64,000 nt of DNA from a virus: positions 32,001 to 96,000 of IMG/VR virus record IMGVR_UViG_3300044953_000102; one strand, given 5' to 3'. Below are positions 1 to 64,000 of this stretch, piece by piece. A program made the translations under genes and the position numbers. Every line of letters begins with the position of its first letter. Within the stretch, counting starts at the first letter, position 1. Under the pieces are notes generated by a model. It was given only the letters and a program-made list of their open reading frames with translations. It did not search any database and had not been told where the DNA came from.

Positions 1-7
1 AGCTATA

Positions 8-223
8 TCACTCATTTTTTTCTTCTAAATTACTATTTTTTCTTGAATCTCTATAATCAATAATAAACCCAATTGCAACTATTATGTTCATTCCCAGTGA
101 CATAAGTATCTCATGGATATCCGCATATACATTTAGTGATAGATGTATATGCCCTACCATCCAAAATGGTATGGACAAGTTTTGGCTTATCCATACCAAT
201 AGATATTTTATAAAGTGTTTCAA
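8..223 (-). CDS. small membrane protein, hypothetical
   Basis: 71-aa ORF with two hydrophobic stretches; start overlaps the stop of the upstream ORF. Confidence 0.6.
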   Translation of the reverse strand: MKHFIKYLLVWISQNLSIPFWMVGHIHLSLNVYADIHEILMSLGMNIIVAIGFIIDYRDSRKNSNLEEKNE

Positions 224-672
224 GGATTACTTATAGCATTGTATGCTGCAGTACTACCTGTCATCTTAAATTCATAAATTTCTGAATCACATGTAGTATC
301 ATTAATTCTAATTTTTACAGATGATGCAGCTTTAAAATCTGCAAGAAACTCTGCATCTGAATTAAGATCATCTACCATAAATACCGTTTTATGATTTTCA
401 GAAACTTCTCCTGCAATATTATACTTTTGATACTCCCCATTTACTAGGAATGAAATATCTACAGTAACCGATTCATCACATATATATACCCCACCTATGT
501 AAAATGCAATACCCTTGTAGTTTTCAAGTTTTAAAAACTCACTCTGACCATCTTCAGTATATGCAATTTTATATGGTGTATCAAATCCATTATCAATCTT
601 TCTAACTAGCCATTGTGATAATGCACTAAAACTAAATAAACTAACACTTACTAATACTAATAACTTTCTCAT
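220..672 (-). CDS. exported hypothetical protein
   Basis: N-terminal signal peptide MRKLLVLVSVSLFSFSALSQ (Bacteroidota-style Q at +1). Confidence 0.7.
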   Translation of the reverse strand: MRKLLVLVSVSLFSFSALSQWLVRKIDNGFDTPYKIAYTEDGQSEFLKLENYKGIAFYIGGVYICDESVTVDISFLVNGEYQKYNIAGEVSENHKTVFMVDDLNSDAEFLADFKAASSVKIRINDTTCDSEIYEFKMTGSTAAYNAISNP

Positions 673-684
673 TTTTTTGGTTTT

Positions 685-915
685 TTAATTGTTTTGTTTT
701 CCTCCTGTTGATTCTCCTTCAGAATCTTCTGTAGTCTCTCCCAGATTTGCTTGTTGATCAAGTTGTAATCTGGCTCTTTCTTGCGCTCTTTCATACTCTT
801 GCCAATGATAAATGTTTAATTCTCTCATTTTTAGGAAATCTTCAATGGTCATTTCCTCTGGTATACCATTATTTGCATGCATAATCTGCATATATACTTC
901 TTTCATTCTTCCCAT
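685..915 (-). CDS. hypothetical protein
   Basis: 76-aa ORF in a tightly packed operon. Confidence 0.6.
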   Translation of the reverse strand: MGRMKEVYMQIMHANNGIPEEMTIEDFLKMRELNIYHWQEYERAQERARLQLDQQANLGETTEDSEGESTGGKQNN

Positions 916-1343
916 AACATTTTCATGCTTTTGTCTAATAAAAACTTAATTGTTATCCTTATATCATTGTGTCCATAAATAGAACCAGCAGCTTTTAGTT
1001 TATTAAACATGTTTCTACTAATATCAATTTGAACTCTTTTATTTCTCTGTACTTGTTGAACCGATTCAATTACACTAAAATCAAAAGGAAACATTTGAGC
1101 ATATACATAAACATTTGCTTGAAACAGCTTATCTTTATAAAATTGAACAGCTATTTTTTTATTATAGTTTACTCTAGACCTTTTAATATTAAAAATTTCT
1201 GCAATCTTTGGTTCAGACATTCCAAATCTATAAGCTAAAATACCTATAAGATAACTTCTTTGATCAACAAGTGATCTTGTTCTTAGATGTTGAGAAAGTT
1301 GCTTTAATGAAGCAATAACATCCTCTTTAGTATAATTTTCCAT
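903..1343 (-). CDS. putative HTH DNA-binding protein
   Basis: FGMSEPKIAEIFNIKRSRVNY resembles a helix-turn-helix. Confidence 0.5.
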   Translation of the reverse strand: MENYTKEDVIASLKQLSQHLRTRSLVDQRSYLIGILAYRFGMSEPKIAEIFNIKRSRVNYNKKIAVQFYKDKLFQANVYVYAQMFPFDFSVIESVQQVQRNKRVQIDISRNMFNKLKAAGSIYGHNDIRITIKFLLDKSMKMLWEE

Positions 1344-1619
1344 TTATATTAAATCAAGTTGAACTTCTTTTTCTTCTATCTGATGTTCTTGATCATAAGC
1401 AATCAATCCATCTATTGGTAAAAACCTAGAAGCATCATAATACTCATAAGGAAATGATTTTTCAGTTAATTCTACTTCATTAAGTTTAAATCCTATTTTG
1501 TTTGGTTGTAAACCCATTCTTGTCATAGAAATTACAGTGTATACTACACCTTTTTTTATCCATTCCTCCAATGATATTTTTGTAGGTTTATTGCTTGCAT
1601 CAATACATATAACTTTCAT
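1344..1619 (-). CDS. hypothetical protein
   Basis: 91-aa ORF abutting its neighbours. Confidence 0.6.
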   Translation of the reverse strand: MKVICIDASNKPTKISLEEWIKKGVVYTVISMTRMGLQPNKIGFKLNEVELTEKSFPYEYYDASRFLPIDGLIAYDQEHQIEEKEVQLDLI

Positions 1620-1854
1620 GCGATTCTATTTCTGTAATCAGTTCTAGTTTTTCAAGATCTGTTTTTATTTCTAACATCTCTATAAAATCCCCATTTTTTA
1701 CAAAACATTTACCATTAGTATGTGCAAGAAGTGCACATTGTTCCGCTTGTAAAGGTTCGTGTTTACAGAATCTAATAAGACATGCAATAACATACAAAAA
1801 ATCATGAGTATTATCATTATACAATACTAATTTGTGTGTGTTTGTACCTTCCAT
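1600..1854 (-). CDS. clpS: ATP-dependent Clp protease adaptor ClpS
   Basis: KLVLYNDNTHDFLYVIACL...EQCALLAHTNGKCFVKNG matches the ClpS core (LxND, H-xx-G), Bacteroidota-type QAEQCA. Confidence 0.85.
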   Translation of the reverse strand: MEGTNTHKLVLYNDNTHDFLYVIACLIRFCKHEPLQAEQCALLAHTNGKCFVKNGDFIEMLEIKTDLEKLELITEIESHESYMY

Positions 1855-1882
1855 ATACTACTAATATACAAAAACATTGGGG

Positions 1883-2989
1883 TTAATCTAATTTAACCCC
1901 AAAATCTTTCCATGTTATTTTATTTTGGTCAAAGTTTTCAAGTGCTTCTTTTACCCATTTTTCATCTATAGTATTCATATAACATAGTATATGTACAATA
2001 GCTTTATCATCTGGATTTAAACGGAGCAACCTTCCAATTCTTTGACTTGCTTTTCTCTCATTACCATAAGCATGCATAATAATGCCCTGTTTAAGTTCTG
2101 GAATATTCACACCCTCATTCAACTGCAATACAGTTGATAGTTGTTTAATTGTTCCCTCCTTAAATAGTTCTAGGTTTTTTTCAGATTGAGAATTACCACT
2201 ATGATAACTATAAGAACATAACTTATCAGCTTGAGCTTGTGTGTTTGCAAACACAATACATTTAGTTTTTATATGTTCCATTAATAGTTGAGTATACTTT
2301 TCTTTGCTTGGATATTCCATCATAGCTTTCATTCTCATTACTCTCAACATATGCATATTACCAGATCCGACATCTATTCTTCTAGACCAATATGTATAAT
2401 TAGACTGCTCATCTGTAAAAAATTGTTTACTAGACATTTTAACTGAATAGTTTTTTTCTTTTGATAAACTTATTTTGTGTACAATGATTTGATAGTCATT
2501 TAGAATACCATTTTCAACAGCATCATCTGCTTTAAATGTATAAACTACCGGACAGAATTCATTTAACAATTTGCCTTTTTCAGAATATCCTCTTTTAGGT
2601 GGTGTACCAGTCAGACCAAGTATAAGACCTTTATATAATTGTAAAAATCCTCTATGACTATCTAATAAACTGTGCACCTCATCTAAATATACTGCTTCAT
2701 AATCACTAGGAGTATGTTTATTTAGACTTAAATAAGTTGTGAATGTTATTCTATCTAATAAGTTTTCTTTGTTGAATTTAACAGCATCATCTTTCCAAGA
2801 CTGAAATATAGATCTCTTTGGTGCTACTACAAGTACACGCATTAATGGTGTTGTATTTCTTTCAATATGATGCAAACCCACAAGAGTTTTACCAACACCT
2901 GTACCAAGAACAACACTACATCTTTGTTTACCATTTGTAGCATCAAGTGCATCTAACTGTACTTTATTTTTTGTTATAAGTGTCTCCAT
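1883..2989 (-). CDS. superfamily 2 DExH helicase
   Basis: Walker A GTGVGKT, DEVH, LTGT, LNEGVNIP, QRIGRLLR motifs. Confidence 0.9.
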   Translation of the reverse strand: METLITKNKVQLDALDATNGKQRCSVVLGTGVGKTLVGLHHIERNTTPLMRVLVVAPKRSIFQSWKDDAVKFNKENLLDRITFTTYLSLNKHTPSDYEAVYLDEVHSLLDSHRGFLQLYKGLILGLTGTPPKRGYSEKGKLLNEFCPVVYTFKADDAVENGILNDYQIIVHKISLSKEKNYSVKMSSKQFFTDEQSNYTYWSRRIDVGSGNMHMLRVMRMKAMMEYPSKEKYTQLLMEHIKTKCIVFANTQAQADKLCSYSYHSGNSQSEKNLELFKEGTIKQLSTVLQLNEGVNIPELKQGIIMHAYGNERKASQRIGRLLRLNPDDKAIVHILCYMNTIDEKWVKEALENFDQNKITWKDFGVKLD

Positions 2990-2993
2990 AAAA

Positions 2994-3398
2994 TTATTTT
3001 AAGTAACCAAGTGCTCTTGATTTTTTTGGATGAGCATGAATCCAATCATGGCAATTCCTACAGACTGCAAGCCATGTAGATTGCACTAAATAATAAGCAT
3101 CTCTGTTAGCACCAGCATATGTGTGATGTACATCTGTAGCATTTATGCTACAACCTTTCACTGCAATTTGGCATAGACTAAAGTCTGTAAGAAATCTGTT
3201 TCTAAGTTTTAAGTACTCTTGATCTTTTTTCTTTCTCTTAGAAGAAACCTGAGAGATAGCAGATTTTGTTGGTTTCTGTGTATTATCTTTACTTTTGTGG
3301 CAACTCCAGCAAAGTTTGCAATATCTGTATCCCTCATGGTTCTTCCAAATGACCGTCTCTTTCTGACAGCCATCACAAATTTTAAGCTTTAACTTCAT
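2994..3398 (-). CDS. HNH endonuclease with N-terminal Zn-finger (NinG-like)
   Basis: CxxC/CxxC N-terminus; ATDVHH...AVCRNCHDWIH. Confidence 0.75.
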   Translation of the reverse strand: MKLKLKICDGCQKETVIWKNHEGYRYCKLCWSCHKSKDNTQKPTKSAISQVSSKRKKKDQEYLKLRNRFLTDFSLCQIAVKGCSINATDVHHTYAGANRDAYYLVQSTWLAVCRNCHDWIHAHPKKSRALGYLK

Positions 3399-3873
3399 TC
3401 TTTAATCTTGGTAATATTACTGGTGCTTCCTTTAAACTTAAAAAGTTTTTAGGAAGTACACCTTCAGCTATAAAGATACTAATTATCTGGTCTTTCCCAA
3501 TATTTAAATCTTTAAAAGTTAAAGTATTTATAAACTTTTCATCTGTTTCATTACAGTTTACTAAGTCTTTAGTAATACTTGCTTTGGGAAATAAACTCAA
3601 GAATATTTTGTTAGTATACTCTATTGCAATTTTCTGTTTGAAGATATTCAATACATTTTGAGCTCTTTTGTATACATTTAGTATCCTTTGTTTTTTCTTT
3701 CCACACATTGTGGCAAGTTCTTTCTCACTTAAAGCACTTAAACCATATAGTGCTCTTTTGTACAAATAGTTCTGATATACAGAATATTTGTCTTGTTTAT
3801 ATTGCATGTAAGTTTTACCTCCATTCAATTGATAATCTCTGATGTCTTGTTTTAGCTTTTCCATTTTATACAT
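3382..3873 (-). CDS. hypothetical protein
   Basis: 163-aa ORF overlapping the next gene. Confidence 0.65.
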   Translation of the reverse strand: MYKMEKLKQDIRDYQLNGGKTYMQYKQDKYSVYQNYLYKRALYGLSALSEKELATMCGKKKQRILNVYKRAQNVLNIFKQKIAIEYTNKIFLSLFPKASITKDLVNCNETDEKFINTLTFKDLNIGKDQIISIFIAEGVLPKNFLSLKEAPVILPRLKNEVKA

Positions 3874-3896
3874 TCATATTAATAATCATAATAATA

Positions 3897-3923
3897 AAAA
3901 TGGGGGTCATTGACCCCCATTTT
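3897..3923. terminator. intrinsic terminator (symmetric, serves the minus-strand gene)
   Basis: AAAATGGGGGTCA-T-TGACCCCCATTTT inverted repeat just downstream of 3944..4426. Confidence 0.8.
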
Positions 3924-3943
3924 AACCCTATCAACCTTATATC

Positions 3944-4426
3944 TTAGATATTAAAGTCTTGTCCTGCTGCATTTTGGATTGCACTTGTGTTTGCTTTAGA
4001 AGCATTTGCATAAGCAGCACGTAATTGTTCTACATTATCATGTTTGATTAATGTATCTTGTGCATTTCCATCTAAGGTAAATTTAGTTCTACGATAGATA
4101 GGAAGACCACCAATTGTACAAACAATACCAGTCTCTCCTGCAATCTTAAGATCACGTTCTGGAGTTTTAGCATTGAATGGCTCAAGAGATTCTTCTACCA
4201 CAATTTTACCATCCAATTGCTGACCAGCAAAGAATCCAGATTCTGTCAATTCAGACAAAGTACCTGGGATTAATGCAGATACTGGTTTTCTACGTAAGAA
4301 ACCATTATCATCAATCATCATTCTTACTTGTTGTACACGAATATATCCATAATCAGGATTATTCTCTGATACATTTACAACTGTTTTTGTTGATTCGTCA
4401 CCTAATACTACTACTTTTGAGTTCAT
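3944..4426 (-). CDS. conserved hypothetical phage protein (possible ssDNA-binding)
   Basis: beta-rich 160-aa ORF with its own terminator; function is inferred. Confidence 0.65.
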   Translation of the reverse strand: MNSKVVVLGDESTKTVVNVSENNPDYGYIRVQQVRMMIDDNGFLRRKPVSALIPGTLSELTESGFFAGQQLDGKIVVEESLEPFNAKTPERDLKIAGETGIVCTIGGLPIYRRTKFTLDGNAQDTLIKHDNVEQLRAAYANASKANTSAIQNAAGQDFNI

Positions 4427-4546
4427 AACTTAAAGTTTTAAAAATTAATAAATAAATAAATAGATTGTTTTGAGTAGATGTACTATATCATTAGTTACTC
4501 ATGCTAAGTGATAAGTGTTTAATATTGCATATCGCAATATGCAATA

Positions 4547-4819
4547 CTAGTTATCCATTGGATCTGTTAAGTCAATGATATCATCAAATGGTAAATCATC
4601 TGATGCAATATCATTTAAATCATAATCTTCCATAGGAAGAAACTCTGTGTCTATGAATTTTTCTCTGGTGTTTTTATCAACAGCAGAGCCGGTAAAAGGA
4701 TCCCTAATATGTTCACCGAAGTCTATTGACATGAGGTATTGTATATCTTCATCTGTAAGATCAAGAAATTCCTCTATTGTTAAGTGAACTACTTTCCCAT
4801 TAGGGAGTTGATATAACAT
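4547..4819 (-). CDS. acidic hypothetical protein
   Basis: Likely start MLYQLPNGK at 4819; the upstream extension of the 120-aa ORF reads as AT-rich leader. Confidence 0.65.
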   Translation of the reverse strand: MLYQLPNGKVVHLTIEEFLDLTDEDIQYLMSIDFGEHIRDPFTGSAVDKNTREKFIDTEFLPMEDYDLNDIASDDLPFDDIIDLTDPMDN

Positions 4820-4981
4820 TACCTGTATAAATATGCAGATAAATATATAGTATTTATAGTAATCTAAGTTGTTTAAACTAATAATATTTAGCAATATATA
4901 GCTAAACAATGAAAAAGGGGATATCTCTACCCCCTTATCATTTATTCAGGAAAAGCATATTTTACAATACACTGTCTTTAA

Positions 4982-5209
4982 TTAATCATTAGAACGCTTA
5001 TAATCAAGTAGTTTGTCATACAAGTCTTGATTAAAGCTAGTCCAAAACTTTTTATTTGTAATTTGATTTAGACTAACTGGTTTAATTTGTGCTTTGTAAT
5101 TAGAATAAATTACACCAGAATTTACAGGTTGACCATTTTGGTCTTGAACTTTACAAGTAAGGTCAAACCCCAGAACTGATTTAATAATGTTGTATGGATT
5201 ATTTCTCAT
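4982..5209 (-). CDS. hypothetical protein
   Basis: 75-aa ORF directly downstream of the tRNA, A-rich leader. Confidence 0.6.
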   Translation of the reverse strand: MRNNPYNIIKSVLGFDLTCKVQDQNGQPVNSGVIYSNYKAQIKPVSLNQITNKKFWTSFNQDLYDKLLDYKRSND

Positions 5210-5225
5210 AGAATTTAGTTTATAG

Positions 5226-5299
5226 TGGTCCCATTTGGATTCGAACCAAAGACCTACTGCTTAGAAGGCAGTTGCTCTATCCAGCTGAGCTACGGGACC
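5226..5299 (-). tRNA. trnR: tRNA-Arg (anticodon UCU), no encoded CCA
   Basis: GGTCCCG TAGCTCAGCTGGATAGAGC A ACTGC-CTTCTAA-GCAGT AGGTC TTTGG-TTCGAAT-CCAAA TGGGACC A cloverleaf. Confidence 0.97.
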
Positions 5300-5363
5300 A
5301 ATATTAAACAGACTATAACACCTTTCATCTGTTTATTGCGGTTAAAGGTGAACGCAAATATAA

Positions 5364-5651
5364 TTAATATTCTGGTCCCAAGTCCTCCCAAGTGACATCA
5401 TCTTCACTTAGAACCCAAACTGATTCAGCAAAACCGGAAGTAGTATTTATTAAATACTTTATACTTCCAAACTCAACCATTAATCTGTCACTGTCAACTT
5501 TGTAAACTTTCTGGAGCTTTTCTGTCTCCATTCTTTCCAGATTTTTTACATACTTAACTTCAGACTTAGTAAGTCCCATATATTTATCATCATCATTAAA
5601 TAAAAGTAAAAATAAAGGGAAAATAAACAATAAAATCAATTTTGTAATCAT
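5364..5651 (-). CDS. membrane-anchored hypothetical protein
   Basis: Likely start MITKLILLFIFPLFLLLF overlapping the upstream stop (ATGA). Confidence 0.6.
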   Translation of the reverse strand: MITKLILLFIFPLFLLLFNDDDKYMGLTKSEVKYVKNLERMETEKLQKVYKVDSDRLMVEFGSIKYLINTTSGFAESVWVLSEDDVTWEDLGPEY

Positions 5652-5899
5652 AGTGATAATATTAAACCGTAAATAATTAAACTCATTGAAGACGCTATAA
5701 ATAAAGCAAGTCCCCATTTAAAACCAATAAACATTCTTTCTTCTTCAATCTCCTTCTCAATTACATCAAGGTCCCACTGCAAATCATTTACTCTAAACAT
5801 TACAATCTCTGGATCTGCAGATGAATTATATGCAGCATCAATGAGGGATATAATATCCCTCTTTTGATGCTCTAGTTTATTAAGCTTTCTGTAAATCAT
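5648..5899 (-). CDS. coiled-coil protein with C-terminal TM helix
   Basis: 83 aa, ends WGLALFIASSMSLIIYGLILSL. Confidence 0.65.
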   Translation of the reverse strand: MIYRKLNKLEHQKRDIISLIDAAYNSSADPEIVMFRVNDLQWDLDVIEKEIEEERMFIGFKWGLALFIASSMSLIIYGLILSL

Positions 5900-6042
5900 T
5901 TGCTTAAATCTTTTGTGTTAATACTCTGCTTTTCCTGACCATAAGCATCACAATGTGATGAACTCTTGCAACTAACTAAAGTTGCCAAAGCACCAATAAA
6001 TACAAACCATAATACTACAATCATACCTGTTTTCATAATCAT
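5896..6042 (-). CDS. small lipoprotein-like protein (48 aa, not in ORF track)
   Basis: MIMKTGMIVVLWFVFIGALATLVSCKSSSHCDAYGQ...; lipobox LVSC; ATGA overlap with next gene. Confidence 0.65.
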   Translation of the reverse strand: MIMKTGMIVVLWFVFIGALATLVSCKSSSHCDAYGQEKQSINTKDLSK

Positions 6043-6047
6043 AAATT

Positions 6048-6374
6048 TTAAAAAGGTAAATTTAAATCAGTTATTAAATCCTCAGCACCAATTGCTCTAT
6101 CTAGCAATGTTGCTTTTTTGCTTGCAAGTTTCTCCATCTTGGCATTTACTTTATAAACCTCAAGTTTTTGAAACCAATTGTGACCAAGAGAATCATTATG
6201 AGAGAGAATTCCTTCTATTCTACATAACATTCTATCTTTTCTGCTTGAACGCATTACAGCAAAACCAAATATTTCTCTAATTTCATCTGCATCTGCAGCT
6301 GTAAGATTCATATTTAGTTTAATAATTGTGTGACCACCAAAACTGTGGTAGCCAAAAGGAATTGTTTTGTTCAT
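6048..6374 (-). CDS. hypothetical protein
   Basis: 108-aa ORF, leader TAAACTTATG. Confidence 0.65.
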   Translation of the reverse strand: MNKTIPFGYHSFGGHTIIKLNMNLTAADADEIREIFGFAVMRSSRKDRMLCRIEGILSHNDSLGHNWFQKLEVYKVNAKMEKLASKKATLLDRAIGAEDLITDLNLPF

Positions 6375-6391
6375 AAGTTTAATTTTTAAGT

Positions 6392-6571
6392 TTATTTTTC
6401 AGATTCAATTCTTAATGCAGTTGTCACAGTAGCAATTAGTATAATTACTTGGACTATCCATCCAAATATATTATACTGTTCAAAGTGGAATACCCCACCA
6501 AGTGTTGTCATTCCTTCAAGAAAAATGACTAGTAATATAGCCAAGGCTATATATTGGATTTTTTTAATCAT
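6392..6571 (-). CDS. small two-TM membrane protein (59 aa, not in ORF track)
   Basis: MIKKIQYIALAILLVIFLEG...FGWIVQVIILIATVTTALRIESEK; leader TAAACTTATG identical to the neighbouring gene. Confidence 0.65.
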   Translation of the reverse strand: MIKKIQYIALAILLVIFLEGMTTLGGVFHFEQYNIFGWIVQVIILIATVTTALRIESEK

Positions 6572-6699
6572 AAGTTTAGTTTTAAATAGTTAATAATCAT
6601 ATACATTGAGTGGTACTAACTGTACTACTCATTAGTATTTAGTACTTGCTTGAAGCACTAAAAAGAAAGACCGAAACCGTTATAGTTCTAGTCTTTAAA

Positions 6700-7560
6700 A
6701 TTGTAAAGGGCTGAGTGTTGACCTTTTACTTGCAATAATTCTGACAGTTTTCACCATCTTACACACACTATTATTTCTAACAGTATATTGCATGCACAAT
6801 AGATTAGGTATCTATCAAACCACTACGTACCAACTAATAAGTTCCTGTTCCTACCAACTTCCCTGCAAAGGATTAACAAGATGCCTCCTGTTAGTTAGAT
6901 AGTACTTATTTCCTTTACCATCTGTCTTGCGGACATCAGGTATCTACATATTACAGCAGAATAAGTGCATTTTCATTAGTACGTGTCTGGACACTTTTGC
7001 ATTATAATTAGTAATAATTATTTTGCGGTCCAAGAATGTGAAAGTAGTGGTCCAAACCCTTAATAACATGCTACCTTTTGGGTAGTTTAGTTATACTACT
7101 TTCTGTTTTCACCTGCCAAGGATACTCACTGTCAAATGTAATTGTCCACGGTATTTCTACCAACAGACTACAAATGACTAATAGACGCTTCAAGACTGGC
7201 AATCTCTACTACATACTATTTACTATACCTATCTATTGAGATTTCTCTCTCAAACTCCTACTTGTTAGAAGTTCTGTAATACTGTGCATCAACCGTTAGG
7301 CCACAAGCACCCCACATTACAGGGAATATAGTATCTTTCAGTAGACAGGATAAATCCTGCGCAATATGTTACCAACATATCACTTTATACCATCACTGGT
7401 TTATCTTAAGGTCACGAAGACTGACCTGTTGTTTCAGTAACCCATCAAGTAGGTTTAACGTACACACCATGAGCATTTCAACTCTGAGGGTAACAACATT
7501 GTGTACTTATATTCAGGACTCTTACCTGCAAATCCCTACATAGTCAATAGGAATGGCTTT
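6700..7560 (-). ncRNA. large structured ncRNA (~860 nt), ROOL/GOLLD-like candidate
   Basis: No long ORF; many hairpins with GNRA loops on the minus strand (GGTA-GAAA-TACC 7150-7161; ACTGTTA-GAAA-TAATAGT 6767-6784; CTACC-CAAAA-GGTAG 7071-7085); boundaries approximate. Confidence 0.65.
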
Positions 7561-7594
7561 TTTACATATAGACCATTTGCAAAAAATAAAAGTA

Positions 7595-7862
7595 AACAAT
7601 AATGTTGGAGAGATACAAAACGATAGATTAATTACTTCTACCTTCCTTGTTGAAAATCTACTCTCTTTTCGATTGTTACATAGTTTTAGTTACCTACTGT
7701 ACTTGCGGCAACACTATTGCTTACTTCTTAAAATCACTTAAAGGAGCTACCTTTCGTTTAAAACGCTAATGAGTGATTTTATTTGTAACTTACAAAACCT
7801 ACAACAATAGGTACATCAGTTACAATGTTTTTCAACTTTAGGAAAACCAATACACTATTGTT
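7595..7862 (-). ncRNA. structured RNA domain (~270 nt)
   Basis: Closing stem 7852-7862 / 7595-7605 (a G-U pair works only on the minus strand) enclosing several hairpins. Confidence 0.5.
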
Positions 7863-7920
7863 CAAATAGTTTAATTGATTTTTAATGAACAAACCTGATT
7901 TAAATAGTTTACTCTATTTA

Positions 7921-8078
7921 CCCCTCTGCACTCAGTTTGTAATAGTAGCTTTGACGTGCTAATAGATGTCACTCTACTCAAATGTCAGGATTAGTTTTTT
8001 TCACCTGATTCTGGCTTGTTTGTTTACCAGCATTTGAACTATTACAAACTGCTCACCCTTACGGGTTAGTGCAAAGAG
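7921..8078 (-). ncRNA. structured RNA (~160 nt, multibranch)
   Basis: Perfect 14-bp helix 7933-7946 / 8038-8051, outer stem TGCACT/AGTGCA, ACCC-GTAA-GGGT GNRA hairpin. Confidence 0.65.
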
Positions 8079-8086
8079 AAAATAAA

Positions 8087-8113
8087 GAGCAGTTTAATAT
8101 CATGCTCAGGATA
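8087..8113 (-). ncRNA. compact H-type pseudoknot motif
   Basis: TATC-ctGAGCAt-GATA-ttaaac-TGCTC. Confidence 0.5.
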
Positions 8114-8119
8114 ATGTTT

Positions 8120-8359
8120 TTAGTATATAGAATCTAAATCAGGAAGACCTGATTTAATTTCTTCTCTATACTGTTGTACAAGCCAGAGTTTATCTTCAAA
8201 CTCCATACTAGTAATTTCCCGGATTTTCTGTTCATCTAACTTTTCCCGGTAGTACTGTTTAGCAAAAACTAATAGTTCTTGATTAACTAATAGGTTCTGA
8301 TAAGCAAGAGTATCTGTATACTCTCTGTTGATAACTTGATTAATCATAGTTGCATTCAT
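8120..8359 (-). CDS. hypothetical protein
   Basis: 79-aa ORF. Confidence 0.6.
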   Translation of the reverse strand: MNATMINQVINREYTDTLAYQNLLVNQELLVFAKQYYREKLDEQKIREITSMEFEDKLWLVQQYREEIKSGLPDLDSIY

Positions 8360-8745
8360 ATATATATGTTTAAAAGATTACGTAATTAAAAGTTAGCTAT
8401 ATTTTTTTATTATATAAATACTATAATAATATATAGTAATAATGTATAGGATGTATGAGTAGTAAATGAGTAGTGAGTATAATACTCACATACTTAAACT
8501 CTCTTATCTAATACAGATTTCCGCGTAGAATTTTATTTAACTCTACAATTATTCTGTATCTTAATTAACCCATACAAAGTATTATAATAATATTATTTAT
8601 TTTTTGTTGAGTAGTATTGAGTATTGAGTAATATCTACTGATGTTAAACTCAATTACTATTTACTAAAAAAATCAGAAATAATGCGGTAACATTATTTCC
8701 CATTTCAAGTGAAGGGTTAGCAAAAAAGAGGGTATTCTAATTACT

Positions 8746-8780
8746 AAAAAAATGAAAAGTAGGACCTAAGTCCTACTTTC
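8746..8780 (-). terminator. intrinsic terminator
   Basis: AAAGTAGGAC-CTAA-GTCCTACTTT with a T-run on the minus strand, downstream of 8795..9235. Confidence 0.7.
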
Positions 8781-8794
8781 TCATCTCACAATGT

Positions 8795-9235
8795 CTACAA
8801 ATCTTCATTCAATGCAGCATCATCCCCATTTGCAACAGGTTCTTGTATGAATGCATTTGCAGTACTGCTGGATACTTTACCTGCACCAAATACTTTATCT
8901 GCAAGTCTATTTGCAAATGCAGTTGCAAGCACTGATGAAGTTTGCTCCAACATTTCCAATCTTGCAACATCTTTTCTTGTTTCAGATTGGTCTAATGTGA
9001 AGTTACCATCTTGTTTAAGATACAATGGTAGTTCATCTCTAAATGCATCCATATACATTGTATGCATTTGTGGTTCTCCACTTGCAGACTTCCGTGGATA
9101 TTGTTTGAACTGCGGGGAATTAATATATTGTTTAATTTCCTCGGTTGTACCTTTGATGGTATAAATATGGAAGGTTTTACCTTTTTGCTCACCTTCTTTA
9201 CGGATATAGTTCCCACTGTAAACTGCTTTCAACAT
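8795..9235 (-). CDS. hypothetical early protein
   Basis: 146-aa ORF flanked by a repeated motif and a terminator. Confidence 0.7.
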   Translation of the reverse strand: MLKAVYSGNYIRKEGEQKGKTFHIYTIKGTTEEIKQYINSPQFKQYPRKSASGEPQMHTMYMDAFRDELPLYLKQDGNFTLDQSETRKDVARLEMLEQTSSVLATAFANRLADKVFGAGKVSSSTANAFIQEPVANGDDAALNEDL

Positions 9236-9279
9236 AATGTTTAAGTTTTAGTTAATGAATAAATTATCAAGATAAGTTA

Positions 9280-9288
9280 AGGGTTAGC
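9280..9288 (-). promoter_or_regulatory. repeated GCTAACCCT motif (also 8713-8721, 9586-9594); putative early promoter
   Basis: Three copies upstream of the first three minus-strand units. Confidence 0.55.
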
Positions 9289-9298
9289 AAGTAGAGGG

Positions 9299-9329
9299 AA
9301 AAAAAAGAGAAAGACCTCCTAAGAGGTCT
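9299..9329 (-). terminator. intrinsic terminator
   Basis: AGACCTC-CTAA-GAGGTCT plus T-run on the minus strand. Confidence 0.65.
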
Positions 9330-9561
9330 GGATCTTTTTGGCTTTACTGATGTAGATGGATTCATATCCAGCTGCATTAGTATAAAGCCTGTAAATGATT
9401 TCATACAATCCAGGAGATTGGATGGAATCTTTTACCACTGCTTTGGGGATTCTTGGAAGCCACAAATCAGTGTTGACTTTCTTTATAACATAGAGAAAGT
9501 CATGAGACTTACAAGGAAGGATGCTCACTAGAGCTGACTGAGTTGGAAGTTGTGTATTCAT
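9319..9561 (-). CDS. hypothetical early protein (80 aa)
   Basis: Likely start MNTQLPTQ at 9561; the 175-aa ORF call runs through the G-rich island and into the opposite gene. Confidence 0.6.
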   Translation of the reverse strand: MNTQLPTQSALVSILPCKSHDFLYVIKKVNTDLWLPRIPKAVVKDSIQSPGLYEIIYRLYTNAAGYESIYISKAKKIQTS

Positions 9562-9659
9562 AAAATTATATTTTATGATAGGTTCAGGGTTAGCCCATGC
9601 AAGACAGACAAGAAACTTTTTTTCCCAGAGGATAAAAAAGTTTTTTTTCTGGCTGATGC

Positions 9660-9735
9660 AGACACGTGTGCTGGCAGAGACAGGGGGGTACCCACCCTGG
9701 CTGCGGCTGGGGGGTGGCTGCTGCAGGGGGGTCCA
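9660..9735. other. GC-rich island with three G6 runs at the strand switch
   Basis: G6 at 9683-9688, 9709-9714, 9726-9731; GGGTACCC palindrome. Confidence 0.7.
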
Positions 9736-9813
9736 CACAATCTCTAATGCAAAATATTTTTGGTGCCAAAGAAAATTTTTGTATATTATTATGTAACCCA
9801 TTAAAACAAAAGA

Positions 9814-10740
9814 ATGGAGGTTAAAAAGATTAGTAAGAATATACACAATGTTATTTTTACTGGAAAAACAGCAGAGGTTGCTGTATTGTCAGACATACAC
9901 TGGGATAACTCACACTGTGATAGAAAGCTTTTAAAGAAACATCTTAATTACTGTAAGGAGAATAATATACCTGTGGTTATTGTAGGGGATCTATTCTGTC
10001 TTATGCAAGGTAGAGGAGATAATAGGAGGAATAAGTCAGATATACTCCCGGAACATAATAATGCATTTTACTTAGATTCAATTGTAGATACTGCCGTGGA
10101 GTGGTTTAAACCATATGCTGATATTATCAAGGTAATTGGTTATGGTAATCATGAGACCGGGATAATTAAGTACCAAGAGACTGATGTACTGAAGAGGTTT
10201 GTTGAGATAATGAATCTTAAGTATAATTCTAATATACAGGTTGGAGGTTATGGTGGCTGGATAGTGTATAGTTTACACTATAGAAAAAATGCTGTGTCTT
10301 CATTTAAGCATAAGTACTATCATGGTTCTGGCGGGGGAGGTATTGTGACTAAAGGTGCTTTGAATCTTACTAGAGCCTTAGAGATGTATGAGGATATGGA
10401 TCTATTTACTATGGGACATATACATGAGAACTCTTCCCGTAATGATGTTAGAGAAGGATTATTATATCACAATAGTAAATATAAGATCCAACAAAGACAG
10501 ATCAATCATTGTATTACTGGGACATACAAAGAAGAGTATGGTGAAGGATCACATGGTTGGCATATAGAGAGAGGTGCTCCTCCTAAACCATTAGGTGGTA
10601 GAATAATAACTTTTTCTGTAAAAGATTCAGTTGATGAAGACGGTAAAAATTATATAGAAAAAAAGTGGATAGTAAATCTTTTCCAATTTAATTTATATAT
10701 TTGCTTATCTAGCAAAAAACGGCAAGGGGTCTGGAGGTGA
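9814..10740 (+). CDS. calcineurin-like metallophosphoesterase
   Basis: SDIH, GD, GNHE, HG, GHIH motifs; true end may be 10691 (see findings). Confidence 0.85.
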   Translation: MEVKKISKNIHNVIFTGKTAEVAVLSDIHWDNSHCDRKLLKKHLNYCKENNIPVVIVGDLFCLMQGRGDNRRNKSDILPEHNNAFYLDSIVDTAVEWFKPYADIIKVIGYGNHETGIIKYQETDVLKRFVEIMNLKYNSNIQVGGYGGWIVYSLHYRKNAVSSFKHKYYHGSGGGGIVTKGALNLTRALEMYEDMDLFTMGHIHENSSRNDVREGLLYHNSKYKIQQRQINHCITGTYKEEYGEGSHGWHIERGAPPKPLGGRIITFSVKDSVDEDGKNYIEKKWIVNLFQFNLYICLSSKKRQGVWR

Positions 10741-10760
10741 AAGCCCAGACCTTTTGTTTT
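10724..10760 (+). terminator. hairpin plus T-run
   Basis: GGTCTGG-aggtgaaagc-CCAGACC-TTTTGTTTT. Confidence 0.6.
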
Positions 10761-10773
10761 AAAAAGACTTGGT

Positions 10774-11217
10774 ATGAAAAAGTATGACATGGGTAAATAC
10801 GTTCTATTAGCAGGTAATAATGCTACTGAAGTATTTGACCATTATGATGTTAAAGAGATGCATGGGTTAAATCGTAAAGATGCTCAAGCTGAAGAAGTGG
10901 ATAAGACTACTGGCAATGGAGTTTATATCTATGGACTTACTAACTATGATCCTTCAGATAAGAAACTTACCGCAAAAGATCCATACAAACCATTTCTATT
11001 TATTAACCTAGGAACATTCAAGAAGTATAGCCTTACAGAAAAAGCCACAGCTGTTATGCATGAAACCATGCACATGAGTATCTTGCTAAACAACTGGAAG
11101 ATTGCTGATAAGGAAGAAGAAGTTATTACCTTTGCTGAAGATGAGGCAAATAAGATCATTGAGAAATTAGGGTTTAGTTCTAAGGAACAACCTAAGAAAA
11201 ACTTCTTTAAAAAATAA
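10774..11217 (+). CDS. small zincin-like (HExxH) protein
   Basis: AVMHETMH...EEE. Confidence 0.6.
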   Translation: MKKYDMGKYVLLAGNNATEVFDHYDVKEMHGLNRKDAQAEEVDKTTGNGVYIYGLTNYDPSDKKLTAKDPYKPFLFINLGTFKKYSLTEKATAVMHETMHMSILLNNWKIADKEEEVITFAEDEANKIIEKLGFSSKEQPKKNFFKK

Positions 11218-11849
11218 TGGCATACATAGAACACAACTTCTTTCCTCTCAAGTTGTTTGTTAGAAATGAGTATATGTACCAAGGTACTAAAGGTCATGGA
11301 GAATTTACCCCGGGGGTAATTATATCTGTAAGATGTCTACCGGGACAAGCTGTATTGTTCCAGGTGCTGTTAGAGAATGGTGTACTTAGAGACAAGTTAC
11401 CAAGTCACGCTTTACTAACAAAACCAGAATTACCAGAACCCGATCTACCCTTTCATTACTTACAGATATGGAATTGTTTCTCTTACAACTTTACTCTTAT
11501 AAACTTATCTTATCTGTATAATACACCAGTAGAAGTATACATGAAGGATAAAAAGTTCTATCCGGGTAGTTACTATGCTACAATAAACTGGGGTAGTGGA
11601 GATATTAACACTGACATATCTTTAGCAGAAGATCCATTAGAGCATAAGAGTCATCACATTATATTACTTGATAATGGGCAGATAGCATTACAACCAAATA
11701 ATAGAATTAAGTGGTCTGAACCAAGCTTTGTAACTAAACCTTTTCCTGAAAGACCTGATTACTTAGTCAATAAAGATTACTATAACTGTGAAGGATTTGA
11801 TAAGTGGCATACAGAAGATTCAGAAAGAATGTTCTATGACAATGAATAA
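11217..11849 (+). CDS. conserved phage hypothetical protein
   Basis: LQIWNCFSY...EHKSHH...DNGQIALQPNNR; TAATG coupling. Confidence 0.7.
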   Translation: MAYIEHNFFPLKLFVRNEYMYQGTKGHGEFTPGVIISVRCLPGQAVLFQVLLENGVLRDKLPSHALLTKPELPEPDLPFHYLQIWNCFSYNFTLINLSYLYNTPVEVYMKDKKFYPGSYYATINWGSGDINTDISLAEDPLEHKSHHIILLDNGQIALQPNNRIKWSEPSFVTKPFPERPDYLVNKDYYNCEGFDKWHTEDSERMFYDNE

Positions 11850-12029
11850 ATTTTTAACTTTTTAAGTTTAAATAAAAAATGTTTTTATATTTGCCTTATA
11901 TCAAATTTATGTGTTGTTTAAAAAGAGATGACATTAGCGCAAAAAAAGTTATAATTGCTTGTTGCAAAGAAAACAGGATCTAACCTAGAATTCCGTATGA
12001 TATATGACGAATTAATTAAACAATTAAAT

Positions 12030-12230
12030 ATGGCAGAAAAATCAATAATGTTATCCATAGTAGAAACTGAACAGGGAATGGAGGTACACATAAATGAAAA
12101 AGCTTATGGTAATTTAGGCCTAGTTGGTTTGATAGAACAAATTAAGTTATCTTTACTATCTGACTCTGATATGAAATCAGAAAAAAGAGAAAAAATTTCT
12201 GAGTCAACTTCTCAGAGATACGATGCATAA
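12030..12230 (+). CDS. hypothetical protein
   Basis: Likely start MAEKSIM after an A-rich leader. Confidence 0.55.
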   Translation: MAEKSIMLSIVETEQGMEVHINEKAYGNLGLVGLIEQIKLSLLSDSDMKSEKREKISESTSQRYDA

Positions 12231-12247
12231 TAAATAAAACCAACAAC

Positions 12248-12526
12248 ATGAAAAGTCTAAGAAGTAAAAGAGTATTGTTAACAATGCCAGAATTAAAAAA
12301 ATCATCAGTTGAATTATCTGCTAAAGATGAAGAAACAATCATGCAAGAAACTATGAAAAAATGGTTAAAGCTTGAAGTCTTTGCCGTAGGAGATGAAGTT
12401 ACTGATATAAAAAAAGGAGATAAAGTCTATGTTCAAACATATGCTCTACAATCTGGGGAAAAAATTGAAATAGATGGCAGTATAAAACTTATGATTAATG
12501 ATACTGCTATTGCAATAATTTGGTAA
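12248..12526 (+). CDS. groES: co-chaperonin GroES-like protein
   Basis: KRVLL...EVFAVGDEVTDIKKGDKVYV...LMINDTAIAII Cpn10 pattern. Confidence 0.75.
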   Translation: MKSLRSKRVLLTMPELKKSSVELSAKDEETIMQETMKKWLKLEVFAVGDEVTDIKKGDKVYVQTYALQSGEKIEIDGSIKLMINDTAIAIIW

Positions 12527-12527
12527 A

Positions 12528-12719
12528 ATGAAATTAATAATATTTATACTAGGACTATTTGTAATTGTAATTATGTTTTTTTTAGCAAAAGCATTAAATA
12601 AACCTATATACAATAAAATGCACAATGTTTGGCATGATGATCCTTATGGAAGAACTATTGCTGATTTTTGTATTATAATAGCAATAGTTACTGCTTTTAT
12701 TATTGGTATACTACTATAG
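12528..12719 (+). CDS. small two-TM membrane protein
   Basis: Hydrophobic N- and C-terminal helices. Confidence 0.6.
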   Translation: MKLIIFILGLFVIVIMFFLAKALNKPIYNKMHNVWHDDPYGRTIADFCIIIAIVTAFIIGILL

Positions 12720-12761
12720 CCTGTATCTCTCTTCTCCAAGGTTAATACAAACCAGGCTAGT

Positions 12762-12792
12762 CCCCAGATTTTTTTCTGGGGATTTTTTGTTT
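12762..12792 (+). terminator. intrinsic terminator
   Basis: TCCCCAGA-ttttt-TCTGGGGA-TTTTTTGTTTT. Confidence 0.75.
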
Positions 12793-12842
12793 TCTAAATT
12801 ATTTTTCGTATATTATAGTATATTTATTAAATAACAACAACC

Positions 12843-13343
12843 ATGGACATTTTAAATTTTATATACCTTAAGACTAAAGAGTTAATTAAACCAACTATTA
12901 ATAATGTTAATGAAGATATTATTCCTTTAGGTGCATATCTAGGACCTGTTAAAAAAGGTGATAGTTATTTAACTTATGGTATGACAATTCAGAATTTTGC
13001 AAATGCAATTTCTGCATTCTTACCAGTTAACAATACTGGATTTGTTACTCAAACAGGTAGTTCTGGAAATCCAGTAACTTTAAATACTTTAAGTGGTATA
13101 ATTACTACTGTATCTTTGACTAATCTACCAAATACTTCTATTACTTTTCAGTTATTTAATAGTAATATTACAACAAACTCTGTTTTTTTAGCATCAATAA
13201 ATTATACAGATGCTGGCTTAACAGGTACACCAGTAGTTAGAACTGAAACAGGAAATGGTGTAACAAAAATTACAATAACAAATGTGGATCCAGCAATAAG
13301 TTTAAATAATGTTGCTAAAATTCACTTTACAATAATAAATTAA
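12843..13343 (+). CDS. putative virion structural protein
   Basis: T/N/G-rich beta-strand composition. Confidence 0.55.
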   Translation: MDILNFIYLKTKELIKPTINNVNEDIIPLGAYLGPVKKGDSYLTYGMTIQNFANAISAFLPVNNTGFVTQTGSSGNPVTLNTLSGIITTVSLTNLPNTSITFQLFNSNITTNSVFLASINYTDAGLTGTPVVRTETGNGVTKITITNVDPAISLNNVAKIHFTIIN

Positions 13344-13345
13344 TT

Positions 13346-13690
13346 ATGTCAATAGGAAATTTAAAAGATTACGGAAATAAGGGAAATAATTTTCCTTGGC
13401 AATTAAAAGTACTTGAAGGACTTCAAAGTATTTATAATGCTTTAACTGGTTCTGCAACTGGTCAAGTAAGAACTGCAAATATTCTTAATACATCTGGAGC
13501 AGGATCAATTCCAGCAGGAGCATATAGTTTTTCAGTTGCTAATGTTGGTGCTGCTAGTGGAACTTTTTTAGGGCAAACTATTCCTGCAGGTGCAACAGTT
13601 AATTTTGATGCTGGAGCTATGAGTAATACTTTTTTAGGAGCAGCATACAATGCAACTGGTACAACATTTCTAATAACTTGGGTATCTTAA
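13346..13690 (+). CDS. putative virion structural protein
   Basis: A/G/T-rich beta sandwich ending FLITWVS. Confidence 0.55.
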   Translation: MSIGNLKDYGNKGNNFPWQLKVLEGLQSIYNALTGSATGQVRTANILNTSGAGSIPAGAYSFSVANVGAASGTFLGQTIPAGATVNFDAGAMSNTFLGAAYNATGTTFLITWVS

Positions 13691-13736
13691 TACAATGCCA
13701 ACTTCAATTGATCAGTAATGTATAAAGTTAATTAAT

Positions 13737-14225
13737 ATGAAAAAGTTATATATAGTTAGTTTAGTATTAGTATTTATTACTTCTTGTTCATTAGAAAAAA
13801 AGCTTGCAAAATATTGTCCTTTGTGTACCCAAAAGGATAGTACAGTAACAGTTATACAGTACAGAGATACCACAATAGAGATCCCAGGAGAAACTGTATT
13901 TATAGAAGATACATTATTCTGTGATTCTCTTGGTAATGTATATGCTTCTAGACTATCTGAAAAAGATGGAACAATACTTAAACTTCAAGCTAGAATAAAA
14001 GACAATAAATACAAAGTAATTGCTAAGACAGATACTATTTATAAACTTGTACCCGGTAATACTATTTACAAAACACAAGTAGTAACTAAAACAATAAAAC
14101 CTGAAAAAATAAAATATATCCCTGGTTGGATTAATTTCTTAGCATGGTTAGGCGGTATATGGCTAATAATTATTATAATATATACTATATATCGTTTTAT
14201 TAAATCTCAAATACCTACAATATGA
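13737..14225 (+). CDS. unimolecular spanin-like lipoprotein
   Basis: Lipobox FITSC, C-terminal TM helix, adjacent to holin and endolysin. Confidence 0.7.
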   Translation: MKKLYIVSLVLVFITSCSLEKKLAKYCPLCTQKDSTVTVIQYRDTTIEIPGETVFIEDTLFCDSLGNVYASRLSEKDGTILKLQARIKDNKYKVIAKTDTIYKLVPGNTIYKTQVVTKTIKPEKIKYIPGWINFLAWLGGIWLIIIIIYTIYRFIKSQIPTI

Positions 14226-14713
14226 AAACACAATTAACAATACTAGCAACGACGATACAGAATAAGTGGCCTCTGTACCTATCAATGATGAGTGCATTCT
14301 TCATGCCTATCACGGGGCTTATGTTTATGATTGGATTTTCTATAGCTGTGGATACTATTACAGGAGTTTGGAAGGCACGTAAACTCAAACAACCTATTAC
14401 ATCATCTAGACTATCTGCTGTCATTAGTAAGATGTTACTATATGAATTTACTGTTATATTATTCTATTTAATTGATTATTTTATCCTCAATGATATTGTT
14501 CTTATTTTTTTCAGTATACCTTTAATGCTAACTAAGATGTTGGCATTGGTCCTAGTATCCATTGAAGTGGTGAGTATCAATGAAAATTACAAGGCGGTGA
14601 AGGGAATAGACCTGTGGGTAAGTGCTAAGAATTTAATATCACGAGCAAAAGAATTGAAAAAAGATGCAGATGAAATTAGATCTAACGAAAATAGTTCAGG
14701 AGAGACTAGATAA
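14222..14713 (+). CDS. holin (phage holin 4-like)
   Basis: Several TM helices, DTITGVWKA...EVVSINEN pattern, precedes the endolysin. Confidence 0.8.
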   Translation: MKTQLTILATTIQNKWPLYLSMMSAFFMPITGLMFMIGFSIAVDTITGVWKARKLKQPITSSRLSAVISKMLLYEFTVILFYLIDYFILNDIVLIFFSIPLMLTKMLALVLVSIEVVSINENYKAVKGIDLWVSAKNLISRAKELKKDADEIRSNENSSGETR

Positions 14714-15317
14714 TAACCAGTATTTCCATGAAGATTTTGATAAAAAACAGATATATCTTCACCATACAGCAGGTAATGGTAATGCTGTGGGGGTGGCTAA
14801 GTTCTGGAATAGCAATGATACAAGAATAGCTACTGCCTTTGTCATTGGAAACAATGGTACAATAGTACAATGTTTTAGTTCCAAGCACTGGGCCTATCAC
14901 CTTGGCATTGATAGTCAAGACTTTCAAATGCATGGCCTCCGGTATCAGAACCTCAACAAACTTAGTGTTGGCATTGAGGTGTGCAACTGGGGCCCACTTA
15001 AGCAGATCAATGGTAAGTACCTCAACTATGTTAAGGGTGTGGTAGTTCCTTCGGAGGTAACTATCCTGGAAAAGCCATTCAAAGGTCATGTTCTATGGCA
15101 TAAATACACGGATCAGCAGATAGAAAGCACTCGGCAGTTACTTGTGTATCTATGTGAGACATACAACATACCCAAGGCATACCGTAAAGAGATATGGGCC
15201 ATTGATAAGGAAGCCTTCAAGGGTACACCTGGCATTTACACCCACAATTCAGTGAGGAAGGATAAGAGTGATATCTACCCATGCCCTCGAATGTTAGCAA
15301 TGTTACAGAACCTATAA
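14664..15317 (+). CDS. endolysin, N-acetylmuramoyl-L-alanine amidase (Amidase_2)
   Basis: IYLHHTAG, SVGIEV, THNSVRKDKSDIYP. Confidence 0.9.
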   Translation: MQMKLDLTKIVQERLDNNQYFHEDFDKKQIYLHHTAGNGNAVGVAKFWNSNDTRIATAFVIGNNGTIVQCFSSKHWAYHLGIDSQDFQMHGLRYQNLNKLSVGIEVCNWGPLKQINGKYLNYVKGVVVPSEVTILEKPFKGHVLWHKYTDQQIESTRQLLVYLCETYNIPKAYRKEIWAIDKEAFKGTPGIYTHNSVRKDKSDIYPCPRMLAMLQNL

Positions 15318-15318
15318 T

Positions 15319-15477
15319 ATGAAATTTAGAAACTCTTGGAAATCATCCACAAAACAATGGGATAAAATAATGATAAGAATAAGAATTTCTTCATTAGATA
15401 TCTTTTCATTTGAAATAGATATCTCCAGAAACTTTTATTTATTATCAATATTAAACTTCACAATTAAAAATAGATAA
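15319..15477 (+). CDS. small hypothetical protein (52 aa, not in ORF track)
   Basis: MKFRNSWKSSTKQWDKIMIRIRISSLDIF...; starts 2 nt after the amidase stop and precedes a terminator. Confidence 0.6.
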   Translation: MKFRNSWKSSTKQWDKIMIRIRISSLDIFSFEIDISRNFYLLSILNFTIKNR

Positions 15478-15502
15478 TACTTTATCTTCTCTATATAAAG
15501 TA

Positions 15503-15534
15503 ATCTAGGTATATAGTATACCTGGATTTTTTTT
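15503..15534 (+). terminator. intrinsic terminator
   Basis: TCTAGGTATA-tag-TATACCTGGA-TTTTTTTT. Confidence 0.75.
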
Positions 15535-15564
15535 GTTTAAATCTTTTCTATTTAAACTTTTATA

Positions 15565-15573
15565 GTATATTTG
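15565..15573 (+). promoter_or_regulatory. TATATTTG promoter box (Bacteroidota -7 element) / GTATATT late motif
   Basis: Matches TAnnTTTG; GTATATT recurs before many operons. Confidence 0.55.
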
Positions 15574-15595
15574 TGTAAACTTTAATTAATATATC

Positions 15596-15898
15596 ATGGA
15601 AAACCAACAAATGAATGAGGAGTTAACTCCTGAGCAATTAGAAGCAAGAAGAGATGAAATGAAACAATTTTATGAAAATTCTCTTCCCTATCTTGAAGCA
15701 CAAGCAAAGTATGAAAAATTACTTACTGAGGTTGAAGAAGCAAGATATAAAAGAGCAACAATGCAACTTCAGTATGCATCAATGATGGCTGCTACACAAC
15801 CACCAATGGAAGATGAAGAAGAAGATTTTCCAACACAAACACCACCAAAACCTGTAGCACAAGCACCAGCTAGAGGTAAAAAATTAAAAAGAGGTTAA
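15596..15898 (+). CDS. hypothetical coiled-coil protein
   Basis: First gene of the packaging operon. Confidence 0.7.
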   Translation: MENQQMNEELTPEQLEARRDEMKQFYENSLPYLEAQAKYEKLLTEVEEARYKRATMQLQYASMMAATQPPMEDEEEDFPTQTPPKPVAQAPARGKKLKRG

Positions 15899-16278
15899 TG
15901 GCACTTGTTAATCAAGTTCAGAAAAGGGTTAGAATGCCCAAATGGGATATTGTAAAGTTTCAGATTTTAACTCATTGTTATATTAACCGTATAGCAATGA
16001 GTGAATCTGATCTTGACTGTCTTACTTTACTTAGTTTCAATCAACCAATTGAACTTAGTAATTTTTGTCTTGATGCATCTTCTGAAGAAGATTGGATTTT
16101 TAAATCACCTCAAACTGTTAGAAATAGTGTAAATAAAGCTGAGAAAAATGGACTTGTGATTAAGGATGCAAGTAACAAAAAAGTAATTATGCTTAATCCA
16201 AATATTAAAGTTCAAACAGAAGGAACTATACTATTAGACTATAAATTTTTAGGAAATGATACCGAAGAAAGCAAGTAG
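15898..16278 (+). CDS. putative winged-helix DNA-binding protein
   Basis: SPQTVRNSVNKAEKNGLVIK wHTH-like pattern. Confidence 0.55.
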   Translation: MALVNQVQKRVRMPKWDIVKFQILTHCYINRIAMSESDLDCLTLLSFNQPIELSNFCLDASSEEDWIFKSPQTVRNSVNKAEKNGLVIKDASNKKVIMLNPNIKVQTEGTILLDYKFLGNDTEESK

Positions 16279-16666
16279 TCTATATAAAGAAATAACAAAA
16301 GAGTTTGAAGTCTCTAAAGATTTAGTTGAAACTTTAGTAGAGAATTATTATGAAACATTAAGAAAAAAACTAAGTAGTTTAAGTGATTTAAGAATAAATG
16401 TAGATGGCTTAGGTCACTTTGTTATTAAAATTCAAAAAGTAAAGAAAGCAATACCTCATTATGAAAAAGTTTTAAAAAATCATGACACATCAACTTTTGG
16501 TGCTTATCATAATAAAAAGAATGTTGAGGAAAAATTAGAACTTTTAACAGAAATTCATAAAAAGGCAGAACAAGAATTATTAAAACGAAAAACTTTTAAA
16601 GATGAAAAATACTCTAAAATTAATTTGGCAAAACCGGAAACAGATCCTGGAAGGGATAACCAATAG
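16256..16666 (+). CDS. HU/IHF-like DNA-binding protein
   Basis: helix-helix then RINVDGLGHFVIK (HU-type V-x-G-x-G-x-F). Confidence 0.6.
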   Translation: MIPKKASSLYKEITKEFEVSKDLVETLVENYYETLRKKLSSLSDLRINVDGLGHFVIKIQKVKKAIPHYEKVLKNHDTSTFGAYHNKKNVEEKLELLTEIHKKAEQELLKRKTFKDEKYSKINLAKPETDPGRDNQ

Positions 16667-16904
16667 TATAATTAGAGATGAGACCGTAGAAGAAATAGCT
16701 AGACTAAGATATTCTATTTGTGATGAATGTGAACATATAGATTTAAAAGGTAAAGACTGTGCTATGAAAGGTACTCAACCTTGTTGTGCAGAATGTGGAT
16801 GTTCACTAAATTTTAAAACTAGATCTCTTGCCTCTGAGTGTCCCCTTGGTAAATGGGATGCAATTGCTACGGTAGAAGAAGAAGATAAATTAGAGGAGTT
16901 ATGA
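16602..16904 (+). CDS. Cys-rich putative Zn-binding protein
   Basis: R..ICDEC...CCAECGC...KT...CPLGKW. Confidence 0.7.
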   Translation: MKNTLKLIWQNRKQILEGITNSIIRDETVEEIARLRYSICDECEHIDLKGKDCAMKGTQPCCAECGCSLNFKTRSLASECPLGKWDAIATVEEEDKLEEL

Positions 16905-17731
16905 TTGTATTTAATGCAGATGATCATAGTTACAGAAGTCTTGATGACAGTAACATTGATTGGATAAGTGTTACTACACTAGTCTCTCATTTTAAAAAAC
17001 CTTTTGATGCTAAGAAAATAGCAGAAAAAGTAAGTAAAAAGAAAAATTCTAAATGGCATGGTATTGAGCCAAAATTGATTCAACAGATTTGGAATAATGA
17101 ATCTGAAAGATCACTAACACTTGGAACATGGTATCATAATCAAAGGGAAGCTGACTTATGTTCATTTGCATCTATGGAAAGAGAAGGTGTTACAGTACCT
17201 GTATTTAAACCATCAGAAGTTCAAAATGGTATTAAAGTTGCTCCTTCACAAAAATTAGAACCAGGCGTGTATCCAGAACATATGGTCTATTTAAGATCAG
17301 CAGGTATCTGTGGACAATCAGATTTAGTTGAAGTAGTCAATGGTAAAGTAAATATCATTGACTATAAGACTAATAAAAAGATTGATACTGAATCTTATGT
17401 TGACTGGGAAGGTAAATCTGAAAAAATGAATCCACCTTTAGATTCACTTGATGATTGTAATTTTTACCACTATGCATTACAGCTTAGTATATATATGTAT
17501 ATTATACTGAAGCACAATCCTAAATTAAAACCTGGAAGAATATTTATTCATCATATAGTTTTTGAAATAGAGAAAGAGGATGAGTGGGGATATCCGGTAA
17601 ATAAAACAGATGAGAATGGTGAGCCTATAGTAAAAGAAGTTAAGCCAATTTCAATACCTTACCTTGTGGATGAAGTACTTGCAATTTTTCATTATCTTCA
17701 TAATAACAAGAATAAAATTAAAAAGAAATGA
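16901..17731 (+). CDS. PD-(D/E)xK exonuclease
   Basis: SVTT, GTWYH, E..GQSDLV...IIDYKT, YALQLSIY; typical position upstream of TerL in crAss-like phages. Confidence 0.85.
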   Translation: MIVFNADDHSYRSLDDSNIDWISVTTLVSHFKKPFDAKKIAEKVSKKKNSKWHGIEPKLIQQIWNNESERSLTLGTWYHNQREADLCSFASMEREGVTVPVFKPSEVQNGIKVAPSQKLEPGVYPEHMVYLRSAGICGQSDLVEVVNGKVNIIDYKTNKKIDTESYVDWEGKSEKMNPPLDSLDDCNFYHYALQLSIYMYIILKHNPKLKPGRIFIHHIVFEIEKEDEWGYPVNKTDENGEPIVKEVKPISIPYLVDEVLAIFHYLHNNKNKIKKK

Positions 17732-18246
17732 TACTAACTAAACTATTTGATGTTCAGAATGGTGTTGTAATTCCAACAGAACATTGCTATACATTGAGAG
17801 CATTAAAAGATGTTATGGATGAATATCCTGAAGACTATCTTAAAATATATATGTATTTGTTTTATATGTGCTGCCCTAATCCGGATTTAAATCCTTTTTT
17901 CTTTACACCAGATATGGAAAAAGAGAATATGATTATGGATCAGATTGGAGCAGAGTTTTCTACTGAAGATGAAACAGTATTTAGAGCATTACAGTTTTGT
18001 CAGAAAATGTATGAAACACCTACATCTAGAGCATACAAAGGTATTGCAACTATGTTGGATAGATTGGGTAGATATATGGAAACTACACCTATTACACACG
18101 GTCGTGATGGTAATATGAACTCTCTTATTGCAGCAGCTAAAAACTATGAAGCAATAAGACAATCTTTTAAAGGTGCATATAAAGATTTACAGGAAGAACA
18201 ATCTAGTAGAGTAAGAGGTGGACAAGGATTAGCATATGATATGTAA
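17728..18246 (+). CDS. conserved protein upstream of TerL (possible small terminase)
   Basis: Helical 172 aa ending RGG...; translationally coupled to TerL. Confidence 0.55.
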   Translation: MILTKLFDVQNGVVIPTEHCYTLRALKDVMDEYPEDYLKIYMYLFYMCCPNPDLNPFFFTPDMEKENMIMDQIGAEFSTEDETVFRALQFCQKMYETPTSRAYKGIATMLDRLGRYMETTPITHGRDGNMNSLIAAAKNYEAIRQSFKGAYKDLQEEQSSRVRGGQGLAYDM

Positions 18247-20450
18247 TGAGTGAAATTTATCAAGACATACCGACTTATGATAATGAAACATGGACAACAA
18301 CAAGTTTTGAATCCAGAGAAGACTTCAGTAACTTCATTAGAGATCTATTCAAAGAACCAGGAAAGTATAACTTTAATGAAACAACAAATCAAGTATTCAT
18401 ATCGGAATCAGTTAAATTTAAAAAAGATGGAGTATACTGTACAGCTCCATTTAAATCCCTAGACTTTATAAATTACTGGGATGATCAAAAGACAAAATGC
18501 CGTAAGGGTATTATAGTTAAAGATGGAGATAATACATGGTTTGTTGCAAGAGAGTACTACATGTGGTTAAACTTTCTTCCAATCTTTGACAAAGAAATTC
18601 AACAGTTTGGTTTTGCTAAAATTAGAGATGCACAATATCACATGGCATTGTATGAACTATTAGCAGAACTAAATTATAAACATGCAGCTATTTTAAAGAA
18701 ACGTCAGATTGCTTCTTCATATTATCATATGGGTAAGTTTATAAATCAACAATGGTTTGAAGCAGGGGTAACATTAAAGATGGGTGCATCACTAAAAGAC
18801 TATATAAATGAAAAAGGGTCTTGGAAATTTTTACAAGAGTATGCAGCATTCTTAAATGAGCATACTGCTTGGTATAGACCAATGTCACCAGATAAAGTTA
18901 TGATGTGGCAACAAAAGATTGAAGTAAGAAAAGGAGATAGAAAAACTGAGGTTGGTCTTAAAGGAACTATACAAGGTATGTCATTTGAGAAAGATCCAAC
19001 AAATGGTGTAGGGGGTCCAGTTAAATACTTCTTTCATGAGGAGGCTGGGATTGCTCCTAAGATGGATCAGACATATGAGTATATGAGACCAGCAATGAGA
19101 TCAGGTCTCATCACTACGGGAATGTTTATAGCTGCAGGATCTGTGGGGGATTTATCCCAATGTCTTCCACTTAAAGATATGATACTAAACCCTACTGCAA
19201 AAGATATATATGCGGTAGAAACAGATCTTATGGATGATAAAGGTACTGTTGGTCTTTCTGGTTTATTTATTCCAGAACAATGGTCAATGCCACCATATAT
19301 TGATAAATATGGTAATTCACTTGTAGAAGAAGCAGTAGATGCTTTAGAAAAACAATTCAAACAATGGAGAGATGAACTTGCTCCAGAAGAATATCAGTTA
19401 AGAATTTCTCAGCATCCAAGAAATATAAAAGAAGCATTTGATCATAGAACAGTATCTGTATTCCCTCCACATCTTCTTGCAGCACAAGAAAGAAGAATAG
19501 AAGATAAAGAATATGGTTTTGAATTCTTAAATATTTCAGCAGATGCTGATGGTAGACCTGAAGTTACTAAAAGTAACAAAAGGCCTATCATAGAATTTCC
19601 AGTAAACAAAAAGACAGAAGATAAAACAGGATGTCTTGTTGTTTGGGAAAGACCCGTTAAGGATCCAAATTTTGGTGATTACTATGCATCTGTTGACCCT
19701 GTATCAGAGGGTAAAACAACAACATCAGAATCATTATGTTCTATATATGTGATGAAAGCACCTATTCAAGTAACTAGACATACTGGTTCAGAATCAGAAA
19801 CTTATATAGAACAAGGTAAAATTGTAGCAGCTTGGTGTGGTAGATATGATGATATTAATCAGACACATAAGCAACTAGAACTTATTATTGAATGGTATAA
19901 TGCTTGGACACTTGTAGAGAATAATATATCATTGTTTATTCAATACATGATATCTAGACGTAAGCAGAAATATCTTGTGCCAAAAAATCAAATCATGTTC
20001 TTAAAAGATCTTGGATCAAATAACAATGTATTCCAAGAATATGGGTGGAAAAATACGGGTACTTTATTTAAATCACATCTTCTTAGTTATGCCATAGAAT
20101 ATACTAAAGAAGAATTAGATCAAGAATTAAAATCTGATGGTACTGTTGTAAGAACAACATATGGTATTGAACGTATACCAGACCCTATGTTAATCAAAGA
20201 GATGAGAGAATATGCAGATGGGGTTAACGTGGATAGACTAGTTTCTTTTGCAGCTCTTGTTGCTTTTATGAAAATTCAAGAGTCAAATAGAGGATATAGT
20301 AAAAGAACAATAATGGATGAGACTGCTAAAAACTTGCAAAAGTCAGAAAATTTGTTTAAATTAAATAAGAGTCCGTTTAGACATATGGGCAGTAAAATGA
20401 GCAACACTACTGGTAGATTTAAAAAATCTGCATTTAAAAATATTAAATAA
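18246..20450 (+). CDS. terL: terminase large subunit
   Basis: LKKRQIASS (Walker A variant), FFHEEAG (Walker B), ASVDPV nuclease Asp, NVDR; followed by portal. Confidence 0.9.
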   Translation: MSEIYQDIPTYDNETWTTTSFESREDFSNFIRDLFKEPGKYNFNETTNQVFISESVKFKKDGVYCTAPFKSLDFINYWDDQKTKCRKGIIVKDGDNTWFVAREYYMWLNFLPIFDKEIQQFGFAKIRDAQYHMALYELLAELNYKHAAILKKRQIASSYYHMGKFINQQWFEAGVTLKMGASLKDYINEKGSWKFLQEYAAFLNEHTAWYRPMSPDKVMMWQQKIEVRKGDRKTEVGLKGTIQGMSFEKDPTNGVGGPVKYFFHEEAGIAPKMDQTYEYMRPAMRSGLITTGMFIAAGSVGDLSQCLPLKDMILNPTAKDIYAVETDLMDDKGTVGLSGLFIPEQWSMPPYIDKYGNSLVEEAVDALEKQFKQWRDELAPEEYQLRISQHPRNIKEAFDHRTVSVFPPHLLAAQERRIEDKEYGFEFLNISADADGRPEVTKSNKRPIIEFPVNKKTEDKTGCLVVWERPVKDPNFGDYYASVDPVSEGKTTTSESLCSIYVMKAPIQVTRHTGSESETYIEQGKIVAAWCGRYDDINQTHKQLELIIEWYNAWTLVENNISLFIQYMISRRKQKYLVPKNQIMFLKDLGSNNNVFQEYGWKNTGTLFKSHLLSYAIEYTKEELDQELKSDGTVVRTTYGIERIPDPMLIKEMREYADGVNVDRLVSFAALVAFMKIQESNRGYSKRTIMDETAKNLQKSENLFKLNKSPFRHMGSKMSNTTGRFKKSAFKNIK

Positions 20451-20456
20451 TAGGTT

Positions 20457-23204
20457 ATGCAAGTATACAACGCATTACAACTTAAAAAAGGAGCTAAGAC
20501 AGAACAAAATAGATTGGGTAGTATTACTCAGCCGTTGCAGTTTTTACCTAAAAAAGATAAAACAGAAGAGTGGGCTGCTTGGAACTTAGACTGGTTAGAA
20601 TGGCAAGGATTAAAACAAATCCGTAGAAATGCCAGAAGATTAATGAAAAACTACAAACTTGCAAAAGGTATTATTGATAGAACTGATTATATAATTGAAG
20701 AGGATAATGAATATAGAGATGTTGTAGAACTATTAACAAAAGAAGATGTATCTGCACTAGAATTAAAGTTCTATCCTATTATTCCAAATGTTGTTAATGT
20801 TTTAGTAGCAGAATTTGCTAAAAGATCAACAAGATTAACCTATAGAGCTGTTGATGATTTTTCATACAATGAAATGCTTGAACAAAAAAGAGCACAAGTA
20901 GAACAAACATTAATGGCTGATGCTGCTACAAAAATGTTAGCGGCTATGTTAGAACAAGGACTAGATCCTGGGTCAGAAGAAGCCCAACAACAACTTACAC
21001 CAGATAATTTAAAGACACTACCTGAAATAGAGCAATTCTTTAAAAAGGATTATAGATCTATGGTAGAACAATGGGCTGAACATCAACATAAAGTAGATGT
21101 TGAAAGATTTAGAATGGATGAACTTGAAGAAAGAGCATTTAGAGATATGCTTATTACAGATAGAGAGTTCTGGCATTTTTATATGATGGAAGATGATTAC
21201 CAAGTAGAACTCTGGAATCCGGTGCTTACATTCTATCACAAATCTCCAGATATTAGATACATATCACAAGGTAACTGGGTAGGTAAAACAGATATGTTTA
21301 CTGTATCAGATGTTATTGATAAGTTTGGACATGTACTTACTGAAGAACAACATAGAGCACTTGAATCAGTATATCCAATTAGATCTGCTGCTTATAACAT
21401 TGGTGGTTTACAAAATGATGGAAGTTTTTATGATGGAACTAAAACACATGACTGGAATGTCAATATGCCATCTTTAGCATACAGACAGTATACATCATTT
21501 ATGGCAGGTAATATTTTTGATGGTTCAGATATTATTGCACAGATACTTGCCGAAGGTGAAGATTACTATGATCAGGGTACAGCATACTTGTTAAGAGTAA
21601 CAACAGCATACTGGAAATCTCAAAAGAAAATTGGTCACTTAACTAAAATATCAGAAGAAGGTGAAGTAACTAATGAAATTATTTCTGAAGATTATAGAAT
21701 TACAGATAAGCCAATTTATGATACTAGACTCTTTAAAAATAAAACAAAAGATAATTTACTCTTTGGAGAACATATTGATTGGATTTGGATTAATGAGGTT
21801 TGGGGTGGAATTAAAATAGGACCAAATGTACCATCATTCTGGGGTATGAATAATCCAGGTGGATTTTCTCCTATATACATTGGAGTAAATAGAAATCATA
21901 TTGGACCAGTTAAATTTCAATTTAAAGGAGAAGCAAATCTATATGGATGTAAACTTCCGGTAGAAGGTTCTGTATTCTCAGATAGAAATACTAAGTCTAC
22001 TGCACTTATTGATTTAATGAAGCCATATCAGATTGGATATAATATTGTAAATAACCAGATTGCAGATATCTTAGTAGATGAGCTTGGTACTGTAATCATG
22101 CTTGATCAAAACTCATTACCTAGACATTCATTAGGAGAAGATTGGGGTAAAGGTAATTTAGCTAAAGCATATGTTGCAATGAAGAACTTCCAGATGTTAC
22201 CTTTGGATACTTCAATTACAAATACAGAAAATGCATTAAACTTCTCTCATTTCCAAAAACTTGACTTAGAACAGACTAATAGACTTATGTCAAGGATTAA
22301 CCTTGCAAACTATTTTAAACAGCAAGCATATGAAGTTATAGGTGTAAATCCACAAAGAATGGGACAACAACTATCACAGACTACTGCTACTGGAGTAGAG
22401 CAAGCAATGCAAGCATCTTATGCTCAAACAGAAACTTACTTTATTCAACACTGTGATTATTTAATGCCAAGAGTACATGAAATGAGAACTGACTTAGCTC
22501 AGTATTATCATTCTACAAAACCTTCAGCAAGATTAACATATGTAACATCTGCAGATGAAAAAGTAAACTTTGAAATTAATGGAACAGATCTTTTACTTAG
22601 AGATCTTAATATTGCTATAAGTACTAATGCAAATCACAGAGCTATTCTAGAGCAGTTAAAAAAAATGGCTATTCAGAATAATACAACAGGGGCTTCTATA
22701 TATGACTTAGGTAAAATTGTACAATCTGACTCTATTGCTTCTCTTAACAGTGTTCTTAAAGATTCTGAACAAAAACAACAGCAGATGAAACAACAGGAGA
22801 TGCAGCAACAACAGCAAATGCAACAAGAACAACTTCAAAAACAACAAGAGATTGAACAAATGAAGATTGATTCAACTGCTGCTGAGAAAGAAAAAGATAG
22901 ACAAAGAGATATTCTAGTTGCAGAAATTAGAGCTGCTGGCTACGGATCTATGGCAGATGTTGATCAAAATCAAATGTCTGACTATAGAGATGCTATGAAA
23001 GATATTCGTGAAACAGAACAATATCAAGAACAAACTGGACTTCAAAGAGAAAAAGAAGTAAATAGAATGACTATTGAAAATCAAAAAACTCAGTTAGAAC
23101 GTGAGAAAATACAAGCACAGAAACAAATTGCAGATAGACAATTACAAATTGCACAAGAAAATAAAAACAAATTTGATGTAAAACCTCCTAAAGAAAATAA
23201 GTAG
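20457..23204 (+). CDS. portal protein
   Basis: 915 aa after TerL, LIDLMKPYQ..YNI, C-terminal Q-rich coiled coil; crAss-like synteny. Confidence 0.85.
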   Translation: MQVYNALQLKKGAKTEQNRLGSITQPLQFLPKKDKTEEWAAWNLDWLEWQGLKQIRRNARRLMKNYKLAKGIIDRTDYIIEEDNEYRDVVELLTKEDVSALELKFYPIIPNVVNVLVAEFAKRSTRLTYRAVDDFSYNEMLEQKRAQVEQTLMADAATKMLAAMLEQGLDPGSEEAQQQLTPDNLKTLPEIEQFFKKDYRSMVEQWAEHQHKVDVERFRMDELEERAFRDMLITDREFWHFYMMEDDYQVELWNPVLTFYHKSPDIRYISQGNWVGKTDMFTVSDVIDKFGHVLTEEQHRALESVYPIRSAAYNIGGLQNDGSFYDGTKTHDWNVNMPSLAYRQYTSFMAGNIFDGSDIIAQILAEGEDYYDQGTAYLLRVTTAYWKSQKKIGHLTKISEEGEVTNEIISEDYRITDKPIYDTRLFKNKTKDNLLFGEHIDWIWINEVWGGIKIGPNVPSFWGMNNPGGFSPIYIGVNRNHIGPVKFQFKGEANLYGCKLPVEGSVFSDRNTKSTALIDLMKPYQIGYNIVNNQIADILVDELGTVIMLDQNSLPRHSLGEDWGKGNLAKAYVAMKNFQMLPLDTSITNTENALNFSHFQKLDLEQTNRLMSRINLANYFKQQAYEVIGVNPQRMGQQLSQTTATGVEQAMQASYAQTETYFIQHCDYLMPRVHEMRTDLAQYYHSTKPSARLTYVTSADEKVNFEINGTDLLLRDLNIAISTNANHRAILEQLKKMAIQNNTTGASIYDLGKIVQSDSIASLNSVLKDSEQKQQQMKQQEMQQQQQMQQEQLQKQQEIEQMKIDSTAAEKEKDRQRDILVAEIRAAGYGSMADVDQNQMSDYRDAMKDIRETEQYQEQTGLQREKEVNRMTIENQKTQLEREKIQAQKQIADRQLQIAQENKNKFDVKPPKENK

Positions 23205-23292
23205 TTAGCCATATATTACAAAATTTTTTTTGCAGAGTTTTAAATTTTTGAAGTTTATTTTATATATTGATATATAAACAAAAACCAACAGA

Positions 23293-24549
23293 ATGGAAAC
23301 AACCAACACAAATCCTGAAAATCAGGTCCAAGATTCTACAACGGTAGAACAGGTAGATGTAAATATTGATGCCCTCTTTGGAATGCCTGGAGCAGAGAAT
23401 GTAATGCTCCCTGCAGAAGAAGAAAAACCTAAATCAGTGTTTCATAAAGAAACAGTTGATACATCGTTCTTTGACAACCCTACTGCTTCACCAGAAGAAA
23501 GACAACAAGAGCAAGAAAAGAAAATTGAAGTTCAAGAAACAATTAATGAACTAGATAATCTAATTGCTCAAGAAGAAGAAGCCGGTAATAAAGGAAGACC
23601 AAAGGTTGATAAATCAGGTCTTGCAGAGTTAGCACAGAAAATGATTGAGGATGGGTCTTTAGTACCTTTTGATGATGATAAACCATTAGAAGAATATACT
23701 ACAAAAGATTTTCGTGAACTCTTTGAAGCAAATTTTCAAGAAAGAGAAAATCAAATAAGAAGAGATACTCCAAGAGAATTTTTTGAAGCATTACCAGAAG
23801 AACTTCAAGTTGCTGCTAAATATGTAGCTGATGGAGGACAAGATTTGAAAGGTCTATTTAGAACTCTAGCTTATGTAGAGGAAATGAGACAACTTGATCC
23901 TGCTGATGAATATGATCAAGCAGAAATTGCAAGACAATATTTACATGCTACAAACTTTGGTACTCCAGAAGAAATTGAACAAGAGATTCAAGACTGGAGA
24001 GATTTAAACCGACTTGAACAAAAAGCTAATCAGTTTAAACCAAAGTTGGATGCAATGCAAGAAGAAATTGTTGCAAGACAACTAGCAGAACAAGAGCATA
24101 GAAGAAATATGCAAGCAGAACAAGCTAAAGCATATCAAGAAAATGTGTATAGTACACTTGCTGCAGGAACAATTGGTGGATTAAAACTAGATAAAAAAGT
24201 ACAAGGTCTTTTATTTTCTGGATTAGTTCAACCTAATTATCCTTCTATCTCTGGTAAACCTACAAACTTACTAGGCCACCTTTTAGAGAAATATCAGTTT
24301 GTAGAACCAAGACATGACCTTATTGCTGAAGCACTTTGGTTACTTGCAGATCCAAATGGATATAAGAATAGAGTAAGAGAACAAGGATCAAGACAAGCAG
24401 TAGAAAAAACTGTAAGACAATTGAAAACAGAGGAGTCTAGAAAGATTGCTTCTTCAACAAATACATTGTATGATGATGAACCAAGAAGAACACCTTCTAG
24501 ATCTGAACCTAGAAAATTGTCAAAAAACAGTATGTTTAAAAGATTTTAA
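23293..24549 (+). CDS. putative scaffold/assembly protein
   Basis: Acidic helical protein between portal and MCP. Confidence 0.6.
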   Translation: METTNTNPENQVQDSTTVEQVDVNIDALFGMPGAENVMLPAEEEKPKSVFHKETVDTSFFDNPTASPEERQQEQEKKIEVQETINELDNLIAQEEEAGNKGRPKVDKSGLAELAQKMIEDGSLVPFDDDKPLEEYTTKDFRELFEANFQERENQIRRDTPREFFEALPEELQVAAKYVADGGQDLKGLFRTLAYVEEMRQLDPADEYDQAEIARQYLHATNFGTPEEIEQEIQDWRDLNRLEQKANQFKPKLDAMQEEIVARQLAEQEHRRNMQAEQAKAYQENVYSTLAAGTIGGLKLDKKVQGLLFSGLVQPNYPSISGKPTNLLGHLLEKYQFVEPRHDLIAEALWLLADPNGYKNRVREQGSRQAVEKTVRQLKTEESRKIASSTNTLYDDEPRRTPSRSEPRKLSKNSMFKRF

Positions 24550-24578
24550 ATTAAGTAACAAATAAAACAAATATAAAA

Positions 24579-26195
24579 ATGGCAACTCCAGTTTTAAACA
24601 ATGGTATCTTTCTACGGGATACAGCCTACCAGGCAAGCTCACACGTAGACTCCTACCACTTGGTTAACATGTTGAAGGATGCAGAACCAATGGACCTTGG
24701 TCCAGTAGACCTATGGGCTATGGCTCAGAAGGTGGAAATGCCCCTTTACCAAATGTCTAGCTTTGGTGGTAAGAATGTAATCATGGTGGATAACCACCGA
24801 GGAGAATATAGATGGCAGACTCCTGTATCTATTGATCTTCCATACATTGTTGAGGATATTGAACCTCAAGCAGCTTACAGAGGTACTGATGGATCTACCT
24901 TCCGTATCAAAATCAACAGACGTGAATTTGGACATGGTGATATCATCACTTATCACAAATATAACGGAGTTGAGATGTACATCACTGACGAGGATATCCT
25001 TCCTGTAGGTGACGGTTATATCTATACTGTACAGTTGGTAAACAACGATAACTACAAGTATCTAGATGCAAAATATCTTACTAATGGTACTAAAATCTTC
25101 CGTAAGGGTTCTGCCCGTGGGGAGTATGGTGAAAGATTCTCTGACATCACAACAAGAACTGGTTTCCGTGAATTCTACAACTTTGTAGGAGGTGCTGAAG
25201 CTCACGTACATTATTCTATCTCTTCTCGTGCAGACTTGATGATCAAAGGTGGAATGAATGCAGATGGTACAGTTCCTGTAACTGAGATCTGGAGAACTTT
25301 TGACAAAGGTATGGATCCTTCTATTTCTTCATTAGAAGATATGGTTAAAGTAATGGGTAAAGATAAAGTTAAACGTGCATTTGACAATGGTGACTTATCT
25401 AGAACATTCTTGACTCAAATGGAAGCTGCACACTTAAGTAAAGTTGCAAGTGACATTGAGACCTACTTAATGTGGGGACAAGGAGGTCGTGTACGTCAAG
25501 ATGGACCAGATGACATTAGATTATCTGTGGGTCTTTGGAGACAGTTAGATAACTCATTTAAAAGAGTATATAACAAAAATAACTTTACACTTGATTTGTT
25601 CCGTGGAGAAATCTACAACTTCTTCAATGGTAAGGTTGAGTTCCAAGGTCCAGATCCAAAAAGATCTCTAGTAGTTCAAACTGGTATGGGTGGAATGAGA
25701 ATGGTAAATGAAGCTATCAAAAGAGAAGCTGTTGCTTCTGGTCTATTGATTCAGGCTGCTGATATTGGTGCTATCACTGGTAAAGGTATGGACTTGAACT
25801 TTGGATTTGCTTATACTTCATATGTAATTCCATTCTTGGCAAATGTTAAGTTTGTTCTTAACTCAGCATTTGACAATGTTCATACAAATGATATTGAGAA
25901 CCCAATCATTGATGGTTTCCCATTATCTTCTTATAGCTTTATCATCTTTGATATCACTGATAACACTAATGACAATATCTACTTATTGAAATTGTCTTGG
26001 GATAATCAATTGAAGTGGTGGTATCAAAATGGTACTATGGATTACATGGGACGTACCCAAGGATTCCAGTCTTCTGGTCAATTCAACGGATACCGTGTAA
26101 TGATGTCTCAAACAATGCCTGCAATTTGGGTAAAAGACCCAACTAAGGTATTGAAGATTGTTATGAGAAACCCAGTAACCGGTGGTTCATTCTAA
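24579..26195 (+). CDS. major capsid protein
   Basis: 538 aa, highly expressed-type codon bias, followed by a strong terminator; position in the TerL-portal-scaffold-MCP block. Confidence 0.85.
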   Translation: MATPVLNNGIFLRDTAYQASSHVDSYHLVNMLKDAEPMDLGPVDLWAMAQKVEMPLYQMSSFGGKNVIMVDNHRGEYRWQTPVSIDLPYIVEDIEPQAAYRGTDGSTFRIKINRREFGHGDIITYHKYNGVEMYITDEDILPVGDGYIYTVQLVNNDNYKYLDAKYLTNGTKIFRKGSARGEYGERFSDITTRTGFREFYNFVGGAEAHVHYSISSRADLMIKGGMNADGTVPVTEIWRTFDKGMDPSISSLEDMVKVMGKDKVKRAFDNGDLSRTFLTQMEAAHLSKVASDIETYLMWGQGGRVRQDGPDDIRLSVGLWRQLDNSFKRVYNKNNFTLDLFRGEIYNFFNGKVEFQGPDPKRSLVVQTGMGGMRMVNEAIKREAVASGLLIQAADIGAITGKGMDLNFGFAYTSYVIPFLANVKFVLNSAFDNVHTNDIENPIIDGFPLSSYSFIIFDITDNTNDNIYLLKLSWDNQLKWWYQNGTMDYMGRTQGFQSSGQFNGYRVMMSQTMPAIWVKDPTKVLKIVMRNPVTGGSF

Positions 26196-26211
26196 TCTAT
26201 CATATATAATA

Positions 26212-26244
26212 AAAAAGGGAGGGGGTAACTCCTCCCTCTTTTTT
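26212..26244 (+). terminator. intrinsic terminator
   Basis: AGGGAGGGG-gtaa-CTCCTCCCT-CTTTTTT. Confidence 0.85.
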
Positions 26245-26288
26245 AAAAAGTAATTTAATAACCAACAAAAATAAAAACCAACAAAAAC

Positions 26289-27311
26289 ATGGAAACAACA
26301 GGATTTACAATGGTAGAAGTAGGGGTAGGCAGCATTAAAAAAACATCACTTGCTGTTAGACCTTACTTTGATAAACAAGCAACTAATATGGGGCTTGAAG
26401 AATATGGAATGAGTCTCTTTGATGGAGTAACTCATAATGAGCAACTTGCATGCTTAGAATTAAATGGAGTAATTAGATATATCACAGGTTTAAATGAATT
26501 TGCACCTGAGATTAAATTACTTGACTCAGAAGTAAGAGAAGCAAGAATCAGAGAAATTAGAACTTCAATTGCAGAACTTGAAAAAGAACTTGCTGCAAAT
26601 TTTATTGAAATTGATGATAAAGATTTTTGGAATAAAGTAAAATTACTAAAACCTGATAATAAAGAGTTTTGGAATAAAATTGAGATATCATGTGGTAATG
26701 AACCATTATATTTAGATCCAACTAAACCATTTGATAAAATAAAACTTCATGCAATTGAGGCAGGTGGTTTTCCAATGATAGCAAAAAGTTATGAAGATGC
26801 CAGAGCAAAAGCAGTACCACCTAAGTTTTATCTAGATAAAGAAGAAGAAACTGTAATGGCAAGAACTGAATACAAAAAGATGCGTAACAAAGCACTTTCA
26901 GAACTTCAGAAACTATATGATAAAAACAGTACTAAACTATTCTATGTTGCTAAAGTAGTAGATGCAAATAGTTCTCAGTACAGAAAATCAACTCCACTAG
27001 ATATTATTTATGAGAATATGGATAAATATATTTCTGGAGAAGGAGCTGAGTCAAACAAAGAAAGAGCTTCAAGAACATTCCTTGATGCAGTAAATTTAGA
27101 TATGGAATCATTAAAAATTAAATCAATTGTACGAGATTCCGTATTTTTTAAGTATATTATTAATAAGCCGGATGGATATATTTACCATGCTAAAACAAAT
27201 GCTTTACTTGGTAGAAATGTATCTGATGTAATTGAACACTTAAAAAATCCTTTGAATGAGGATATTTTAAAAGATTTAATTGCATCCTGTGAAAAATATT
27301 GGAACACTTAA
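26289..27311 (+). CDS. conserved crAss-like protein downstream of MCP
   Basis: 340 aa, synteny. Confidence 0.65.
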   Translation: METTGFTMVEVGVGSIKKTSLAVRPYFDKQATNMGLEEYGMSLFDGVTHNEQLACLELNGVIRYITGLNEFAPEIKLLDSEVREARIREIRTSIAELEKELAANFIEIDDKDFWNKVKLLKPDNKEFWNKIEISCGNEPLYLDPTKPFDKIKLHAIEAGGFPMIAKSYEDARAKAVPPKFYLDKEEETVMARTEYKKMRNKALSELQKLYDKNSTKLFYVAKVVDANSSQYRKSTPLDIIYENMDKYISGEGAESNKERASRTFLDAVNLDMESLKIKSIVRDSVFFKYIINKPDGYIYHAKTNALLGRNVSDVIEHLKNPLNEDILKDLIASCEKYWNT

Positions 27312-27322
27312 AATTAAATAAC

Positions 27323-27520
27323 ATGAAAGCAAAAATGCCAATGGTAACAAAAGACGGTAAACAAATACCAGCTTTTGCTGCAGATGGAAAAGGTAAAATG
27401 AAAATGGGTGGAGCTAAAAAACCAAAGATGATGGCTGGTGGTGCTAAACCAAAAGCTATGTATGGTACTGCTATGAAACCTAGTATGATGAAAAAAGGTG
27501 GAGCTAAAAAAATGAAATAA
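27323..27520 (+). CDS. small Lys/Met/Gly-rich basic protein
   Basis: MKAKMPM...MKMGG, MMAGG, AMYG, MKKGG repeats; likely start 27323. Confidence 0.65.
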   Translation: MKAKMPMVTKDGKQIPAFAADGKGKMKMGGAKKPKMMAGGAKPKAMYGTAMKPSMMKKGGAKKMK

Positions 27521-27717
27521 TGGCCACTAAGAAGACAACTAAAAGCAAAGTAAACCAGGCTGGTGTTTATACTAAGCCTGGTATGCGTAAGTCTTTGTTT
27601 GAAAGAATTAAAGCTGGTACAAAGGGAGGAGATCCTGGAGAATGGTCTGCAAGAAAAGCACAACTTTTAGCTAAAGAATATAAGTCTAAGGGTGGTGGTT
27701 ATAAAACTAAGAAGTAA
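27520..27717 (+). CDS. small basic protein (DUF5872-like N-half)
   Basis: YTKPGMR...IKAGTKGGDPGEWSARKAQLLAKEYKSKGGGY. Confidence 0.7.
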   Translation: MATKKTTKSKVNQAGVYTKPGMRKSLFERIKAGTKGGDPGEWSARKAQLLAKEYKSKGGGYKTKK

Positions 27718-27983
27718 TGGCTAAAGATCCTCAGCAAAGTTTAAGAGATTGGTCAGCACAAAAGTGGATGACATCTGGAACTTATGCAAATAAGAAGAAA
27801 GGTTCTTCTAAAGAGGTAAAGTCAAAAGGTAAAAAAAGGTATTTACCTGAAGCTGCTTGGGGTTCTTTATCAGCAGGAGAAAAAGCAGCTACAAATAAAG
27901 CAAAGGCTAAAGGTAATAGTAAAGGAAAACAATTTGTTAAACAGCCAAAGGGTATAGCCCAAAAAGCAGCAAGATTTAGATAG
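27717..27983 (+). CDS. small basic protein (DUF5872-like C-half)
   Basis: QQSLRDWSAQKW...RYLPEAAW..LS..EKAATN.AK..G..KGKQFVKQP. Confidence 0.7.
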   Translation: MAKDPQQSLRDWSAQKWMTSGTYANKKKGSSKEVKSKGKKRYLPEAAWGSLSAGEKAATNKAKAKGNSKGKQFVKQPKGIAQKAARFR

Positions 27984-27985
27984 TT

Positions 27986-28225
27986 ATGGCAATTAAAAAA
28001 ACAACAACAAAATCAACACCAGCTAAGAAAAGTTCTTCAGTTGGTATTTCTATTTTTGGTGGTAACAAAGCAGAAATGAGAAAATGGGAAGTTGAATCTG
28101 CTATGTCTACATTACAAAGAGCTTCTGAGATTCAGAAGAATGCAAAGTTAATGGCAGATGTAAAAAAGATGGCAGCTGAGAAAGCAAAAGAATTTAACAG
28201 TATTGCATCTGGTAAAAAGATTTAA
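27986..28225 (+). CDS. small basic protein
   Basis: 79 aa, Lys-rich N-terminus. Confidence 0.65.
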   Translation: MAIKKTTTKSTPAKKSSSVGISIFGGNKAEMRKWEVESAMSTLQRASEIQKNAKLMADVKKMAAEKAKEFNSIASGKKI

Positions 28226-28227
28226 TA

Positions 28228-28572
28228 ATGGCACAGGCAAAAACTAAGAAAGTAAAAGTTACTGCCGGTGGTGAAAAACATGTAGTATATAAGAAGACTA
28301 CAAAAAAAGGAGAAGGAAAGGTTGGTCATATTATGGTCAACCATCCTACTAAAGATAAAGGACAGTGGGATACTATAGATTTAACTGCTAAAGCAAAAGC
28401 AAAAACAGTTAAACAAGGTGTGGCAGCAACTAGAAAATGGCATAAAGAAAATCCTTATCCCAAACAAAAAATGAAGTTGGGTGGAAGTGCAAAGAGTTGT
28501 TGGCCTGGTTATGAAAAAAAAGGTACTAAAAAGATGTATGGTAAAACATATAACAACTGTGTAAAAAAATAG
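28228..28572 (+). CDS. small basic protein with C-terminal CWxGY...NCV module
   Basis: MKLGG linker then CWPGYEKKGTKKMYGKTYNNCVKK. Confidence 0.7.
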   Translation: MAQAKTKKVKVTAGGEKHVVYKKTTKKGEGKVGHIMVNHPTKDKGQWDTIDLTAKAKAKTVKQGVAATRKWHKENPYPKQKMKLGGSAKSCWPGYEKKGTKKMYGKTYNNCVKK

Positions 28573-28574
28573 TC

Positions 28575-28895
28575 ATGGCAAGTAGTAGAGCACAACAAGC
28601 AGCAATAGCTATCTCAATGAAGAAAGCTGGTAAGAAACCTAAGATGAAATCAGGTGGTTCTACTCCTGCTTGGACAAGAAAAGAAGGAAAATCTCCTTCT
28701 GGAGGACTTAATGCTAAAGGTAGAGCTTCTTATAACAAGTCTACTGGTGGTAATCTTAAAGCTCCTCAACCAGAAGGAGGTCCTAGAAAAAAATCATTTT
28801 GTGCTAGATCTGCAGGTCAAATGAAGATGTGGCCTAAAGCAGCTAAGGATCCAAATAGTAGATTACGATTAGCTAGAAAGAAATGGAAGTGTTAA
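28575..28895 (+). CDS. small basic protein (DUF6321-like)
   Basis: MKSGG linker then TPAWTRKEGKSPSGGLNAKGRASY...KSFCAR...DPNSR...W.C. Confidence 0.7.
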   Translation: MASSRAQQAAIAISMKKAGKKPKMKSGGSTPAWTRKEGKSPSGGLNAKGRASYNKSTGGNLKAPQPEGGPRKKSFCARSAGQMKMWPKAAKDPNSRLRLARKKWKC

Positions 28896-28925
28896 AAATA
28901 TTATTAATTAAAAAATAAATGTATA

Positions 28926-29141
28926 ATGAAAAAGTTAGTAAAAAAACAAGTGGGTGGTCCAGTAAGACCTAAAAATGTACAAAGAACAAGCGGTTCACAA
29001 CCTTTAACAGAATATAGTCCAAAGATTAATAGAGGAGGTGGAAATCTTATACCTGTTGGAGCAACTAAACATCCTAAAACAGGAAAACCTTTAAAACCTT
29101 CTATGAAGAAAGGTGGAATTGTAAAAGGTAAGAAAAAATAA
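28926..29141 (+). CDS. small basic protein
   Basis: KQVGG and MKKGG motifs. Confidence 0.65.
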   Translation: MKKLVKKQVGGPVRPKNVQRTSGSQPLTEYSPKINRGGGNLIPVGATKHPKTGKPLKPSMKKGGIVKGKKK

Positions 29142-29233
29142 TGAAAGGTATGAAAGCTAAACTTACATCTGCTAAGACAGCTAATGATCCTAACTCTAGG
29201 ATCAATAAGTCTTTAAGAAAGTGGAATTGTTAA
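29141..29233 (+). CDS. 30-aa basic peptide, paralogous to the C-terminus of 28575..28895 (not in ORF track)
   Basis: MKGMKAKLTSAKTANDPNSRINKSLRKWNC; TAATG coupling. Confidence 0.5.
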   Translation: MKGMKAKLTSAKTANDPNSRINKSLRKWNC

Positions 29234-29250
29234 ACTAAAAATTATAAGAA

Positions 29251-29916
29251 ATGAAAATGTGTGCTAAATGTGGTGGATCTATGAAAAAAGGTGGTGCTAC
29301 AAAAAAGATGGCTAAAGGTGGTGTGCAAAAAATTGTTGGTATGCCTGGATATAATGCAACTCTTTACCCTACATCTTTTAAGAAAGGTGGTGTTAAGAAA
29401 ATGCAGAGTGGTGGAGAAAAACCTGATAAAAGTGTTTTAAAAAATATACTAGGTTTAATTGGTGGAGGATCTGGTATTTTAGCTGGCACAATATTAGGAA
29501 ATAGAGAAAAGGATTCTGAAAAAGCTAATGAAAGAGATAATAAAAGAATCCAAAGAAAAAGTGATAGAAGGGAAAAGAAAGGTTACAAACCAATCTCTAG
29601 ACCATCATTCAAAAATGGTGGTTCTACTTCTTTTGGTATGCTTTCAGTAAAAGCTGGTGTAGATAAAAATCCTAAACCAACTGCTGCTGATAGAATTGCT
29701 GGAGCTAAGATGAAAAAGAAAATGGGTGGTTCAGCAAAACCTTCTGCTGATCTTAGTGCAAAAACTAAATCTAACATTGCTAAAAAAGCTAGTGCTGGAA
29801 AAGACATTGGTAAGAAAGGTAAAGGTTTTGCAAAAGTAGCTGCTGCTGCAGGTGGTGGTGAAAAAGGTAAAAGAATTGCTGCAGCTGCAATGTGGAAAAA
29901 TATTAAAAGAGGATAA
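29251..29916 (+). CDS. Lys-rich multi-module basic protein
   Basis: Repeated MKKGG/MAKGG/FKKGG/MQSGG/FKNGG/KKMGG linkers. Confidence 0.7.
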   Translation: MKMCAKCGGSMKKGGATKKMAKGGVQKIVGMPGYNATLYPTSFKKGGVKKMQSGGEKPDKSVLKNILGLIGGGSGILAGTILGNREKDSEKANERDNKRIQRKSDRREKKGYKPISRPSFKNGGSTSFGMLSVKAGVDKNPKPTAADRIAGAKMKKKMGGSAKPSADLSAKTKSNIAKKASAGKDIGKKGKGFAKVAAAAGGGEKGKRIAAAAMWKNIKRG

Positions 29917-30614
29917 TGTTAAATAGTACTATTACCATAAAGATTAAACAAAGACTCAATAAACTTGACAGTCAAGATTATGATAACATAACCTGCTGGC
30001 AAGTTGTTGAGGCTTTTAATAAAGCTCAGGTGGAATGGTCTAGGAGACAGCTACATGGTATTAATGTAGTTAAGGAAGGTGATGAACAATCTACTCGTAG
30101 AAAGGATGACCTTCAAAAACTTTTAATTAAAACACCTTTGACTTCAGTAAAGAAAGATCTTTATTATGAAGGAGATGTTCCTGTAAACTATTTACAATGG
30201 AAACGTGTAGACATCTATGCAAAAAAAGAGTGTTGTGATAAAAGAAGAATGACTGTATATCTTGCAGAAGAAGGGAATCTTAATCAACTTCTGAGAGATA
30301 AATCAAAACAACCAAGTTTTGAATGGGCAGAAACATTTGCAACTTTAATCAACGACACAGTACATCTTTACACAAACAATGAATTTGAAGTAGAGGAAGC
30401 ATACCTAACCTACTACAGACAACCGGTAAAAATACAAATTGATGGATGTTCAGATCCATACACCGGGATTACTTCCACTACAAATGTAGATTGTGAATTT
30501 AAAGATGACATAATAGAATTAATAATTGATGAGGCAGTAAGTATTCTAGCTGGAGACATAGAGTCTGGAAACCAATTCTCTAGAACACAAGAATCTGCTG
30601 AACGTAGTAACTAA
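29916..30614 (+). CDS. putative head-tail adaptor/ring protein
   Basis: LNKLDS..FNKAQ...LTYYRQP...IIDEAV pattern; crAss-like synteny. Confidence 0.6.
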   Translation: MLNSTITIKIKQRLNKLDSQDYDNITCWQVVEAFNKAQVEWSRRQLHGINVVKEGDEQSTRRKDDLQKLLIKTPLTSVKKDLYYEGDVPVNYLQWKRVDIYAKKECCDKRRMTVYLAEEGNLNQLLRDKSKQPSFEWAETFATLINDTVHLYTNNEFEVEEAYLTYYRQPVKIQIDGCSDPYTGITSTTNVDCEFKDDIIELIIDEAVSILAGDIESGNQFSRTQESAERSN

Positions 30615-30620
30615 TAAATA

Positions 30621-31238
30621 ATGGAATCAAAACCAAGAACTTTAAAAAGACCAGAAATTGTAAAAGTGCCTCAATCAACTGGCATACCAAATATTGATAA
30701 ACCAAGTACAGGAACATCAAAAGATACTCCTGAATTTAAAACCATGAACCCTCTAATTACAGAGTCATGTGTAGAATATCTTAATTATAGAATTCAACAA
30801 GAAGAATATTCTTCTAGAATCTACATGGCAATGACGATGTGGTTGGATGAAAAAGGATTTAAAGGAGCTGCTGGTCTTTGGAGAAAATATTCAGATGAAG
30901 AACTTACTCATGCTGACATAGCACGTAAGTATCTTTTATCTTTTGGTGTACAACCATTAACTCCAAGATTAGACCAACCTCAACAAGATTTTCCAGGAAG
31001 TCTTCCTGAGATTATTCAGTTATCTTATGAGCATGAGATAGAAGTATCTACTCAAATTAAAAAGATGGCTGATCATGCACTTGGCATGAAAGATCATATG
31101 TTATATGAATTATGTCTTGGTTATCTTAAAGAACAAGTTGAAGAGCATGATAAAATGCAAACATGGGTTGACAAATTAAAAACATTTGGTACAGATCCAT
31201 TAGCTCTTAGATTACTTGATAATGATATGGCCGGATAA
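30621..31238 (+). CDS. ftn: non-heme ferritin-like protein
   Basis: LNYRIQQEEYSSRIY.AM..W, EELTHA, EHE, YLKEQVEE ferroxidase pattern. Confidence 0.85.
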   Translation: MESKPRTLKRPEIVKVPQSTGIPNIDKPSTGTSKDTPEFKTMNPLITESCVEYLNYRIQQEEYSSRIYMAMTMWLDEKGFKGAAGLWRKYSDEELTHADIARKYLLSFGVQPLTPRLDQPQQDFPGSLPEIIQLSYEHEIEVSTQIKKMADHALGMKDHMLYELCLGYLKEQVEEHDKMQTWVDKLKTFGTDPLALRLLDNDMAG

Positions 31239-31313
31239 TTTTTATAATAATTTGGATAATTAAAAACTTTTGACTATATTATAGTATATATTTATTAACT
31301 AAAACAAAAAACA

Positions 31314-32663
31314 ATGGCTTATTTTGATCATGCGTACAGAAAAGTCCTTTTGGCAACAAATGGAGTTTCTAACCTAACAGGTGTACAATTAGGTACTCCT
31401 ACTGCACCTGGTGCAACAACTACTTACCAGCTTGCTCCTGGTACAATTACATTTATCAACCCTGAAACATTTATTGTTGATGATGCTCCTGCATCTTGTT
31501 GTGATGTAATTCTTGCTGCTGGTTCAATCTATCCTAAAGATAAGATTGGTCCTTTCCACGGAGGTTATCAAGAGTCTAACAAAACTAAGACTATCAAACC
31601 TCAGTATGTAAGCAAGTATTGGTATGTTAATGCTAATGCACCTTCTAACTATATTATCCATGTTGGATATACTCCATGGACAGATGCAAATCCACCTTCA
31701 AGCAGCAACCCTGGTGAAACAGGAGGTACTTGTTGTAAAGAGTTCTTATGTGGTGAGACTTATTATCTACGTTTAGATGTTAAAGGTTCTCCTGCAATGA
31801 GATACTTAAATCACAATGCATATGAGACTCTTGAGGCTTATACAGGATGTTGTGATCCTGCTGCAATTGCACCTACTCCAGTTGATCCACGTAAAGTATA
31901 TCTTGCTTGGGCTAATCAACTTTTAGAGTCTCCAATTGTAAATCCTTTTGCATATCCAGTAGTTACTTTCTCAAATGATGGTGGAGCAACTTGGACATAC
32001 TACTATCCAAATAATGTTAATACTGCTACATTACCTGTAATCCCAGGTGTAACATATGCAAATTATGAGGATTGGACTGAGCAAGTTTATGCAAACACAA
32101 TGTGTGCTGGTTTAGCTTTAACTGGTGCTTATGTTGATACTAAGTTTGGTAACTGTACATTCCAAGTTTCTGACTTCTATGAATTAGAGCCAGTAAGACT
32201 TTATGCTTCTGAAGTAGATTACACAGGTTCACCTTGTGAGTTTAACTCACTTTGTGTTGGTGTAGAATGTTATGGATTACAAGCAAATGGTACTGGAGAA
32301 ACTGTAGCAAGAGATTACATCTTGTCAGAATCTTACAGACAAAGCTACTTTGCAACTGACTTCCGTATCAGAGAGATTACTCAAGGAGATGCAATTGTTG
32401 GATGTAATGGATTTATTGATAGAAACTCTCTATATGATAGAATCTACTTACTACACAATGTACCTCGTTTCTACAATCCTACTGGAACATTTGACAATGA
32501 TCAATATTTAGTAGAAGTTATTGTAGATCAAGGAGACATTTTAAATCCAAATGGTGTTTGGAATGCAATCTCTGATTGGTTAACAAACTGTTCAAGTTGT
32601 AATGCTGAACCTAATGTAACAGGTACCAACTGTCCTACTCCAGTGGTTCCATTACCAGCATAA
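31314..32663 (+). CDS. abundant structural protein (Cys-rich, crAss-like)
   Basis: Own promoter motif and terminator, strong codon bias. Confidence 0.6.
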   Translation: MAYFDHAYRKVLLATNGVSNLTGVQLGTPTAPGATTTYQLAPGTITFINPETFIVDDAPASCCDVILAAGSIYPKDKIGPFHGGYQESNKTKTIKPQYVSKYWYVNANAPSNYIIHVGYTPWTDANPPSSSNPGETGGTCCKEFLCGETYYLRLDVKGSPAMRYLNHNAYETLEAYTGCCDPAAIAPTPVDPRKVYLAWANQLLESPIVNPFAYPVVTFSNDGGATWTYYYPNNVNTATLPVIPGVTYANYEDWTEQVYANTMCAGLALTGAYVDTKFGNCTFQVSDFYELEPVRLYASEVDYTGSPCEFNSLCVGVECYGLQANGTGETVARDYILSESYRQSYFATDFRIREITQGDAIVGCNGFIDRNSLYDRIYLLHNVPRFYNPTGTFDNDQYLVEVIVDQGDILNPNGVWNAISDWLTNCSSCNAEPNVTGTNCPTPVVPLPA

Positions 32664-32685
32664 TAGAACATAGTAATAACTCATA

Positions 32686-32720
32686 AGGAGAGTGAGAGTC
32701 TATCTCTCCTCTCCTTTTTT
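32686..32720 (+). terminator. intrinsic terminator
   Basis: AAGGAGAG.GAGA...TCTC.CTCTCCTTTTTT. Confidence 0.75.
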
Positions 32721-32731
32721 ATTATAAAAAA

Positions 32732-33274
32732 ATGGCAAATCATGTATTAAGTTTGGAGATACCTACTGTATCAAATCCATGTGTGTTCAAAATCTTTGAC
32801 ACAAGTGTATACTCACCACTGGTTGGAATATTTAATCCAAGACTTTATGTAGTTGTTCCTGGATTTAAAAATACTGCTGAGTTATCTTTTGTACCAGAAT
32901 CTAGTCCTACACTTACTGCTTGTGACTTTGGTTTACAAACTGAAGGATGTGGTAGTACATATGCTAATCTTCCAGATGGTATATATGGTATTAAATATTC
33001 TGTAGATCCTGAGTGTAAAGTTTACGTAGAATACAATCATTTAAGAATTACATGTGCATTGAATAGATATGAAAAAATACTGTGCACATTGAGTATTTCA
33101 GATTGTGATCCTCCAGTAAAAATAAAACAAAAGCTACGAGATCTTCATTTAATTAAAATGTATTTGGAAGCAGCTAAGGCAAAAGTTGAAACGTGTCATG
33201 AAAATCAAGAAAGTATGACATTGTTTAACTATGCAGTTAAGCTTCTAAATAAATTTGAATGTAAAAATTGTTAA
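32732..33274 (+). CDS. putative tail structural protein
   Basis: LPDGIY.IKYSV motif, Cys-containing. Confidence 0.55.
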   Translation: MANHVLSLEIPTVSNPCVFKIFDTSVYSPLVGIFNPRLYVVVPGFKNTAELSFVPESSPTLTACDFGLQTEGCGSTYANLPDGIYGIKYSVDPECKVYVEYNHLRITCALNRYEKILCTLSISDCDPPVKIKQKLRDLHLIKMYLEAAKAKVETCHENQESMTLFNYAVKLLNKFECKNC

Positions 33275-33292
33275 ACTCTAAAAACCAACAAA

Positions 33293-33436
33293 ATGAGTGC
33301 ATGTCCAAATTGCGGAAAAAAACTGTCTTGTGGATGTCAAAAGAAAAAAGCATCTAATGGACAAACTGTATGTAATGACTGTAAAGTACAGTATGAGCAG
33401 CAGTTACAACAACAAATGAAAAAATTTACTAAATAA
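33293..33436 (+). CDS. 47-aa Cys-rich protein (not in ORF track)
   Basis: MSACPNCGKKLSCGCQ...VCNDC; AAAACCAACA leader; TAATG coupling. Confidence 0.7.
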   Translation: MSACPNCGKKLSCGCQKKKASNGQTVCNDCKVQYEQQLQQQMKKFTK

Positions 33437-35583
33437 TGTGTACAATTGTTCCAGGTTCCCTTACCGTAAGAGTCTCAGAATGTGACCCAGATACAGGATT
33501 ATATTCAATATCAGGAGAAGTTGATGTTATCAACCCTCCTGGACAAATGAATTCTGGAACAACAGGTTATGCAGTATTTGGTACTACATGTAGTGGAGGG
33601 GGATCAAGTCCAGAAGTTGTTTCTGGATTGTTTCCAGATCTTCCAGTTGTAACAGTAAGTTATACAATTATTAATTTAATTGCTAATGGTGTTAATGGTT
33701 GTATACTTTCTGTAGAATTTTATGATAATACTTTTCCAACAAATAATTTAGATCCTGTAGTTGTTTGTTCTGCTGAATTAGAATTTAATGCACCAGAGCC
33801 ATGTTTTACAGAGTTTCTTTATTATGAGTTTACAAACTGTTGTAATCCAGATGAAGTAATATCATTTAATCCAGGACAAGATCCTTTTGTTACAATTACT
33901 CCAGGAACATATTTATATTCTGGTCCAGCATATCAAGGTTTATTACCTAATACATGCTATACTATATCAGAGGCATTTACAATAGATCCTGCATTTTTTA
34001 CTAATCTCCCAAATGTACCATTAAACATTCCAGCAAATTACACAGAAGCTGTTGATTGTAATGATACACTTGTTTGTCCAGGATGTGATGTAAAATGTTA
34101 TAGACTTTTTTCTTGTGCAGGTACAGCATTACCTTTTAATACACATACAAATCTTTCTGCATACTTAGGTCAGTTTATAGAAATAAGTTTGGTTGGTCAA
34201 ACTTCAATTGGTTGTTTTTATGTACAAGAAGTTGATCCTTTTACTTGTTCTGATGCTGTTGAGATAGAAGTTCTTGGTACAGGTTGTAATTGTGAATGCT
34301 TATGCTATACAATATTAGGAACTGTTAAAAAATTACAATACTTATCTTGTGATAATCAAATAATAAAAGATCCTACTGTAAGTCAATTTTGTTCAAGAAT
34401 ATATCCTATAGTTTCTGGCACACCTGGTGAATATCAAATAAATCAAGGTTTACCGTGTGTAGATGGTGAATGTCCTGAAGTTTGTTATTTACTAACTAAT
34501 TGTCAAACCGGTGCTACAATTACTACACAAAATAATCTGTCTCAGTATTATTTAAGTAATCAGGTAGTTGTAATAGTTGGAGAAGAAGGATGTTGGGAAA
34601 TTGAAATTGCTGAAGCTTGTGATTGTCCACAAGAAGTTATAGTTGCACAATTCTATGATGATTGTCCATCATGTATTCCACCGATTGCATATAAGTTAAT
34701 AAACTGTACAACACAACAAGTACAATTTTATACAACTACAGATTTATCTGCCTATGTAGGCAAAAGTGTAGAAATAGATTGTGGTTGTTATTTTGTAGAG
34801 CAAATAAATATTATACCCCCAACAGATACACCTATTGTAGTTGAATTTGTTTTTGATGATTGTATTGCTTGTAAAAAAGTTTATTACAGATTACAAGATT
34901 GTTTTGATCAAACTAATGTAATTTATACAACAACTGATTTAAGTTTATACCTTAATGAAGTAATTAAAATAAAAGGTTGCGATAACTGTTGGCAAGTAAC
35001 AGAAACAAGAACTTTTACCACATTAGAAAATGTAGAGGTAGTACAGGATTTTCTAACCTGTGAAGATTGTTATGTAGATGCTCCATGTATCTGTACTAAG
35101 ATAACTAATCTTACTCTTACAACACAAACTATTAGTTATATAGACTGTGAAAATAATGAAGTAGATCTAACACTGTTAGTAAATGAAACATCAGATAAGA
35201 TATGTGCTAAAAGATGGATTCTTCCAGATCTACCTGCTGGTCAATTCCTTTACCAAGAAACATTTGGAGAATGTCAACAAGGAGTGTGTCCACAGCCAGT
35301 ATTTAAAAATAATAGAACAGTACGTCCAGGATATAATACACCAATTTGTACACCGGCAAAATATGATGAAATAACTTGCAAGTTTGCAGACATCTTATAT
35401 AAGATTGCTCTTGAGAAAAGATATGGTATTACAAATTGTTGTCCTGAAGATGATGACAAGTGGTTGATTAAAAAAGAACTTATAGATCTTCAAGCTTTAA
35501 AAGATCCAAATTATGATTGTAAAGAATGTACGTGTGGTTGCAATCCAGTAAATGCATGCTCTACTTGCAATTGTAAAAATTAA
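33436..35583 (+). CDS. Cys-rich repeat structural protein (fibre/hub-like)
   Basis: Repeats Y.L..C...T.T[DN]LS.Y...I.I...C..V...CxxC. Confidence 0.65.
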   Translation: MCTIVPGSLTVRVSECDPDTGLYSISGEVDVINPPGQMNSGTTGYAVFGTTCSGGGSSPEVVSGLFPDLPVVTVSYTIINLIANGVNGCILSVEFYDNTFPTNNLDPVVVCSAELEFNAPEPCFTEFLYYEFTNCCNPDEVISFNPGQDPFVTITPGTYLYSGPAYQGLLPNTCYTISEAFTIDPAFFTNLPNVPLNIPANYTEAVDCNDTLVCPGCDVKCYRLFSCAGTALPFNTHTNLSAYLGQFIEISLVGQTSIGCFYVQEVDPFTCSDAVEIEVLGTGCNCECLCYTILGTVKKLQYLSCDNQIIKDPTVSQFCSRIYPIVSGTPGEYQINQGLPCVDGECPEVCYLLTNCQTGATITTQNNLSQYYLSNQVVVIVGEEGCWEIEIAEACDCPQEVIVAQFYDDCPSCIPPIAYKLINCTTQQVQFYTTTDLSAYVGKSVEIDCGCYFVEQINIIPPTDTPIVVEFVFDDCIACKKVYYRLQDCFDQTNVIYTTTDLSLYLNEVIKIKGCDNCWQVTETRTFTTLENVEVVQDFLTCEDCYVDAPCICTKITNLTLTTQTISYIDCENNEVDLTLLVNETSDKICAKRWILPDLPAGQFLYQETFGECQQGVCPQPVFKNNRTVRPGYNTPICTPAKYDEITCKFADILYKIALEKRYGITNCCPEDDDKWLIKKELIDLQALKDPNYDCKECTCGCNPVNACSTCNCKN

Positions 35584-35609
35584 TTTGTATATTATAAATA
35601 GAACAAAAT

Positions 35610-37319
35610 ATGAAGCCTTTAAATTTAGATAACAGACCATGCTCTCCAATATCATCTAATTGTGTGATATGGCAAGGACCTACATTAGATTGTATTAGTC
35701 TATGTACTGGAGATACTATATCTGATGTTGTAGCAAAAATGGCTACAGAACTTTGTACATTACTTGATCAAACTAATGTTACAAATTATGACCTTACTTG
35801 TCTTGGAATTACATCTTGTGGTCCTCAAGATTTTCAAGCTCTTATACAATTACTAATTGATAAAATTTGTGAACTTCAAGGTTTACCAGTTAATCAACTT
35901 CAGTCAACTTCTACATGTCCAGATTGTTTGGTTTCAGTAGCTCCATGTTTTGTAGAAAATGGTCAAACTACAATGCAGTTGATTGACTATGTTCAAATGA
36001 TTGCAAATAAACTTTGTGATTTAATTGCACAAATTGCAGACATACAAACTCAAATAGACAATTTGGATATTAGAGTTACTGTATTAGAAAATACTCCTCC
36101 ACCATCATTTACACTTCCAAGTATAGCAGTAGATTGTACATTATCAGATGGTGTTATTGTTGGAGGAAATGCTTATACAATTGATCTTATACTAAATGCA
36201 TTAGTAAATGATGATACTTATGGATACTGTGCACTATTGGGTGCAACAGGTTTACCTGCTGATATTATCTCTGCAGTATCTGGTGCATGTATTACATCTA
36301 CCACTCCAACATTGTCTAATGCACCAACACCTTATGGTACTGAGTATTTAGGTTCTTGGGTTAATACCCCTACTACGGTTGCTGATGCAATTACTAATAT
36401 TTGGATTGTACTTTGTGATATTTATCAATACTTACAAAGTCCAACTTTAAATGTAACTGACACAACTACTGTAAATCTAACATATTCATCTGGAACACTA
36501 TCTGCACAAGTACAAGATACTGGTTGGCTTGATTTAGATGGTTTTTCATTTATGGCATCAAATGCTAATAGACCTCAGTGTAGAAGAATAGGAAATGAAG
36601 TACATTTTAGAGGATATGTAACAGTACCAATGGGAAATGCTGATTCTGGAGGAAGTGGTAGTGTTAATCCTGCAACAAATGCTAATGATTATGTAGGATT
36701 AGCTTATGGTAATACATTTAATACTGTGCAATCTGGAAATGCACCTGACTCATGTAAATTAGTTACTTATAATAGTGGTGTTTGGGCTGCAGGTAATGTG
36801 GGTATTGGATTAAGTTTTAATCTTGGTAATTCTGTTATTCCTTCTGGAATACTTGCTCCTGGACAACTTTTTGATGGTAGTTATGCTTTAGGTGGTGGGA
36901 CAAGAAATATTATTTTTAGAACTGTAAGAACTACTGGTGGTAAAAATGCAGCTCTTCATTCATTAGGAAGTCTTTCTATATCAAGCACTGGTATATTATT
37001 TTGGGGAGGCCCATTATATGATGAGACATATCCTTCAGCAGTTTCTGGTTGGGAATATAGTGGGATTGGTAGAAGTATGATAAGTAATATAATATCTGGA
37101 GAAAATGTACCAACATTTACACCAACAGCACCATCAAGTTATAATGCAACTGGAGCAGGAGCATATACTCCAAGTTTAACAGGGGTTGCAGATACATGGG
37201 CATTTACTCAAAATGCTGGTCATGCAGATCAACTTGGTGGATTTATAATTAGAATAGATGGTTTAAAAGCATTTATTGATCCTTGTGATCCAATAATACC
37301 AACACCATCACCTTGTTAA
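35610..37319 (+). CDS. tail fibre protein
   Basis: N-terminal SSNCV.W.G anchor, coiled coil, DTGW...RRIGNEVHFRG fibre-tip domain. Confidence 0.7.
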   Translation: MKPLNLDNRPCSPISSNCVIWQGPTLDCISLCTGDTISDVVAKMATELCTLLDQTNVTNYDLTCLGITSCGPQDFQALIQLLIDKICELQGLPVNQLQSTSTCPDCLVSVAPCFVENGQTTMQLIDYVQMIANKLCDLIAQIADIQTQIDNLDIRVTVLENTPPPSFTLPSIAVDCTLSDGVIVGGNAYTIDLILNALVNDDTYGYCALLGATGLPADIISAVSGACITSTTPTLSNAPTPYGTEYLGSWVNTPTTVADAITNIWIVLCDIYQYLQSPTLNVTDTTTVNLTYSSGTLSAQVQDTGWLDLDGFSFMASNANRPQCRRIGNEVHFRGYVTVPMGNADSGGSGSVNPATNANDYVGLAYGNTFNTVQSGNAPDSCKLVTYNSGVWAAGNVGIGLSFNLGNSVIPSGILAPGQLFDGSYALGGGTRNIIFRTVRTTGGKNAALHSLGSLSISSTGILFWGGPLYDETYPSAVSGWEYSGIGRSMISNIISGENVPTFTPTAPSSYNATGAGAYTPSLTGVADTWAFTQNAGHADQLGGFIIRIDGLKAFIDPCDPIIPTPSPC

Positions 37320-37352
37320 TGTATATATAAGTTTAATTAAAAAATAAAAAAA

Positions 37353-38654
37353 ATGGCAACTAATAACTGTGGAAATTCAAATTGTGGATGCACAAATACA
37401 TATACTGTAACGGCACCATGTCCTCCTTCATGCCCTGAAGTATTTAATTCATCTTGTATTGTTTACACAGGTACTGATATTTTATGTAATCAAGATACTG
37501 TAATTAGCAGATATGATTATCTTGATACTATTATTACTAAACTAGTAAACTACATCTGTAGCGTTCAAGCTCCAGTAACAGTTGTAGTAGGATCTACTTA
37601 TGTTGATGTATCTCAAAATACAGTAGGTAATACAACTACATATACTGTATCTGTAGATATTCCTGCACTTCAAGCATATTTTGATATAATTATTTCTCAA
37701 ACAATTGCAGCTTCAATTTTTGAAGGGCCTGGTATTGATGTAAGTGTTAATCCAATTACAAATGCTGTAACTATTTCTCATGAAGATACATCAACTGTAG
37801 CAAACTTATCAAGCAGTAATTCAGGTAATACTTTTATTCAAGATATCTTCTTTACATTTGACACCTTTGGACATGTTACTGGTGCATCAGTTGTTCCTAG
37901 TTCTGTAACTCCTCCAAATGATTTTGATAGAGCTCAGATTAATCCTGATTTAGGATTTACATGGGGACCTAATAATGATCCAACTAATATTCAAATTGCT
38001 GATGCTCCTGGAGATACATTAAACTTTGTGGCTGGAACAGGTATTACACTTAATGCAAGTACTGTACCTACTACTGACGCAATTAGAATTACTAACTCTG
38101 ATCCAGGTTCTGCAGTTACACTTACTTCAGCCGGTGGTACAGAAACTTTAGTAAATAATGGTACAGGACCTGCTTTAGCAACAAAAGGACTTACTGCAGG
38201 AACAGGTATTTCATTAACTGGTACAGCAACTGCAATTACGTTGACTAATACAGATCCAGGATCTGCTGTTACTTTAACAGATGCTGGTACTACTGCACAT
38301 GAATCATTAGTAAATAATGGGGTTGGTCCAGCTCTAGCTACTAAAGGATTAAAAGCAGGTACTGGAATTTCATTAAGTGCTACTGGTACAGATATTACTA
38401 TTACTAATACCATTACTTCAGTTGTTCAAAAATACACAACAACAACTTTTCTTCCGGGAGCAGGTAGTGTTACTATCACACATAACTTAAACACACTAGA
38501 TATTGTTGTTGCTGTCTCTCAAGATGGAGTTCCTCCATTAAATGGTTTAGTACCTGGTGTTGACTACACTTACACCATTACAAGTTTAAATACAATAAAT
38601 GTTAATGATGCAGCATTTGGTGGTGGCTCTATTAGAGTTACTGTTATAGGATAA
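37353..38654 (+). CDS. tail fibre protein
   Basis: N-terminal SSCIVYTG anchor paralogous to the previous gene; AGTGI repeats; C-terminal ITHNLNT. Confidence 0.7.
   Translation: MATNNCGNSNCGCTNTYTVTAPCPPSCPEVFNSSCIVYTGTDILCNQDTVISRYDYLDTIITKLVNYICSVQAPVTVVVGSTYVDVSQNTVGNTTTYTVSVDIPALQAYFDIIISQTIAASIFEGPGIDVSVNPITNAVTISHEDTSTVANLSSSNSGNTFIQDIFFTFDTFGHVTGASVVPSSVTPPNDFDRAQINPDLGFTWGPNNDPTNIQIADAPGDTLNFVAGTGITLNASTVPTTDAIRITNSDPGSAVTLTSAGGTETLVNNGTGPALATKGLTAGTGISLTGTATAITLTNTDPGSAVTLTDAGTTAHESLVNNGVGPALATKGLKAGTGISLSATGTDITITNTITSVVQKYTTTTFLPGAGSVTITHNLNTLDIVVAVSQDGVPPLNGLVPGVDYTYTITSLNTINVNDAAFGGGSIRVTVIG
38099..38400 (+). repeat. internal tandem duplication in fibre gene
   Basis: DPGSAVTLT.AG...E.LVNNG.GPALATKGL.AGTGISL x2. 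Confidence 0.8.
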
Positions 38655-38689
38655 GGTTGCAGGTTTGTTGGTTTCTGTAACAAACAGAC

Positions 38690-38719
38690 AAGCCCTCACA
38701 CTCGTGGGGGTTTTGTTTT
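38690..38719 (+). terminator. intrinsic terminator
   Basis: AAGCCCTCAC-actc-GTGGGGGTTTTGTTTT. Confidence 0.8.
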
Positions 38720-38761
38720 ATTAGTATATTTGTTAAAGTCATTAATTTTTAGTATATTAAT

Positions 38762-39343
38762 ATGAGGGAATTTAATAAACCAAATGTAAAGGCTTCAAGG
38801 TATCGACCTGAAGTAAACACTATTTTAAACAAAGAGTTCTTTGAAAATTTTAAAAAGAAACATCCTAAGTATAAAGACTTAGATAATAAAATGCTTAGAA
38901 AAATTATTAAAAGGTTTAATCAAGTATTGCATCAAACAGTTATTGATACAAGGGATGGTGTTCAGTTACCCGAACAAATTGGTTGGATCTTTATTGGTAC
39001 TTGTGAGAGAAGTAAAAAGGACAATATTGATTATGCCAAATCAAACAAGTATGGTGTAAAGGTAACTAATAACAACTGGGACACAGATGGCAAACTAGCA
39101 AAAATATTTTTTACAAACTATGCTCCAAAACACAGAATGAAGAACAGAGAATTTTGGGGGTTTCAAGCATGCAGAGATTTTAAAAGAGCAGTAGCTAAAA
39201 CATATCCTGAAAATTGGAATATGTATGTACAAGTCTTACCAGAATCAAAAATTAATAAAGTTTATAATAGTGTACTTTACAAGGATTATATGAATAAAGT
39301 TAAAACAAAAGCTCTTAAGAGCTATAATGAATTTGACATATGA
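38762..39343 (+). CDS. crAss-like IHF-related protein
   Basis: GVQLP..IG.IFI, FQACR.FKR; precedes the tail tube genes. Confidence 0.5.
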   Translation: MREFNKPNVKASRYRPEVNTILNKEFFENFKKKHPKYKDLDNKMLRKIIKRFNQVLHQTVIDTRDGVQLPEQIGWIFIGTCERSKKDNIDYAKSNKYGVKVTNNNWDTDGKLAKIFFTNYAPKHRMKNREFWGFQACRDFKRAVAKTYPENWNMYVQVLPESKINKVYNSVLYKDYMNKVKTKALKSYNEFDI

Positions 39344-40002
39344 CAACAATAGGTGAAGCCGTATCAAGAGTTAGAAATGCATTAAAAGCTGTTAAGGAAG
39401 ATCCTTTCTTAACAGATAGAACTATTTATTATGCATTAACTAAGTATGGTCAGACACTTCTTAAAAGAGAAGACAATCAATTTAGACTAATGAAAATTAG
39501 TTCTATATTCAAGGTTCTTCCCTATATTGAACTTATTGATGTAGATAAAGTAGAAGCAGGATGTATTGGAGTATATTCTGGTTGTTACTTTAAAAGATCA
39601 AAAGAAAAACTACCTACTATATTTGATGGTGCTCTAGGTCCTATTATACGTACTGTGTCTTCAATAGATGGTACAATAGAAATGTTTAGAACTGATCCAG
39701 GTACTTGGATTTCTATAACTAAATCTACAACTTTTAAATATAATACAAGAAAATACTTTTGGTATTTAAACGGATACTTGTATGCACCAAATATTGATTG
39801 GGATGCTGTAAGAATGGAAGCAGTGTTTGAAGGTAAAGTAGATGCATGTGATACAGATCCTTGTCTTATTAGACAAGATGATCCACTTCCTTTTCCAGAA
39901 TATTTATTTTCTGAGGTAGAGCAATTTGTAATAAAAGAATTAACTATAGCTATGCAAGTACCTACAGATGGTGCTGATGATAGTCAAAATGTACTTAGAT
40001 AA
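39340..40002 (+). CDS. tail tubular/ring protein (putative)
   Basis: Synteny upstream of the stabilisation protein; YFWYLNGYLY. Confidence 0.55.
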   Translation: MTTIGEAVSRVRNALKAVKEDPFLTDRTIYYALTKYGQTLLKREDNQFRLMKISSIFKVLPYIELIDVDKVEAGCIGVYSGCYFKRSKEKLPTIFDGALGPIIRTVSSIDGTIEMFRTDPGTWISITKSTTFKYNTRKYFWYLNGYLYAPNIDWDAVRMEAVFEGKVDACDTDPCLIRQDDPLPFPEYLFSEVEQFVIKELTIAMQVPTDGADDSQNVLR

Positions 40003-41000
40003 TGGACTTTAACTATACTCTTAAATATAGAACATTTGACCAACTCTTGGAAGATGTAACTATTGACTTACATACTTTTGCTCTAGAAAATATGATAGAG
40101 CCTCAGCAACTTATAAAGCTTGTAAGAAAAGTTAATTATCAGTTAGGTCTTAGAATTAACCAAACAAAGGAAGTTATATTAGATGTAACTCATCACAAAG
40201 TAAAATTACCGGATGATTTTTATACATTCAATTATGCACTTATTTGTGGTGATTTTAAAGAAGTAATAGGTTATGATGGTATGGCTGGTGGTACAAATAT
40301 TCAAGAATTACCATATACTGATTGGCCAAATAATATTACAGAGTGTGGTTGTCCTGTAGATAACACATGTTGTTTAAATGGTAAAGAAGGAATATGCATT
40401 ACACATAATCCACAAGAACCATATGGTGATCCATTAGCAAAACCAAGGGTGTTTCTAAATTGTAAGAATGAGGCATATGAACTTATTCAAGTGATTAATC
40501 CAAGTGTAACTAGATTATTTAGATATCTCAAACCTTTGAGAATGAAATCTAGTCAAGAGATTGAATGTGAATGTCCAAATCTTTATTATAATACTGCAGA
40601 TCAAGGTTGGATTAAAGATGGATTTTTAAATACAACATTTGAATGTGGTAAAGTATATTTAAATTATCAGGGAGATATGACTGATGACAATGGACACTTG
40701 CTTGTTCCAGATCATGAGTTACTTAATGAATATTATGAGTATGCATTAAAATCTAGAATCTTTGAAAATTTATTTTTAAATGGTGAAGATGTTTCACAAA
40801 GAATGCAAGTTGTTGAAACTAGACTTAGAGAGGCTAGAAATAATGCTATTAGTTTAGTTAATACACCAAACTTTAGAGAAATGGAAAAACTTTGGTGGAC
40901 AAATAGAAAAGCAATGTATGGCAAGTATTACTATATGTTTATGAGCCATTCACCAAATAATCCATACATAAGAGGAAATACAAACAATAGAGTTCTTTAA
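40002..41000 (+). CDS. tail tubular/ring protein (putative)
   Basis: VKLPDDF, GKVYLNY...D.NG.LLVPD pattern. Confidence 0.55.
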   Translation: MDFNYTLKYRTFDQLLEDVTIDLHTFALENMIEPQQLIKLVRKVNYQLGLRINQTKEVILDVTHHKVKLPDDFYTFNYALICGDFKEVIGYDGMAGGTNIQELPYTDWPNNITECGCPVDNTCCLNGKEGICITHNPQEPYGDPLAKPRVFLNCKNEAYELIQVINPSVTRLFRYLKPLRMKSSQEIECECPNLYYNTADQGWIKDGFLNTTFECGKVYLNYQGDMTDDNGHLLVPDHELLNEYYEYALKSRIFENLFLNGEDVSQRMQVVETRLREARNNAISLVNTPNFREMEKLWWTNRKAMYGKYYYMFMSHSPNNPYIRGNTNNRVL

Positions 41001-41002
41001 TT

Positions 41003-44000
41003 ATGGCGAAATATCAAGGATTACAAGATACTAGCAAATCTTTTACTAATTCATTTACTAAAGGATTAAATAAAGACTCAGACCCTTCATTTGTACAAGA
41101 AGGGATGTGGACACATGCTATCAATGTTGTAAATAATACAATTGAAGGTGACGTAGGTACATTATCTAATGAAACATCAAATATCTTATGTGCCTCAGTA
41201 GGTAGATCAATGCCTGCAACAGTAACTGAAAAATTTATTCTGGGTGCAATTTATTTATACTCTGATAAATGGATAATTTATTCTGTAGGTTATAATGCAA
41301 TAGGATTAGCCGTTACTTCAGAAATAGGATTGCTTGAAGAAGATGTTTGTACATATAGAGAAATAGTTCAAGATCCTTGTTTAAGCTTTGATAAGCATTA
41401 CCTTATATCTGGAGCATCAAGGGAAAAAGAAGATTGTTCTTGGCAAGTATATTGGGCAGATGGTTTAAATCCAGATAGATTTTTAAATATAGGAGATCCT
41501 AAACTTTGGCCAACTCCAGATTATCAGTGGGTAGGGGGAACAATCAATATGAATTTCTATTCTAATGGTTCAGATACAACCTTTCTTTGGCCTGGAGTTC
41601 AATGGGAACAAACTTGTCCTACTCCTGCACCAGCTGGTGGTGGACCATATGTTTTAGATTGTGAGCATTGTAGAGATGTAAATAAATTAGATTGTCCTAA
41701 AACAAGAATTGCAAGACTAATGGAAACACCATGTCTTAATTTAATATTAGGTCAATCTGGTGGGACACTTGCCAACGGTACATATTTTGCAGTAATAGCA
41801 TATTCAATAAAAGGTCAAAAAGTAACTGATTGGTTTTCTCAAAGTAATTTTCAGTTTGTTTATACAGAAAATGACTTAGAGGGTTCTTTAACTGTTGAGG
41901 TAAGTGCTGACTCAGAAAATTTTGATGAGTTTATTCTAGCAATAGTAGAATCAACAAATCAACAAACAGTAGCTACACAGATGGGAATTTATTCTACTAA
42001 AACTAGTAGAATTGCTATTGATCAAATTAATCCAAGTAATATTAAAATCCCATTAGAACAAATACCCATACAAACACCAGTATTTGAAACATCTGATCAA
42101 ATGACAGATGTTAATGGATATTTAATGAGGGTAGGACCCAGATCTAAATTTGATTTTAATTATCAACCTCTCGCTAATTTAATTAGAGCTAAATGGACAA
42201 GTGTTGAATACCCGGCAGATTATTATGTAAAGGGTGGTAATAAAACAAATTATCTTAGAGATGAAGTATATACTTTTTATATAAGATGGATTTATGATAC
42301 AGGAGATAAATCAGCATCATATCACATTCCTGGTAGGCCCTCAAAGAATTTTCAAATTCCAGGAGGGATATCTATGGCTGAGACAGATTTCTTTAATGTA
42401 ACAAATGATAAAAACGTATTAGCAACAGATGACCAAGTATTTGAAGTATATAACACAGCTTCATTTAGTCCATATCCTACAACATTACCTGGAGCAACAC
42501 TTGTAAATGGTAAATGGGTTTTACCAGATGGAGGTACATTACTTGCTGTTGGTGAGATGGGTTATTGGCAATCATCAGAAAGATACCCAAATAATAGACC
42601 AGATATATGGAATCCAAGTAAATATTGTTGGACTGGTCCTGCTGCACAAATTCAACCTGGTCAAACAGAAGGTTACTATGATCTTTGTGGTAAAAACATA
42701 AGACATCATAAATTTCCAGAAGACTTTATAAATAATAGTGCTAATACAGAAGTAATGCACTTTAGACCTACAACAAATGCAGCAACATCTGGAGATGAAT
42801 ACTTTATAAGGATCATGGGAGTAATGTTTGAAAACATTATTCTCCCTAAAGATCAAGATGGAAATGATATTCCTGGTATTGTAGGTTATGAAATATTAAG
42901 AGGTTCAAGAGAAGGTAACAAAACTATTGTTGCTAAAGGAATGGTAAATAACTTTAGGACATTTGAGTTAAAAGGTGCACTTGCAAAAAACAGAACAGGG
43001 TTATATCCTAACTATCCATATAACACAATACAACCAATTGGTTGGTCAATAAATCAAAATGACCATAACTATAATGTGAATGATCCTTATATAAAAAATG
43101 TAGGTAATAATAATGATGTAGTTAATCAAGATATACCAACTGATATATTTACATTTCATTCTCCGGATACAATGTTCCGGACTCCGTTTCTTTCTACTAC
43201 AGAATTTAAACTGTATGGATCATTAAATGGGTATGCTGATATGAATTTTCAGGAACCTAATGGTCATCCTAAATTTAAACTGCTTTCTGATTATGTGGTT
43301 TTACCAATGATTATAGCTGGAGTTGCAGAAGCAATAATATCTATGATTGGTAGAAGAACTATTAATTCTCCAACTATTGTTCCAGGTTCAGGTGCAAGTG
43401 ATGCAGCAGGTGCTGCTTCTGCAGCAGCTTTAGCAGCAATGCCAATTGTTACTGGTGCAGCTGCGTCATACAATGCATTTATTGGATCATATTATAGTTC
43501 TGGTCAAGCATTAGCAGATGTTTTTTTAATGTTAGCTGGTGGATATGGTGCAACACAACTTTCAGCTTTTGATCAAGGTCTTGCTGCTGCCACAGCTGCT
43601 GCAGCTACATCAAATGTAGTAGTTCCTGCAACAATAGCTGGAACAATAGAATTACCAGATTTTGCATATTTAGATCCAATAACAAGAACTCTTGGAGCAT
43701 TAAATCAAATTGTATATTATTTTTCAGAAGGTGCAGATATTGCATTAAAAATATTTTATGCAATTACACCATATAGACAATATGCATTACAACAAGTAAG
43801 TCATGGATATTATAACACTATGTCTAGAATTTCTAATTCTTTATTGAAAAGATTTAGAATAGATGACAGTTTTTACATGAGAGATAATATTCAACAAGTA
43901 TCTAAATATCAAGATGTTACAACTGGTAATTATTATAATTATACAATTAATAATTTACAAAGATCTGATGCTGTTGTAATTAGAACAATGTCTGGTCCAC

Positions 44001-46504
44001 AATATTTGGGTGGTGTAAATATTGGACCACATCTAATAACATCAGGTTTTCAAGATAAATCACTAGTTACTTTAGGAACTCTAGTTCAAAATAGTTCTGA
44101 TCCTGCAATTTTACCAGGACTTCTTCCAGATTTTAATGATGATAAAAAAGACTTACCATTTAGTTTACAAATAGCAAGTCATTATGGTGCAATCAAAGGA
44201 AGAGTGAGAAATCAATATGGTCAATTGGGTAGTGAATTTCAAACAGTTATTACACCATGTGAACAAAAATTATCAAATTATAATGTACAACCTGCCGGGT
44301 GGATTTGTCCTACAATTAATGGACAAAATTATAGTGCAAATGTAATTACAAGAACTCCAATATTTTTTGGAGGAGATACTTATATAAATAGATATACGGA
44401 GAAGAACAACATGATGTTCTTTTATAATTGGTTATATGGACAACCAGATGGGTTTGAATATAACTACTTCTTATATAGTATGATACCAAGTGCAAGATTT
44501 GCTACAAATAGTATTGCATATGATCCAGGAGATTTAGCAGAAGTTTTTAATTTTAATTCTCCTGCTGTACCTGGTACAGGTGCATTTCCAGGAAGATTTT
44601 ATAATTTGGACTACTATGTACCAGGTATACTTGGTAATAGAAAATATAATTATAATGATGATACTAAAGGTGGTTCTCCAGGATTTTTTCCTTTTCAAAA
44701 TTTTGTAGAAAGAGAAAAAGGTTTATGGTCAGTAAGAGATGCATACTTTTATTTAGCTAACTCAGGAGTAAGGGATTTCTTTGTTGAATCTGAAGTACTT
44801 ATTGATTTTAGAAAACAAAGTACAAGAGAGGGTGGTAAACATTATGATCCTTATAAATATACTGATATTGAAGCTATGTTTGATATGAACCCAGATATTA
44901 TGGGTAGACTTAGTGAATATATCTATGATTACTCATTAAGTGTTTCTAAACTATACAATCAATATTTTTCTGTAGGTAGTTTACAATCAAGATATTATGA
45001 CCCAGAAGTAGCTAAATATTGTTACACATATTATCCAGATAGAATAATTTATTCATTACCTCAACAAGATGAAGCAATAAAAGATAGTTGGTTTATCTAT
45101 TTAGTAAATAACTATAAGGAATTTAAAGGGCAAATATCTGGTGTTAAGTCAATTAACAAATCTGGTATATTTATTACTTTTAAAAATGAAAGCCCATTAA
45201 TGTATCAAGGTGTAGATACACTTGAGACAGATTTAAATACTAAGATTACTATTGGGGATGGTGGATTATTTTCTCAGCCACAACAATCTGTTTCTAATGC
45301 CGATAAGGCATATGAATATGGATCATCACAAAATAGATTATCTGTAATATCTACACCAGCAGGTATATTCTATATGTCTCAAAATCAAGGTAGAATATTT
45401 AGTTATGGTCAAGGTTTACAAGAGATATCCCAATCAGGATTAAAGTGGTGGTTTATTTTATATATGCCATATCAATTAACTTTAGATTTTCCTGAATATC
45501 CTTGGACAGATAATCCTGTAGCTGGTATTGGATGTCAAGCAACTTATGACAGTTCTAGTGCAGTTCTTTATTTTGCTAAAAAAGACTACCGTCTTAAAAA
45601 AGAATTTAAAGGAAGAGTTACATATGAACCATTAGATAGAAAAGGATTTGGAGATGTTTTTATTCTTGATGGATCTAAAAATTCTAAATACAGACTAGGA
45701 GATCCTTATCTTTTTGATGATGCTTCTTGGACAGTGAGCTATGACCCTAAACAACAATACTGGGTAAGTTTTCATGACTGGCATCCTGATTTATTAATAC
45801 CAACTAAAGATATATTCTTAAGTACAAAAGGTAATGGTATATGGAAACATAATTTTATCTGTGATGGTTTCTGTAATTTCTATGGTCAACAATATGGCTT
45901 TGAAATAGAATTTCCAATTGTTACTGGTCAAACAGTAATGACCACTAGATCAATGGAATATATTTTAGAAGCATACAGAAGACGTGGTGATAGTTGTATA
46001 GATCAACATCATGTTCTTGATTACAACTTTGATACAGCTGTAGTTTATAATTCAGAACAAGTTTCCGGATACTTAAATTTAAATATATATCCTAAGAACG
46101 ATATTAATCTATCACTACAATATCCTAAGATAGGTACAAACCAGTCTTCATACGATATATTATTTTCTAAAGAAGAACAGAAGTATAGATTCAATCAATT
46201 CTGGGATATTACAAAAGATCGTGCAGAGTTCCCTATAGGTTCTAATTATCCTCCTACAGGTCCATTAGTTCCAGGTACTACTCAACTTCTTGGTAATTAC
46301 TCTTCTGAAAATACTTGGATTACAGCTGCAGATGGATACAGTAGAATATTAAATCCAAATAATATGGATTATAGTAAACCTGAATTGCAAAGAAAAAAAT
46401 TCAGACATTACTTGAATTTCTTAAATTTAAGAAAAGAGCAGTGTAATGATGTTAACGTCATACTCAAAATGTCAAATAGTAAAAATCAATATTCTTCAAG
46501 GTAA
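41003..46504 (+). CDS. tail stabilisation/nozzle protein (P22 gp10-like)
   Basis: KGLNKD.DP N-terminus, YLRDEVY.FYI, WTVSYD..W.SFH.W.P; 1833 aa. Confidence 0.75.
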   Translation: MAKYQGLQDTSKSFTNSFTKGLNKDSDPSFVQEGMWTHAINVVNNTIEGDVGTLSNETSNILCASVGRSMPATVTEKFILGAIYLYSDKWIIYSVGYNAIGLAVTSEIGLLEEDVCTYREIVQDPCLSFDKHYLISGASREKEDCSWQVYWADGLNPDRFLNIGDPKLWPTPDYQWVGGTINMNFYSNGSDTTFLWPGVQWEQTCPTPAPAGGGPYVLDCEHCRDVNKLDCPKTRIARLMETPCLNLILGQSGGTLANGTYFAVIAYSIKGQKVTDWFSQSNFQFVYTENDLEGSLTVEVSADSENFDEFILAIVESTNQQTVATQMGIYSTKTSRIAIDQINPSNIKIPLEQIPIQTPVFETSDQMTDVNGYLMRVGPRSKFDFNYQPLANLIRAKWTSVEYPADYYVKGGNKTNYLRDEVYTFYIRWIYDTGDKSASYHIPGRPSKNFQIPGGISMAETDFFNVTNDKNVLATDDQVFEVYNTASFSPYPTTLPGATLVNGKWVLPDGGTLLAVGEMGYWQSSERYPNNRPDIWNPSKYCWTGPAAQIQPGQTEGYYDLCGKNIRHHKFPEDFINNSANTEVMHFRPTTNAATSGDEYFIRIMGVMFENIILPKDQDGNDIPGIVGYEILRGSREGNKTIVAKGMVNNFRTFELKGALAKNRTGLYPNYPYNTIQPIGWSINQNDHNYNVNDPYIKNVGNNNDVVNQDIPTDIFTFHSPDTMFRTPFLSTTEFKLYGSLNGYADMNFQEPNGHPKFKLLSDYVVLPMIIAGVAEAIISMIGRRTINSPTIVPGSGASDAAGAASAAALAAMPIVTGAAASYNAFIGSYYSSGQALADVFLMLAGGYGATQLSAFDQGLAAATAAAATSNVVVPATIAGTIELPDFAYLDPITRTLGALNQIVYYFSEGADIALKIFYAITPYRQYALQQVSHGYYNTMSRISNSLLKRFRIDDSFYMRDNIQQVSKYQDVTTGNYYNYTINNLQRSDAVVIRTMSGPQYLGGVNIGPHLITSGFQDKSLVTLGTLVQNSSDPAILPGLLPDFNDDKKDLPFSLQIASHYGAIKGRVRNQYGQLGSEFQTVITPCEQKLSNYNVQPAGWICPTINGQNYSANVITRTPIFFGGDTYINRYTEKNNMMFFYNWLYGQPDGFEYNYFLYSMIPSARFATNSIAYDPGDLAEVFNFNSPAVPGTGAFPGRFYNLDYYVPGILGNRKYNYNDDTKGGSPGFFPFQNFVEREKGLWSVRDAYFYLANSGVRDFFVESEVLIDFRKQSTREGGKHYDPYKYTDIEAMFDMNPDIMGRLSEYIYDYSLSVSKLYNQYFSVGSLQSRYYDPEVAKYCYTYYPDRIIYSLPQQDEAIKDSWFIYLVNNYKEFKGQISGVKSINKSGIFITFKNESPLMYQGVDTLETDLNTKITIGDGGLFSQPQQSVSNADKAYEYGSSQNRLSVISTPAGIFYMSQNQGRIFSYGQGLQEISQSGLKWWFILYMPYQLTLDFPEYPWTDNPVAGIGCQATYDSSSAVLYFAKKDYRLKKEFKGRVTYEPLDRKGFGDVFILDGSKNSKYRLGDPYLFDDASWTVSYDPKQQYWVSFHDWHPDLLIPTKDIFLSTKGNGIWKHNFICDGFCNFYGQQYGFEIEFPIVTGQTVMTTRSMEYILEAYRRRGDSCIDQHHVLDYNFDTAVVYNSEQVSGYLNLNIYPKNDINLSLQYPKIGTNQSSYDILFSKEEQKYRFNQFWDITKDRAEFPIGSNYPPTGPLVPGTTQLLGNYSSENTWITAADGYSRILNPNNMDYSKPELQRKKFRHYLNFLNLRKEQCNDVNVILKMSNSKNQYSSR

Positions 46505-49500
46505 TGTATAATAAAAAAATTCTTATTGATGCGCTAAAGAAGTTAGGAAGTGCCAAAGCTCCAGCTCAAAAAAAAGACATAGTAGTAGGTTCAAATAATC
46601 CTACTGAAATGTTTGCTATGCAAAAAGGTTTTTCACCATATGACAAAAAGTTAAATGTAAAAAAATCTAACATACATGGTAAAGGTTTATTTACTGAACA
46701 ACCACTTAAAAAAGGAGAACTAATTGGTTTAGCACATGTTAATAATCAACCTACACCTATTGTTGGTAATTTTCATAATCATTCTGAAAATAATGCAACA
46801 GCATTAAGTATACGTAGGGGTAATCAAAGATATTTAGTTGCTGCAAAAGATTTAGAACCCGGTACAGAAATTACAACTAATTATAGATTGCAACCTGAAT
46901 TAGGTCAACCAGAAGATTTTTTACATTCAATAAATGAAACTCCTACTGCTAGACGTGGTGGTTCAGCTCCAAAACTTCCAAATAAAAAAAACTCAAGAGC
47001 CTACTCAAGAAGTCTTGATGCTACTAATAGACTATTTGCAGAACATCCTTGGTTTAAAAAATCTAAATCTAGAAAGAATAAGATTTATGATCCTAATGCT
47101 AAATACTATCAGGATGGTGGAGAACAAGGATGTCCAGAAGGTTATACATACAATCCAGAAACAAAAAGATGTACAAGAAAAAACACAAATTGTCCTGAAG
47201 GTTATTTCTTTGATGCACAAGAAGGAAGATGTAAATCTAAAGCTTATAGAGAAAAATTTGAATTATATAATAAAGGCACTAAAATTACACCAACTGAAGA
47301 AGAAGAATCTTATTCTTATTGGCCAGATGATCTTACTTTAAAATATCTAGATAAAGATATAATGAATAATCCAGAAGGTTCTGAAGTTAATAGACCATTT
47401 TTAATAAACCCTATTAAAACAATTGGTATTTATAATCCTGAAAGAGAATATGAAGAAGATATTGATGACAGATATCTAGCTGATACATACGTTAATGTAT
47501 ATCCAGATTTAAATTACCAAGTAGTTGTAGATCCTAGTAAGCCAAAAGGATATAATGCAGACAAATCTATATACTATGTTCCTGATGAGAATAATTTTGA
47601 ATTTGAAAAATTTAAACAATATAAAAAACTAAAAGAAATTGAAAAAGAAAACTTATCAAATCTTGCAAAATATCCAAATTTAATAACAAAAGAATGGCAA
47701 GAAGATTATAAGTATCGTCCACAGGATGATCCTAAACTATTTTTAGATGCTGAATATTATGGTCAAGGTCTTCCGGGTTATTATACAAACCTAACAAACA
47801 TGCCTTTTGATAAATATAAAAATTCAATAAAAAGAGAATTTAATACGGGTTGTAAAGATTGTAAATATCATTATGGTATAAGTCATGAATATAATGATGA
47901 TTATAATATCAACTTAATTAATCTTGGACATGTAAAAAAAGGTCTTAAAAGCAATGACCCTTCTTATGACATAAGAAATATAAAAGAATATGATTATGTA
48001 GATCTTCCAGATGAATCTATAATACCAAGATTTGACTTAGAATCTGCTGATACAGAACCACCTATTTATAGAGAAGGTGATCCAAGTATGCTAGTACCTC
48101 ATATGAGATTAGAACCTGGCAAAAAAAAATCTAAAAAACATAGAGGACGTTTAATGTATGGTAAAGGTCAAAAATATAAATGGACTACTTATAGACAAAC
48201 TAAAGATTTAGAGTTTGGTACACATAAAACTAATAGACCTATACCAGCTTTAGTTCAAAAATTTACAGGTTATGATCCTAAATATTATCAAGGTTATGAT
48301 AAAGAAGTAGGTGATGAAACTGAATTTGTTCCTGGAGAAATTGAAAGAGCAGAGCAAGAAGGAAGAAAAGTTAACTTTAAAGGTGCGGCTACACTTAGAG
48401 ATTTAAAAAAACAAAAGGAGTATGAAAGACAATGGTTAGAATATCAAAAACAAAAAGATGAAGTAAGACAAAGAAATGAGGATTACTTAAAACAATATAA
48501 TATTACCCCTGAAGAATATGAACAATACTATGGTCCTTTTAGAAGAGGAGGACAATTACCTAAAGCTCAATATGGAATACCACAAGAGTTTTATCAAAAC
48601 TGGTATCAAAATAGGGTAATGCCTACTCCAGAAGGACAAAAACTTTTAGATAAAATACGTCCTGAAGCTTTAGAAAGATCAAGACAAATGATACCTTATA
48701 TTTATTCTGATAAACTAAAACTAGATGATGCAGGATATTATGATACAAAAACTCAAGAAATAATTTTAAATAAGTTTTTACCAGAAGCACAAATAGAAGC
48801 TACAAAACAACACGAGTTTGGACATCATATACAAGCAGGAAATAAATTTTATAATGTTTTAGATAAACCACATCAATTTCTTGTTGAACAAAATATTGTA
48901 GAGCCTGAAAAAATAAGTACAGGAAATTCAGAATGGGATGAAAAATTAAAAGAAAACTATGATTATGTAACTCAACCAGACGAAATGCATGCAAGAGTAA
49001 TGACTCTTAGAAGATTAGCTGGATTTCAACCTAATCAAGTTATTACTGAAAAAGATCTTAAAGATTATTTTAATAGAGTAAAGGAAGCTGGGGAAGCATT
49101 AGACCCAGATATAGAAGATCTAAGAGGAGTTACTAAAGGAAATCAATCTATAGTAAATCTATTAAATGATATGGTCTCTGTTCCTAGTAATAGAGAAGAT
49201 TTACAAGTTGCTAAGTATGGTGTTGAATTAGATCTTACAGAAGATGAAATTAAAAAATATGTGGATAGAGGTTATGTGGTAGAAGACATTTCTATACCTT
49301 CATTAACAAAGATGAAAAAAGGTGGTTTACCTTGTCCACCTTTTTGTTCACCATTAATTGAACTTTCAAAAGGCTTGTCATCTATTGCACAAAATATTCC
49401 AAAAACAAATTTTTTAGGAAGGGGAATAGCAAATACTGCAACAATTTTAGATGAAGGTTTGGGACAAGCTTTTTTAGCTAAGTCTAACGCAGATGCAATA

Positions 49501-50505
49501 TCTGCAGGTAATAAATGGTTACATAATTGGATACAACATCCTACAACACAAATGAAAATTCAAGCTGATATGTTGGATGTAATAAACAATAAAAATTTAA
49601 ATCCTTACAGGATTAAATATGAAACACCAAGATATGGAGATATTGTTCTCAATCCAGAAGAACAATATACAGAAGCATTAAAGATTGCTCAAAATTATAT
49701 GCCTGATGCTAAACCATATTCTTTTGAAAATTTCTTTTCTAATTTAAAAGAGGATAAATTAAATCCAATGTTTGATGTTATGGGTATAACATACAAACAT
49801 CAGTCAGATCCTATTATGCGTAGTTTATATAGTCATGCATTTTTTAAACCAAACAGTACTCAAATTGATACTGACTATAAACCTTTTAAACATTATGGGA
49901 CATTTATTAGAAGAAGTCCATCATTTAGTCCTTATCAAAAAGAATTAGTAACAATACATGAAGGTACACATGAGTGGATAACAGATAAATTGTTAAAAGA
50001 AACTGGTCAAAAAGATTTAATCTTAAGCAGTATTGATCCAGAAATTAAAAAACTTTTTGATAAATGGTCAGTAGATCGTGAAACAAAAGATTTAACTGAG
50101 GATGAAAAAAAGCTTGCTTATCTATCAAATCCAACAGAAGTGCATGCAAGAATAATGGAATTAAGAAGACATAATAATTTAACTCCTTCTGATTATGTTG
50201 ATGAAAATATGGCAAAAAAATTTCTTGAACAAATTAAAAATAAAGAAATATCTGGCGGCAAAGAATTTGCAACAGTTTTAAAAAATGATCCTAAAACATT
50301 ATCTAAATTAATGAATGATTTATATAATATTTCAATTCCTTTGGGTGTTGGTATTGGAGGAGCATCTTTATTAAAAAATCCATACAAAGAAGAATCACCA
50401 ATTGGTGGATATAAAATGGGTGGAGAGTTTGAATTAGGTGATGAAGTAGATGAAGTTACTATGAAAGAATTAAAAAAATTAGGTTTTACATTTGAAAAAA
50501 TATAA
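46504..50505 (+). CDS. giant putative internal virion polyprotein: SET domain plus two zincin domains
   Basis: HGKGLF...NHS...EITTNY; HEFGH...EMHAR; HEGTH...EVHAR. Confidence 0.75.
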   Translation: MYNKKILIDALKKLGSAKAPAQKKDIVVGSNNPTEMFAMQKGFSPYDKKLNVKKSNIHGKGLFTEQPLKKGELIGLAHVNNQPTPIVGNFHNHSENNATALSIRRGNQRYLVAAKDLEPGTEITTNYRLQPELGQPEDFLHSINETPTARRGGSAPKLPNKKNSRAYSRSLDATNRLFAEHPWFKKSKSRKNKIYDPNAKYYQDGGEQGCPEGYTYNPETKRCTRKNTNCPEGYFFDAQEGRCKSKAYREKFELYNKGTKITPTEEEESYSYWPDDLTLKYLDKDIMNNPEGSEVNRPFLINPIKTIGIYNPEREYEEDIDDRYLADTYVNVYPDLNYQVVVDPSKPKGYNADKSIYYVPDENNFEFEKFKQYKKLKEIEKENLSNLAKYPNLITKEWQEDYKYRPQDDPKLFLDAEYYGQGLPGYYTNLTNMPFDKYKNSIKREFNTGCKDCKYHYGISHEYNDDYNINLINLGHVKKGLKSNDPSYDIRNIKEYDYVDLPDESIIPRFDLESADTEPPIYREGDPSMLVPHMRLEPGKKKSKKHRGRLMYGKGQKYKWTTYRQTKDLEFGTHKTNRPIPALVQKFTGYDPKYYQGYDKEVGDETEFVPGEIERAEQEGRKVNFKGAATLRDLKKQKEYERQWLEYQKQKDEVRQRNEDYLKQYNITPEEYEQYYGPFRRGGQLPKAQYGIPQEFYQNWYQNRVMPTPEGQKLLDKIRPEALERSRQMIPYIYSDKLKLDDAGYYDTKTQEIILNKFLPEAQIEATKQHEFGHHIQAGNKFYNVLDKPHQFLVEQNIVEPEKISTGNSEWDEKLKENYDYVTQPDEMHARVMTLRRLAGFQPNQVITEKDLKDYFNRVKEAGEALDPDIEDLRGVTKGNQSIVNLLNDMVSVPSNREDLQVAKYGVELDLTEDEIKKYVDRGYVVEDISIPSLTKMKKGGLPCPPFCSPLIELSKGLSSIAQNIPKTNFLGRGIANTATILDEGLGQAFLAKSNADAISAGNKWLHNWIQHPTTQMKIQADMLDVINNKNLNPYRIKYETPRYGDIVLNPEEQYTEALKIAQNYMPDAKPYSFENFFSNLKEDKLNPMFDVMGITYKHQSDPIMRSLYSHAFFKPNSTQIDTDYKPFKHYGTFIRRSPSFSPYQKELVTIHEGTHEWITDKLLKETGQKDLILSSIDPEIKKLFDKWSVDRETKDLTEDEKKLAYLSNPTEVHARIMELRRHNNLTPSDYVDENMAKKFLEQIKNKEISGGKEFATVLKNDPKTLSKLMNDLYNISIPLGVGIGGASLLKNPYKEESPIGGYKMGGEFELGDEVDEVTMKELKKLGFTFEKI

Positions 50506-50507
50506 TC

Positions 50508-53099
50508 ATGGCTAAGTATAGAATTACCAGTATACCACAGTCTTTACCAAAAGCGCAATTAGGTTTATTTAAAAATAAAAATACATCTCCATTATGGGAA
50601 GCTCAATCTGTTCCAGTTTTTCCAGATCAAGAATCTTCTATTGAAGATGTTATGCCTAGAAGAACTGCTGAAGAACAAGCTAATATTTTTCCTATTATAA
50701 ATCCAGATTTGTCAGGTTCTGCTGAATATGATTTTTCAAAAAGTTGTCCAAATCGTCAAATTTTTTATAGAGGTCAATGTGTTAGTGAAGATGTATTAAA
50801 TGTAATTCTTCAAAGAGAACAAGAAACTGAAAAATTTCAAGCTAAAGAAAGTTTTAGAAATCAACAAATTGCACATAATAAAATGCTTGATGATTTGTAT
50901 ATAAAAAATATGCAAATAGCTCAAGAAGAAAAAAATCTTGCTCAAAAAATTAAACATGAAGATTATGTAAAAGATTTTAAAAAATCAAAAAAATCTACAC
51001 AAATAAAACCATTAGACGTATTTGATACAAATACATTAAGTGAAATGGTTCCAGTTATTGGGGATGATGGAAAAGTAGTAATGGATGAAGAGACTGGTAA
51101 ACCAAAAATGCAAACAAGAAGAGAAGCACTTAGTTCACAATATCTTTTAATTGATAATGATGAAAATAGTAACATTGGTTCAACTGGAACTACTTCTGCT
51201 TGGCCATTAGCAGTTGTTGCAGATAGAATTTACAATAGTGGATTTCAACCAACACAGTTTAAAACAATATGGAAATTTAATGATGACCAAGTAAGACAAG
51301 TAAAAGAACAAACTGGTTCATTAATGGAAAATGCAAAAAATGCATATGATAATGAAGCATATAATAGAATTTTAAAAAAAGCACTTGAGCTCAACATTAC
51401 ACCAGAAGAAGCTGCAAAAATTGTTGCTGGAAAAAATTCTAGTTTTGGATATGCAGAAAGTCTAACAAAAGAATATGCTCCCAATGTTCAGAAAATTATA
51501 AATACAGCATTTGAAGATCTTATGAAAAAAACAGGATCAAGTGCTGATGCAGAAAAACTTAGTCCTACTCAAAAAGAATTATTGCTTAATTTAGAAGAAA
51601 CAAAGGATCAACAATTCTTAAATATAAATGGTGGTCATTATGTAACAGATAAAGATGGTTATAAAATATGGGTTCCTCCCGGAGTAGGAGCAAATATAAT
51701 GCCACTACCTGCTGAAAGTACTGCAGTAAGAAATAAGATAGGTGCATGGACTACAGATCCTGCAACAGGTAAAAAACAGTGGGTTGCACCTAATAATAAT
51801 ACAGCTTATGAAAATGCTCAAGCTGAAAAACTAATTAAAGAGCAAGAAAATATGGTTGCTCAAATACAATATGCTGCTTTAAGAAGATTAATTGAATCTC
51901 CAGATGTTACTGATGCAGAAAGATTAAAAATAGCTAACGATCCAAAAAAACTTGAAAAACTAATAAGTGAATATGTAAATTGGTCTTATTCACCTGAAGG
52001 AGAATTTGATCCACGTAGAGAACAAACTCAAGGTGAATATAGATATACTCCTGGACATTTAAAATCAGATTTTAAAATAACTCCTGAAGGTGCACAATGG
52101 TCTCCTGGTCGCTATGGTCAGGGAAGATATATTGATGGTCCTGTAAATATGGTTTATCCTGAGAAATATGTTATGGGACCTGGTGCAGGAGTTCTTGGTG
52201 GAGGTCTTAGATTACTTAATAAACCACTTGCTAGTTTTATTGGAAGTAGTGCTGCACCTTGGTTAACTGCTGGTAATTTATTTGGTGCTTATACTATATA
52301 TAATGCAGTTAGACCAGAAGGAACTATTTCAAGTGCATATGATAAATTTTCAGAGGGTGATTATAAAGGTGGTGCTTTAAAAAGTCTTGAAGCAGCATTG
52401 GAGTTGTTTCCCACTGTAGGTATTATTTCAAAAGGTGCTAAATTATTAAAGTCAACACCAAGATTTTTTGAATATACTGCTCCTTCAGGTAGAACTTTTG
52501 GTCTTGGAAATGCAAACTTACCAAATATAACAACTGCAGAAAAACCTGAGCAATTTCTTAGTTTAATGACAGGTAGTAATGCTTCTCAGTTAAAAAATTT
52601 ATATTCAACAGAAGCTGATATTATAAATGCAGAAAAAGCACTTGCTAGTGGTCAAGCATTTCCAAGATATACATTTACTCATCCTGCAAAAACACAATTA
52701 CAACTTGAACAAGCATATCAGAATTTAGATCCTAAAGAATTTATGCTTAAGAATTTAGGATTTAGATTAGGAGAAAGTTCACCTATTGAATTTGGAACTT
52801 TTAGTCAACCTACAAAATATTCAACAAAATTTGGAGAATTTACTTTTGGCCCTAAAAGATTTTATCCTGCTAAACTTGAGAGTATAGATTTTAAATCACC
52901 CACGGTCTATGATGAAGGTTCTGTAAATATGTTAGGTCTTAAAGAAGGAGGTTATCTACCACAAGCTCAAGGAGGGTTAATTGCATTAGCTAAAAATTTA
53001 TCTAAAGGTTTAGCAATTCCAGTTTCATCTACAGTGTCTGCATTAAGAAAAATACCAGCAACATATACTGCAATTGCTGAAGGTGGTAATTTATTTTAA
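50508..53099 (+). CDS. giant putative internal virion protein (probably continues into 53095..53421 by +1 shift)
   Basis: LPKAQLG, LKEGG, AQGG motifs; TM-like GAGVLGGG segment. Confidence 0.7.
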   Translation: MAKYRITSIPQSLPKAQLGLFKNKNTSPLWEAQSVPVFPDQESSIEDVMPRRTAEEQANIFPIINPDLSGSAEYDFSKSCPNRQIFYRGQCVSEDVLNVILQREQETEKFQAKESFRNQQIAHNKMLDDLYIKNMQIAQEEKNLAQKIKHEDYVKDFKKSKKSTQIKPLDVFDTNTLSEMVPVIGDDGKVVMDEETGKPKMQTRREALSSQYLLIDNDENSNIGSTGTTSAWPLAVVADRIYNSGFQPTQFKTIWKFNDDQVRQVKEQTGSLMENAKNAYDNEAYNRILKKALELNITPEEAAKIVAGKNSSFGYAESLTKEYAPNVQKIINTAFEDLMKKTGSSADAEKLSPTQKELLLNLEETKDQQFLNINGGHYVTDKDGYKIWVPPGVGANIMPLPAESTAVRNKIGAWTTDPATGKKQWVAPNNNTAYENAQAEKLIKEQENMVAQIQYAALRRLIESPDVTDAERLKIANDPKKLEKLISEYVNWSYSPEGEFDPRREQTQGEYRYTPGHLKSDFKITPEGAQWSPGRYGQGRYIDGPVNMVYPEKYVMGPGAGVLGGGLRLLNKPLASFIGSSAAPWLTAGNLFGAYTIYNAVRPEGTISSAYDKFSEGDYKGGALKSLEAALELFPTVGIISKGAKLLKSTPRFFEYTAPSGRTFGLGNANLPNITTAEKPEQFLSLMTGSNASQLKNLYSTEADIINAEKALASGQAFPRYTFTHPAKTQLQLEQAYQNLDPKEFMLKNLGFRLGESSPIEFGTFSQPTKYSTKFGEFTFGPKRFYPAKLESIDFKSPTVYDEGSVNMLGLKEGGYLPQAQGGLIALAKNLSKGLAIPVSSTVSALRKIPATYTAIAEGGNLF

Positions 53100-53421
53100 T
53101 ATAGGTTCAGCAAAAGGTGTTCCTGGTCGTGCTACAGATCCATTAACTAATACCGCAAGAGGAACTGGTTTACATACAAGACAATGGATAAGTGGTAAGG
53201 GAAATCAAATAGGCACTATTGATCCTACTTTTAGATTTACGGATATGAACAAAATGAGTGCTAAAGATTATTTAGAAATGGAAAGAGAAAAAGAAGACTT
53301 AATAAAGCTTTTTAATACTGGTTGGAGAGGTCATTATAAAAAAGGTGGTGTTTCAATGAAACTTTCTAAAAAAGAAATTGATCAATATATCAAAGATGGA
53401 TATATAGTTGAGGATGAATAA
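53074..53421 (+). CDS. probable C-terminal part of the preceding protein
   Basis: Weak TTG start, overlaps the upstream ORF in the +1 frame; ends YKKGG plus shared C-terminal tag. Confidence 0.55.
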   Translation: MLKVVIYFNIGSAKGVPGRATDPLTNTARGTGLHTRQWISGKGNQIGTIDPTFRFTDMNKMSAKDYLEMEREKEDLIKLFNTGWRGHYKKGGVSMKLSKKEIDQYIKDGYIVEDE

Positions 53422-53479
53422 ACTTTATAAGTTTATTGATTAAATTAAAATTTAGTATATTTAATATATAATATATCTT

Positions 53480-56400
53480 ATGAAAAAATCTGTAAGAATA
53501 AGAAAAGCACTTCCAGGAGAAAAACCAGGGTATTATAATAAGACAGCCAAGTTTTTGAAAAAGGCTCAAATGGGCATGGAAGTAAATTCACCAAGTAATG
53601 ATCCTCAAAGATTAAATGCAATATATACTAATGTATATGCTTCTTTAATGTCTGACATTACTCCAGATGTAATTTATAGTTCATTAATTGGTGAGTATGC
53701 TTTAGATGAGAATACTGCTCTTATGATATTAAGATCTGCATTAGGAAAACTTGCAGAAGAAGGTAAAATTGATCCAGAGTCTTTAGAGGGTGGTAATTCA
53801 CAACAAAATCAAAAACAAGAAGAACAACCTAGTGAAACACAAGACAGAGAAAGTCAAGAAGAATATGATCAACGCATGTCTGAAGATGCTGAACAAGATG
53901 AGTTGGCAATGTCAGATGAAGGTTATTATGATGAAGAAGAAGCAGCAAATAATGATAATTCTCATTTAGATACCGAACAAGAACAACAACAACAGGCTTT
54001 TGCATTTGGTGGTTACTATGATACGGGTGGTGAGTCAGATGAAGATTATTCAGATTACTATGATGATTCAAATCAAAGTTCTTCTCCAGAAAATGCTGTT
54101 ATAAATCAATATAATAATCCTGGTCAAAATAAAATGAAGAAACCTTTTTCTATGGAAGATCTAATAAATATGACACCAGGTATTCAAGGTACTCAATCTG
54201 TACCAGGTATAGAAGATTATTTAGGAGATTATAGACCTATATCAGAATCATATGGGTCAATGGATTACTTACCACAAGCACAATGGGGAGGATTAAGTTT
54301 ACTACCTGGTTTAACAAGACAAGTTGAAAAAGGCATAGAAGCTTTTAATAAAGGCTATAGTGCAATTAGGGGTTTAAGTCCAATGACTAATGTATCAGGT
54401 ATAAGAAAAGCACTTCCACTTGCTACATTAACAGGAGAAGCTTTAACTAAATTACCATATATTGGAAAAAAATTAGCTCCACAATTAAAAACCACATTTA
54501 CACAAAACAGAAATCATTTATGGAAGGTTTTAAATGGTGCTGGTCCAAATCAAGAAATTTTTGGAAATGTTGGAACTCGTGCTAATCCTGATGGTAGTTT
54601 ACAAGTAAATAGATTATTACTATATCAAGATGATGTAGCAAAAATAGTTAGTCAAATTGAAGACTCTGGAAGTCCTGCTGCAGTTATAGAACCAGATGGT
54701 TCAATGAGTTGGGATTATAGCAAAACACTTCCTGAAAGAAAAGTATTTGAGCTTGGTGAAGTACAACCAATGGCTGCAGCAGATGGTTTAGTAAGTGGTG
54801 TATATCCCATGAATTCTAAAGTAACTGGTGGAGTGGATGATAAAGGAAATAAATTTTTTGAGATTTCACATAAATTTGGCCCTAATCAAACATTACCTTT
54901 TGGATCAACATCAAGTAAAGCAAAAGAATTAACATTTAAAAATAGATTTTATTATAAAACTGTAGTTGATCCTGCTACTAATCAAACATCTATTAAAGTG
55001 TTTGGACCATTGGGAGAAGAATTAACACCTGGCACTCAAACTAAATTTAAAATACAAAGACCTTTTATACCATCTGTATTAAGAACTGTAGCAGAAAAAT
55101 TTTTGCAAGATCCTAATACACCTTTTCCAAATTTTCAAGTAGATTTTGGAAGAAATCCAAACGGTCCTTTTACAAGTAGGGTTGGTCGCGTAGATATTAC
55201 TTCTACTCCACCATCTACAGTAGATAGGTTAAGTACTAGGGGTAAAATTGGTAGAGGTTTAGAAAATTTTGCTTTAAGTACTTATATACCACAAATATTT
55301 GGATTAGGTAATCCATTAAGAACATCTCCAAAAAATGTAACTCCATTAAAACTTCCAGTTCTTGGATATACAAGTTCTGCATTAGGTCCTAATGTTGTTA
55401 ATCCAGCACTTGAAACTGGTGTTGCTAGTGACATTGCAAATGCAATGAACTATAAATATAGAATAGGACGTAATGCATTAATAGGAGCAGGAGGATTAGG
55501 TTACTTAGGGTATAAGACTTGGGATGCTTTTTATAATCAGTGTCAATGTGATAATCCAACAGGTAGAAATTATATGCCTAAAGATGAGTATGGTAATTGT
55601 CCTTGTGGAGGAGATGTTGATGATAAAAGAATACTAGATCCTACAGAACAGCCGACTGTTCAAGATATTATGAAGTTTTTGGATGAGCAGGGTCTTTATC
55701 CTACTGAAAAAGATTACTATAGACTTAAAGGAAAAAATAAAAGAAGTAAAGCTGTTGATTATAAAACTGGAGGTATAACAGAAAAACAATTTGTAAAAGC
55801 ATTCTCTTCTAAATTCCAAGATGGTGGACCTCAAGATCAATCATTGGGTAAAGGTAAAAGAATGGATACCCTTACTAATGATGTAGAAGCTAGAAAAGAT
55901 ATCTTTAAAAGTAAACTTAAAGATAATTCTAATGTAGCTCTTACAAAAGAAATTTATAAAAATGCACAAAGTAATCCTCAGATCTTAAACATGTTAATGC
56001 AAGATGGTCCTAAAGAAAATCTTGCTGAAGATACAGGAATGCAAACAGCACAATTTGGAGGAGTTCCTAATTGGTATACTGGATATAACACAGCTTTATC
56101 ACCAAAAGAGTATAGAAAGTTATATAGACAAATGAAAAGAATGATACCAAGAGGTCTAGATATATCTAGAGCTAACATGGCATCAAACTTTTATGACAAT
56201 AGATTTATGCAGCCAGGTTACGGTACAGTAGTTACTACACCTGAGTATATGAATATGCTTGCTATGTCTTCATTACCATTGTACAAAAGTGCAGCCAATG
56301 TTTATGGAGGTGGTAGAAAACCTTCTGAATTACAAGCATATGAAGCTACAGCAATCAATAATGAAAAAGGAATACCATTACTTCCTGAAATGACTCCAGA

Positions 56401-58309
56401 CTTTATTGATTCTCCATTAGTAAGGGGTTCAGGTGGTCAATTTATCGCAGGTGATGAAAATCTTTTGACATATGATCAAGGAGGTTTTGTAGATATGGAT
56501 GCTGAAAATCCTTTAGTAAGATTTATCTACGGTGGAGATGAAACCGGATACTATGAACCAGAAGATTTACCAATGGCTCAATTTGGTCAAAATATAATGA
56601 ATAAAGATCTTGAGCAAAGAGTAGTAGGGGATAAATTATCATATGATGATTGGGTTGAGGGTGAAAGAGATGATTTTGCAACAACACATCCTGGTGAAGA
56701 TTTTGATACTTGGAAAGCTGGTCAAACTGGTCAAGATGATTATAAAAAATATGAAGATTTTTATGGTAAATCTTTATATGATTATACAAACTTTGATGAT
56801 CCAAATGTAAATCCTAATCCAAATAATAATCCAAATAATAATACACAAAATGGTAAAAATTGTCCTCAAGGATATGTTTGGAATGCAACATATAATGCAT
56901 GTATACCGGTAGCTCAAGTTACTTATAATCCAAGAGTTGTTAGAGGTCAATCAGGATTATTTAGAAATTTAGCTCCTTGGAATCCAGCATTTGGTTATGC
57001 AGGATCTTGGACAAAACAAATGTCATTACCATATCAATTAGGTTCTCGTAATCCTTATATGGGTCAACTTACCGGTGCACCTGCTGCACGATATGTTACC
57101 AAAAAAGGAATATTTGGAAAACCTAAAAAATGGATTGATATTTATGATGTTGATGCAGCAGATGATATTTTAAGTAATTACGATTATGTGGGTCCAGAAA
57201 ATATAAACTCATATGATAATAATAATATGCAGCAAACTAGAAAAAAAAGTTCTGGTGATAGACTAGATAGACGGATTGCAAGATGGGATAGAAGAGCTGC
57301 AAGAAATGAAGAGGAGTATGAACCTATGGAAGGTGCTATTACAAACTATGAAAACCCAGATGATTTTTATAATGCAATAAATCCTGTTTCTAGAGAAGAT
57401 GCTCAATTCTTAGGTGCTGGTTATACTGCTTCTGAAGATTATAAAAATAAAGGTAAAGTAAGAACAGTTAGAGATGCAGAAGGTAACTGGTATGATAGAG
57501 ATGATAAAATGATACCTGGTAAAAAAGCTCCTTCAGAAGTTCCTGGATATTATGATAAAAAAAGTAATTTAACAAAAGATGAACTTAAGTTACTTGAAAA
57601 TTTAAAATATTTTAGACATGGAGGTTTACATACATATGGGCCTGGTGGTGCTAATGATCCTAATACTAATCCACCGGCTTGGATGTCAGGTCCTAATCCA
57701 AAACAATATGGCACATATGATGGAAATATGATAAGTCAAGCACCAATGGGTACAACCAAAGGTTTTGATGAGTTTGGTAATCCTGTAAGTCAAGCACCAG
57801 CATTTGGTATTCAACCACCAGCAGCTGCATCACCAGAAAACTATTATGTTAAAGATCAAAATCCAATTAAAAGAAATTTAGTTGGGGTAGAAAATAAAAG
57901 AAAAGACATGTTTAATGTTGATTCAGAATCTTTTCTAAATCAAACTAATGCATTTGCAAGAGGAGCTTTAAATTTATTTGATCCTGAGAAAAAAAGACAA
58001 TGTGGTCCTGGAACTACTTGGAACTCAAGCACACAAACATGCCAACCTACAGATGCAATGGATATCTATGCTACAGCTACTGAACAAGATAGAGGTGACT
58101 GGACAGATATAGGTTCTAAGGCTGGTCTATATAGATATGATCAAGAAGGACAAGATAGAAGCAGTAGAGCAACCTTTGGTCAGTATGGTGGATACATGCA
58201 AGATGGTGGTTTTTATGACCCATATTACGAAGAGGATGAAGAAGTAATTATGACTCCTGAAGAATTAGAACAATTCTTGGCATCTGGAGGACAAGTTGAA
58301 TATTTATAA
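53480..58309 (+). CDS. giant putative internal virion polyprotein
   Basis: 1609 aa, many xxxGG/AQxG linkers, shared C-terminal tag. Confidence 0.75.
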   Translation: MKKSVRIRKALPGEKPGYYNKTAKFLKKAQMGMEVNSPSNDPQRLNAIYTNVYASLMSDITPDVIYSSLIGEYALDENTALMILRSALGKLAEEGKIDPESLEGGNSQQNQKQEEQPSETQDRESQEEYDQRMSEDAEQDELAMSDEGYYDEEEAANNDNSHLDTEQEQQQQAFAFGGYYDTGGESDEDYSDYYDDSNQSSSPENAVINQYNNPGQNKMKKPFSMEDLINMTPGIQGTQSVPGIEDYLGDYRPISESYGSMDYLPQAQWGGLSLLPGLTRQVEKGIEAFNKGYSAIRGLSPMTNVSGIRKALPLATLTGEALTKLPYIGKKLAPQLKTTFTQNRNHLWKVLNGAGPNQEIFGNVGTRANPDGSLQVNRLLLYQDDVAKIVSQIEDSGSPAAVIEPDGSMSWDYSKTLPERKVFELGEVQPMAAADGLVSGVYPMNSKVTGGVDDKGNKFFEISHKFGPNQTLPFGSTSSKAKELTFKNRFYYKTVVDPATNQTSIKVFGPLGEELTPGTQTKFKIQRPFIPSVLRTVAEKFLQDPNTPFPNFQVDFGRNPNGPFTSRVGRVDITSTPPSTVDRLSTRGKIGRGLENFALSTYIPQIFGLGNPLRTSPKNVTPLKLPVLGYTSSALGPNVVNPALETGVASDIANAMNYKYRIGRNALIGAGGLGYLGYKTWDAFYNQCQCDNPTGRNYMPKDEYGNCPCGGDVDDKRILDPTEQPTVQDIMKFLDEQGLYPTEKDYYRLKGKNKRSKAVDYKTGGITEKQFVKAFSSKFQDGGPQDQSLGKGKRMDTLTNDVEARKDIFKSKLKDNSNVALTKEIYKNAQSNPQILNMLMQDGPKENLAEDTGMQTAQFGGVPNWYTGYNTALSPKEYRKLYRQMKRMIPRGLDISRANMASNFYDNRFMQPGYGTVVTTPEYMNMLAMSSLPLYKSAANVYGGGRKPSELQAYEATAINNEKGIPLLPEMTPDFIDSPLVRGSGGQFIAGDENLLTYDQGGFVDMDAENPLVRFIYGGDETGYYEPEDLPMAQFGQNIMNKDLEQRVVGDKLSYDDWVEGERDDFATTHPGEDFDTWKAGQTGQDDYKKYEDFYGKSLYDYTNFDDPNVNPNPNNNPNNNTQNGKNCPQGYVWNATYNACIPVAQVTYNPRVVRGQSGLFRNLAPWNPAFGYAGSWTKQMSLPYQLGSRNPYMGQLTGAPAARYVTKKGIFGKPKKWIDIYDVDAADDILSNYDYVGPENINSYDNNNMQQTRKKSSGDRLDRRIARWDRRAARNEEEYEPMEGAITNYENPDDFYNAINPVSREDAQFLGAGYTASEDYKNKGKVRTVRDAEGNWYDRDDKMIPGKKAPSEVPGYYDKKSNLTKDELKLLENLKYFRHGGLHTYGPGGANDPNTNPPAWMSGPNPKQYGTYDGNMISQAPMGTTKGFDEFGNPVSQAPAFGIQPPAAASPENYYVKDQNPIKRNLVGVENKRKDMFNVDSESFLNQTNAFARGALNLFDPEKKRQCGPGTTWNSSTQTCQPTDAMDIYATATEQDRGDWTDIGSKAGLYRYDQEGQDRSSRATFGQYGGYMQDGGFYDPYYEEDEEVIMTPEELEQFLASGGQVEYL

Positions 58310-58317
58310 CATAACCA

Positions 58318-61300
58318 ATGATAAAAGTTAGAATTAAAAAGTTACCTCAAGCAAGAACTGGATACCAAGTTCAAGGAGCATTAGTAAATGACGTACCTGC
58401 TATGGGAGGTGCAGACTATAATGCATACATTGGTGCACCAAAACTTCGGGAAAGTAAATACATCAAAGCTGTCCCTAGAGATGAAGCAAATCTAGAAGCA
58501 GAAGGTAGAGAAACAGTATATGGAGACATCAATGGTGATGGAATGCCAGAACATAAAATTATTGTTGGTCCAAGACATGCTCAAGGTGGAGTTCCTTTAA
58601 ATCTTCCAGAAGATACTTTTATTTTCTCTGACACAAGAGCAATGAGAATAAAAGATCCAGAATTACTAAACATGTTTGGTAAAGGAGGTACAAATAAATC
58701 TTATACTCCGGCAGAACTAGCTAAACAATACGATGTACAGAAGTATAGAAAAATACTAGAAGATCCTGAGACAGATGCAATAGAAAGAAAGACTGCAGAG
58801 TTAATGATCAAAAAGTATGTTGTTAAACTAGGCTGTCTTGCTCTTGCACAAGAATCTATGAAAGGATTCCCACAGGGTATCCCAGCAGTAGCAAAACCAT
58901 GTATGGAAGCTAGAGGTTTAACTGAGCAAGATATTCTACCTAATAAAGAAATATCTGTTCTAAATGATCAGTTAAAAAAACAAATGGAACAAGAAGGAGC
59001 GACAGATGAAAACATACTTCAACAAGCTGAAGAGATGAATGATGGTAATCCTGTTGCACAACCACAAGAAATGGGTCCTCCTCAAGAACAAATGGAAGCT
59101 CCTTCACCAGAAGAAATGATGATGTATAGTGGATATAGAAGAAGATTAAGAAGAGCACAAGAAGGAATGCAACAACCATCTCCTGAAGAAATGGCAATGA
59201 TGCAACAGCAACAACAAGGTGGTCAAGATGAAATGGGTGAGATAATGAAAGAAGTTGCAAATGCTCTTCAAAGAGGTGCTGATCCTTCTGAAGTTGTTAT
59301 GAGTTTATTACAGAACAACATTCCACCAGATGCAATTGTACAAATATTTACACAACTTGGTGCTGAACCACAACAAGCTGCTCAAATAGTACAGCAAGTA
59401 ATAGCACAGGCCCAAGGTGGTGGTCAAGAACAAATGATGCCACAAGAACAACCTATGTCAGAAGAAGAAGCAATGATGATGCAACAACAACAGATGCAAC
59501 AACAAGCTCCTCCTATGGCACAGTATGGTATGACAATGGGTGGTTATGATATGCCATTCTATGATATGCCAGAAGCTGCTTATGGTATGGCAATGGGTTC
59601 TGGTCAATCTCAAAACTATCAAGGAAGGCCTAAAAGAATTCCTGGATCAGGTCCTATGTTTCCATTAACTAAAGCAGGGAATGGAATAACTATTGATGCT
59701 TCTAATATGACTAATGAACAACTTCAAAGAGCTATTTGGGATGCACAACAAAAAGATAAAAATGCTGAAATTACTGTAACTCGTAAAGATGCTAATGGTC
59801 AAGTAAAAACACAAAAACTTAAATCATCAGGATTTATGATTCCTGAAGGTAAGGATATTACAGATTTAAAAGGTTTTCCAGATACACCTGCAGGAAGGGT
59901 TGCTGCAGCACAATATTTATTAATTGAAGAAAACTTAAATAATTCTACAGTTAAAGCTGAGATTATTAAAAATACTAAAGAAGCACTTGAAAATCCAGAT
60001 GCTTGGACAGGTAAAGGTGGTACAAGAAATGCTAATAATACTTGGTCAAATAAATATGGTGCATTACCTTCTGATGAGGAAATTATAAAACAAGCATTAA
60101 ATCATCAAAAAAGAAATTTGATGTTTGAAGCTAATGAAATTGATCCGCAATTATTTTCTGATGTTGGTCATAAACTTGATGATGTTGATACTGTACTTAA
60201 TAAAGGGTACGTTAATCCAAAAACTGGACAAAAATATACAAGAGCTGAGGCAGAAGCAGCACTTAAATCTCTTAATGTTAAAGGTTTTACTAATGTTGCT
60301 GCAATGTCAAATATACTAGGAGTTCCTTTAGACCCTAAAGGAAAAGATAGAGTTCTCCAGCAAGGAACAATGCACGGATATGCAAAAGCATATCAAAACT
60401 TTTCATCTGGTGCTTATAACTCTAATCCAGATGCAAAATATGCTATGGATAATTTTTTGGGTAATGTAAGTTTAGTTCACTCAGGTGCGGATGATGAAAC
60501 TTCAATGGGAGCTTTGTATGGATCAATAGGTAATAGAATATCTCCTCTTGATGATAAATATGATTATTCAGATAATAATTGGTATCAAAAAAATTCTGGC
60601 AGATTAGTGAAAGGTAAGTTTACTACTTATGGAGATACAACAGCTGGTCATAAATATATGGTTGGTAAAAGAAATCTAGAATTTGAAGATATTCCAGAAA
60701 GTGGACCTTGTCAATGTGAAAAAGATAAATTACCTGATGGATCACCGGACCCTTCATATAAACCAAAAGATGCTCAAGGTAATTGTACTTGTGATCCTCC
60801 AAAACCTAAAGATTGTCCATGTCAAAAATCTGATGGTACAGTAATAAACATGACTGCAAATGCAGATGGTACTTGCCCGCCTTGTACAGAACCTAAAGAT
60901 ATACCTGTACCAGGTCCTCCTGCTGAATGGTGGTTACAAGATACAATTAAAACTACCGGTGCATTTGGAGATTTAATGGGAGTTAAAAAGTATATGCCGT
61001 GGGCAGCTCCTGCAAAACTTCAAACACCAAGACCTACATTCTTAGATCCAACAAGAGAACTTGCTGCTAATGCAGAACAAGCAAATATACAAACTGCAGG
61101 TATGGCACAGTTTGCTGGACCACAAGCACTATCTGCAAGATCATCAAGTGTTCAAGGTCAAGCTTCTAAGAATGCTGCAGATATACTTTCTAAATATAAT
61201 AATGCTAATGTTAACATAGCAAATCAGTTTGAGATGAAAGCTACAGACATTAGAAACCAGGAAAGTATGTTGAATCAAGCAACACAGCAAAGATTGTATG

Positions 61301-61731
61301 ATCAAAATACAATTGCTAATCAACAGTTTGATAATGCTAAGTTGGCAATGAGAAACAACTTAAGAAATTACTATACTAACGCAATTACCAATAGATGGAA
61401 AACTGATGCATTAAATCAGATGTTCCCGAACTATCAAGTATCTCCAGGAGTAGGTGGACAAATGTATTATCAACCTACAGCAAAAACAACTAATCCTTCA
61501 CAAACTTCAGGAAAAACTAAAGAAGAATGGTTTAAGTGGTGTAAAGATAATGGTGATCCAAATCCTTCTGCATGTGCTAATAGAATGATGAGTGGTAATA
61601 ATTCAAATTCAGGAGGTGGAGCAGATCCAAATATGGTAAATACTATGTATGGAACAGCTAGAGATGGTGGAGAAATGTTTGAAGATGGTGGTTTTGTTTA
61701 TATTGATTCATGGCTTCCATTTATCATGTAA
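58318..61731 (+). CDS. giant putative internal virion protein
   Basis: EAEG.E...GPRHAQGG...FIFSD N-domain; Q/M-rich linker; N/Q/A-rich coiled-coil C-terminus. Confidence 0.75.
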   Translation: MIKVRIKKLPQARTGYQVQGALVNDVPAMGGADYNAYIGAPKLRESKYIKAVPRDEANLEAEGRETVYGDINGDGMPEHKIIVGPRHAQGGVPLNLPEDTFIFSDTRAMRIKDPELLNMFGKGGTNKSYTPAELAKQYDVQKYRKILEDPETDAIERKTAELMIKKYVVKLGCLALAQESMKGFPQGIPAVAKPCMEARGLTEQDILPNKEISVLNDQLKKQMEQEGATDENILQQAEEMNDGNPVAQPQEMGPPQEQMEAPSPEEMMMYSGYRRRLRRAQEGMQQPSPEEMAMMQQQQQGGQDEMGEIMKEVANALQRGADPSEVVMSLLQNNIPPDAIVQIFTQLGAEPQQAAQIVQQVIAQAQGGGQEQMMPQEQPMSEEEAMMMQQQQMQQQAPPMAQYGMTMGGYDMPFYDMPEAAYGMAMGSGQSQNYQGRPKRIPGSGPMFPLTKAGNGITIDASNMTNEQLQRAIWDAQQKDKNAEITVTRKDANGQVKTQKLKSSGFMIPEGKDITDLKGFPDTPAGRVAAAQYLLIEENLNNSTVKAEIIKNTKEALENPDAWTGKGGTRNANNTWSNKYGALPSDEEIIKQALNHQKRNLMFEANEIDPQLFSDVGHKLDDVDTVLNKGYVNPKTGQKYTRAEAEAALKSLNVKGFTNVAAMSNILGVPLDPKGKDRVLQQGTMHGYAKAYQNFSSGAYNSNPDAKYAMDNFLGNVSLVHSGADDETSMGALYGSIGNRISPLDDKYDYSDNNWYQKNSGRLVKGKFTTYGDTTAGHKYMVGKRNLEFEDIPESGPCQCEKDKLPDGSPDPSYKPKDAQGNCTCDPPKPKDCPCQKSDGTVINMTANADGTCPPCTEPKDIPVPGPPAEWWLQDTIKTTGAFGDLMGVKKYMPWAAPAKLQTPRPTFLDPTRELAANAEQANIQTAGMAQFAGPQALSARSSSVQGQASKNAADILSKYNNANVNIANQFEMKATDIRNQESMLNQATQQRLYDQNTIANQQFDNAKLAMRNNLRNYYTNAITNRWKTDALNQMFPNYQVSPGVGGQMYYQPTAKTTNPSQTSGKTKEEWFKWCKDNGDPNPSACANRMMSGNNSNSGGGADPNMVNTMYGTARDGGEMFEDGGFVYIDSWLPFIM

Positions 61732-61787
61732 ACTTTATAGGTTTATTAAACTAAAAAAATTTTAATAGTTTTACACAAAGACAAATT

Positions 61788-64000
61788 ATGGCAACGTATC
61801 TACAAGGAGTCACAGATTTTATACCAGATTATCAGCCGTTTCAACCTGATTTAAATTTCTATGGAAATCTATTGCAAACTAAACAAACGCAATATGATAC
61901 TAATTGGAAACAGTTAAATAATCTGTATGGCCAGTTATATGGTGCTGACCTTACTCATGACATGAATCTTAAAAAGAAAGATGAGTTACTAAAACAAATT
62001 GATTTTAATCTTAAAAGAGTTTCAGGATTAGATCTTTCTTTAGAACAAAATGTAAATCAAGCTATGCAAGTATTTAGACCTTTTTATGAGGATAAGTACT
62101 TAATGAAAGATATGGCTTGGACTAAAAATTGGAAAAATACTTATGAATCTGCCAATGCTCTTAAAAATTCACAAGATGAAAAACAAAGAAAACAATGGTG
62201 GAGTACAGGTATACAAGGACTTGAGTTAAGAAAACAAATGTTTAAGGATGCAACATTAGATGAAACCTTAAACATGGCAAATGCAAAATATACTGCTAAT
62301 GTAAATGATTTCCAGGAGTATTTAGATCTTGCTAAAAAATATAACATTGGTGCAGTTGTACAAGAACCAGATAAGTCTGGATTATACTTTGTAAGAAAAA
62401 AGAATGGAGAATTAATTTTACCAACTCTTCAACAAATGTTTTTAGCAGAGTATGCTAATAGACCTGATATACAAGATAAGTATAGAGAAGAAGCATTTGT
62501 AGAAAGGATGAACTATGCATATCAGAATAAAGAAAAATTTGGTAGTACTCTTGAAGCTGAAAAAGATTATATTAAACAAAAGTACGACTACATTAAAAAA
62601 TATGCTGAGCAAAAAGATGGAAAAGCTCAAGATGAATTAAATACTACTCAGAACCTTATTGGTAATTTAGAAAAAAATGTTAATTCTGGTAATGTAAATC
62701 CTCAACAAAAATCATATTATGAGAGACTTACAGAAAGTTTACAAGTAAATGCAACAATTGCACAAAATACAAGTAACTTAAATAATCAAATCAATGACAA
62801 AAAAGCAGCTGGAGAAGAGGGTCCAGATGATATACTAAGTGATATAGAATTAGCAAGACTTAAAGTAGATGCAGGATATGCAGCTATTGCAGCAGAACAA
62901 AAAATAATGGGTGCTGCAAATGCTTATGCTTTTGCAAACTATGAAGTAGAATATAAAGCAAATCCTGTTGGTCTTGAATTTTTAAGACATAAACATGCAA
63001 GTCAAAGACAACAACAAGCTCATAGAAATAGAGAAGAAGAACTCAGATTGCAACATGAGCAAAGAATGTTTGAAAAAGCTGCTGATCATAATGTTAGTCT
63101 AGGGTATTGGTCATATGATCAAAATGGTAGATTAATTACTAATCCACAAGCAAATGGATTTAACTTAGATTTTACAGTTCCTGGAGGTACAGGTTCAGAA
63201 ACTGAAGGTAAATTTACATTTGATGAACTACAAAGAATTAGTAGAAATCAAATGTTAAGTGGTGCAGTAGAAGGTGGAAACCATTTAATGAAAACAATTC
63301 AAAACGGTATTACTACTGGATCATTTAGTGCATCACAACTAGCACAACTTATATTAAACTTTAACCCATCACATAAAGTAGCAAATAAAATTATTGATGC
63401 AGGGAAAGCAGGTAGTACAGATGCCAATAAAAAACTAATGAAAGAAGCATGGAATGGTATCTGGACTGAATACAAAAAAGACAATAATAGCTTTATTAAA
63501 AAAATGGCTGATTCTGGCCAGTTATGGGAAGTAAATTCATATATGCAAAGTTGGGCATCGTTGAAACAAGGAGATCCTCTTTCTAAAGTATATTCAAATG
63601 ACCCAGCAATATATAATTTGCAACAATTAAAAAGAGTTGATGATGCATTGCTTCAAATTAGAAATCAAAACTATGATAACATTAGGGCTAAGTTTAAAAA
63701 AGATTTAAATCACATAGTTTCAAAAGTAAAAGCAAAAGATCCTGAAACATATAAAAATGTAACTCAAGAAAAAATTGATCAAGCCGTTGATTTGATGATG
63801 AATCGTTATGTGTTAGATGGTAACGGTCATACAGAAGAGTTTTATAAAATTGCAGATCAAGTTGACAGACAAATTGGAAAAATTTTAGGATTTAATATTT
63901 CTAAAACGACTAATCGTCCAGCAACATTAAAATGGTATAATTATGTATTTCCTATAACAAATATTGGAAAAATATTTGGTGATGGAAGAGAAGATGTTCA
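61788..64000 (+). CDS. giant putative internal virion protein, 3'-truncated by the window (not in ORF track)
   Basis: MATYLQGVTDFIPDYQPFQPDLNFY...; same frame open at the window end. Confidence 0.8.
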   Translation, partial: MATYLQGVTDFIPDYQPFQPDLNFYGNLLQTKQTQYDTNWKQLNNLYGQLYGADLTHDMNLKKKDELLKQIDFNLKRVSGLDLSLEQNVNQAMQVFRPFYEDKYLMKDMAWTKNWKNTYESANALKNSQDEKQRKQWWSTGIQGLELRKQMFKDATLDETLNMANAKYTANVNDFQEYLDLAKKYNIGAVVQEPDKSGLYFVRKKNGELILPTLQQMFLAEYANRPDIQDKYREEAFVERMNYAYQNKEKFGSTLEAEKDYIKQKYDYIKKYAEQKDGKAQDELNTTQNLIGNLEKNVNSGNVNPQQKSYYERLTESLQVNATIAQNTSNLNNQINDKKAAGEEGPDDILSDIELARLKVDAGYAAIAAEQKIMGAANAYAFANYEVEYKANPVGLEFLRHKHASQRQQQAHRNREEELRLQHEQRMFEKAADHNVSLGYWSYDQNGRLITNPQANGFNLDFTVPGGTGSETEGKFTFDELQRISRNQMLSGAVEGGNHLMKTIQNGITTGSFSASQLAQLILNFNPSHKVANKIIDAGKAGSTDANKKLMKEAWNGIWTEYKKDNNSFIKKMADSGQLWEVNSYMQSWASLKQGDPLSKVYSNDPAIYNLQQLKRVDDALLQIRNQNYDNIRAKFKKDLNHIVSKVKAKDPETYKNVTQEKIDQAVDLMMNRYVLDGNGHTEEFYKIADQVDRQIGKILGFNISKTTNRPATLKWYNYVFPITNIGKIFGDGREDV

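Follow-up and report, generated by a model that had tools for sequence, protein, structure and literature searches.

The window, a stretch of 64,000 nucleotides, forms part of a 114,943-bp IMG/VR virus record with an estimated completeness of 96 %. The major capsid protein, encoded at 24579-26195(+), matches the Pfam family Crass_capsid (8e-30), and the designation as a crAss-like phage, proposed in an earlier note made from the sequence alone, is thus correct. The interval 6700-7560, for which the same note claimed the absence of credible ORFs, encodes no ORF of 60 amino acids or more on either strand (table 11), and no minus-strand ORF of this size occurs in the wider region 6572-8120. The G+C content of the interval (0.35-0.38) exceeds that of the nearby intergenic DNA (0.22-0.30), again as claimed. 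A single tRNA gene, tRNA-Arg(TCT), is located at 5225-5299(-), 1.4 kb downstream on the same strand where a tRNA had been observed (ARAGORN and Rfam), with no tRNA island distinguished by ARAGORN, and a tRNA-Arg(TCT) gene also occurs 1.7-5.7 kb downstream of the RNA described below in five related contigs (L200, L202, L210, L217 and L222). When compared with dinucleotide shuffles, as had been suggested, the minus strand of the interval folds with a free energy of -238.6 kcal/mol (z = -3.6), while the plus-strand fold reaches only z = -1.35.

Some crAss-like phages recode stop codons, and the interval could on this basis be read as a protein-coding gene under an alternative genetic code; a conserved ORF of this kind was also what the earlier note had named as speaking against an RNA. 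However, no ORF spans the interval under table 4, or with TAG or TAA read as glutamine. The longest alternative-code ORF (153 amino acids) lies on the opposite strand and requires one TAG read-through, and the remaining genome contains long table-11 ORFs. Furthermore, the substitutions among homologues are compensatory in the stems, and 3-base periodicity is absent from the variable alignment columns (162/148/160). This reading is therefore refuted.

The earlier note had proposed a ROOL- or GOLLD-like RNA or a new giant non-coding RNA class, and had named a search against Rfam as the check. In E-value mode, the Rfam GOLLD family (RF02032), which reportedly goes back to Weinberg et al. in 2009, matches 6708-7103(-) over model positions 1-416 of 416, with a score of 121.6 bits (E = 7e-33), and a search of the whole record gave the same RF02032 result. 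The score is below the RF02032 gathering cut-off of 150 bits, which is a curation threshold and not a biological feature, and a default Rfam scan at the gathering threshold consequently returned the tRNA only and no GOLLD. A blastn search against GenBank phages found nothing for the RNA region. As a large phage-encoded RNA which forms an RNA-only cage according to the literature, and which is also found near tRNAs, ROOL would be a conceivable identity, but no ROOL match was obtained within 6200-8900 even at E <= 10 (Rfam, E-value mode). No match to ROOL was thus seen in sequence or structure, and the 5' and 3' parts of ROOL are intertwined rather than forming separate domains; an identity as ROOL is refuted. 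The GOLLD part of the proposal stands, while the ROOL and new-class parts do not. Since GOLLD is already known as a family, the RNA at 6700-7560 does not constitute a new class; what is new is a sub-threshold GOLLD lineage with an added 5' domain in a new phage group, and the novelty is modest.

An exact-pattern scan with the 5'-domain motif GATAAACCANNNNTGGTATAAAG retrieved 26 viral contigs and 52 metagenome contigs, most of which could be aligned along the whole RNA (60-89 % identity), while the exact word GGTAAAGGAAATAAGTAC yielded only chance matches and the known relative. From the viral and metagenome contigs, 36 distinct full-length sequences were collected. The consensus fold of these sequences comprises 197 pairs; 97.8 % of the paired cells are canonical, and 134 pairs, distributed over both halves of the RNA, show compensatory changes, although the structure was predicted from the same alignment as used for the covariation and the search motif is invariant by construction. 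Compensatory pairs are found in the 5' extension (7430-7506; 14/19 pairs), the 5' core (7104-7429; 58/84 pairs) and the 3' domain (6696-7103; 62/91 pairs, 98.5 % canonical), and the helices predicted for the 3' domain agree with those of the Rfam structure line. In a 24-sequence alignment (A3) folded with RNAalifold, 94.3 % of the cells are paired, in comparison with 35-47 % for slid controls and 77.7 % for column shuffles. Changes on both sides occur in 118/161 pairs of A3 (slid controls 43-57; column shuffles 70 +/- 4), and its covariation score is 0.53 (slid controls about 0.09; column shuffles 0.22). One long-range pairing predicted by RNAalifold, 7405-7403 with 6722-6720, is invariant and therefore unsupported. 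The covariation that had been suggested as a check is thus evident among the homologues, and the ORF-free stretch is a real structured RNA gene of roughly 800-900 nt. A decaying, non-functional GOLLD remnant might equally score below the cut-off and be missing from close relatives, but the retention of canonical pairs (97.8 %) and the 134 compensatory pairs across 36 sequences of 60-90 % identity point to continued selection on the structure, and broken helices were not seen in most members. Decay is accordingly very improbable.

All hairpins listed in the earlier note are present in the sequence where it had placed them, and all except the 3' terminal stem are found in the consensus helices of the 36 homologues. 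On the minus strand these include AGGTCA/TGACCT (7426-7410), ATATGTT/AACATAT (within 7383-7361), CTGTAAT/ATTACAG (7322-7274), GAGA-GAAA-TCTC (7249-7238), GGTA-GAAA-TACC (7162-7149), the stem GAAAGTAGT/ACTACTTTC around CTACC-CAAAA-GGTAG (7103-7040), TGTC-CGCAA-GACA and ACTGTTA-GAAA-TAATAGT (6785-6766). The 3' stem (6729-6703) can be seen in both the sequence and the Rfam alignment, but forms no helix of the consensus fold. The elements AAGATAAACCA..GGT and the terminal CTCAG, which the note had likened to ROOL/GOLLD elements, are genuine GOLLD signatures common to the environmental GOLLD env-38 and the canonical loci.

From 5' to 3' on the minus strand, the RNA comprises a 5' extension (7430-7506), a 5' domain (7104-7429) and a 3' domain (6708-7103) with a short, tRNA-free linker. 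The 3' domain is the universally conserved half of GOLLD, as delimited by the RF02032 match and the consensus fold, while the 5' domain core is homologous to the canonical environmental 5' domain, which forms the cap in env-38. The extension of about 80 nt is specific to the lineage and consists of two nested helices and one hairpin that are supported by covariation. For example, the pair 7503/7463 occurs as UA in 16 sequences and as CG in 15, and the pair 7453/7441 as CG in 19 and as UA in 15. No conserved sequence is found upstream of the first hairpin in the canonical GOLLD loci. The linker, an A/U-rich segment of about 40 nt at 7000-7039(-), is situated inside the 3' domain, after its first hairpin, and is marked by deletions in the alignment to the Rfam model. 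Its counterpart in env-38 is the disordered linker, and no tRNA was identified in it with ARAGORN.

Three covarying helices were found in a scan for non-nested pairings. The first, a pseudoknot or bridge helix of eight pairs, seven of them compensatory, joins 7057-7050 (GUUUGGAC) with 6992-6985 (GUCCAGAC) on the minus strand (6985-7057) and thereby brackets the linker outside the nested fold. The second connects GUCUU (7421-7417), in the first core hairpin loop, with 7337-7333 (AAGAU) by five pairs, of which three are compensatory (GUCUU/AAGAU, GCCUU/AAGGU and GCUCU/AGAGU). The third pairs 6970-6965 (AUGCAC) with 6797-6792 (GUGCAU), and while only two of its six pairs are compensatory, the segments are complementary in the Rfam consensus too (gugaC/Gucac).

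The true limits are somewhat wider than the 6700-7560 given in the earlier note, with the covarying structure of the 36-homologue consensus beginning at 7506 and the sequence conserved with the nearest relative extending over 7582-6696. The segment 7507-7590(-) represents a leader specific to a sub-lineage, conserved from 7582 only with L222, L212, L198, L210, L217 and L203, and may include the promoter. In L198, L203, L210 and L212 the leader contains a hairpin with the loop UUGCAA and covarying stems; the stem is weak in the window and L222, and different hairpins occupy the leader site in other members. A sigma-70 promoter scan remained at chance level (12 sites versus 12.7 expected), no convincing Bacteroidota-type -7 box could be discerned by eye, and the motif GCWCTAACCC is not enriched in the window. 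Directly 3' of the RNA lies a terminator-like hairpin with a U tract, AAAGACUAGAA...UUUCGGUCUUU CUUUUU (6660-6696, minus strand), which also follows the RNA in L262 and L269, where its stem varies in ways that preserve pairing. This hairpin was not flagged by a consensus terminator scanner, on account of its long loop and few G-C pairs, and is likely the 3' end of the primary transcript. The predicted transcript probably runs from ~7590 to the U tract at 6660.

The RF02032 model spans only the conserved 3' half of GOLLD, and in env-38 a 5' domain precedes this half, so that the 450 nt upstream of the match are the expected site of a GOLLD 5' domain. The less conserved 5' domain of env-38 spans residues 1-420 and its 3' domain residues 421-833, of which 497-538 form a disordered linker (PMC12286853); the env-38 sequence was taken from Supplementary Table 4 of the same paper. 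The env-38 and window RNAs share, in the same order, a first hairpin, the element AUAAA(C)-stem-GNRA-stem-(G)AUAAAGUG, a further hairpin, UGCG, a GNRA hairpin, the element UUGAG-stem-GNRA-stem-CAAUA(A)GA, a GAAA hairpin (L11a in env-38) and, just 5' of the 3' domain, AGU(G/A)AGUAAnCUUGG. A two-motif pattern, ATAAAGTG and TTGAGNNNGNAANNNCAATA separated by a gap of 120-150 nt, retrieved at least 120 viral loci, and the collinear 5' signature is common to the window, env-38 and at least 117 environmental GOLLD loci. Among the thirteen two-motif loci tested, eleven carry GOLLD at 231-323 bits, above the Rfam cut-off, and these canonical GOLLDs are set in tRNA arrays that often adjoin a tmRNA. The ACCA-GNRA-UGGU hairpin was considered as an insertion relative to env-38 and rejected, as at least 117 canonical loci show the same AUAAAC-stem-GNRA-stem-AUAAAGUG hairpin.

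A covariance model (R1) was derived from the 5' segments of 45 canonical loci, leaving out the crAss lineage; the search pattern used to gather the canonical set already included two of the shared motifs. In the window R1 has a single match, at the collinear site 7332-7428(-), with 23.9 bits and an E-value (0.028) that is marginal alone. The collinear site is also matched in 19 other members of the lineage, each with a marginal E-value, and the matches are positionally exact in 20/22 sources. An HMM of the canonical 5' domain that uses sequence alone weakly matches just two short motif islands in the lineage, and most of the 5' domain is thus matched by architecture and not by alignment. A pattern scan for the 3' domain distinguished a further 114 IMG/VR GOLLD loci, which are host-associated and in many cases derived from one sample. 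The lineage 3'-domain HMM matches 90/114 of these loci, with the 3' domain alignable at about 60-65 % identity, while their 5' regions have no motif in common with the window RNA. They thus carry another 5' type and are useless for 5' covariation.

The score below the gathering cut-off, and the failure of the lineage 5'-domain HMMs to find other GOLLD 5' regions, could be taken to indicate a new giant non-coding RNA class whose resemblance to GOLLD arose by chance. This is, however, effectively refuted by the E-value of the match across all 416 model positions, the agreement between independently predicted helices and the Rfam structure, the recognition of most other GOLLD candidates by the 3'-domain HMM, and the 5' motifs and R1 match that are common to canonical GOLLDs. 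Like env-38 and the canonical GOLLDs, the window RNA is phage-encoded, ~800-900 nt in length and built of two domains, with a conserved 3' domain and an A/U-rich internal linker. It retains all Rfam helices, among them the hairpin with the CAAAA loop, the junction GCAAAAGU, the loops CGCAAG and GAAA and the CUCAGCC loop at the terminus, as well as the 5' series AUAAAC-hairpin(GNRA)-AUAAAGUG, UGCG, UUGAG-hairpin(GNRA)-CAAUA and GAAA hairpin. In contrast to the canonical environmental GOLLDs (231-323 bits), members of the lineage score 54-123 bits, possess the covarying extension at 7430-7506, and are ~55 nt shorter (manual count) than the canonical consensus between UUGAG and the end of the 5' domain. 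The window RNA also differs in having a tRNA-free linker and no nearby tRNA array or tmRNA, its one tRNA-Arg being 1.4 kb away. The carriers differ in turn, with the lineage found in crAss-like phages of ~115-125 kb and the canonical GOLLDs in 180-320 kb phages with tRNA islands.

Matches to RF02032 at 54-123 bits occur in 16/26 records holding the lineage 5' motif, and with the window included, 17/17 scored members of the lineage fall below the Rfam cut-off. Crass_capsid is encoded in seven records, namely the window record and 6/26 lineage records, the latter including all three that are at least 90 % complete, but in 0/48 canonical GOLLD carriers, complete 180-320 kb phages among them. The RNA is missing from close relatives: it is present in 1/50 records which share the neighbouring exonuclease, and a relative with a 94 % identical exonuclease is without it. 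Comparison with one syntenic copy reveals a sharp conserved block, 7582-6696, between unalignable flanks. The sharp block and the close relatives without the RNA indicate cassette behaviour, and the RNA is an accessory cassette situated among the small leftward genes which form a block in crAss-like phages. Taken together, ~6700-7506(-) can be assigned, with a probability of about 0.92, to a GOLLD-family RNA gene of a divergent lineage, carried as an accessory cassette in crAss-like phages. No paper pairing GOLLD with crAss-like phages or crAssphage was found in a search of openly available papers. In the part of Kretsch et al. that was available (PMC12286853), no crAss-like phage is named among the GOLLD alignment entries.

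A second conserved, RNA-like three-way scaffold, element X, is located at 7925-8073(-) and is not part of GOLLD. Based on the copies in related contigs, X consists of UGCACC, a hairpin, CAGUUGUAAU, a variable insert of 20-180 nt, and AUUACAACUG-AGUGCAGAGGG. The hairpin has a covarying stem of 4-5 bp and the loop UUCCCAAGG, while the window has CUAACCC-GUAA-GGGUGAG. With a regular expression, 22 distinct copies were distinguished in related contigs (including L200, L202-L206, L210, L215, L217, L222, L236, L241, L242 and others); the window copy was matched by eye, its hairpin differing. No Rfam family matches X. Between X and GOLLD, at about 7595-7862 (7591-7870, minus strand), lies an ORF-free stretch that folds well (z = -3.1 alone) and for which the fetched loci contain no homologue.

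These features could suggest that GOLLD is only the 3' part of a single, composite non-coding RNA of ~1.4 kb (8085-6660, minus strand) which also includes X and 7862-7595; this would be compatible with its identity as GOLLD. The ORF-free interval 7583-8085(-) folds at -137.7 kcal/mol versus -97.8 kcal/mol for shuffles (z = -7.0), no credible ORFs occur throughout 6572-8120, no terminator-like site separates X and GOLLD on the minus strand, and in most relatives no more than 10-15 nt separate X from GOLLD. However, X is upstream of GOLLD in the window and 10-15 nt downstream of the GOLLD 3' hairpin in most relatives, such that the order is reversed. X is furthermore found without GOLLD in L002, L005, L008, L010 (two copies) and L014, and GOLLD without adjacent X in L198 and L212. 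The reversed order and separate occurrence indicate that X and GOLLD are separable modules, and as the intervening 7595-7862 is also without homologues among the fetched loci, a composite transcript can be considered only tentatively.

For the GOLLD RNA itself, a structural precedent is available in env-38 (PDB 9MEE), which forms a D7 14-mer RNA-only cage (Kretsch et al. 2025, PMC12286853). In this cage the 5' domains form caps, the 3' domains form rings that join two half-shells, and the linker, in which some GOLLDs carry tRNAs, points inwards; the expression of GOLLD goes up during phage lysis (PMC12286853). By analogy, the crAss-phage lineage may well form a homo-oligomeric RNA-only cage too, and this is on balance the favoured expectation. 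The transcript would self-assemble via kissing loops and A-minor contacts, and the cage would be assembled during lytic infection. The 3' domain, which would provide the ring and equatorial contacts, is fully retained in the lineage, and the 5' cap domain retains its signature hairpins, while the added extension could change the cap. An inspection by eye for palindromic loops as marks of self-kissing revealed nothing that could be mapped to env-38.

According to the leading idea, the GOLLD cage would enclose or scaffold cargo related to translation. That no tRNA array lies at this locus argues against an obligatory link between GOLLD and phage tRNAs, and the lineage as a whole speaks against the need for such an array. 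It is conceivable, if rather doubtful, that the lineage is a functionally distinct variant, in which the extension and the trimmed distal 5' domain alter the cap, no tRNA array is needed, and the RNA perhaps acts with X. If so, a different cage stoichiometry or pore might be expected, along with a GOLLD function that is independent of phage tRNAs.

GOLLD belongs to the very few natural RNAs known to form an RNA-only cage. The crAss-like phages are a major group of phages in which some members can be cultivated and genetic methods are being developed, and a compact lineage without tRNA islands in these phages provides a simpler setting in which to probe the role of the cage. Threshold-based Rfam annotation misses this whole branch, all scored members of which fall below the cut-off, and the GOLLD family thus extends beyond what current counts indicate. 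Both the alignment of 36 sequences and the three tertiary pairings with covariation are directly usable as model seeds and structure probes.

Several further loci were observed in the course of the analysis. Two distant GOLLDs with the same 5' motif (L218:10301-11221 and L276:6558-7435) contain a tRNA inside the GOLLD linker and occur in tRNA arrays of 8-11 genes, an arrangement known from canonical GOLLDs; no match to Crass_capsid was obtained in the L218 record (95 kb, with an estimated completeness of 51 %). A phage tmRNA gene (74-105 bits) is found within 0.1-3 kb of the canonical GOLLD loci L283, L291, L297, L301, L303 and L312, in addition to tRNA arrays. The 5' motif has three matches in genome contigs. 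Those in Paucihalobacter ruber and a Fibrobacteres MAG are without GOLLD and were taken as chance. A full-length GOLLD of the lineage, matched by both domain HMMs (~1e-100), is present in L230 (RFNS01000086.1, 4.6 kb, Lake Lanier), which is labelled 'MAG: Alphaproteobacteria' and probably represents phage DNA that was wrongly binned with a bacterial genome. Finally, a near-threshold match to the RAGATH-1 hammerhead ribozyme (46.9 bits versus a cut-off of 56.3) is located at L233:2939-3011(-), on a metagenome contig that also has a divergent member of the lineage.

Follow-up and report, generated by a model that had tools for sequence, protein, structure and literature searches.

The window analyzed here, a 64,000-nucleotide stretch of DNA, comes from an uncultured crAss-like phage whose genome of 115 kb is 96% complete, and all features given below with coordinates lie on the plus strand of the window. 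The gene of the muzzle protein (41003–46504; PF25731), in which [MFY]xxGG occurs at chance level, is directly followed in the tail module by motif-rich ORFs, and its position immediately upstream marks these as cargo genes in the manner of crAss-like phages. Intergenic gaps after the muzzle gene run from −1 to 58 nt, the exception being one of ~145 nt between 53099 and a 58-aa ORF at 53245. The motif-bearing cargo proteins are most likely carried inside the virion. The cargo ORFs do not match PF25725 (crAss_CARG1), of which the sole match in the genome (12 bits, E 0.01) is in another ORF. PF23898 marks the major capsid protein as a crassvirus HK97-type one, the 418-aa ORF preceding its gene is scaffold-like at best, and the same virion module holds a ferritin-like gene whose protein is motif-free.

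Two motifs recur in this module: motif 1 is PhixxGG, with Phi being F, Y, M or sometimes A, and motif 2 is LPxAQxG. The eight small basic ORFs begin with one of 65 aa (27323–27520) containing MKMGG, MMAGG and MKKGG, followed by a second of 65 aa (27520–27717; phrog_17747), rich in GG and free of PhixxGG, an 88-aa homolog of pelagiphage HTVC033P gp39 (27717–27983; phrog_14910), also without the motif, and a 79-aa ORF (27986–28225). In the 114-aa ORF (28228–28572) MKLGG stands immediately before a 'CWxGY..NCV' mini-module that is also present in cyanophage Syn9 gp114, and in the 106-aa ORF (28575–28895) MKSGG stands immediately before a DUF6321 (PF19846) module. The 71-aa ORF (28926–29141) ends in ..MKKGGIVKGKKK, a 'KKGG + basic tail' ending common among relatives, and the 221-aa ORF (29251–29916) has 11 GG, five of these being [MFY]xxGG. 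The small-protein motifs reported in the first-pass annotation (MKMGG, MMAGG, MKKGG, MKLGG, MKSGG, MAKGG, FKKGG, MQSGG and FKNGG) are all present; that their carriers would be virion core proteins, as they were labeled there, we infer from gene position only.

Cargo ORF 1 (46504–50505, 1333 aa) combines a SET match (PF00856, E 2e-5, above the cut-off; residues 88–127) with two zincins, whose HExxH sites are at residues 770 and 1152 and one of which has DUF6782/phrog_87 metalloprotease similarity below the cut-off. It carries four [MFY]xxGG and two AQxG, with motif sites at residues 149, 679–691, 937 and 1303; the SET match and the zincins, described earlier as bracketed by motifs, do lie between such sites, at some distance from them. 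ARRGG (46948), YQDGG (47107), MKKGG (49312) and YKMGG (50410) are located where they had been listed, as is FRRGG with LPKAQYG at 48538, which together form the compact internal junction FRRGG-Q-LPKAQYG (48538–48576) of a module end and a module start. AKYG (49210) is likewise present, as a lone match with a single Gly. The ORF closes with YKMGG and an acidic C-terminal tag, ..LGDEVDEVTMKELKKLGFTFEKI (50410–50505). Cargo ORF 2 (50508–53099, 863 aa; relatives are longer, ~1200–1530 aa) opens with the N-terminal tag MAKYRITSIPQS and LPKAQLG (50508–50564, LPKAQLG itself at 50553) and contains a second compact internal junction, LKEGG-Y-LPQAQGG (52938–52976). YKKGG, previously assigned to a giant protein, belongs to the 58-aa ORF (53245–53421), which consists of this motif and a C-terminal tag (..LSKKEIDQYIKDGYIVEDE) only. 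Cargo ORF 3 (53480–58309, 1609 aa; 20 GG, nine [MFY]xxGG, four AQxG) has the N-terminal tag MKKSVRIRKALPGE.. running to KKAQMG (53480–53575) and ends in MQDGG, an acidic stretch and the C-terminal tag ..TPEELEQFLASGGQVEYL (58196–58309). Cargo ORF 4 (58318–61731, 1137 aa), predicted to consist of folded blocks with motifs in the low-pLDDT linkers between, starts with the tag MIKVRIKK and LPQARTG (58318–58362) and ends with ARDGG, FEDGG and the hydrophobic end ..SWLPFIM (61657–61731), which is conserved at the terminus of the last motif-rich cargo ORF. The motif series given earlier for these last two ORFs was recovered in place, as was LKEGG at 52938.

Motif Enrichment

Counts were compared with per-protein shuffles (2000 each). 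As can be seen from these, [MFY]xxGG occurs 11 times in the eight small basic ORFs, where 1.1 would be expected; the four cargo ORFs hold 16 (3.6 expected), whereas the other 101 ORFs (27,666 aa) contain 11 against 10.9, that is, chance. AQxG is found 12 times in the four cargo ORFs (1.7 expected) and nowhere else in the genome (3.95 expected), and PxAQxG six times (0.11 expected). The observed values of both target sets were matched by none of the shuffles. What had been called a genome-wide code is restricted to 13 ORFs, all in the virion module. Since inspection of this window preceded the definition of the motif, independent tests weigh more: 111 unique small basic ORFs from 19 related loci contain 83 motifs against 7.6 expected, and 150 listed representatives of clusters at 50% identity, found with a C-tail profile, contain 572 against 115. 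The enrichment check proposed in the first-pass annotation was thereby borne out here and in relatives. The seam-motif pattern is real, widespread and absent from the literature searched.

Module Borders and Terminal Tags

Most of the structural evidence consists of low AlphaFold confidence, itself no more than a proxy for disorder; on this evidence the motifs appear to lie in linkers as earlier supposed: in cargo ORF 4, nine of the ten motif sites fall within the 49% of residues at pLDDT <50, between folded blocks (binomial P ~0.01). Of the ends of homology blocks, 31% have a motif no more than 10 aa away, versus 12% at random (P ~0.0005); only about a third of block ends coincide with one. 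AQEGM, AQYGM and M[ST]MGG are retained in 8–10 of 12 homologs at 34–77% identity, amid variable Q/M-rich sequence; the linkers vary, and AQ, the aromatic residue and GG stand out as near-invariant islands. Synonymous codons vary at the motifs, which argues for selection at the protein level. PhixxGG and LPxAQxG are short linear motifs in linkers predicted to be disordered, under protein-level selection.

The motifs delimit exchangeable modules, with LPxAQxG at module starts and PhixxGG at module ends. True N-termini carry a short basic tag before the start motif (MKKxVRI.., MAKYRIT.., MIKVRIKK..), and N-tags terminating in YKAGG as well as in LPxAQxG are present; true C-termini carry an acidic tag after the end motif (..EEIxxFxxxGGxVEYL and variants). 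Almost every C-tagged ORF has an N-tagged one next downstream: there are 24 such pairs, plus seven missed by the pattern, against two N-tags without a C-tag and 40 pairs with neither. In natural fusions in two relatives, L087 and L092, both tags are gone, the junction retaining MKMGG in the former and only SKIGG in the latter. The earlier picture of mix-and-match modules with motifs at their joints holds, at the ends of homology blocks and at the points where separate ORFs are joined into one in relatives. With the C-tail profile, 307 cluster representatives were recovered, and of the 150 listed nearly all are matched up to the last residue or to within 2–3 residues of it, in proteins of 48 to 1923 aa. 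Full-length C-tailed representatives start with MKKRVRIYKAGG or MKKSVRIRKALPGE..KKAQMG.

Comparison with Cultured Phages

The cargo proteins C1 and C2 of Bacteroides phage crAss001 are gp45 and gp46 (Bayfield et al. 2023, PMC10172136). As here, their genes come immediately after that of the muzzle protein; they encode long, largely disordered proteins. The N-terminus of gp45 is basic and includes FDTGG; the protein has 21 GG, SAYGG, KAFGG, NAFGG and FAYGG among them, and a basic KKAKGG tail. Its virion-visible pieces, 214–245 and 425–552, start just after or at such joints, and ordered pieces are separated by GG joints resembling the present seams. The authors placed one gp45 chain across the portal, with the ordered pieces touching portal and ring proteins and not the shell, and their paper does not mention motif, tags or cleavage (PMC10172136). 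In contrast to our ORFs, gp45 has no evident LPxAQxG start motif or acidic C-tag, and homology is not detectable (PF25725 is unmatched by the cargo ORFs and tblastn returned nothing).

Another counterpart is gp041 of Cellulophaga phage phi17:2 (gp40 in phi4:1), which, read by eye, appears to share the conserved N-terminal and the Q/N-rich C-terminal module of cargo ORF 4. It has FQAGG, YQNGG, FQIGG and FQSGG at module borders, four against 0.6 expected; gp041 is a remote homolog whose annotation as a virion structural protein rests on similarity to phi4:1 gp40. Unlike the present proteins, it has fewer motifs and no LPxAQxG, and its neighbors gp036–040 and gp042 are motif-free. Whereas the present phage is uncultured, phi17:2 and phi4:1 are cultured, and with the motif found in these and, more loosely, in crAss001 gp45, its role is open to bench testing.

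Interpretation of the Seams

We tentatively favor an explanation in which the seams stay uncut and serve as handles by which cargo is recognized, packaged together and ejected in order. The seams would act as flexible joints and at the same time be read by a virion component or a neighboring cargo protein, the putative reader. Cargo would thereby be strung together, covalently within ORFs and noncovalently between them, co-packaged, and then passed out through the tail one module after another, and the small basic proteins, with their repeated motifs, would bind the same putative reader multivalently. More broadly, motifs and paired tags might constitute a code dedicated to assembly in environmental crAss-like phages, served either by an unrecognized Gly-Gly maturation protease or by a head-to-tail docking chain for ordered ejection, a proposal that we hold possible but doubtful; a protease trimming tags and releasing effectors and DNA-condensing peptides, or such a docking chain, would represent a novel way of organizing virion cargo. 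The crAss001 structure left the question of how several megadaltons of cargo protein are chosen, put in order and ejected in crassviruses, and for this the seam-and-tag grammar offers concrete, mutable elements for testing packaging, ordering or processing; it also helps to spot cargo genes and module borders in many uncultured relatives.

Alternatively, GG would be a flexible turn with no reader and its flanks relics of ancestral ends, left by gene fusion or splitting. The internal junctions do consist of a C-side followed by an N-side motif (FRRGG-Q-LPKAQYG, LKEGG-Y-LPQAQGG), fused and split states both exist in nature, and motifs are gained and lost between relatives. Scars would be expected to decay, yet AQ, GG and the aromatic residue remain all but unchanged within variable linkers, their codons vary synonymously as under protein-level selection, the excess persists across 50%-identity clusters, and the five-residue pattern is closely repeated in unrelated small basic proteins that have no domains to hinge. 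We consider this explanation unlikely.

The first-pass annotation proposed polyproteins cut at GG. Cutting at the joints is unsupported. In this explanation, which we judge somewhat less likely still, a maturation protease, phage-encoded and unrecognizable or supplied by the host, would trim the tags after packaging and free modules and small basic peptides, as do T4 gp21 with capsid-targeting sequences, the phiKZ/SPN3US prohead proteases, or adenain. The tags occupy the stretches beyond the outermost motifs of each ORF, where removable targeting peptides would be expected, a motif stands 8–30 aa from the N-terminus in three of the four cargo ORFs, the motif sites are predicted to be in accessible linkers, and the multisite small basic proteins may recall adenovirus core precursors. 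Furthermore, in those published gel peak lists that were examined, crAss001 gp45 was not detectable at the size of the intact protein: in bands of at least 70 kDa it is not above decoy level, the equally abundant portal being seen, which leaves room for processing. Against this, the cryo-EM-modeled piece 425–552 of gp45 runs through the joint NAFGG (424–428), and crAss001 gp47, gp49 and gp50 run at full length. The 96%-complete genome has no match at E ≤ 1 to Peptidase_C5, C48, C39, Prok-JAB, M23, S78, S77 or sortase, including the clan CE models PF00770 and PF02902 in six frames and the prohead protease models PF03420 and PF04586; a Pfam scan of ORFs of at least 60 aa turned up nothing beyond a DUF2201 metallopeptidase/VWA pair, PhageMetallopep and the cargo zincins. 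A double-glycine leader for Peptidase C39 was rejected (PF03412 unmatched; motif contexts do not fit LSxxELxxIxGG), as was a sortase LPXTG signal (PF04203 unmatched; LPxAQxG is two residues longer and internal). Adenain cuts (M/L/I)xGG-x, and ASFV pS273R cuts GG-x in polyproteins. Our motif shares with their sites an upstream hydrophobic residue and Gly-Gly in basic core-type proteins; it differs in spacing by one residue, the hydrophobic residue three before GG being P5 if cut after GG and not adenain's P4, in the lack of residue preference after GG, in the lack of a match to either of these two CE-clan models, and in the unrelated virus lineage.

Direct multivalent binding of the motifs to the HK97-fold shell, rather than to other cargo, portal or tail, in the way of Gly-rich hydrophobic encapsulin cargo-loading peptides, we regard as very unlikely: the HK97-type capsid protein, the short Gly-rich motif with one hydrophobic anchor repeated in disordered regions, and the ferritin-like gene (a classic encapsulin cargo) would fit it, all by resemblance only, but the ferritin-like protein lacks the motif and the ordered gp45 pieces contact portal and ring proteins. 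The "capsid-targeted" alternative offered alongside cutting in the first-pass annotation may hold, and it comes closer to the handles that we favor than cutting does.

Other Known Systems

Internal or ejected head proteins of T4, phiKZ and SPN3US also carry short terminal peptides with a repeated short motif at propeptide boundaries, there LxE or [SAG]xE, cut by an identified S77-type protease (PMC5694885, PMC10052503). The present system differs in that no such protease was found. Polyvalent proteins (Iyer, Burroughs, Anand, de Souza and Aravind, 2017) are reportedly giant injected proteins of phages and conjugative elements, in which enzymatic modules, zincin proteases and methyltransferases among them, are said to be joined in varying order; we know of no report of a conserved peptide at their seams or of paired terminal tags. 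Cargo ORF 1 resembles them in that a single giant, probably virion-associated protein brings together several enzymatic modules unrelated to one another.

Motif Enrichment and Gene Layout

The recurrence of PhixxGG (Phi being F, Y, M and sometimes A) and LPxAQxG in the probable virion cargo and small basic proteins, as reported in the first-pass annotation, is confirmed and can be extended to a seam-and-tag grammar in which PhixxGG ends a module and LPxAQxG starts one. The source virus (record of 114,943 bp, 96% complete by CheckV, of which the window represents bases 32001–96000) is a crAss-like phage, as follows from matches for the large terminase and portal (phrog_6681, phrog_6547), the crassvirus major capsid protein (PF23898), ring proteins 2 and 1 (PF25702, PF24228) and the muzzle protein (41003–46504, PF25731). 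A DNA-level search of the GenBank phage collection gave no match to the record; among cultured phages, Leptolyngbya phage Lbo-JY46 has the nearest capsid protein (28% identity), and relatives in IMG/VR number in the hundreds. The post-capsid gene is separated from the tail genes by eight small, very basic ORFs (27323–29916), and the muzzle gene is followed, at 46504–61731, by four large cargo ORFs (46504–50505, 50508–53099, 53480–58309 and 58318–61731) and one 58-aa ORF. Downstream of these are motif-poor giant ORFs, at the position of the RNA-polymerase-type cargo genes of crAss001, a Bacteroides phage with a solved virion.

The motif instances originally named are in place; YKKGG, which had been assigned to a giant protein, sits in the 58-aa ORF (53245–53421), and AKYG, although present, is an isolated weak match. 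Against expected counts from per-protein shuffles, [MFY]xxGG occurs 11 times in the small ORFs (1.1 expected) and 16 times in the four cargo ORFs (3.6 expected), whereas the other 101 ORFs contain 11 (10.9 expected). AQxG is found 12 times in the cargo ORFs (1.7 expected) and nowhere else (3.95 expected), and PxAQxG six times in the cargo ORFs (0.11 expected). Because the motif definition came from this window, it was then tested on independent data. In 20 related loci the motif is abundant in the cargo ORFs but not in the muzzle and polymerase-like ORFs beside them; 19 loci supply 111 unique small basic ORFs, in which 83 motifs were counted (7.6 expected), and 150 representatives of 50%-identity clusters, collected with a profile built on the C-terminal tail alone, hold 572 (115 expected). 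The excess proposed for these ORFs over the others is thus seen both here and in relatives, with the remainder of the genome at chance. In the context logo, AQxG is preceded by L at −3 (58%), P at −2 and K/M/Q/R at −1, and GG by F/Y/M at −3; internal Met start codons are ruled out as an explanation, since the same position is also taken by F and Y. Two cultured phages with muzzle homologs, Lbo-JY46 and Flavobacterium Fpv1, show no clear motif excess, and the motif is therefore restricted to the lineage. A search of the published literature found no description of it. An open frame of ~3,514 aa (record ~104400–114943, outside the window), which ORF callers requiring a stop codon overlook, runs off the contig end and contains zero PhixxGG and zero AQxG.

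Seam-and-Tag Grammar

The grammar emerged from a comparison of every cargo ORF end in the window and the 20 loci. Cargo N-termini carry a basic tag, M-x-K-[YFV]-[KR]-[VI], followed by LPxAQxG or YKAGG (examples are MAKYRITSIPQSLPKAQLG, MIKVRIKKLPQARTG and MKKRVRIYKAGG), and C-termini carry PhixxGG, an acidic stretch and, at the extreme end, ..EEIxxFxxxG[GY]x[VI]Ex[IL] (as in YKMGG...LGFTFEKI and MQDGG...QFLASGGQVEYL). An ORF with this C-tag is followed by one with the N-tag in 24 pairs, and in 7 more with an obvious MKKQVRIRK tag overlooked by the search pattern; an N-tag without a preceding C-tag was encountered only twice, and 40 pairs have neither. Compact internal junctions consist of an end motif and then a start motif (FRRGG-Q-LPKAQYG, LKEGG-Y-LPQAQGG). 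In two related loci, L087 and L092, homologs of the ORF 53480 C-terminal region and of ORF 58318 are joined in one ORF from which both tags (roughly 35-aa C-tag, 12-aa N-tag) are absent, with MKMGG kept at the fusion junction in L087 and only SKIGG in L092. The C-tail profile matches 307 cluster representatives at E <= 1e-3; among the 150 listed, nearly all matches end 0 to two or three residues from the last residue, and the proteins range from 48 to 1,923 aa, the full-length ones beginning with an N-tag.

Two variants of the terminal arrangement were observed alongside. The 58-aa ORF (ATG at 53245; region 53074–53421, + strand) consists solely of YKKGG and a conserved C-tag, and ORF 50508–53099 counts 863 aa against about 1200–1530 aa in relatives with this C-tag; the gene therefore looks truncated or split, its C-tag left behind as the mini-ORF 53245–53421. 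The last motif-rich cargo ORF (61687–61731 and relatives) always has a hydrophobic tail after PhixxGG (..SWLPFIM, ..NVFPFMFT, ..MLPPFIL), which is a third terminal tag type, and is followed after 56–65 nt by a conserved 'MATYLQGVTD' ORF.

In the small basic proteins, mini-modules (DUF6321, a CWxGY..NCV unit and a KGKQFVKQPKG unit) are combined as a mosaic. Pelagiphage HTVC033P (gp36–40) and the Prochlorococcus cyanopodovirus P-SCSP1b encode these units as small genes of their own, which in P-SCSP1b directly follow the capsid gene; in cyanophage Syn9 gp114 they are fused. MKSGG and MKLGG lie exactly at mini-module borders in this lineage, and in relatives KKGG with a basic tail of 6–9 residues closes many of the small ORFs. 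The borders in HTVC033P, P-SCSP1b and Syn9 are without PhixxGG, so that the motif is not an integral part of the mini-modules and is, therefore, a lineage feature overlying widely shared modules. Tiny basic proteins with such units, represented in the window at 27717–28895 (+ strand), are widespread among phages.

Seams as Proposed Joints or Possible Cleavage Sites

Our preferred reading, put forward tentatively, is that the seams remain uncut and would act as flexible joints and recognition handles, by which cargo would be strung together for co-packaging and then ejected one module at a time. ORF 58318–61731, modelled with AlphaFold2 from an alignment of 12 sequences, is predicted to fold in blocks at about residues 64–207, 305–364, 456–717 and 898–1003 with segments of pLDDT <50 in between, and 9 of its 10 PhixxGG or AQxG sites fall in such segments (49% of residues), in line with the linker position foreseen for the motifs; the sole exception is FGKGG at residue 120. 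The model of ORF 53480 residues 1–1199, from 6 sequences, was uninformative (mean pLDDT 36, 83% of residues <50), and a PDB sequence search with two cargo ORFs gave no match. A passive hinge or a fusion scar we consider somewhat unlikely: in the ORF 58318–61731 alignment G408 is invariant, and A401, Y403, G404, M407 and G409 reach at least 90% conservation, in a variable, Q/M-rich linker; 8–10 of the 12 homologs keep AQEGM, AQYGM and M[ST]MGG, and such conserved islands amid variable linker sequence are what marks a functional short linear motif. When the cargo ORFs of the window are compared with those of relatives by BLAST, 31% of the homology-block ends are no more than 10 residues away from a motif, against 12% of random positions (P about 0.0005); in ORF 53480, for instance, residues 761, 861 and 1001, at YKTGG, AQFGG and YDQGG, are ends or starts of blocks. 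A DNA-level recombination signal is ruled out by the GGT/GGA mix of the motif Gly codons, which is as elsewhere, and by the unconserved 15-mers; selection therefore acts on the protein.

The proposal that these are polyproteins stands as to modular build and motifs at the joints; cleavage at the motifs is unsupported, and no residue is preferred after GG. A six-frame genome search with Peptidase_C5, C48, C39, Prok-JAB, M23, S78, S77 and sortase models returned no match at E <= 1, and Pfam scans of 66 ORFs and the giants, together with ten family searches in six frames, gave nothing specific. The Pfam scan of ORFs of at least 60 aa yielded only a DUF2201 metallopeptidase/VWA pair, PhageMetallopep, a ClpS adaptor and zincin-like sites in ORF 46504. 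A Transglut_core match (E 0.003) is noise (three stops, wrong frame), and a 418-aa pre-capsid ORF has scaffold and Prp neighbours at chance level only in an atlas look-up. Compared with the adenain consensus, the hydrophobic residue of PhixxGG stands one position further from GG. ClpS recognises the N-terminal degrons F/Y/W/L; for the homolog found here (PF02617, 49 bits; 1600–1854, − strand) no link to PhixxGG was found.

The crAss001 virion offers a comparison. Its cargo protein gp45 carries FDTGG in a basic N-terminus, followed by SAYGG 206, FAEGG 260, KAFGG 329, NAFGG 424, FAYGG 559 and a KKAKGG basic tail. The published model comprises gp45 residues 214–245 and 425–552 (Bayfield et al. 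2023, PMC10172136), and since the latter piece is modelled through NAFGG 424–428, that joint is uncut; its authors describe gp45 as a single chain through the portal. Direct shell targeting, by analogy with encapsulins, would be a very improbable role for the motifs. Peptide-mass fingerprinting of the MALDI peak lists published for the virion gel of crAss001 (PMC6235969, supplement 14) cleanly assigned gp47 and gp50 to band 3, gp49 to band 4, portal to band 5 and gp26, gp22, gp25 and gp23 to bands 6–9, with gp47, gp50, gp49 and portal at full-length gel positions, so that cargo of the RNA-polymerase type is present at full length. Neither gp45 nor gp46, the other C1/C2 cargo protein, rose above decoy level in bands 1–9 of this gel, whose low-mass bands are 11–13, and gp45 was undetected in bands of at least 70 kDa, including 70–100 kDa, though expected to be as abundant as portal. 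A protease code, with the motifs cut by an unrecognised enzyme, would be compatible with the lack of gp45 in bands 1–9; given the protease searches and the NAFGG joint, we judge it unlikely.

Two further domain matches were observed in the window. The virion structural module includes a gene for a ferritin-like protein (PF00210, E 2e-25; 30621–31238, + strand) that is extended by ~50 aa at its N-terminus, and the ~170-aa gene at the equivalent position in relatives looks Dps-like by sequence. The first cargo ORF (46504–50505, + strand) has a SET-domain match at its N-terminus, residues 29–128 (PF00856, E 2e-5, above the cut-off; phrog_34170), and the virion may deliver this putative protein lysine methyltransferase.
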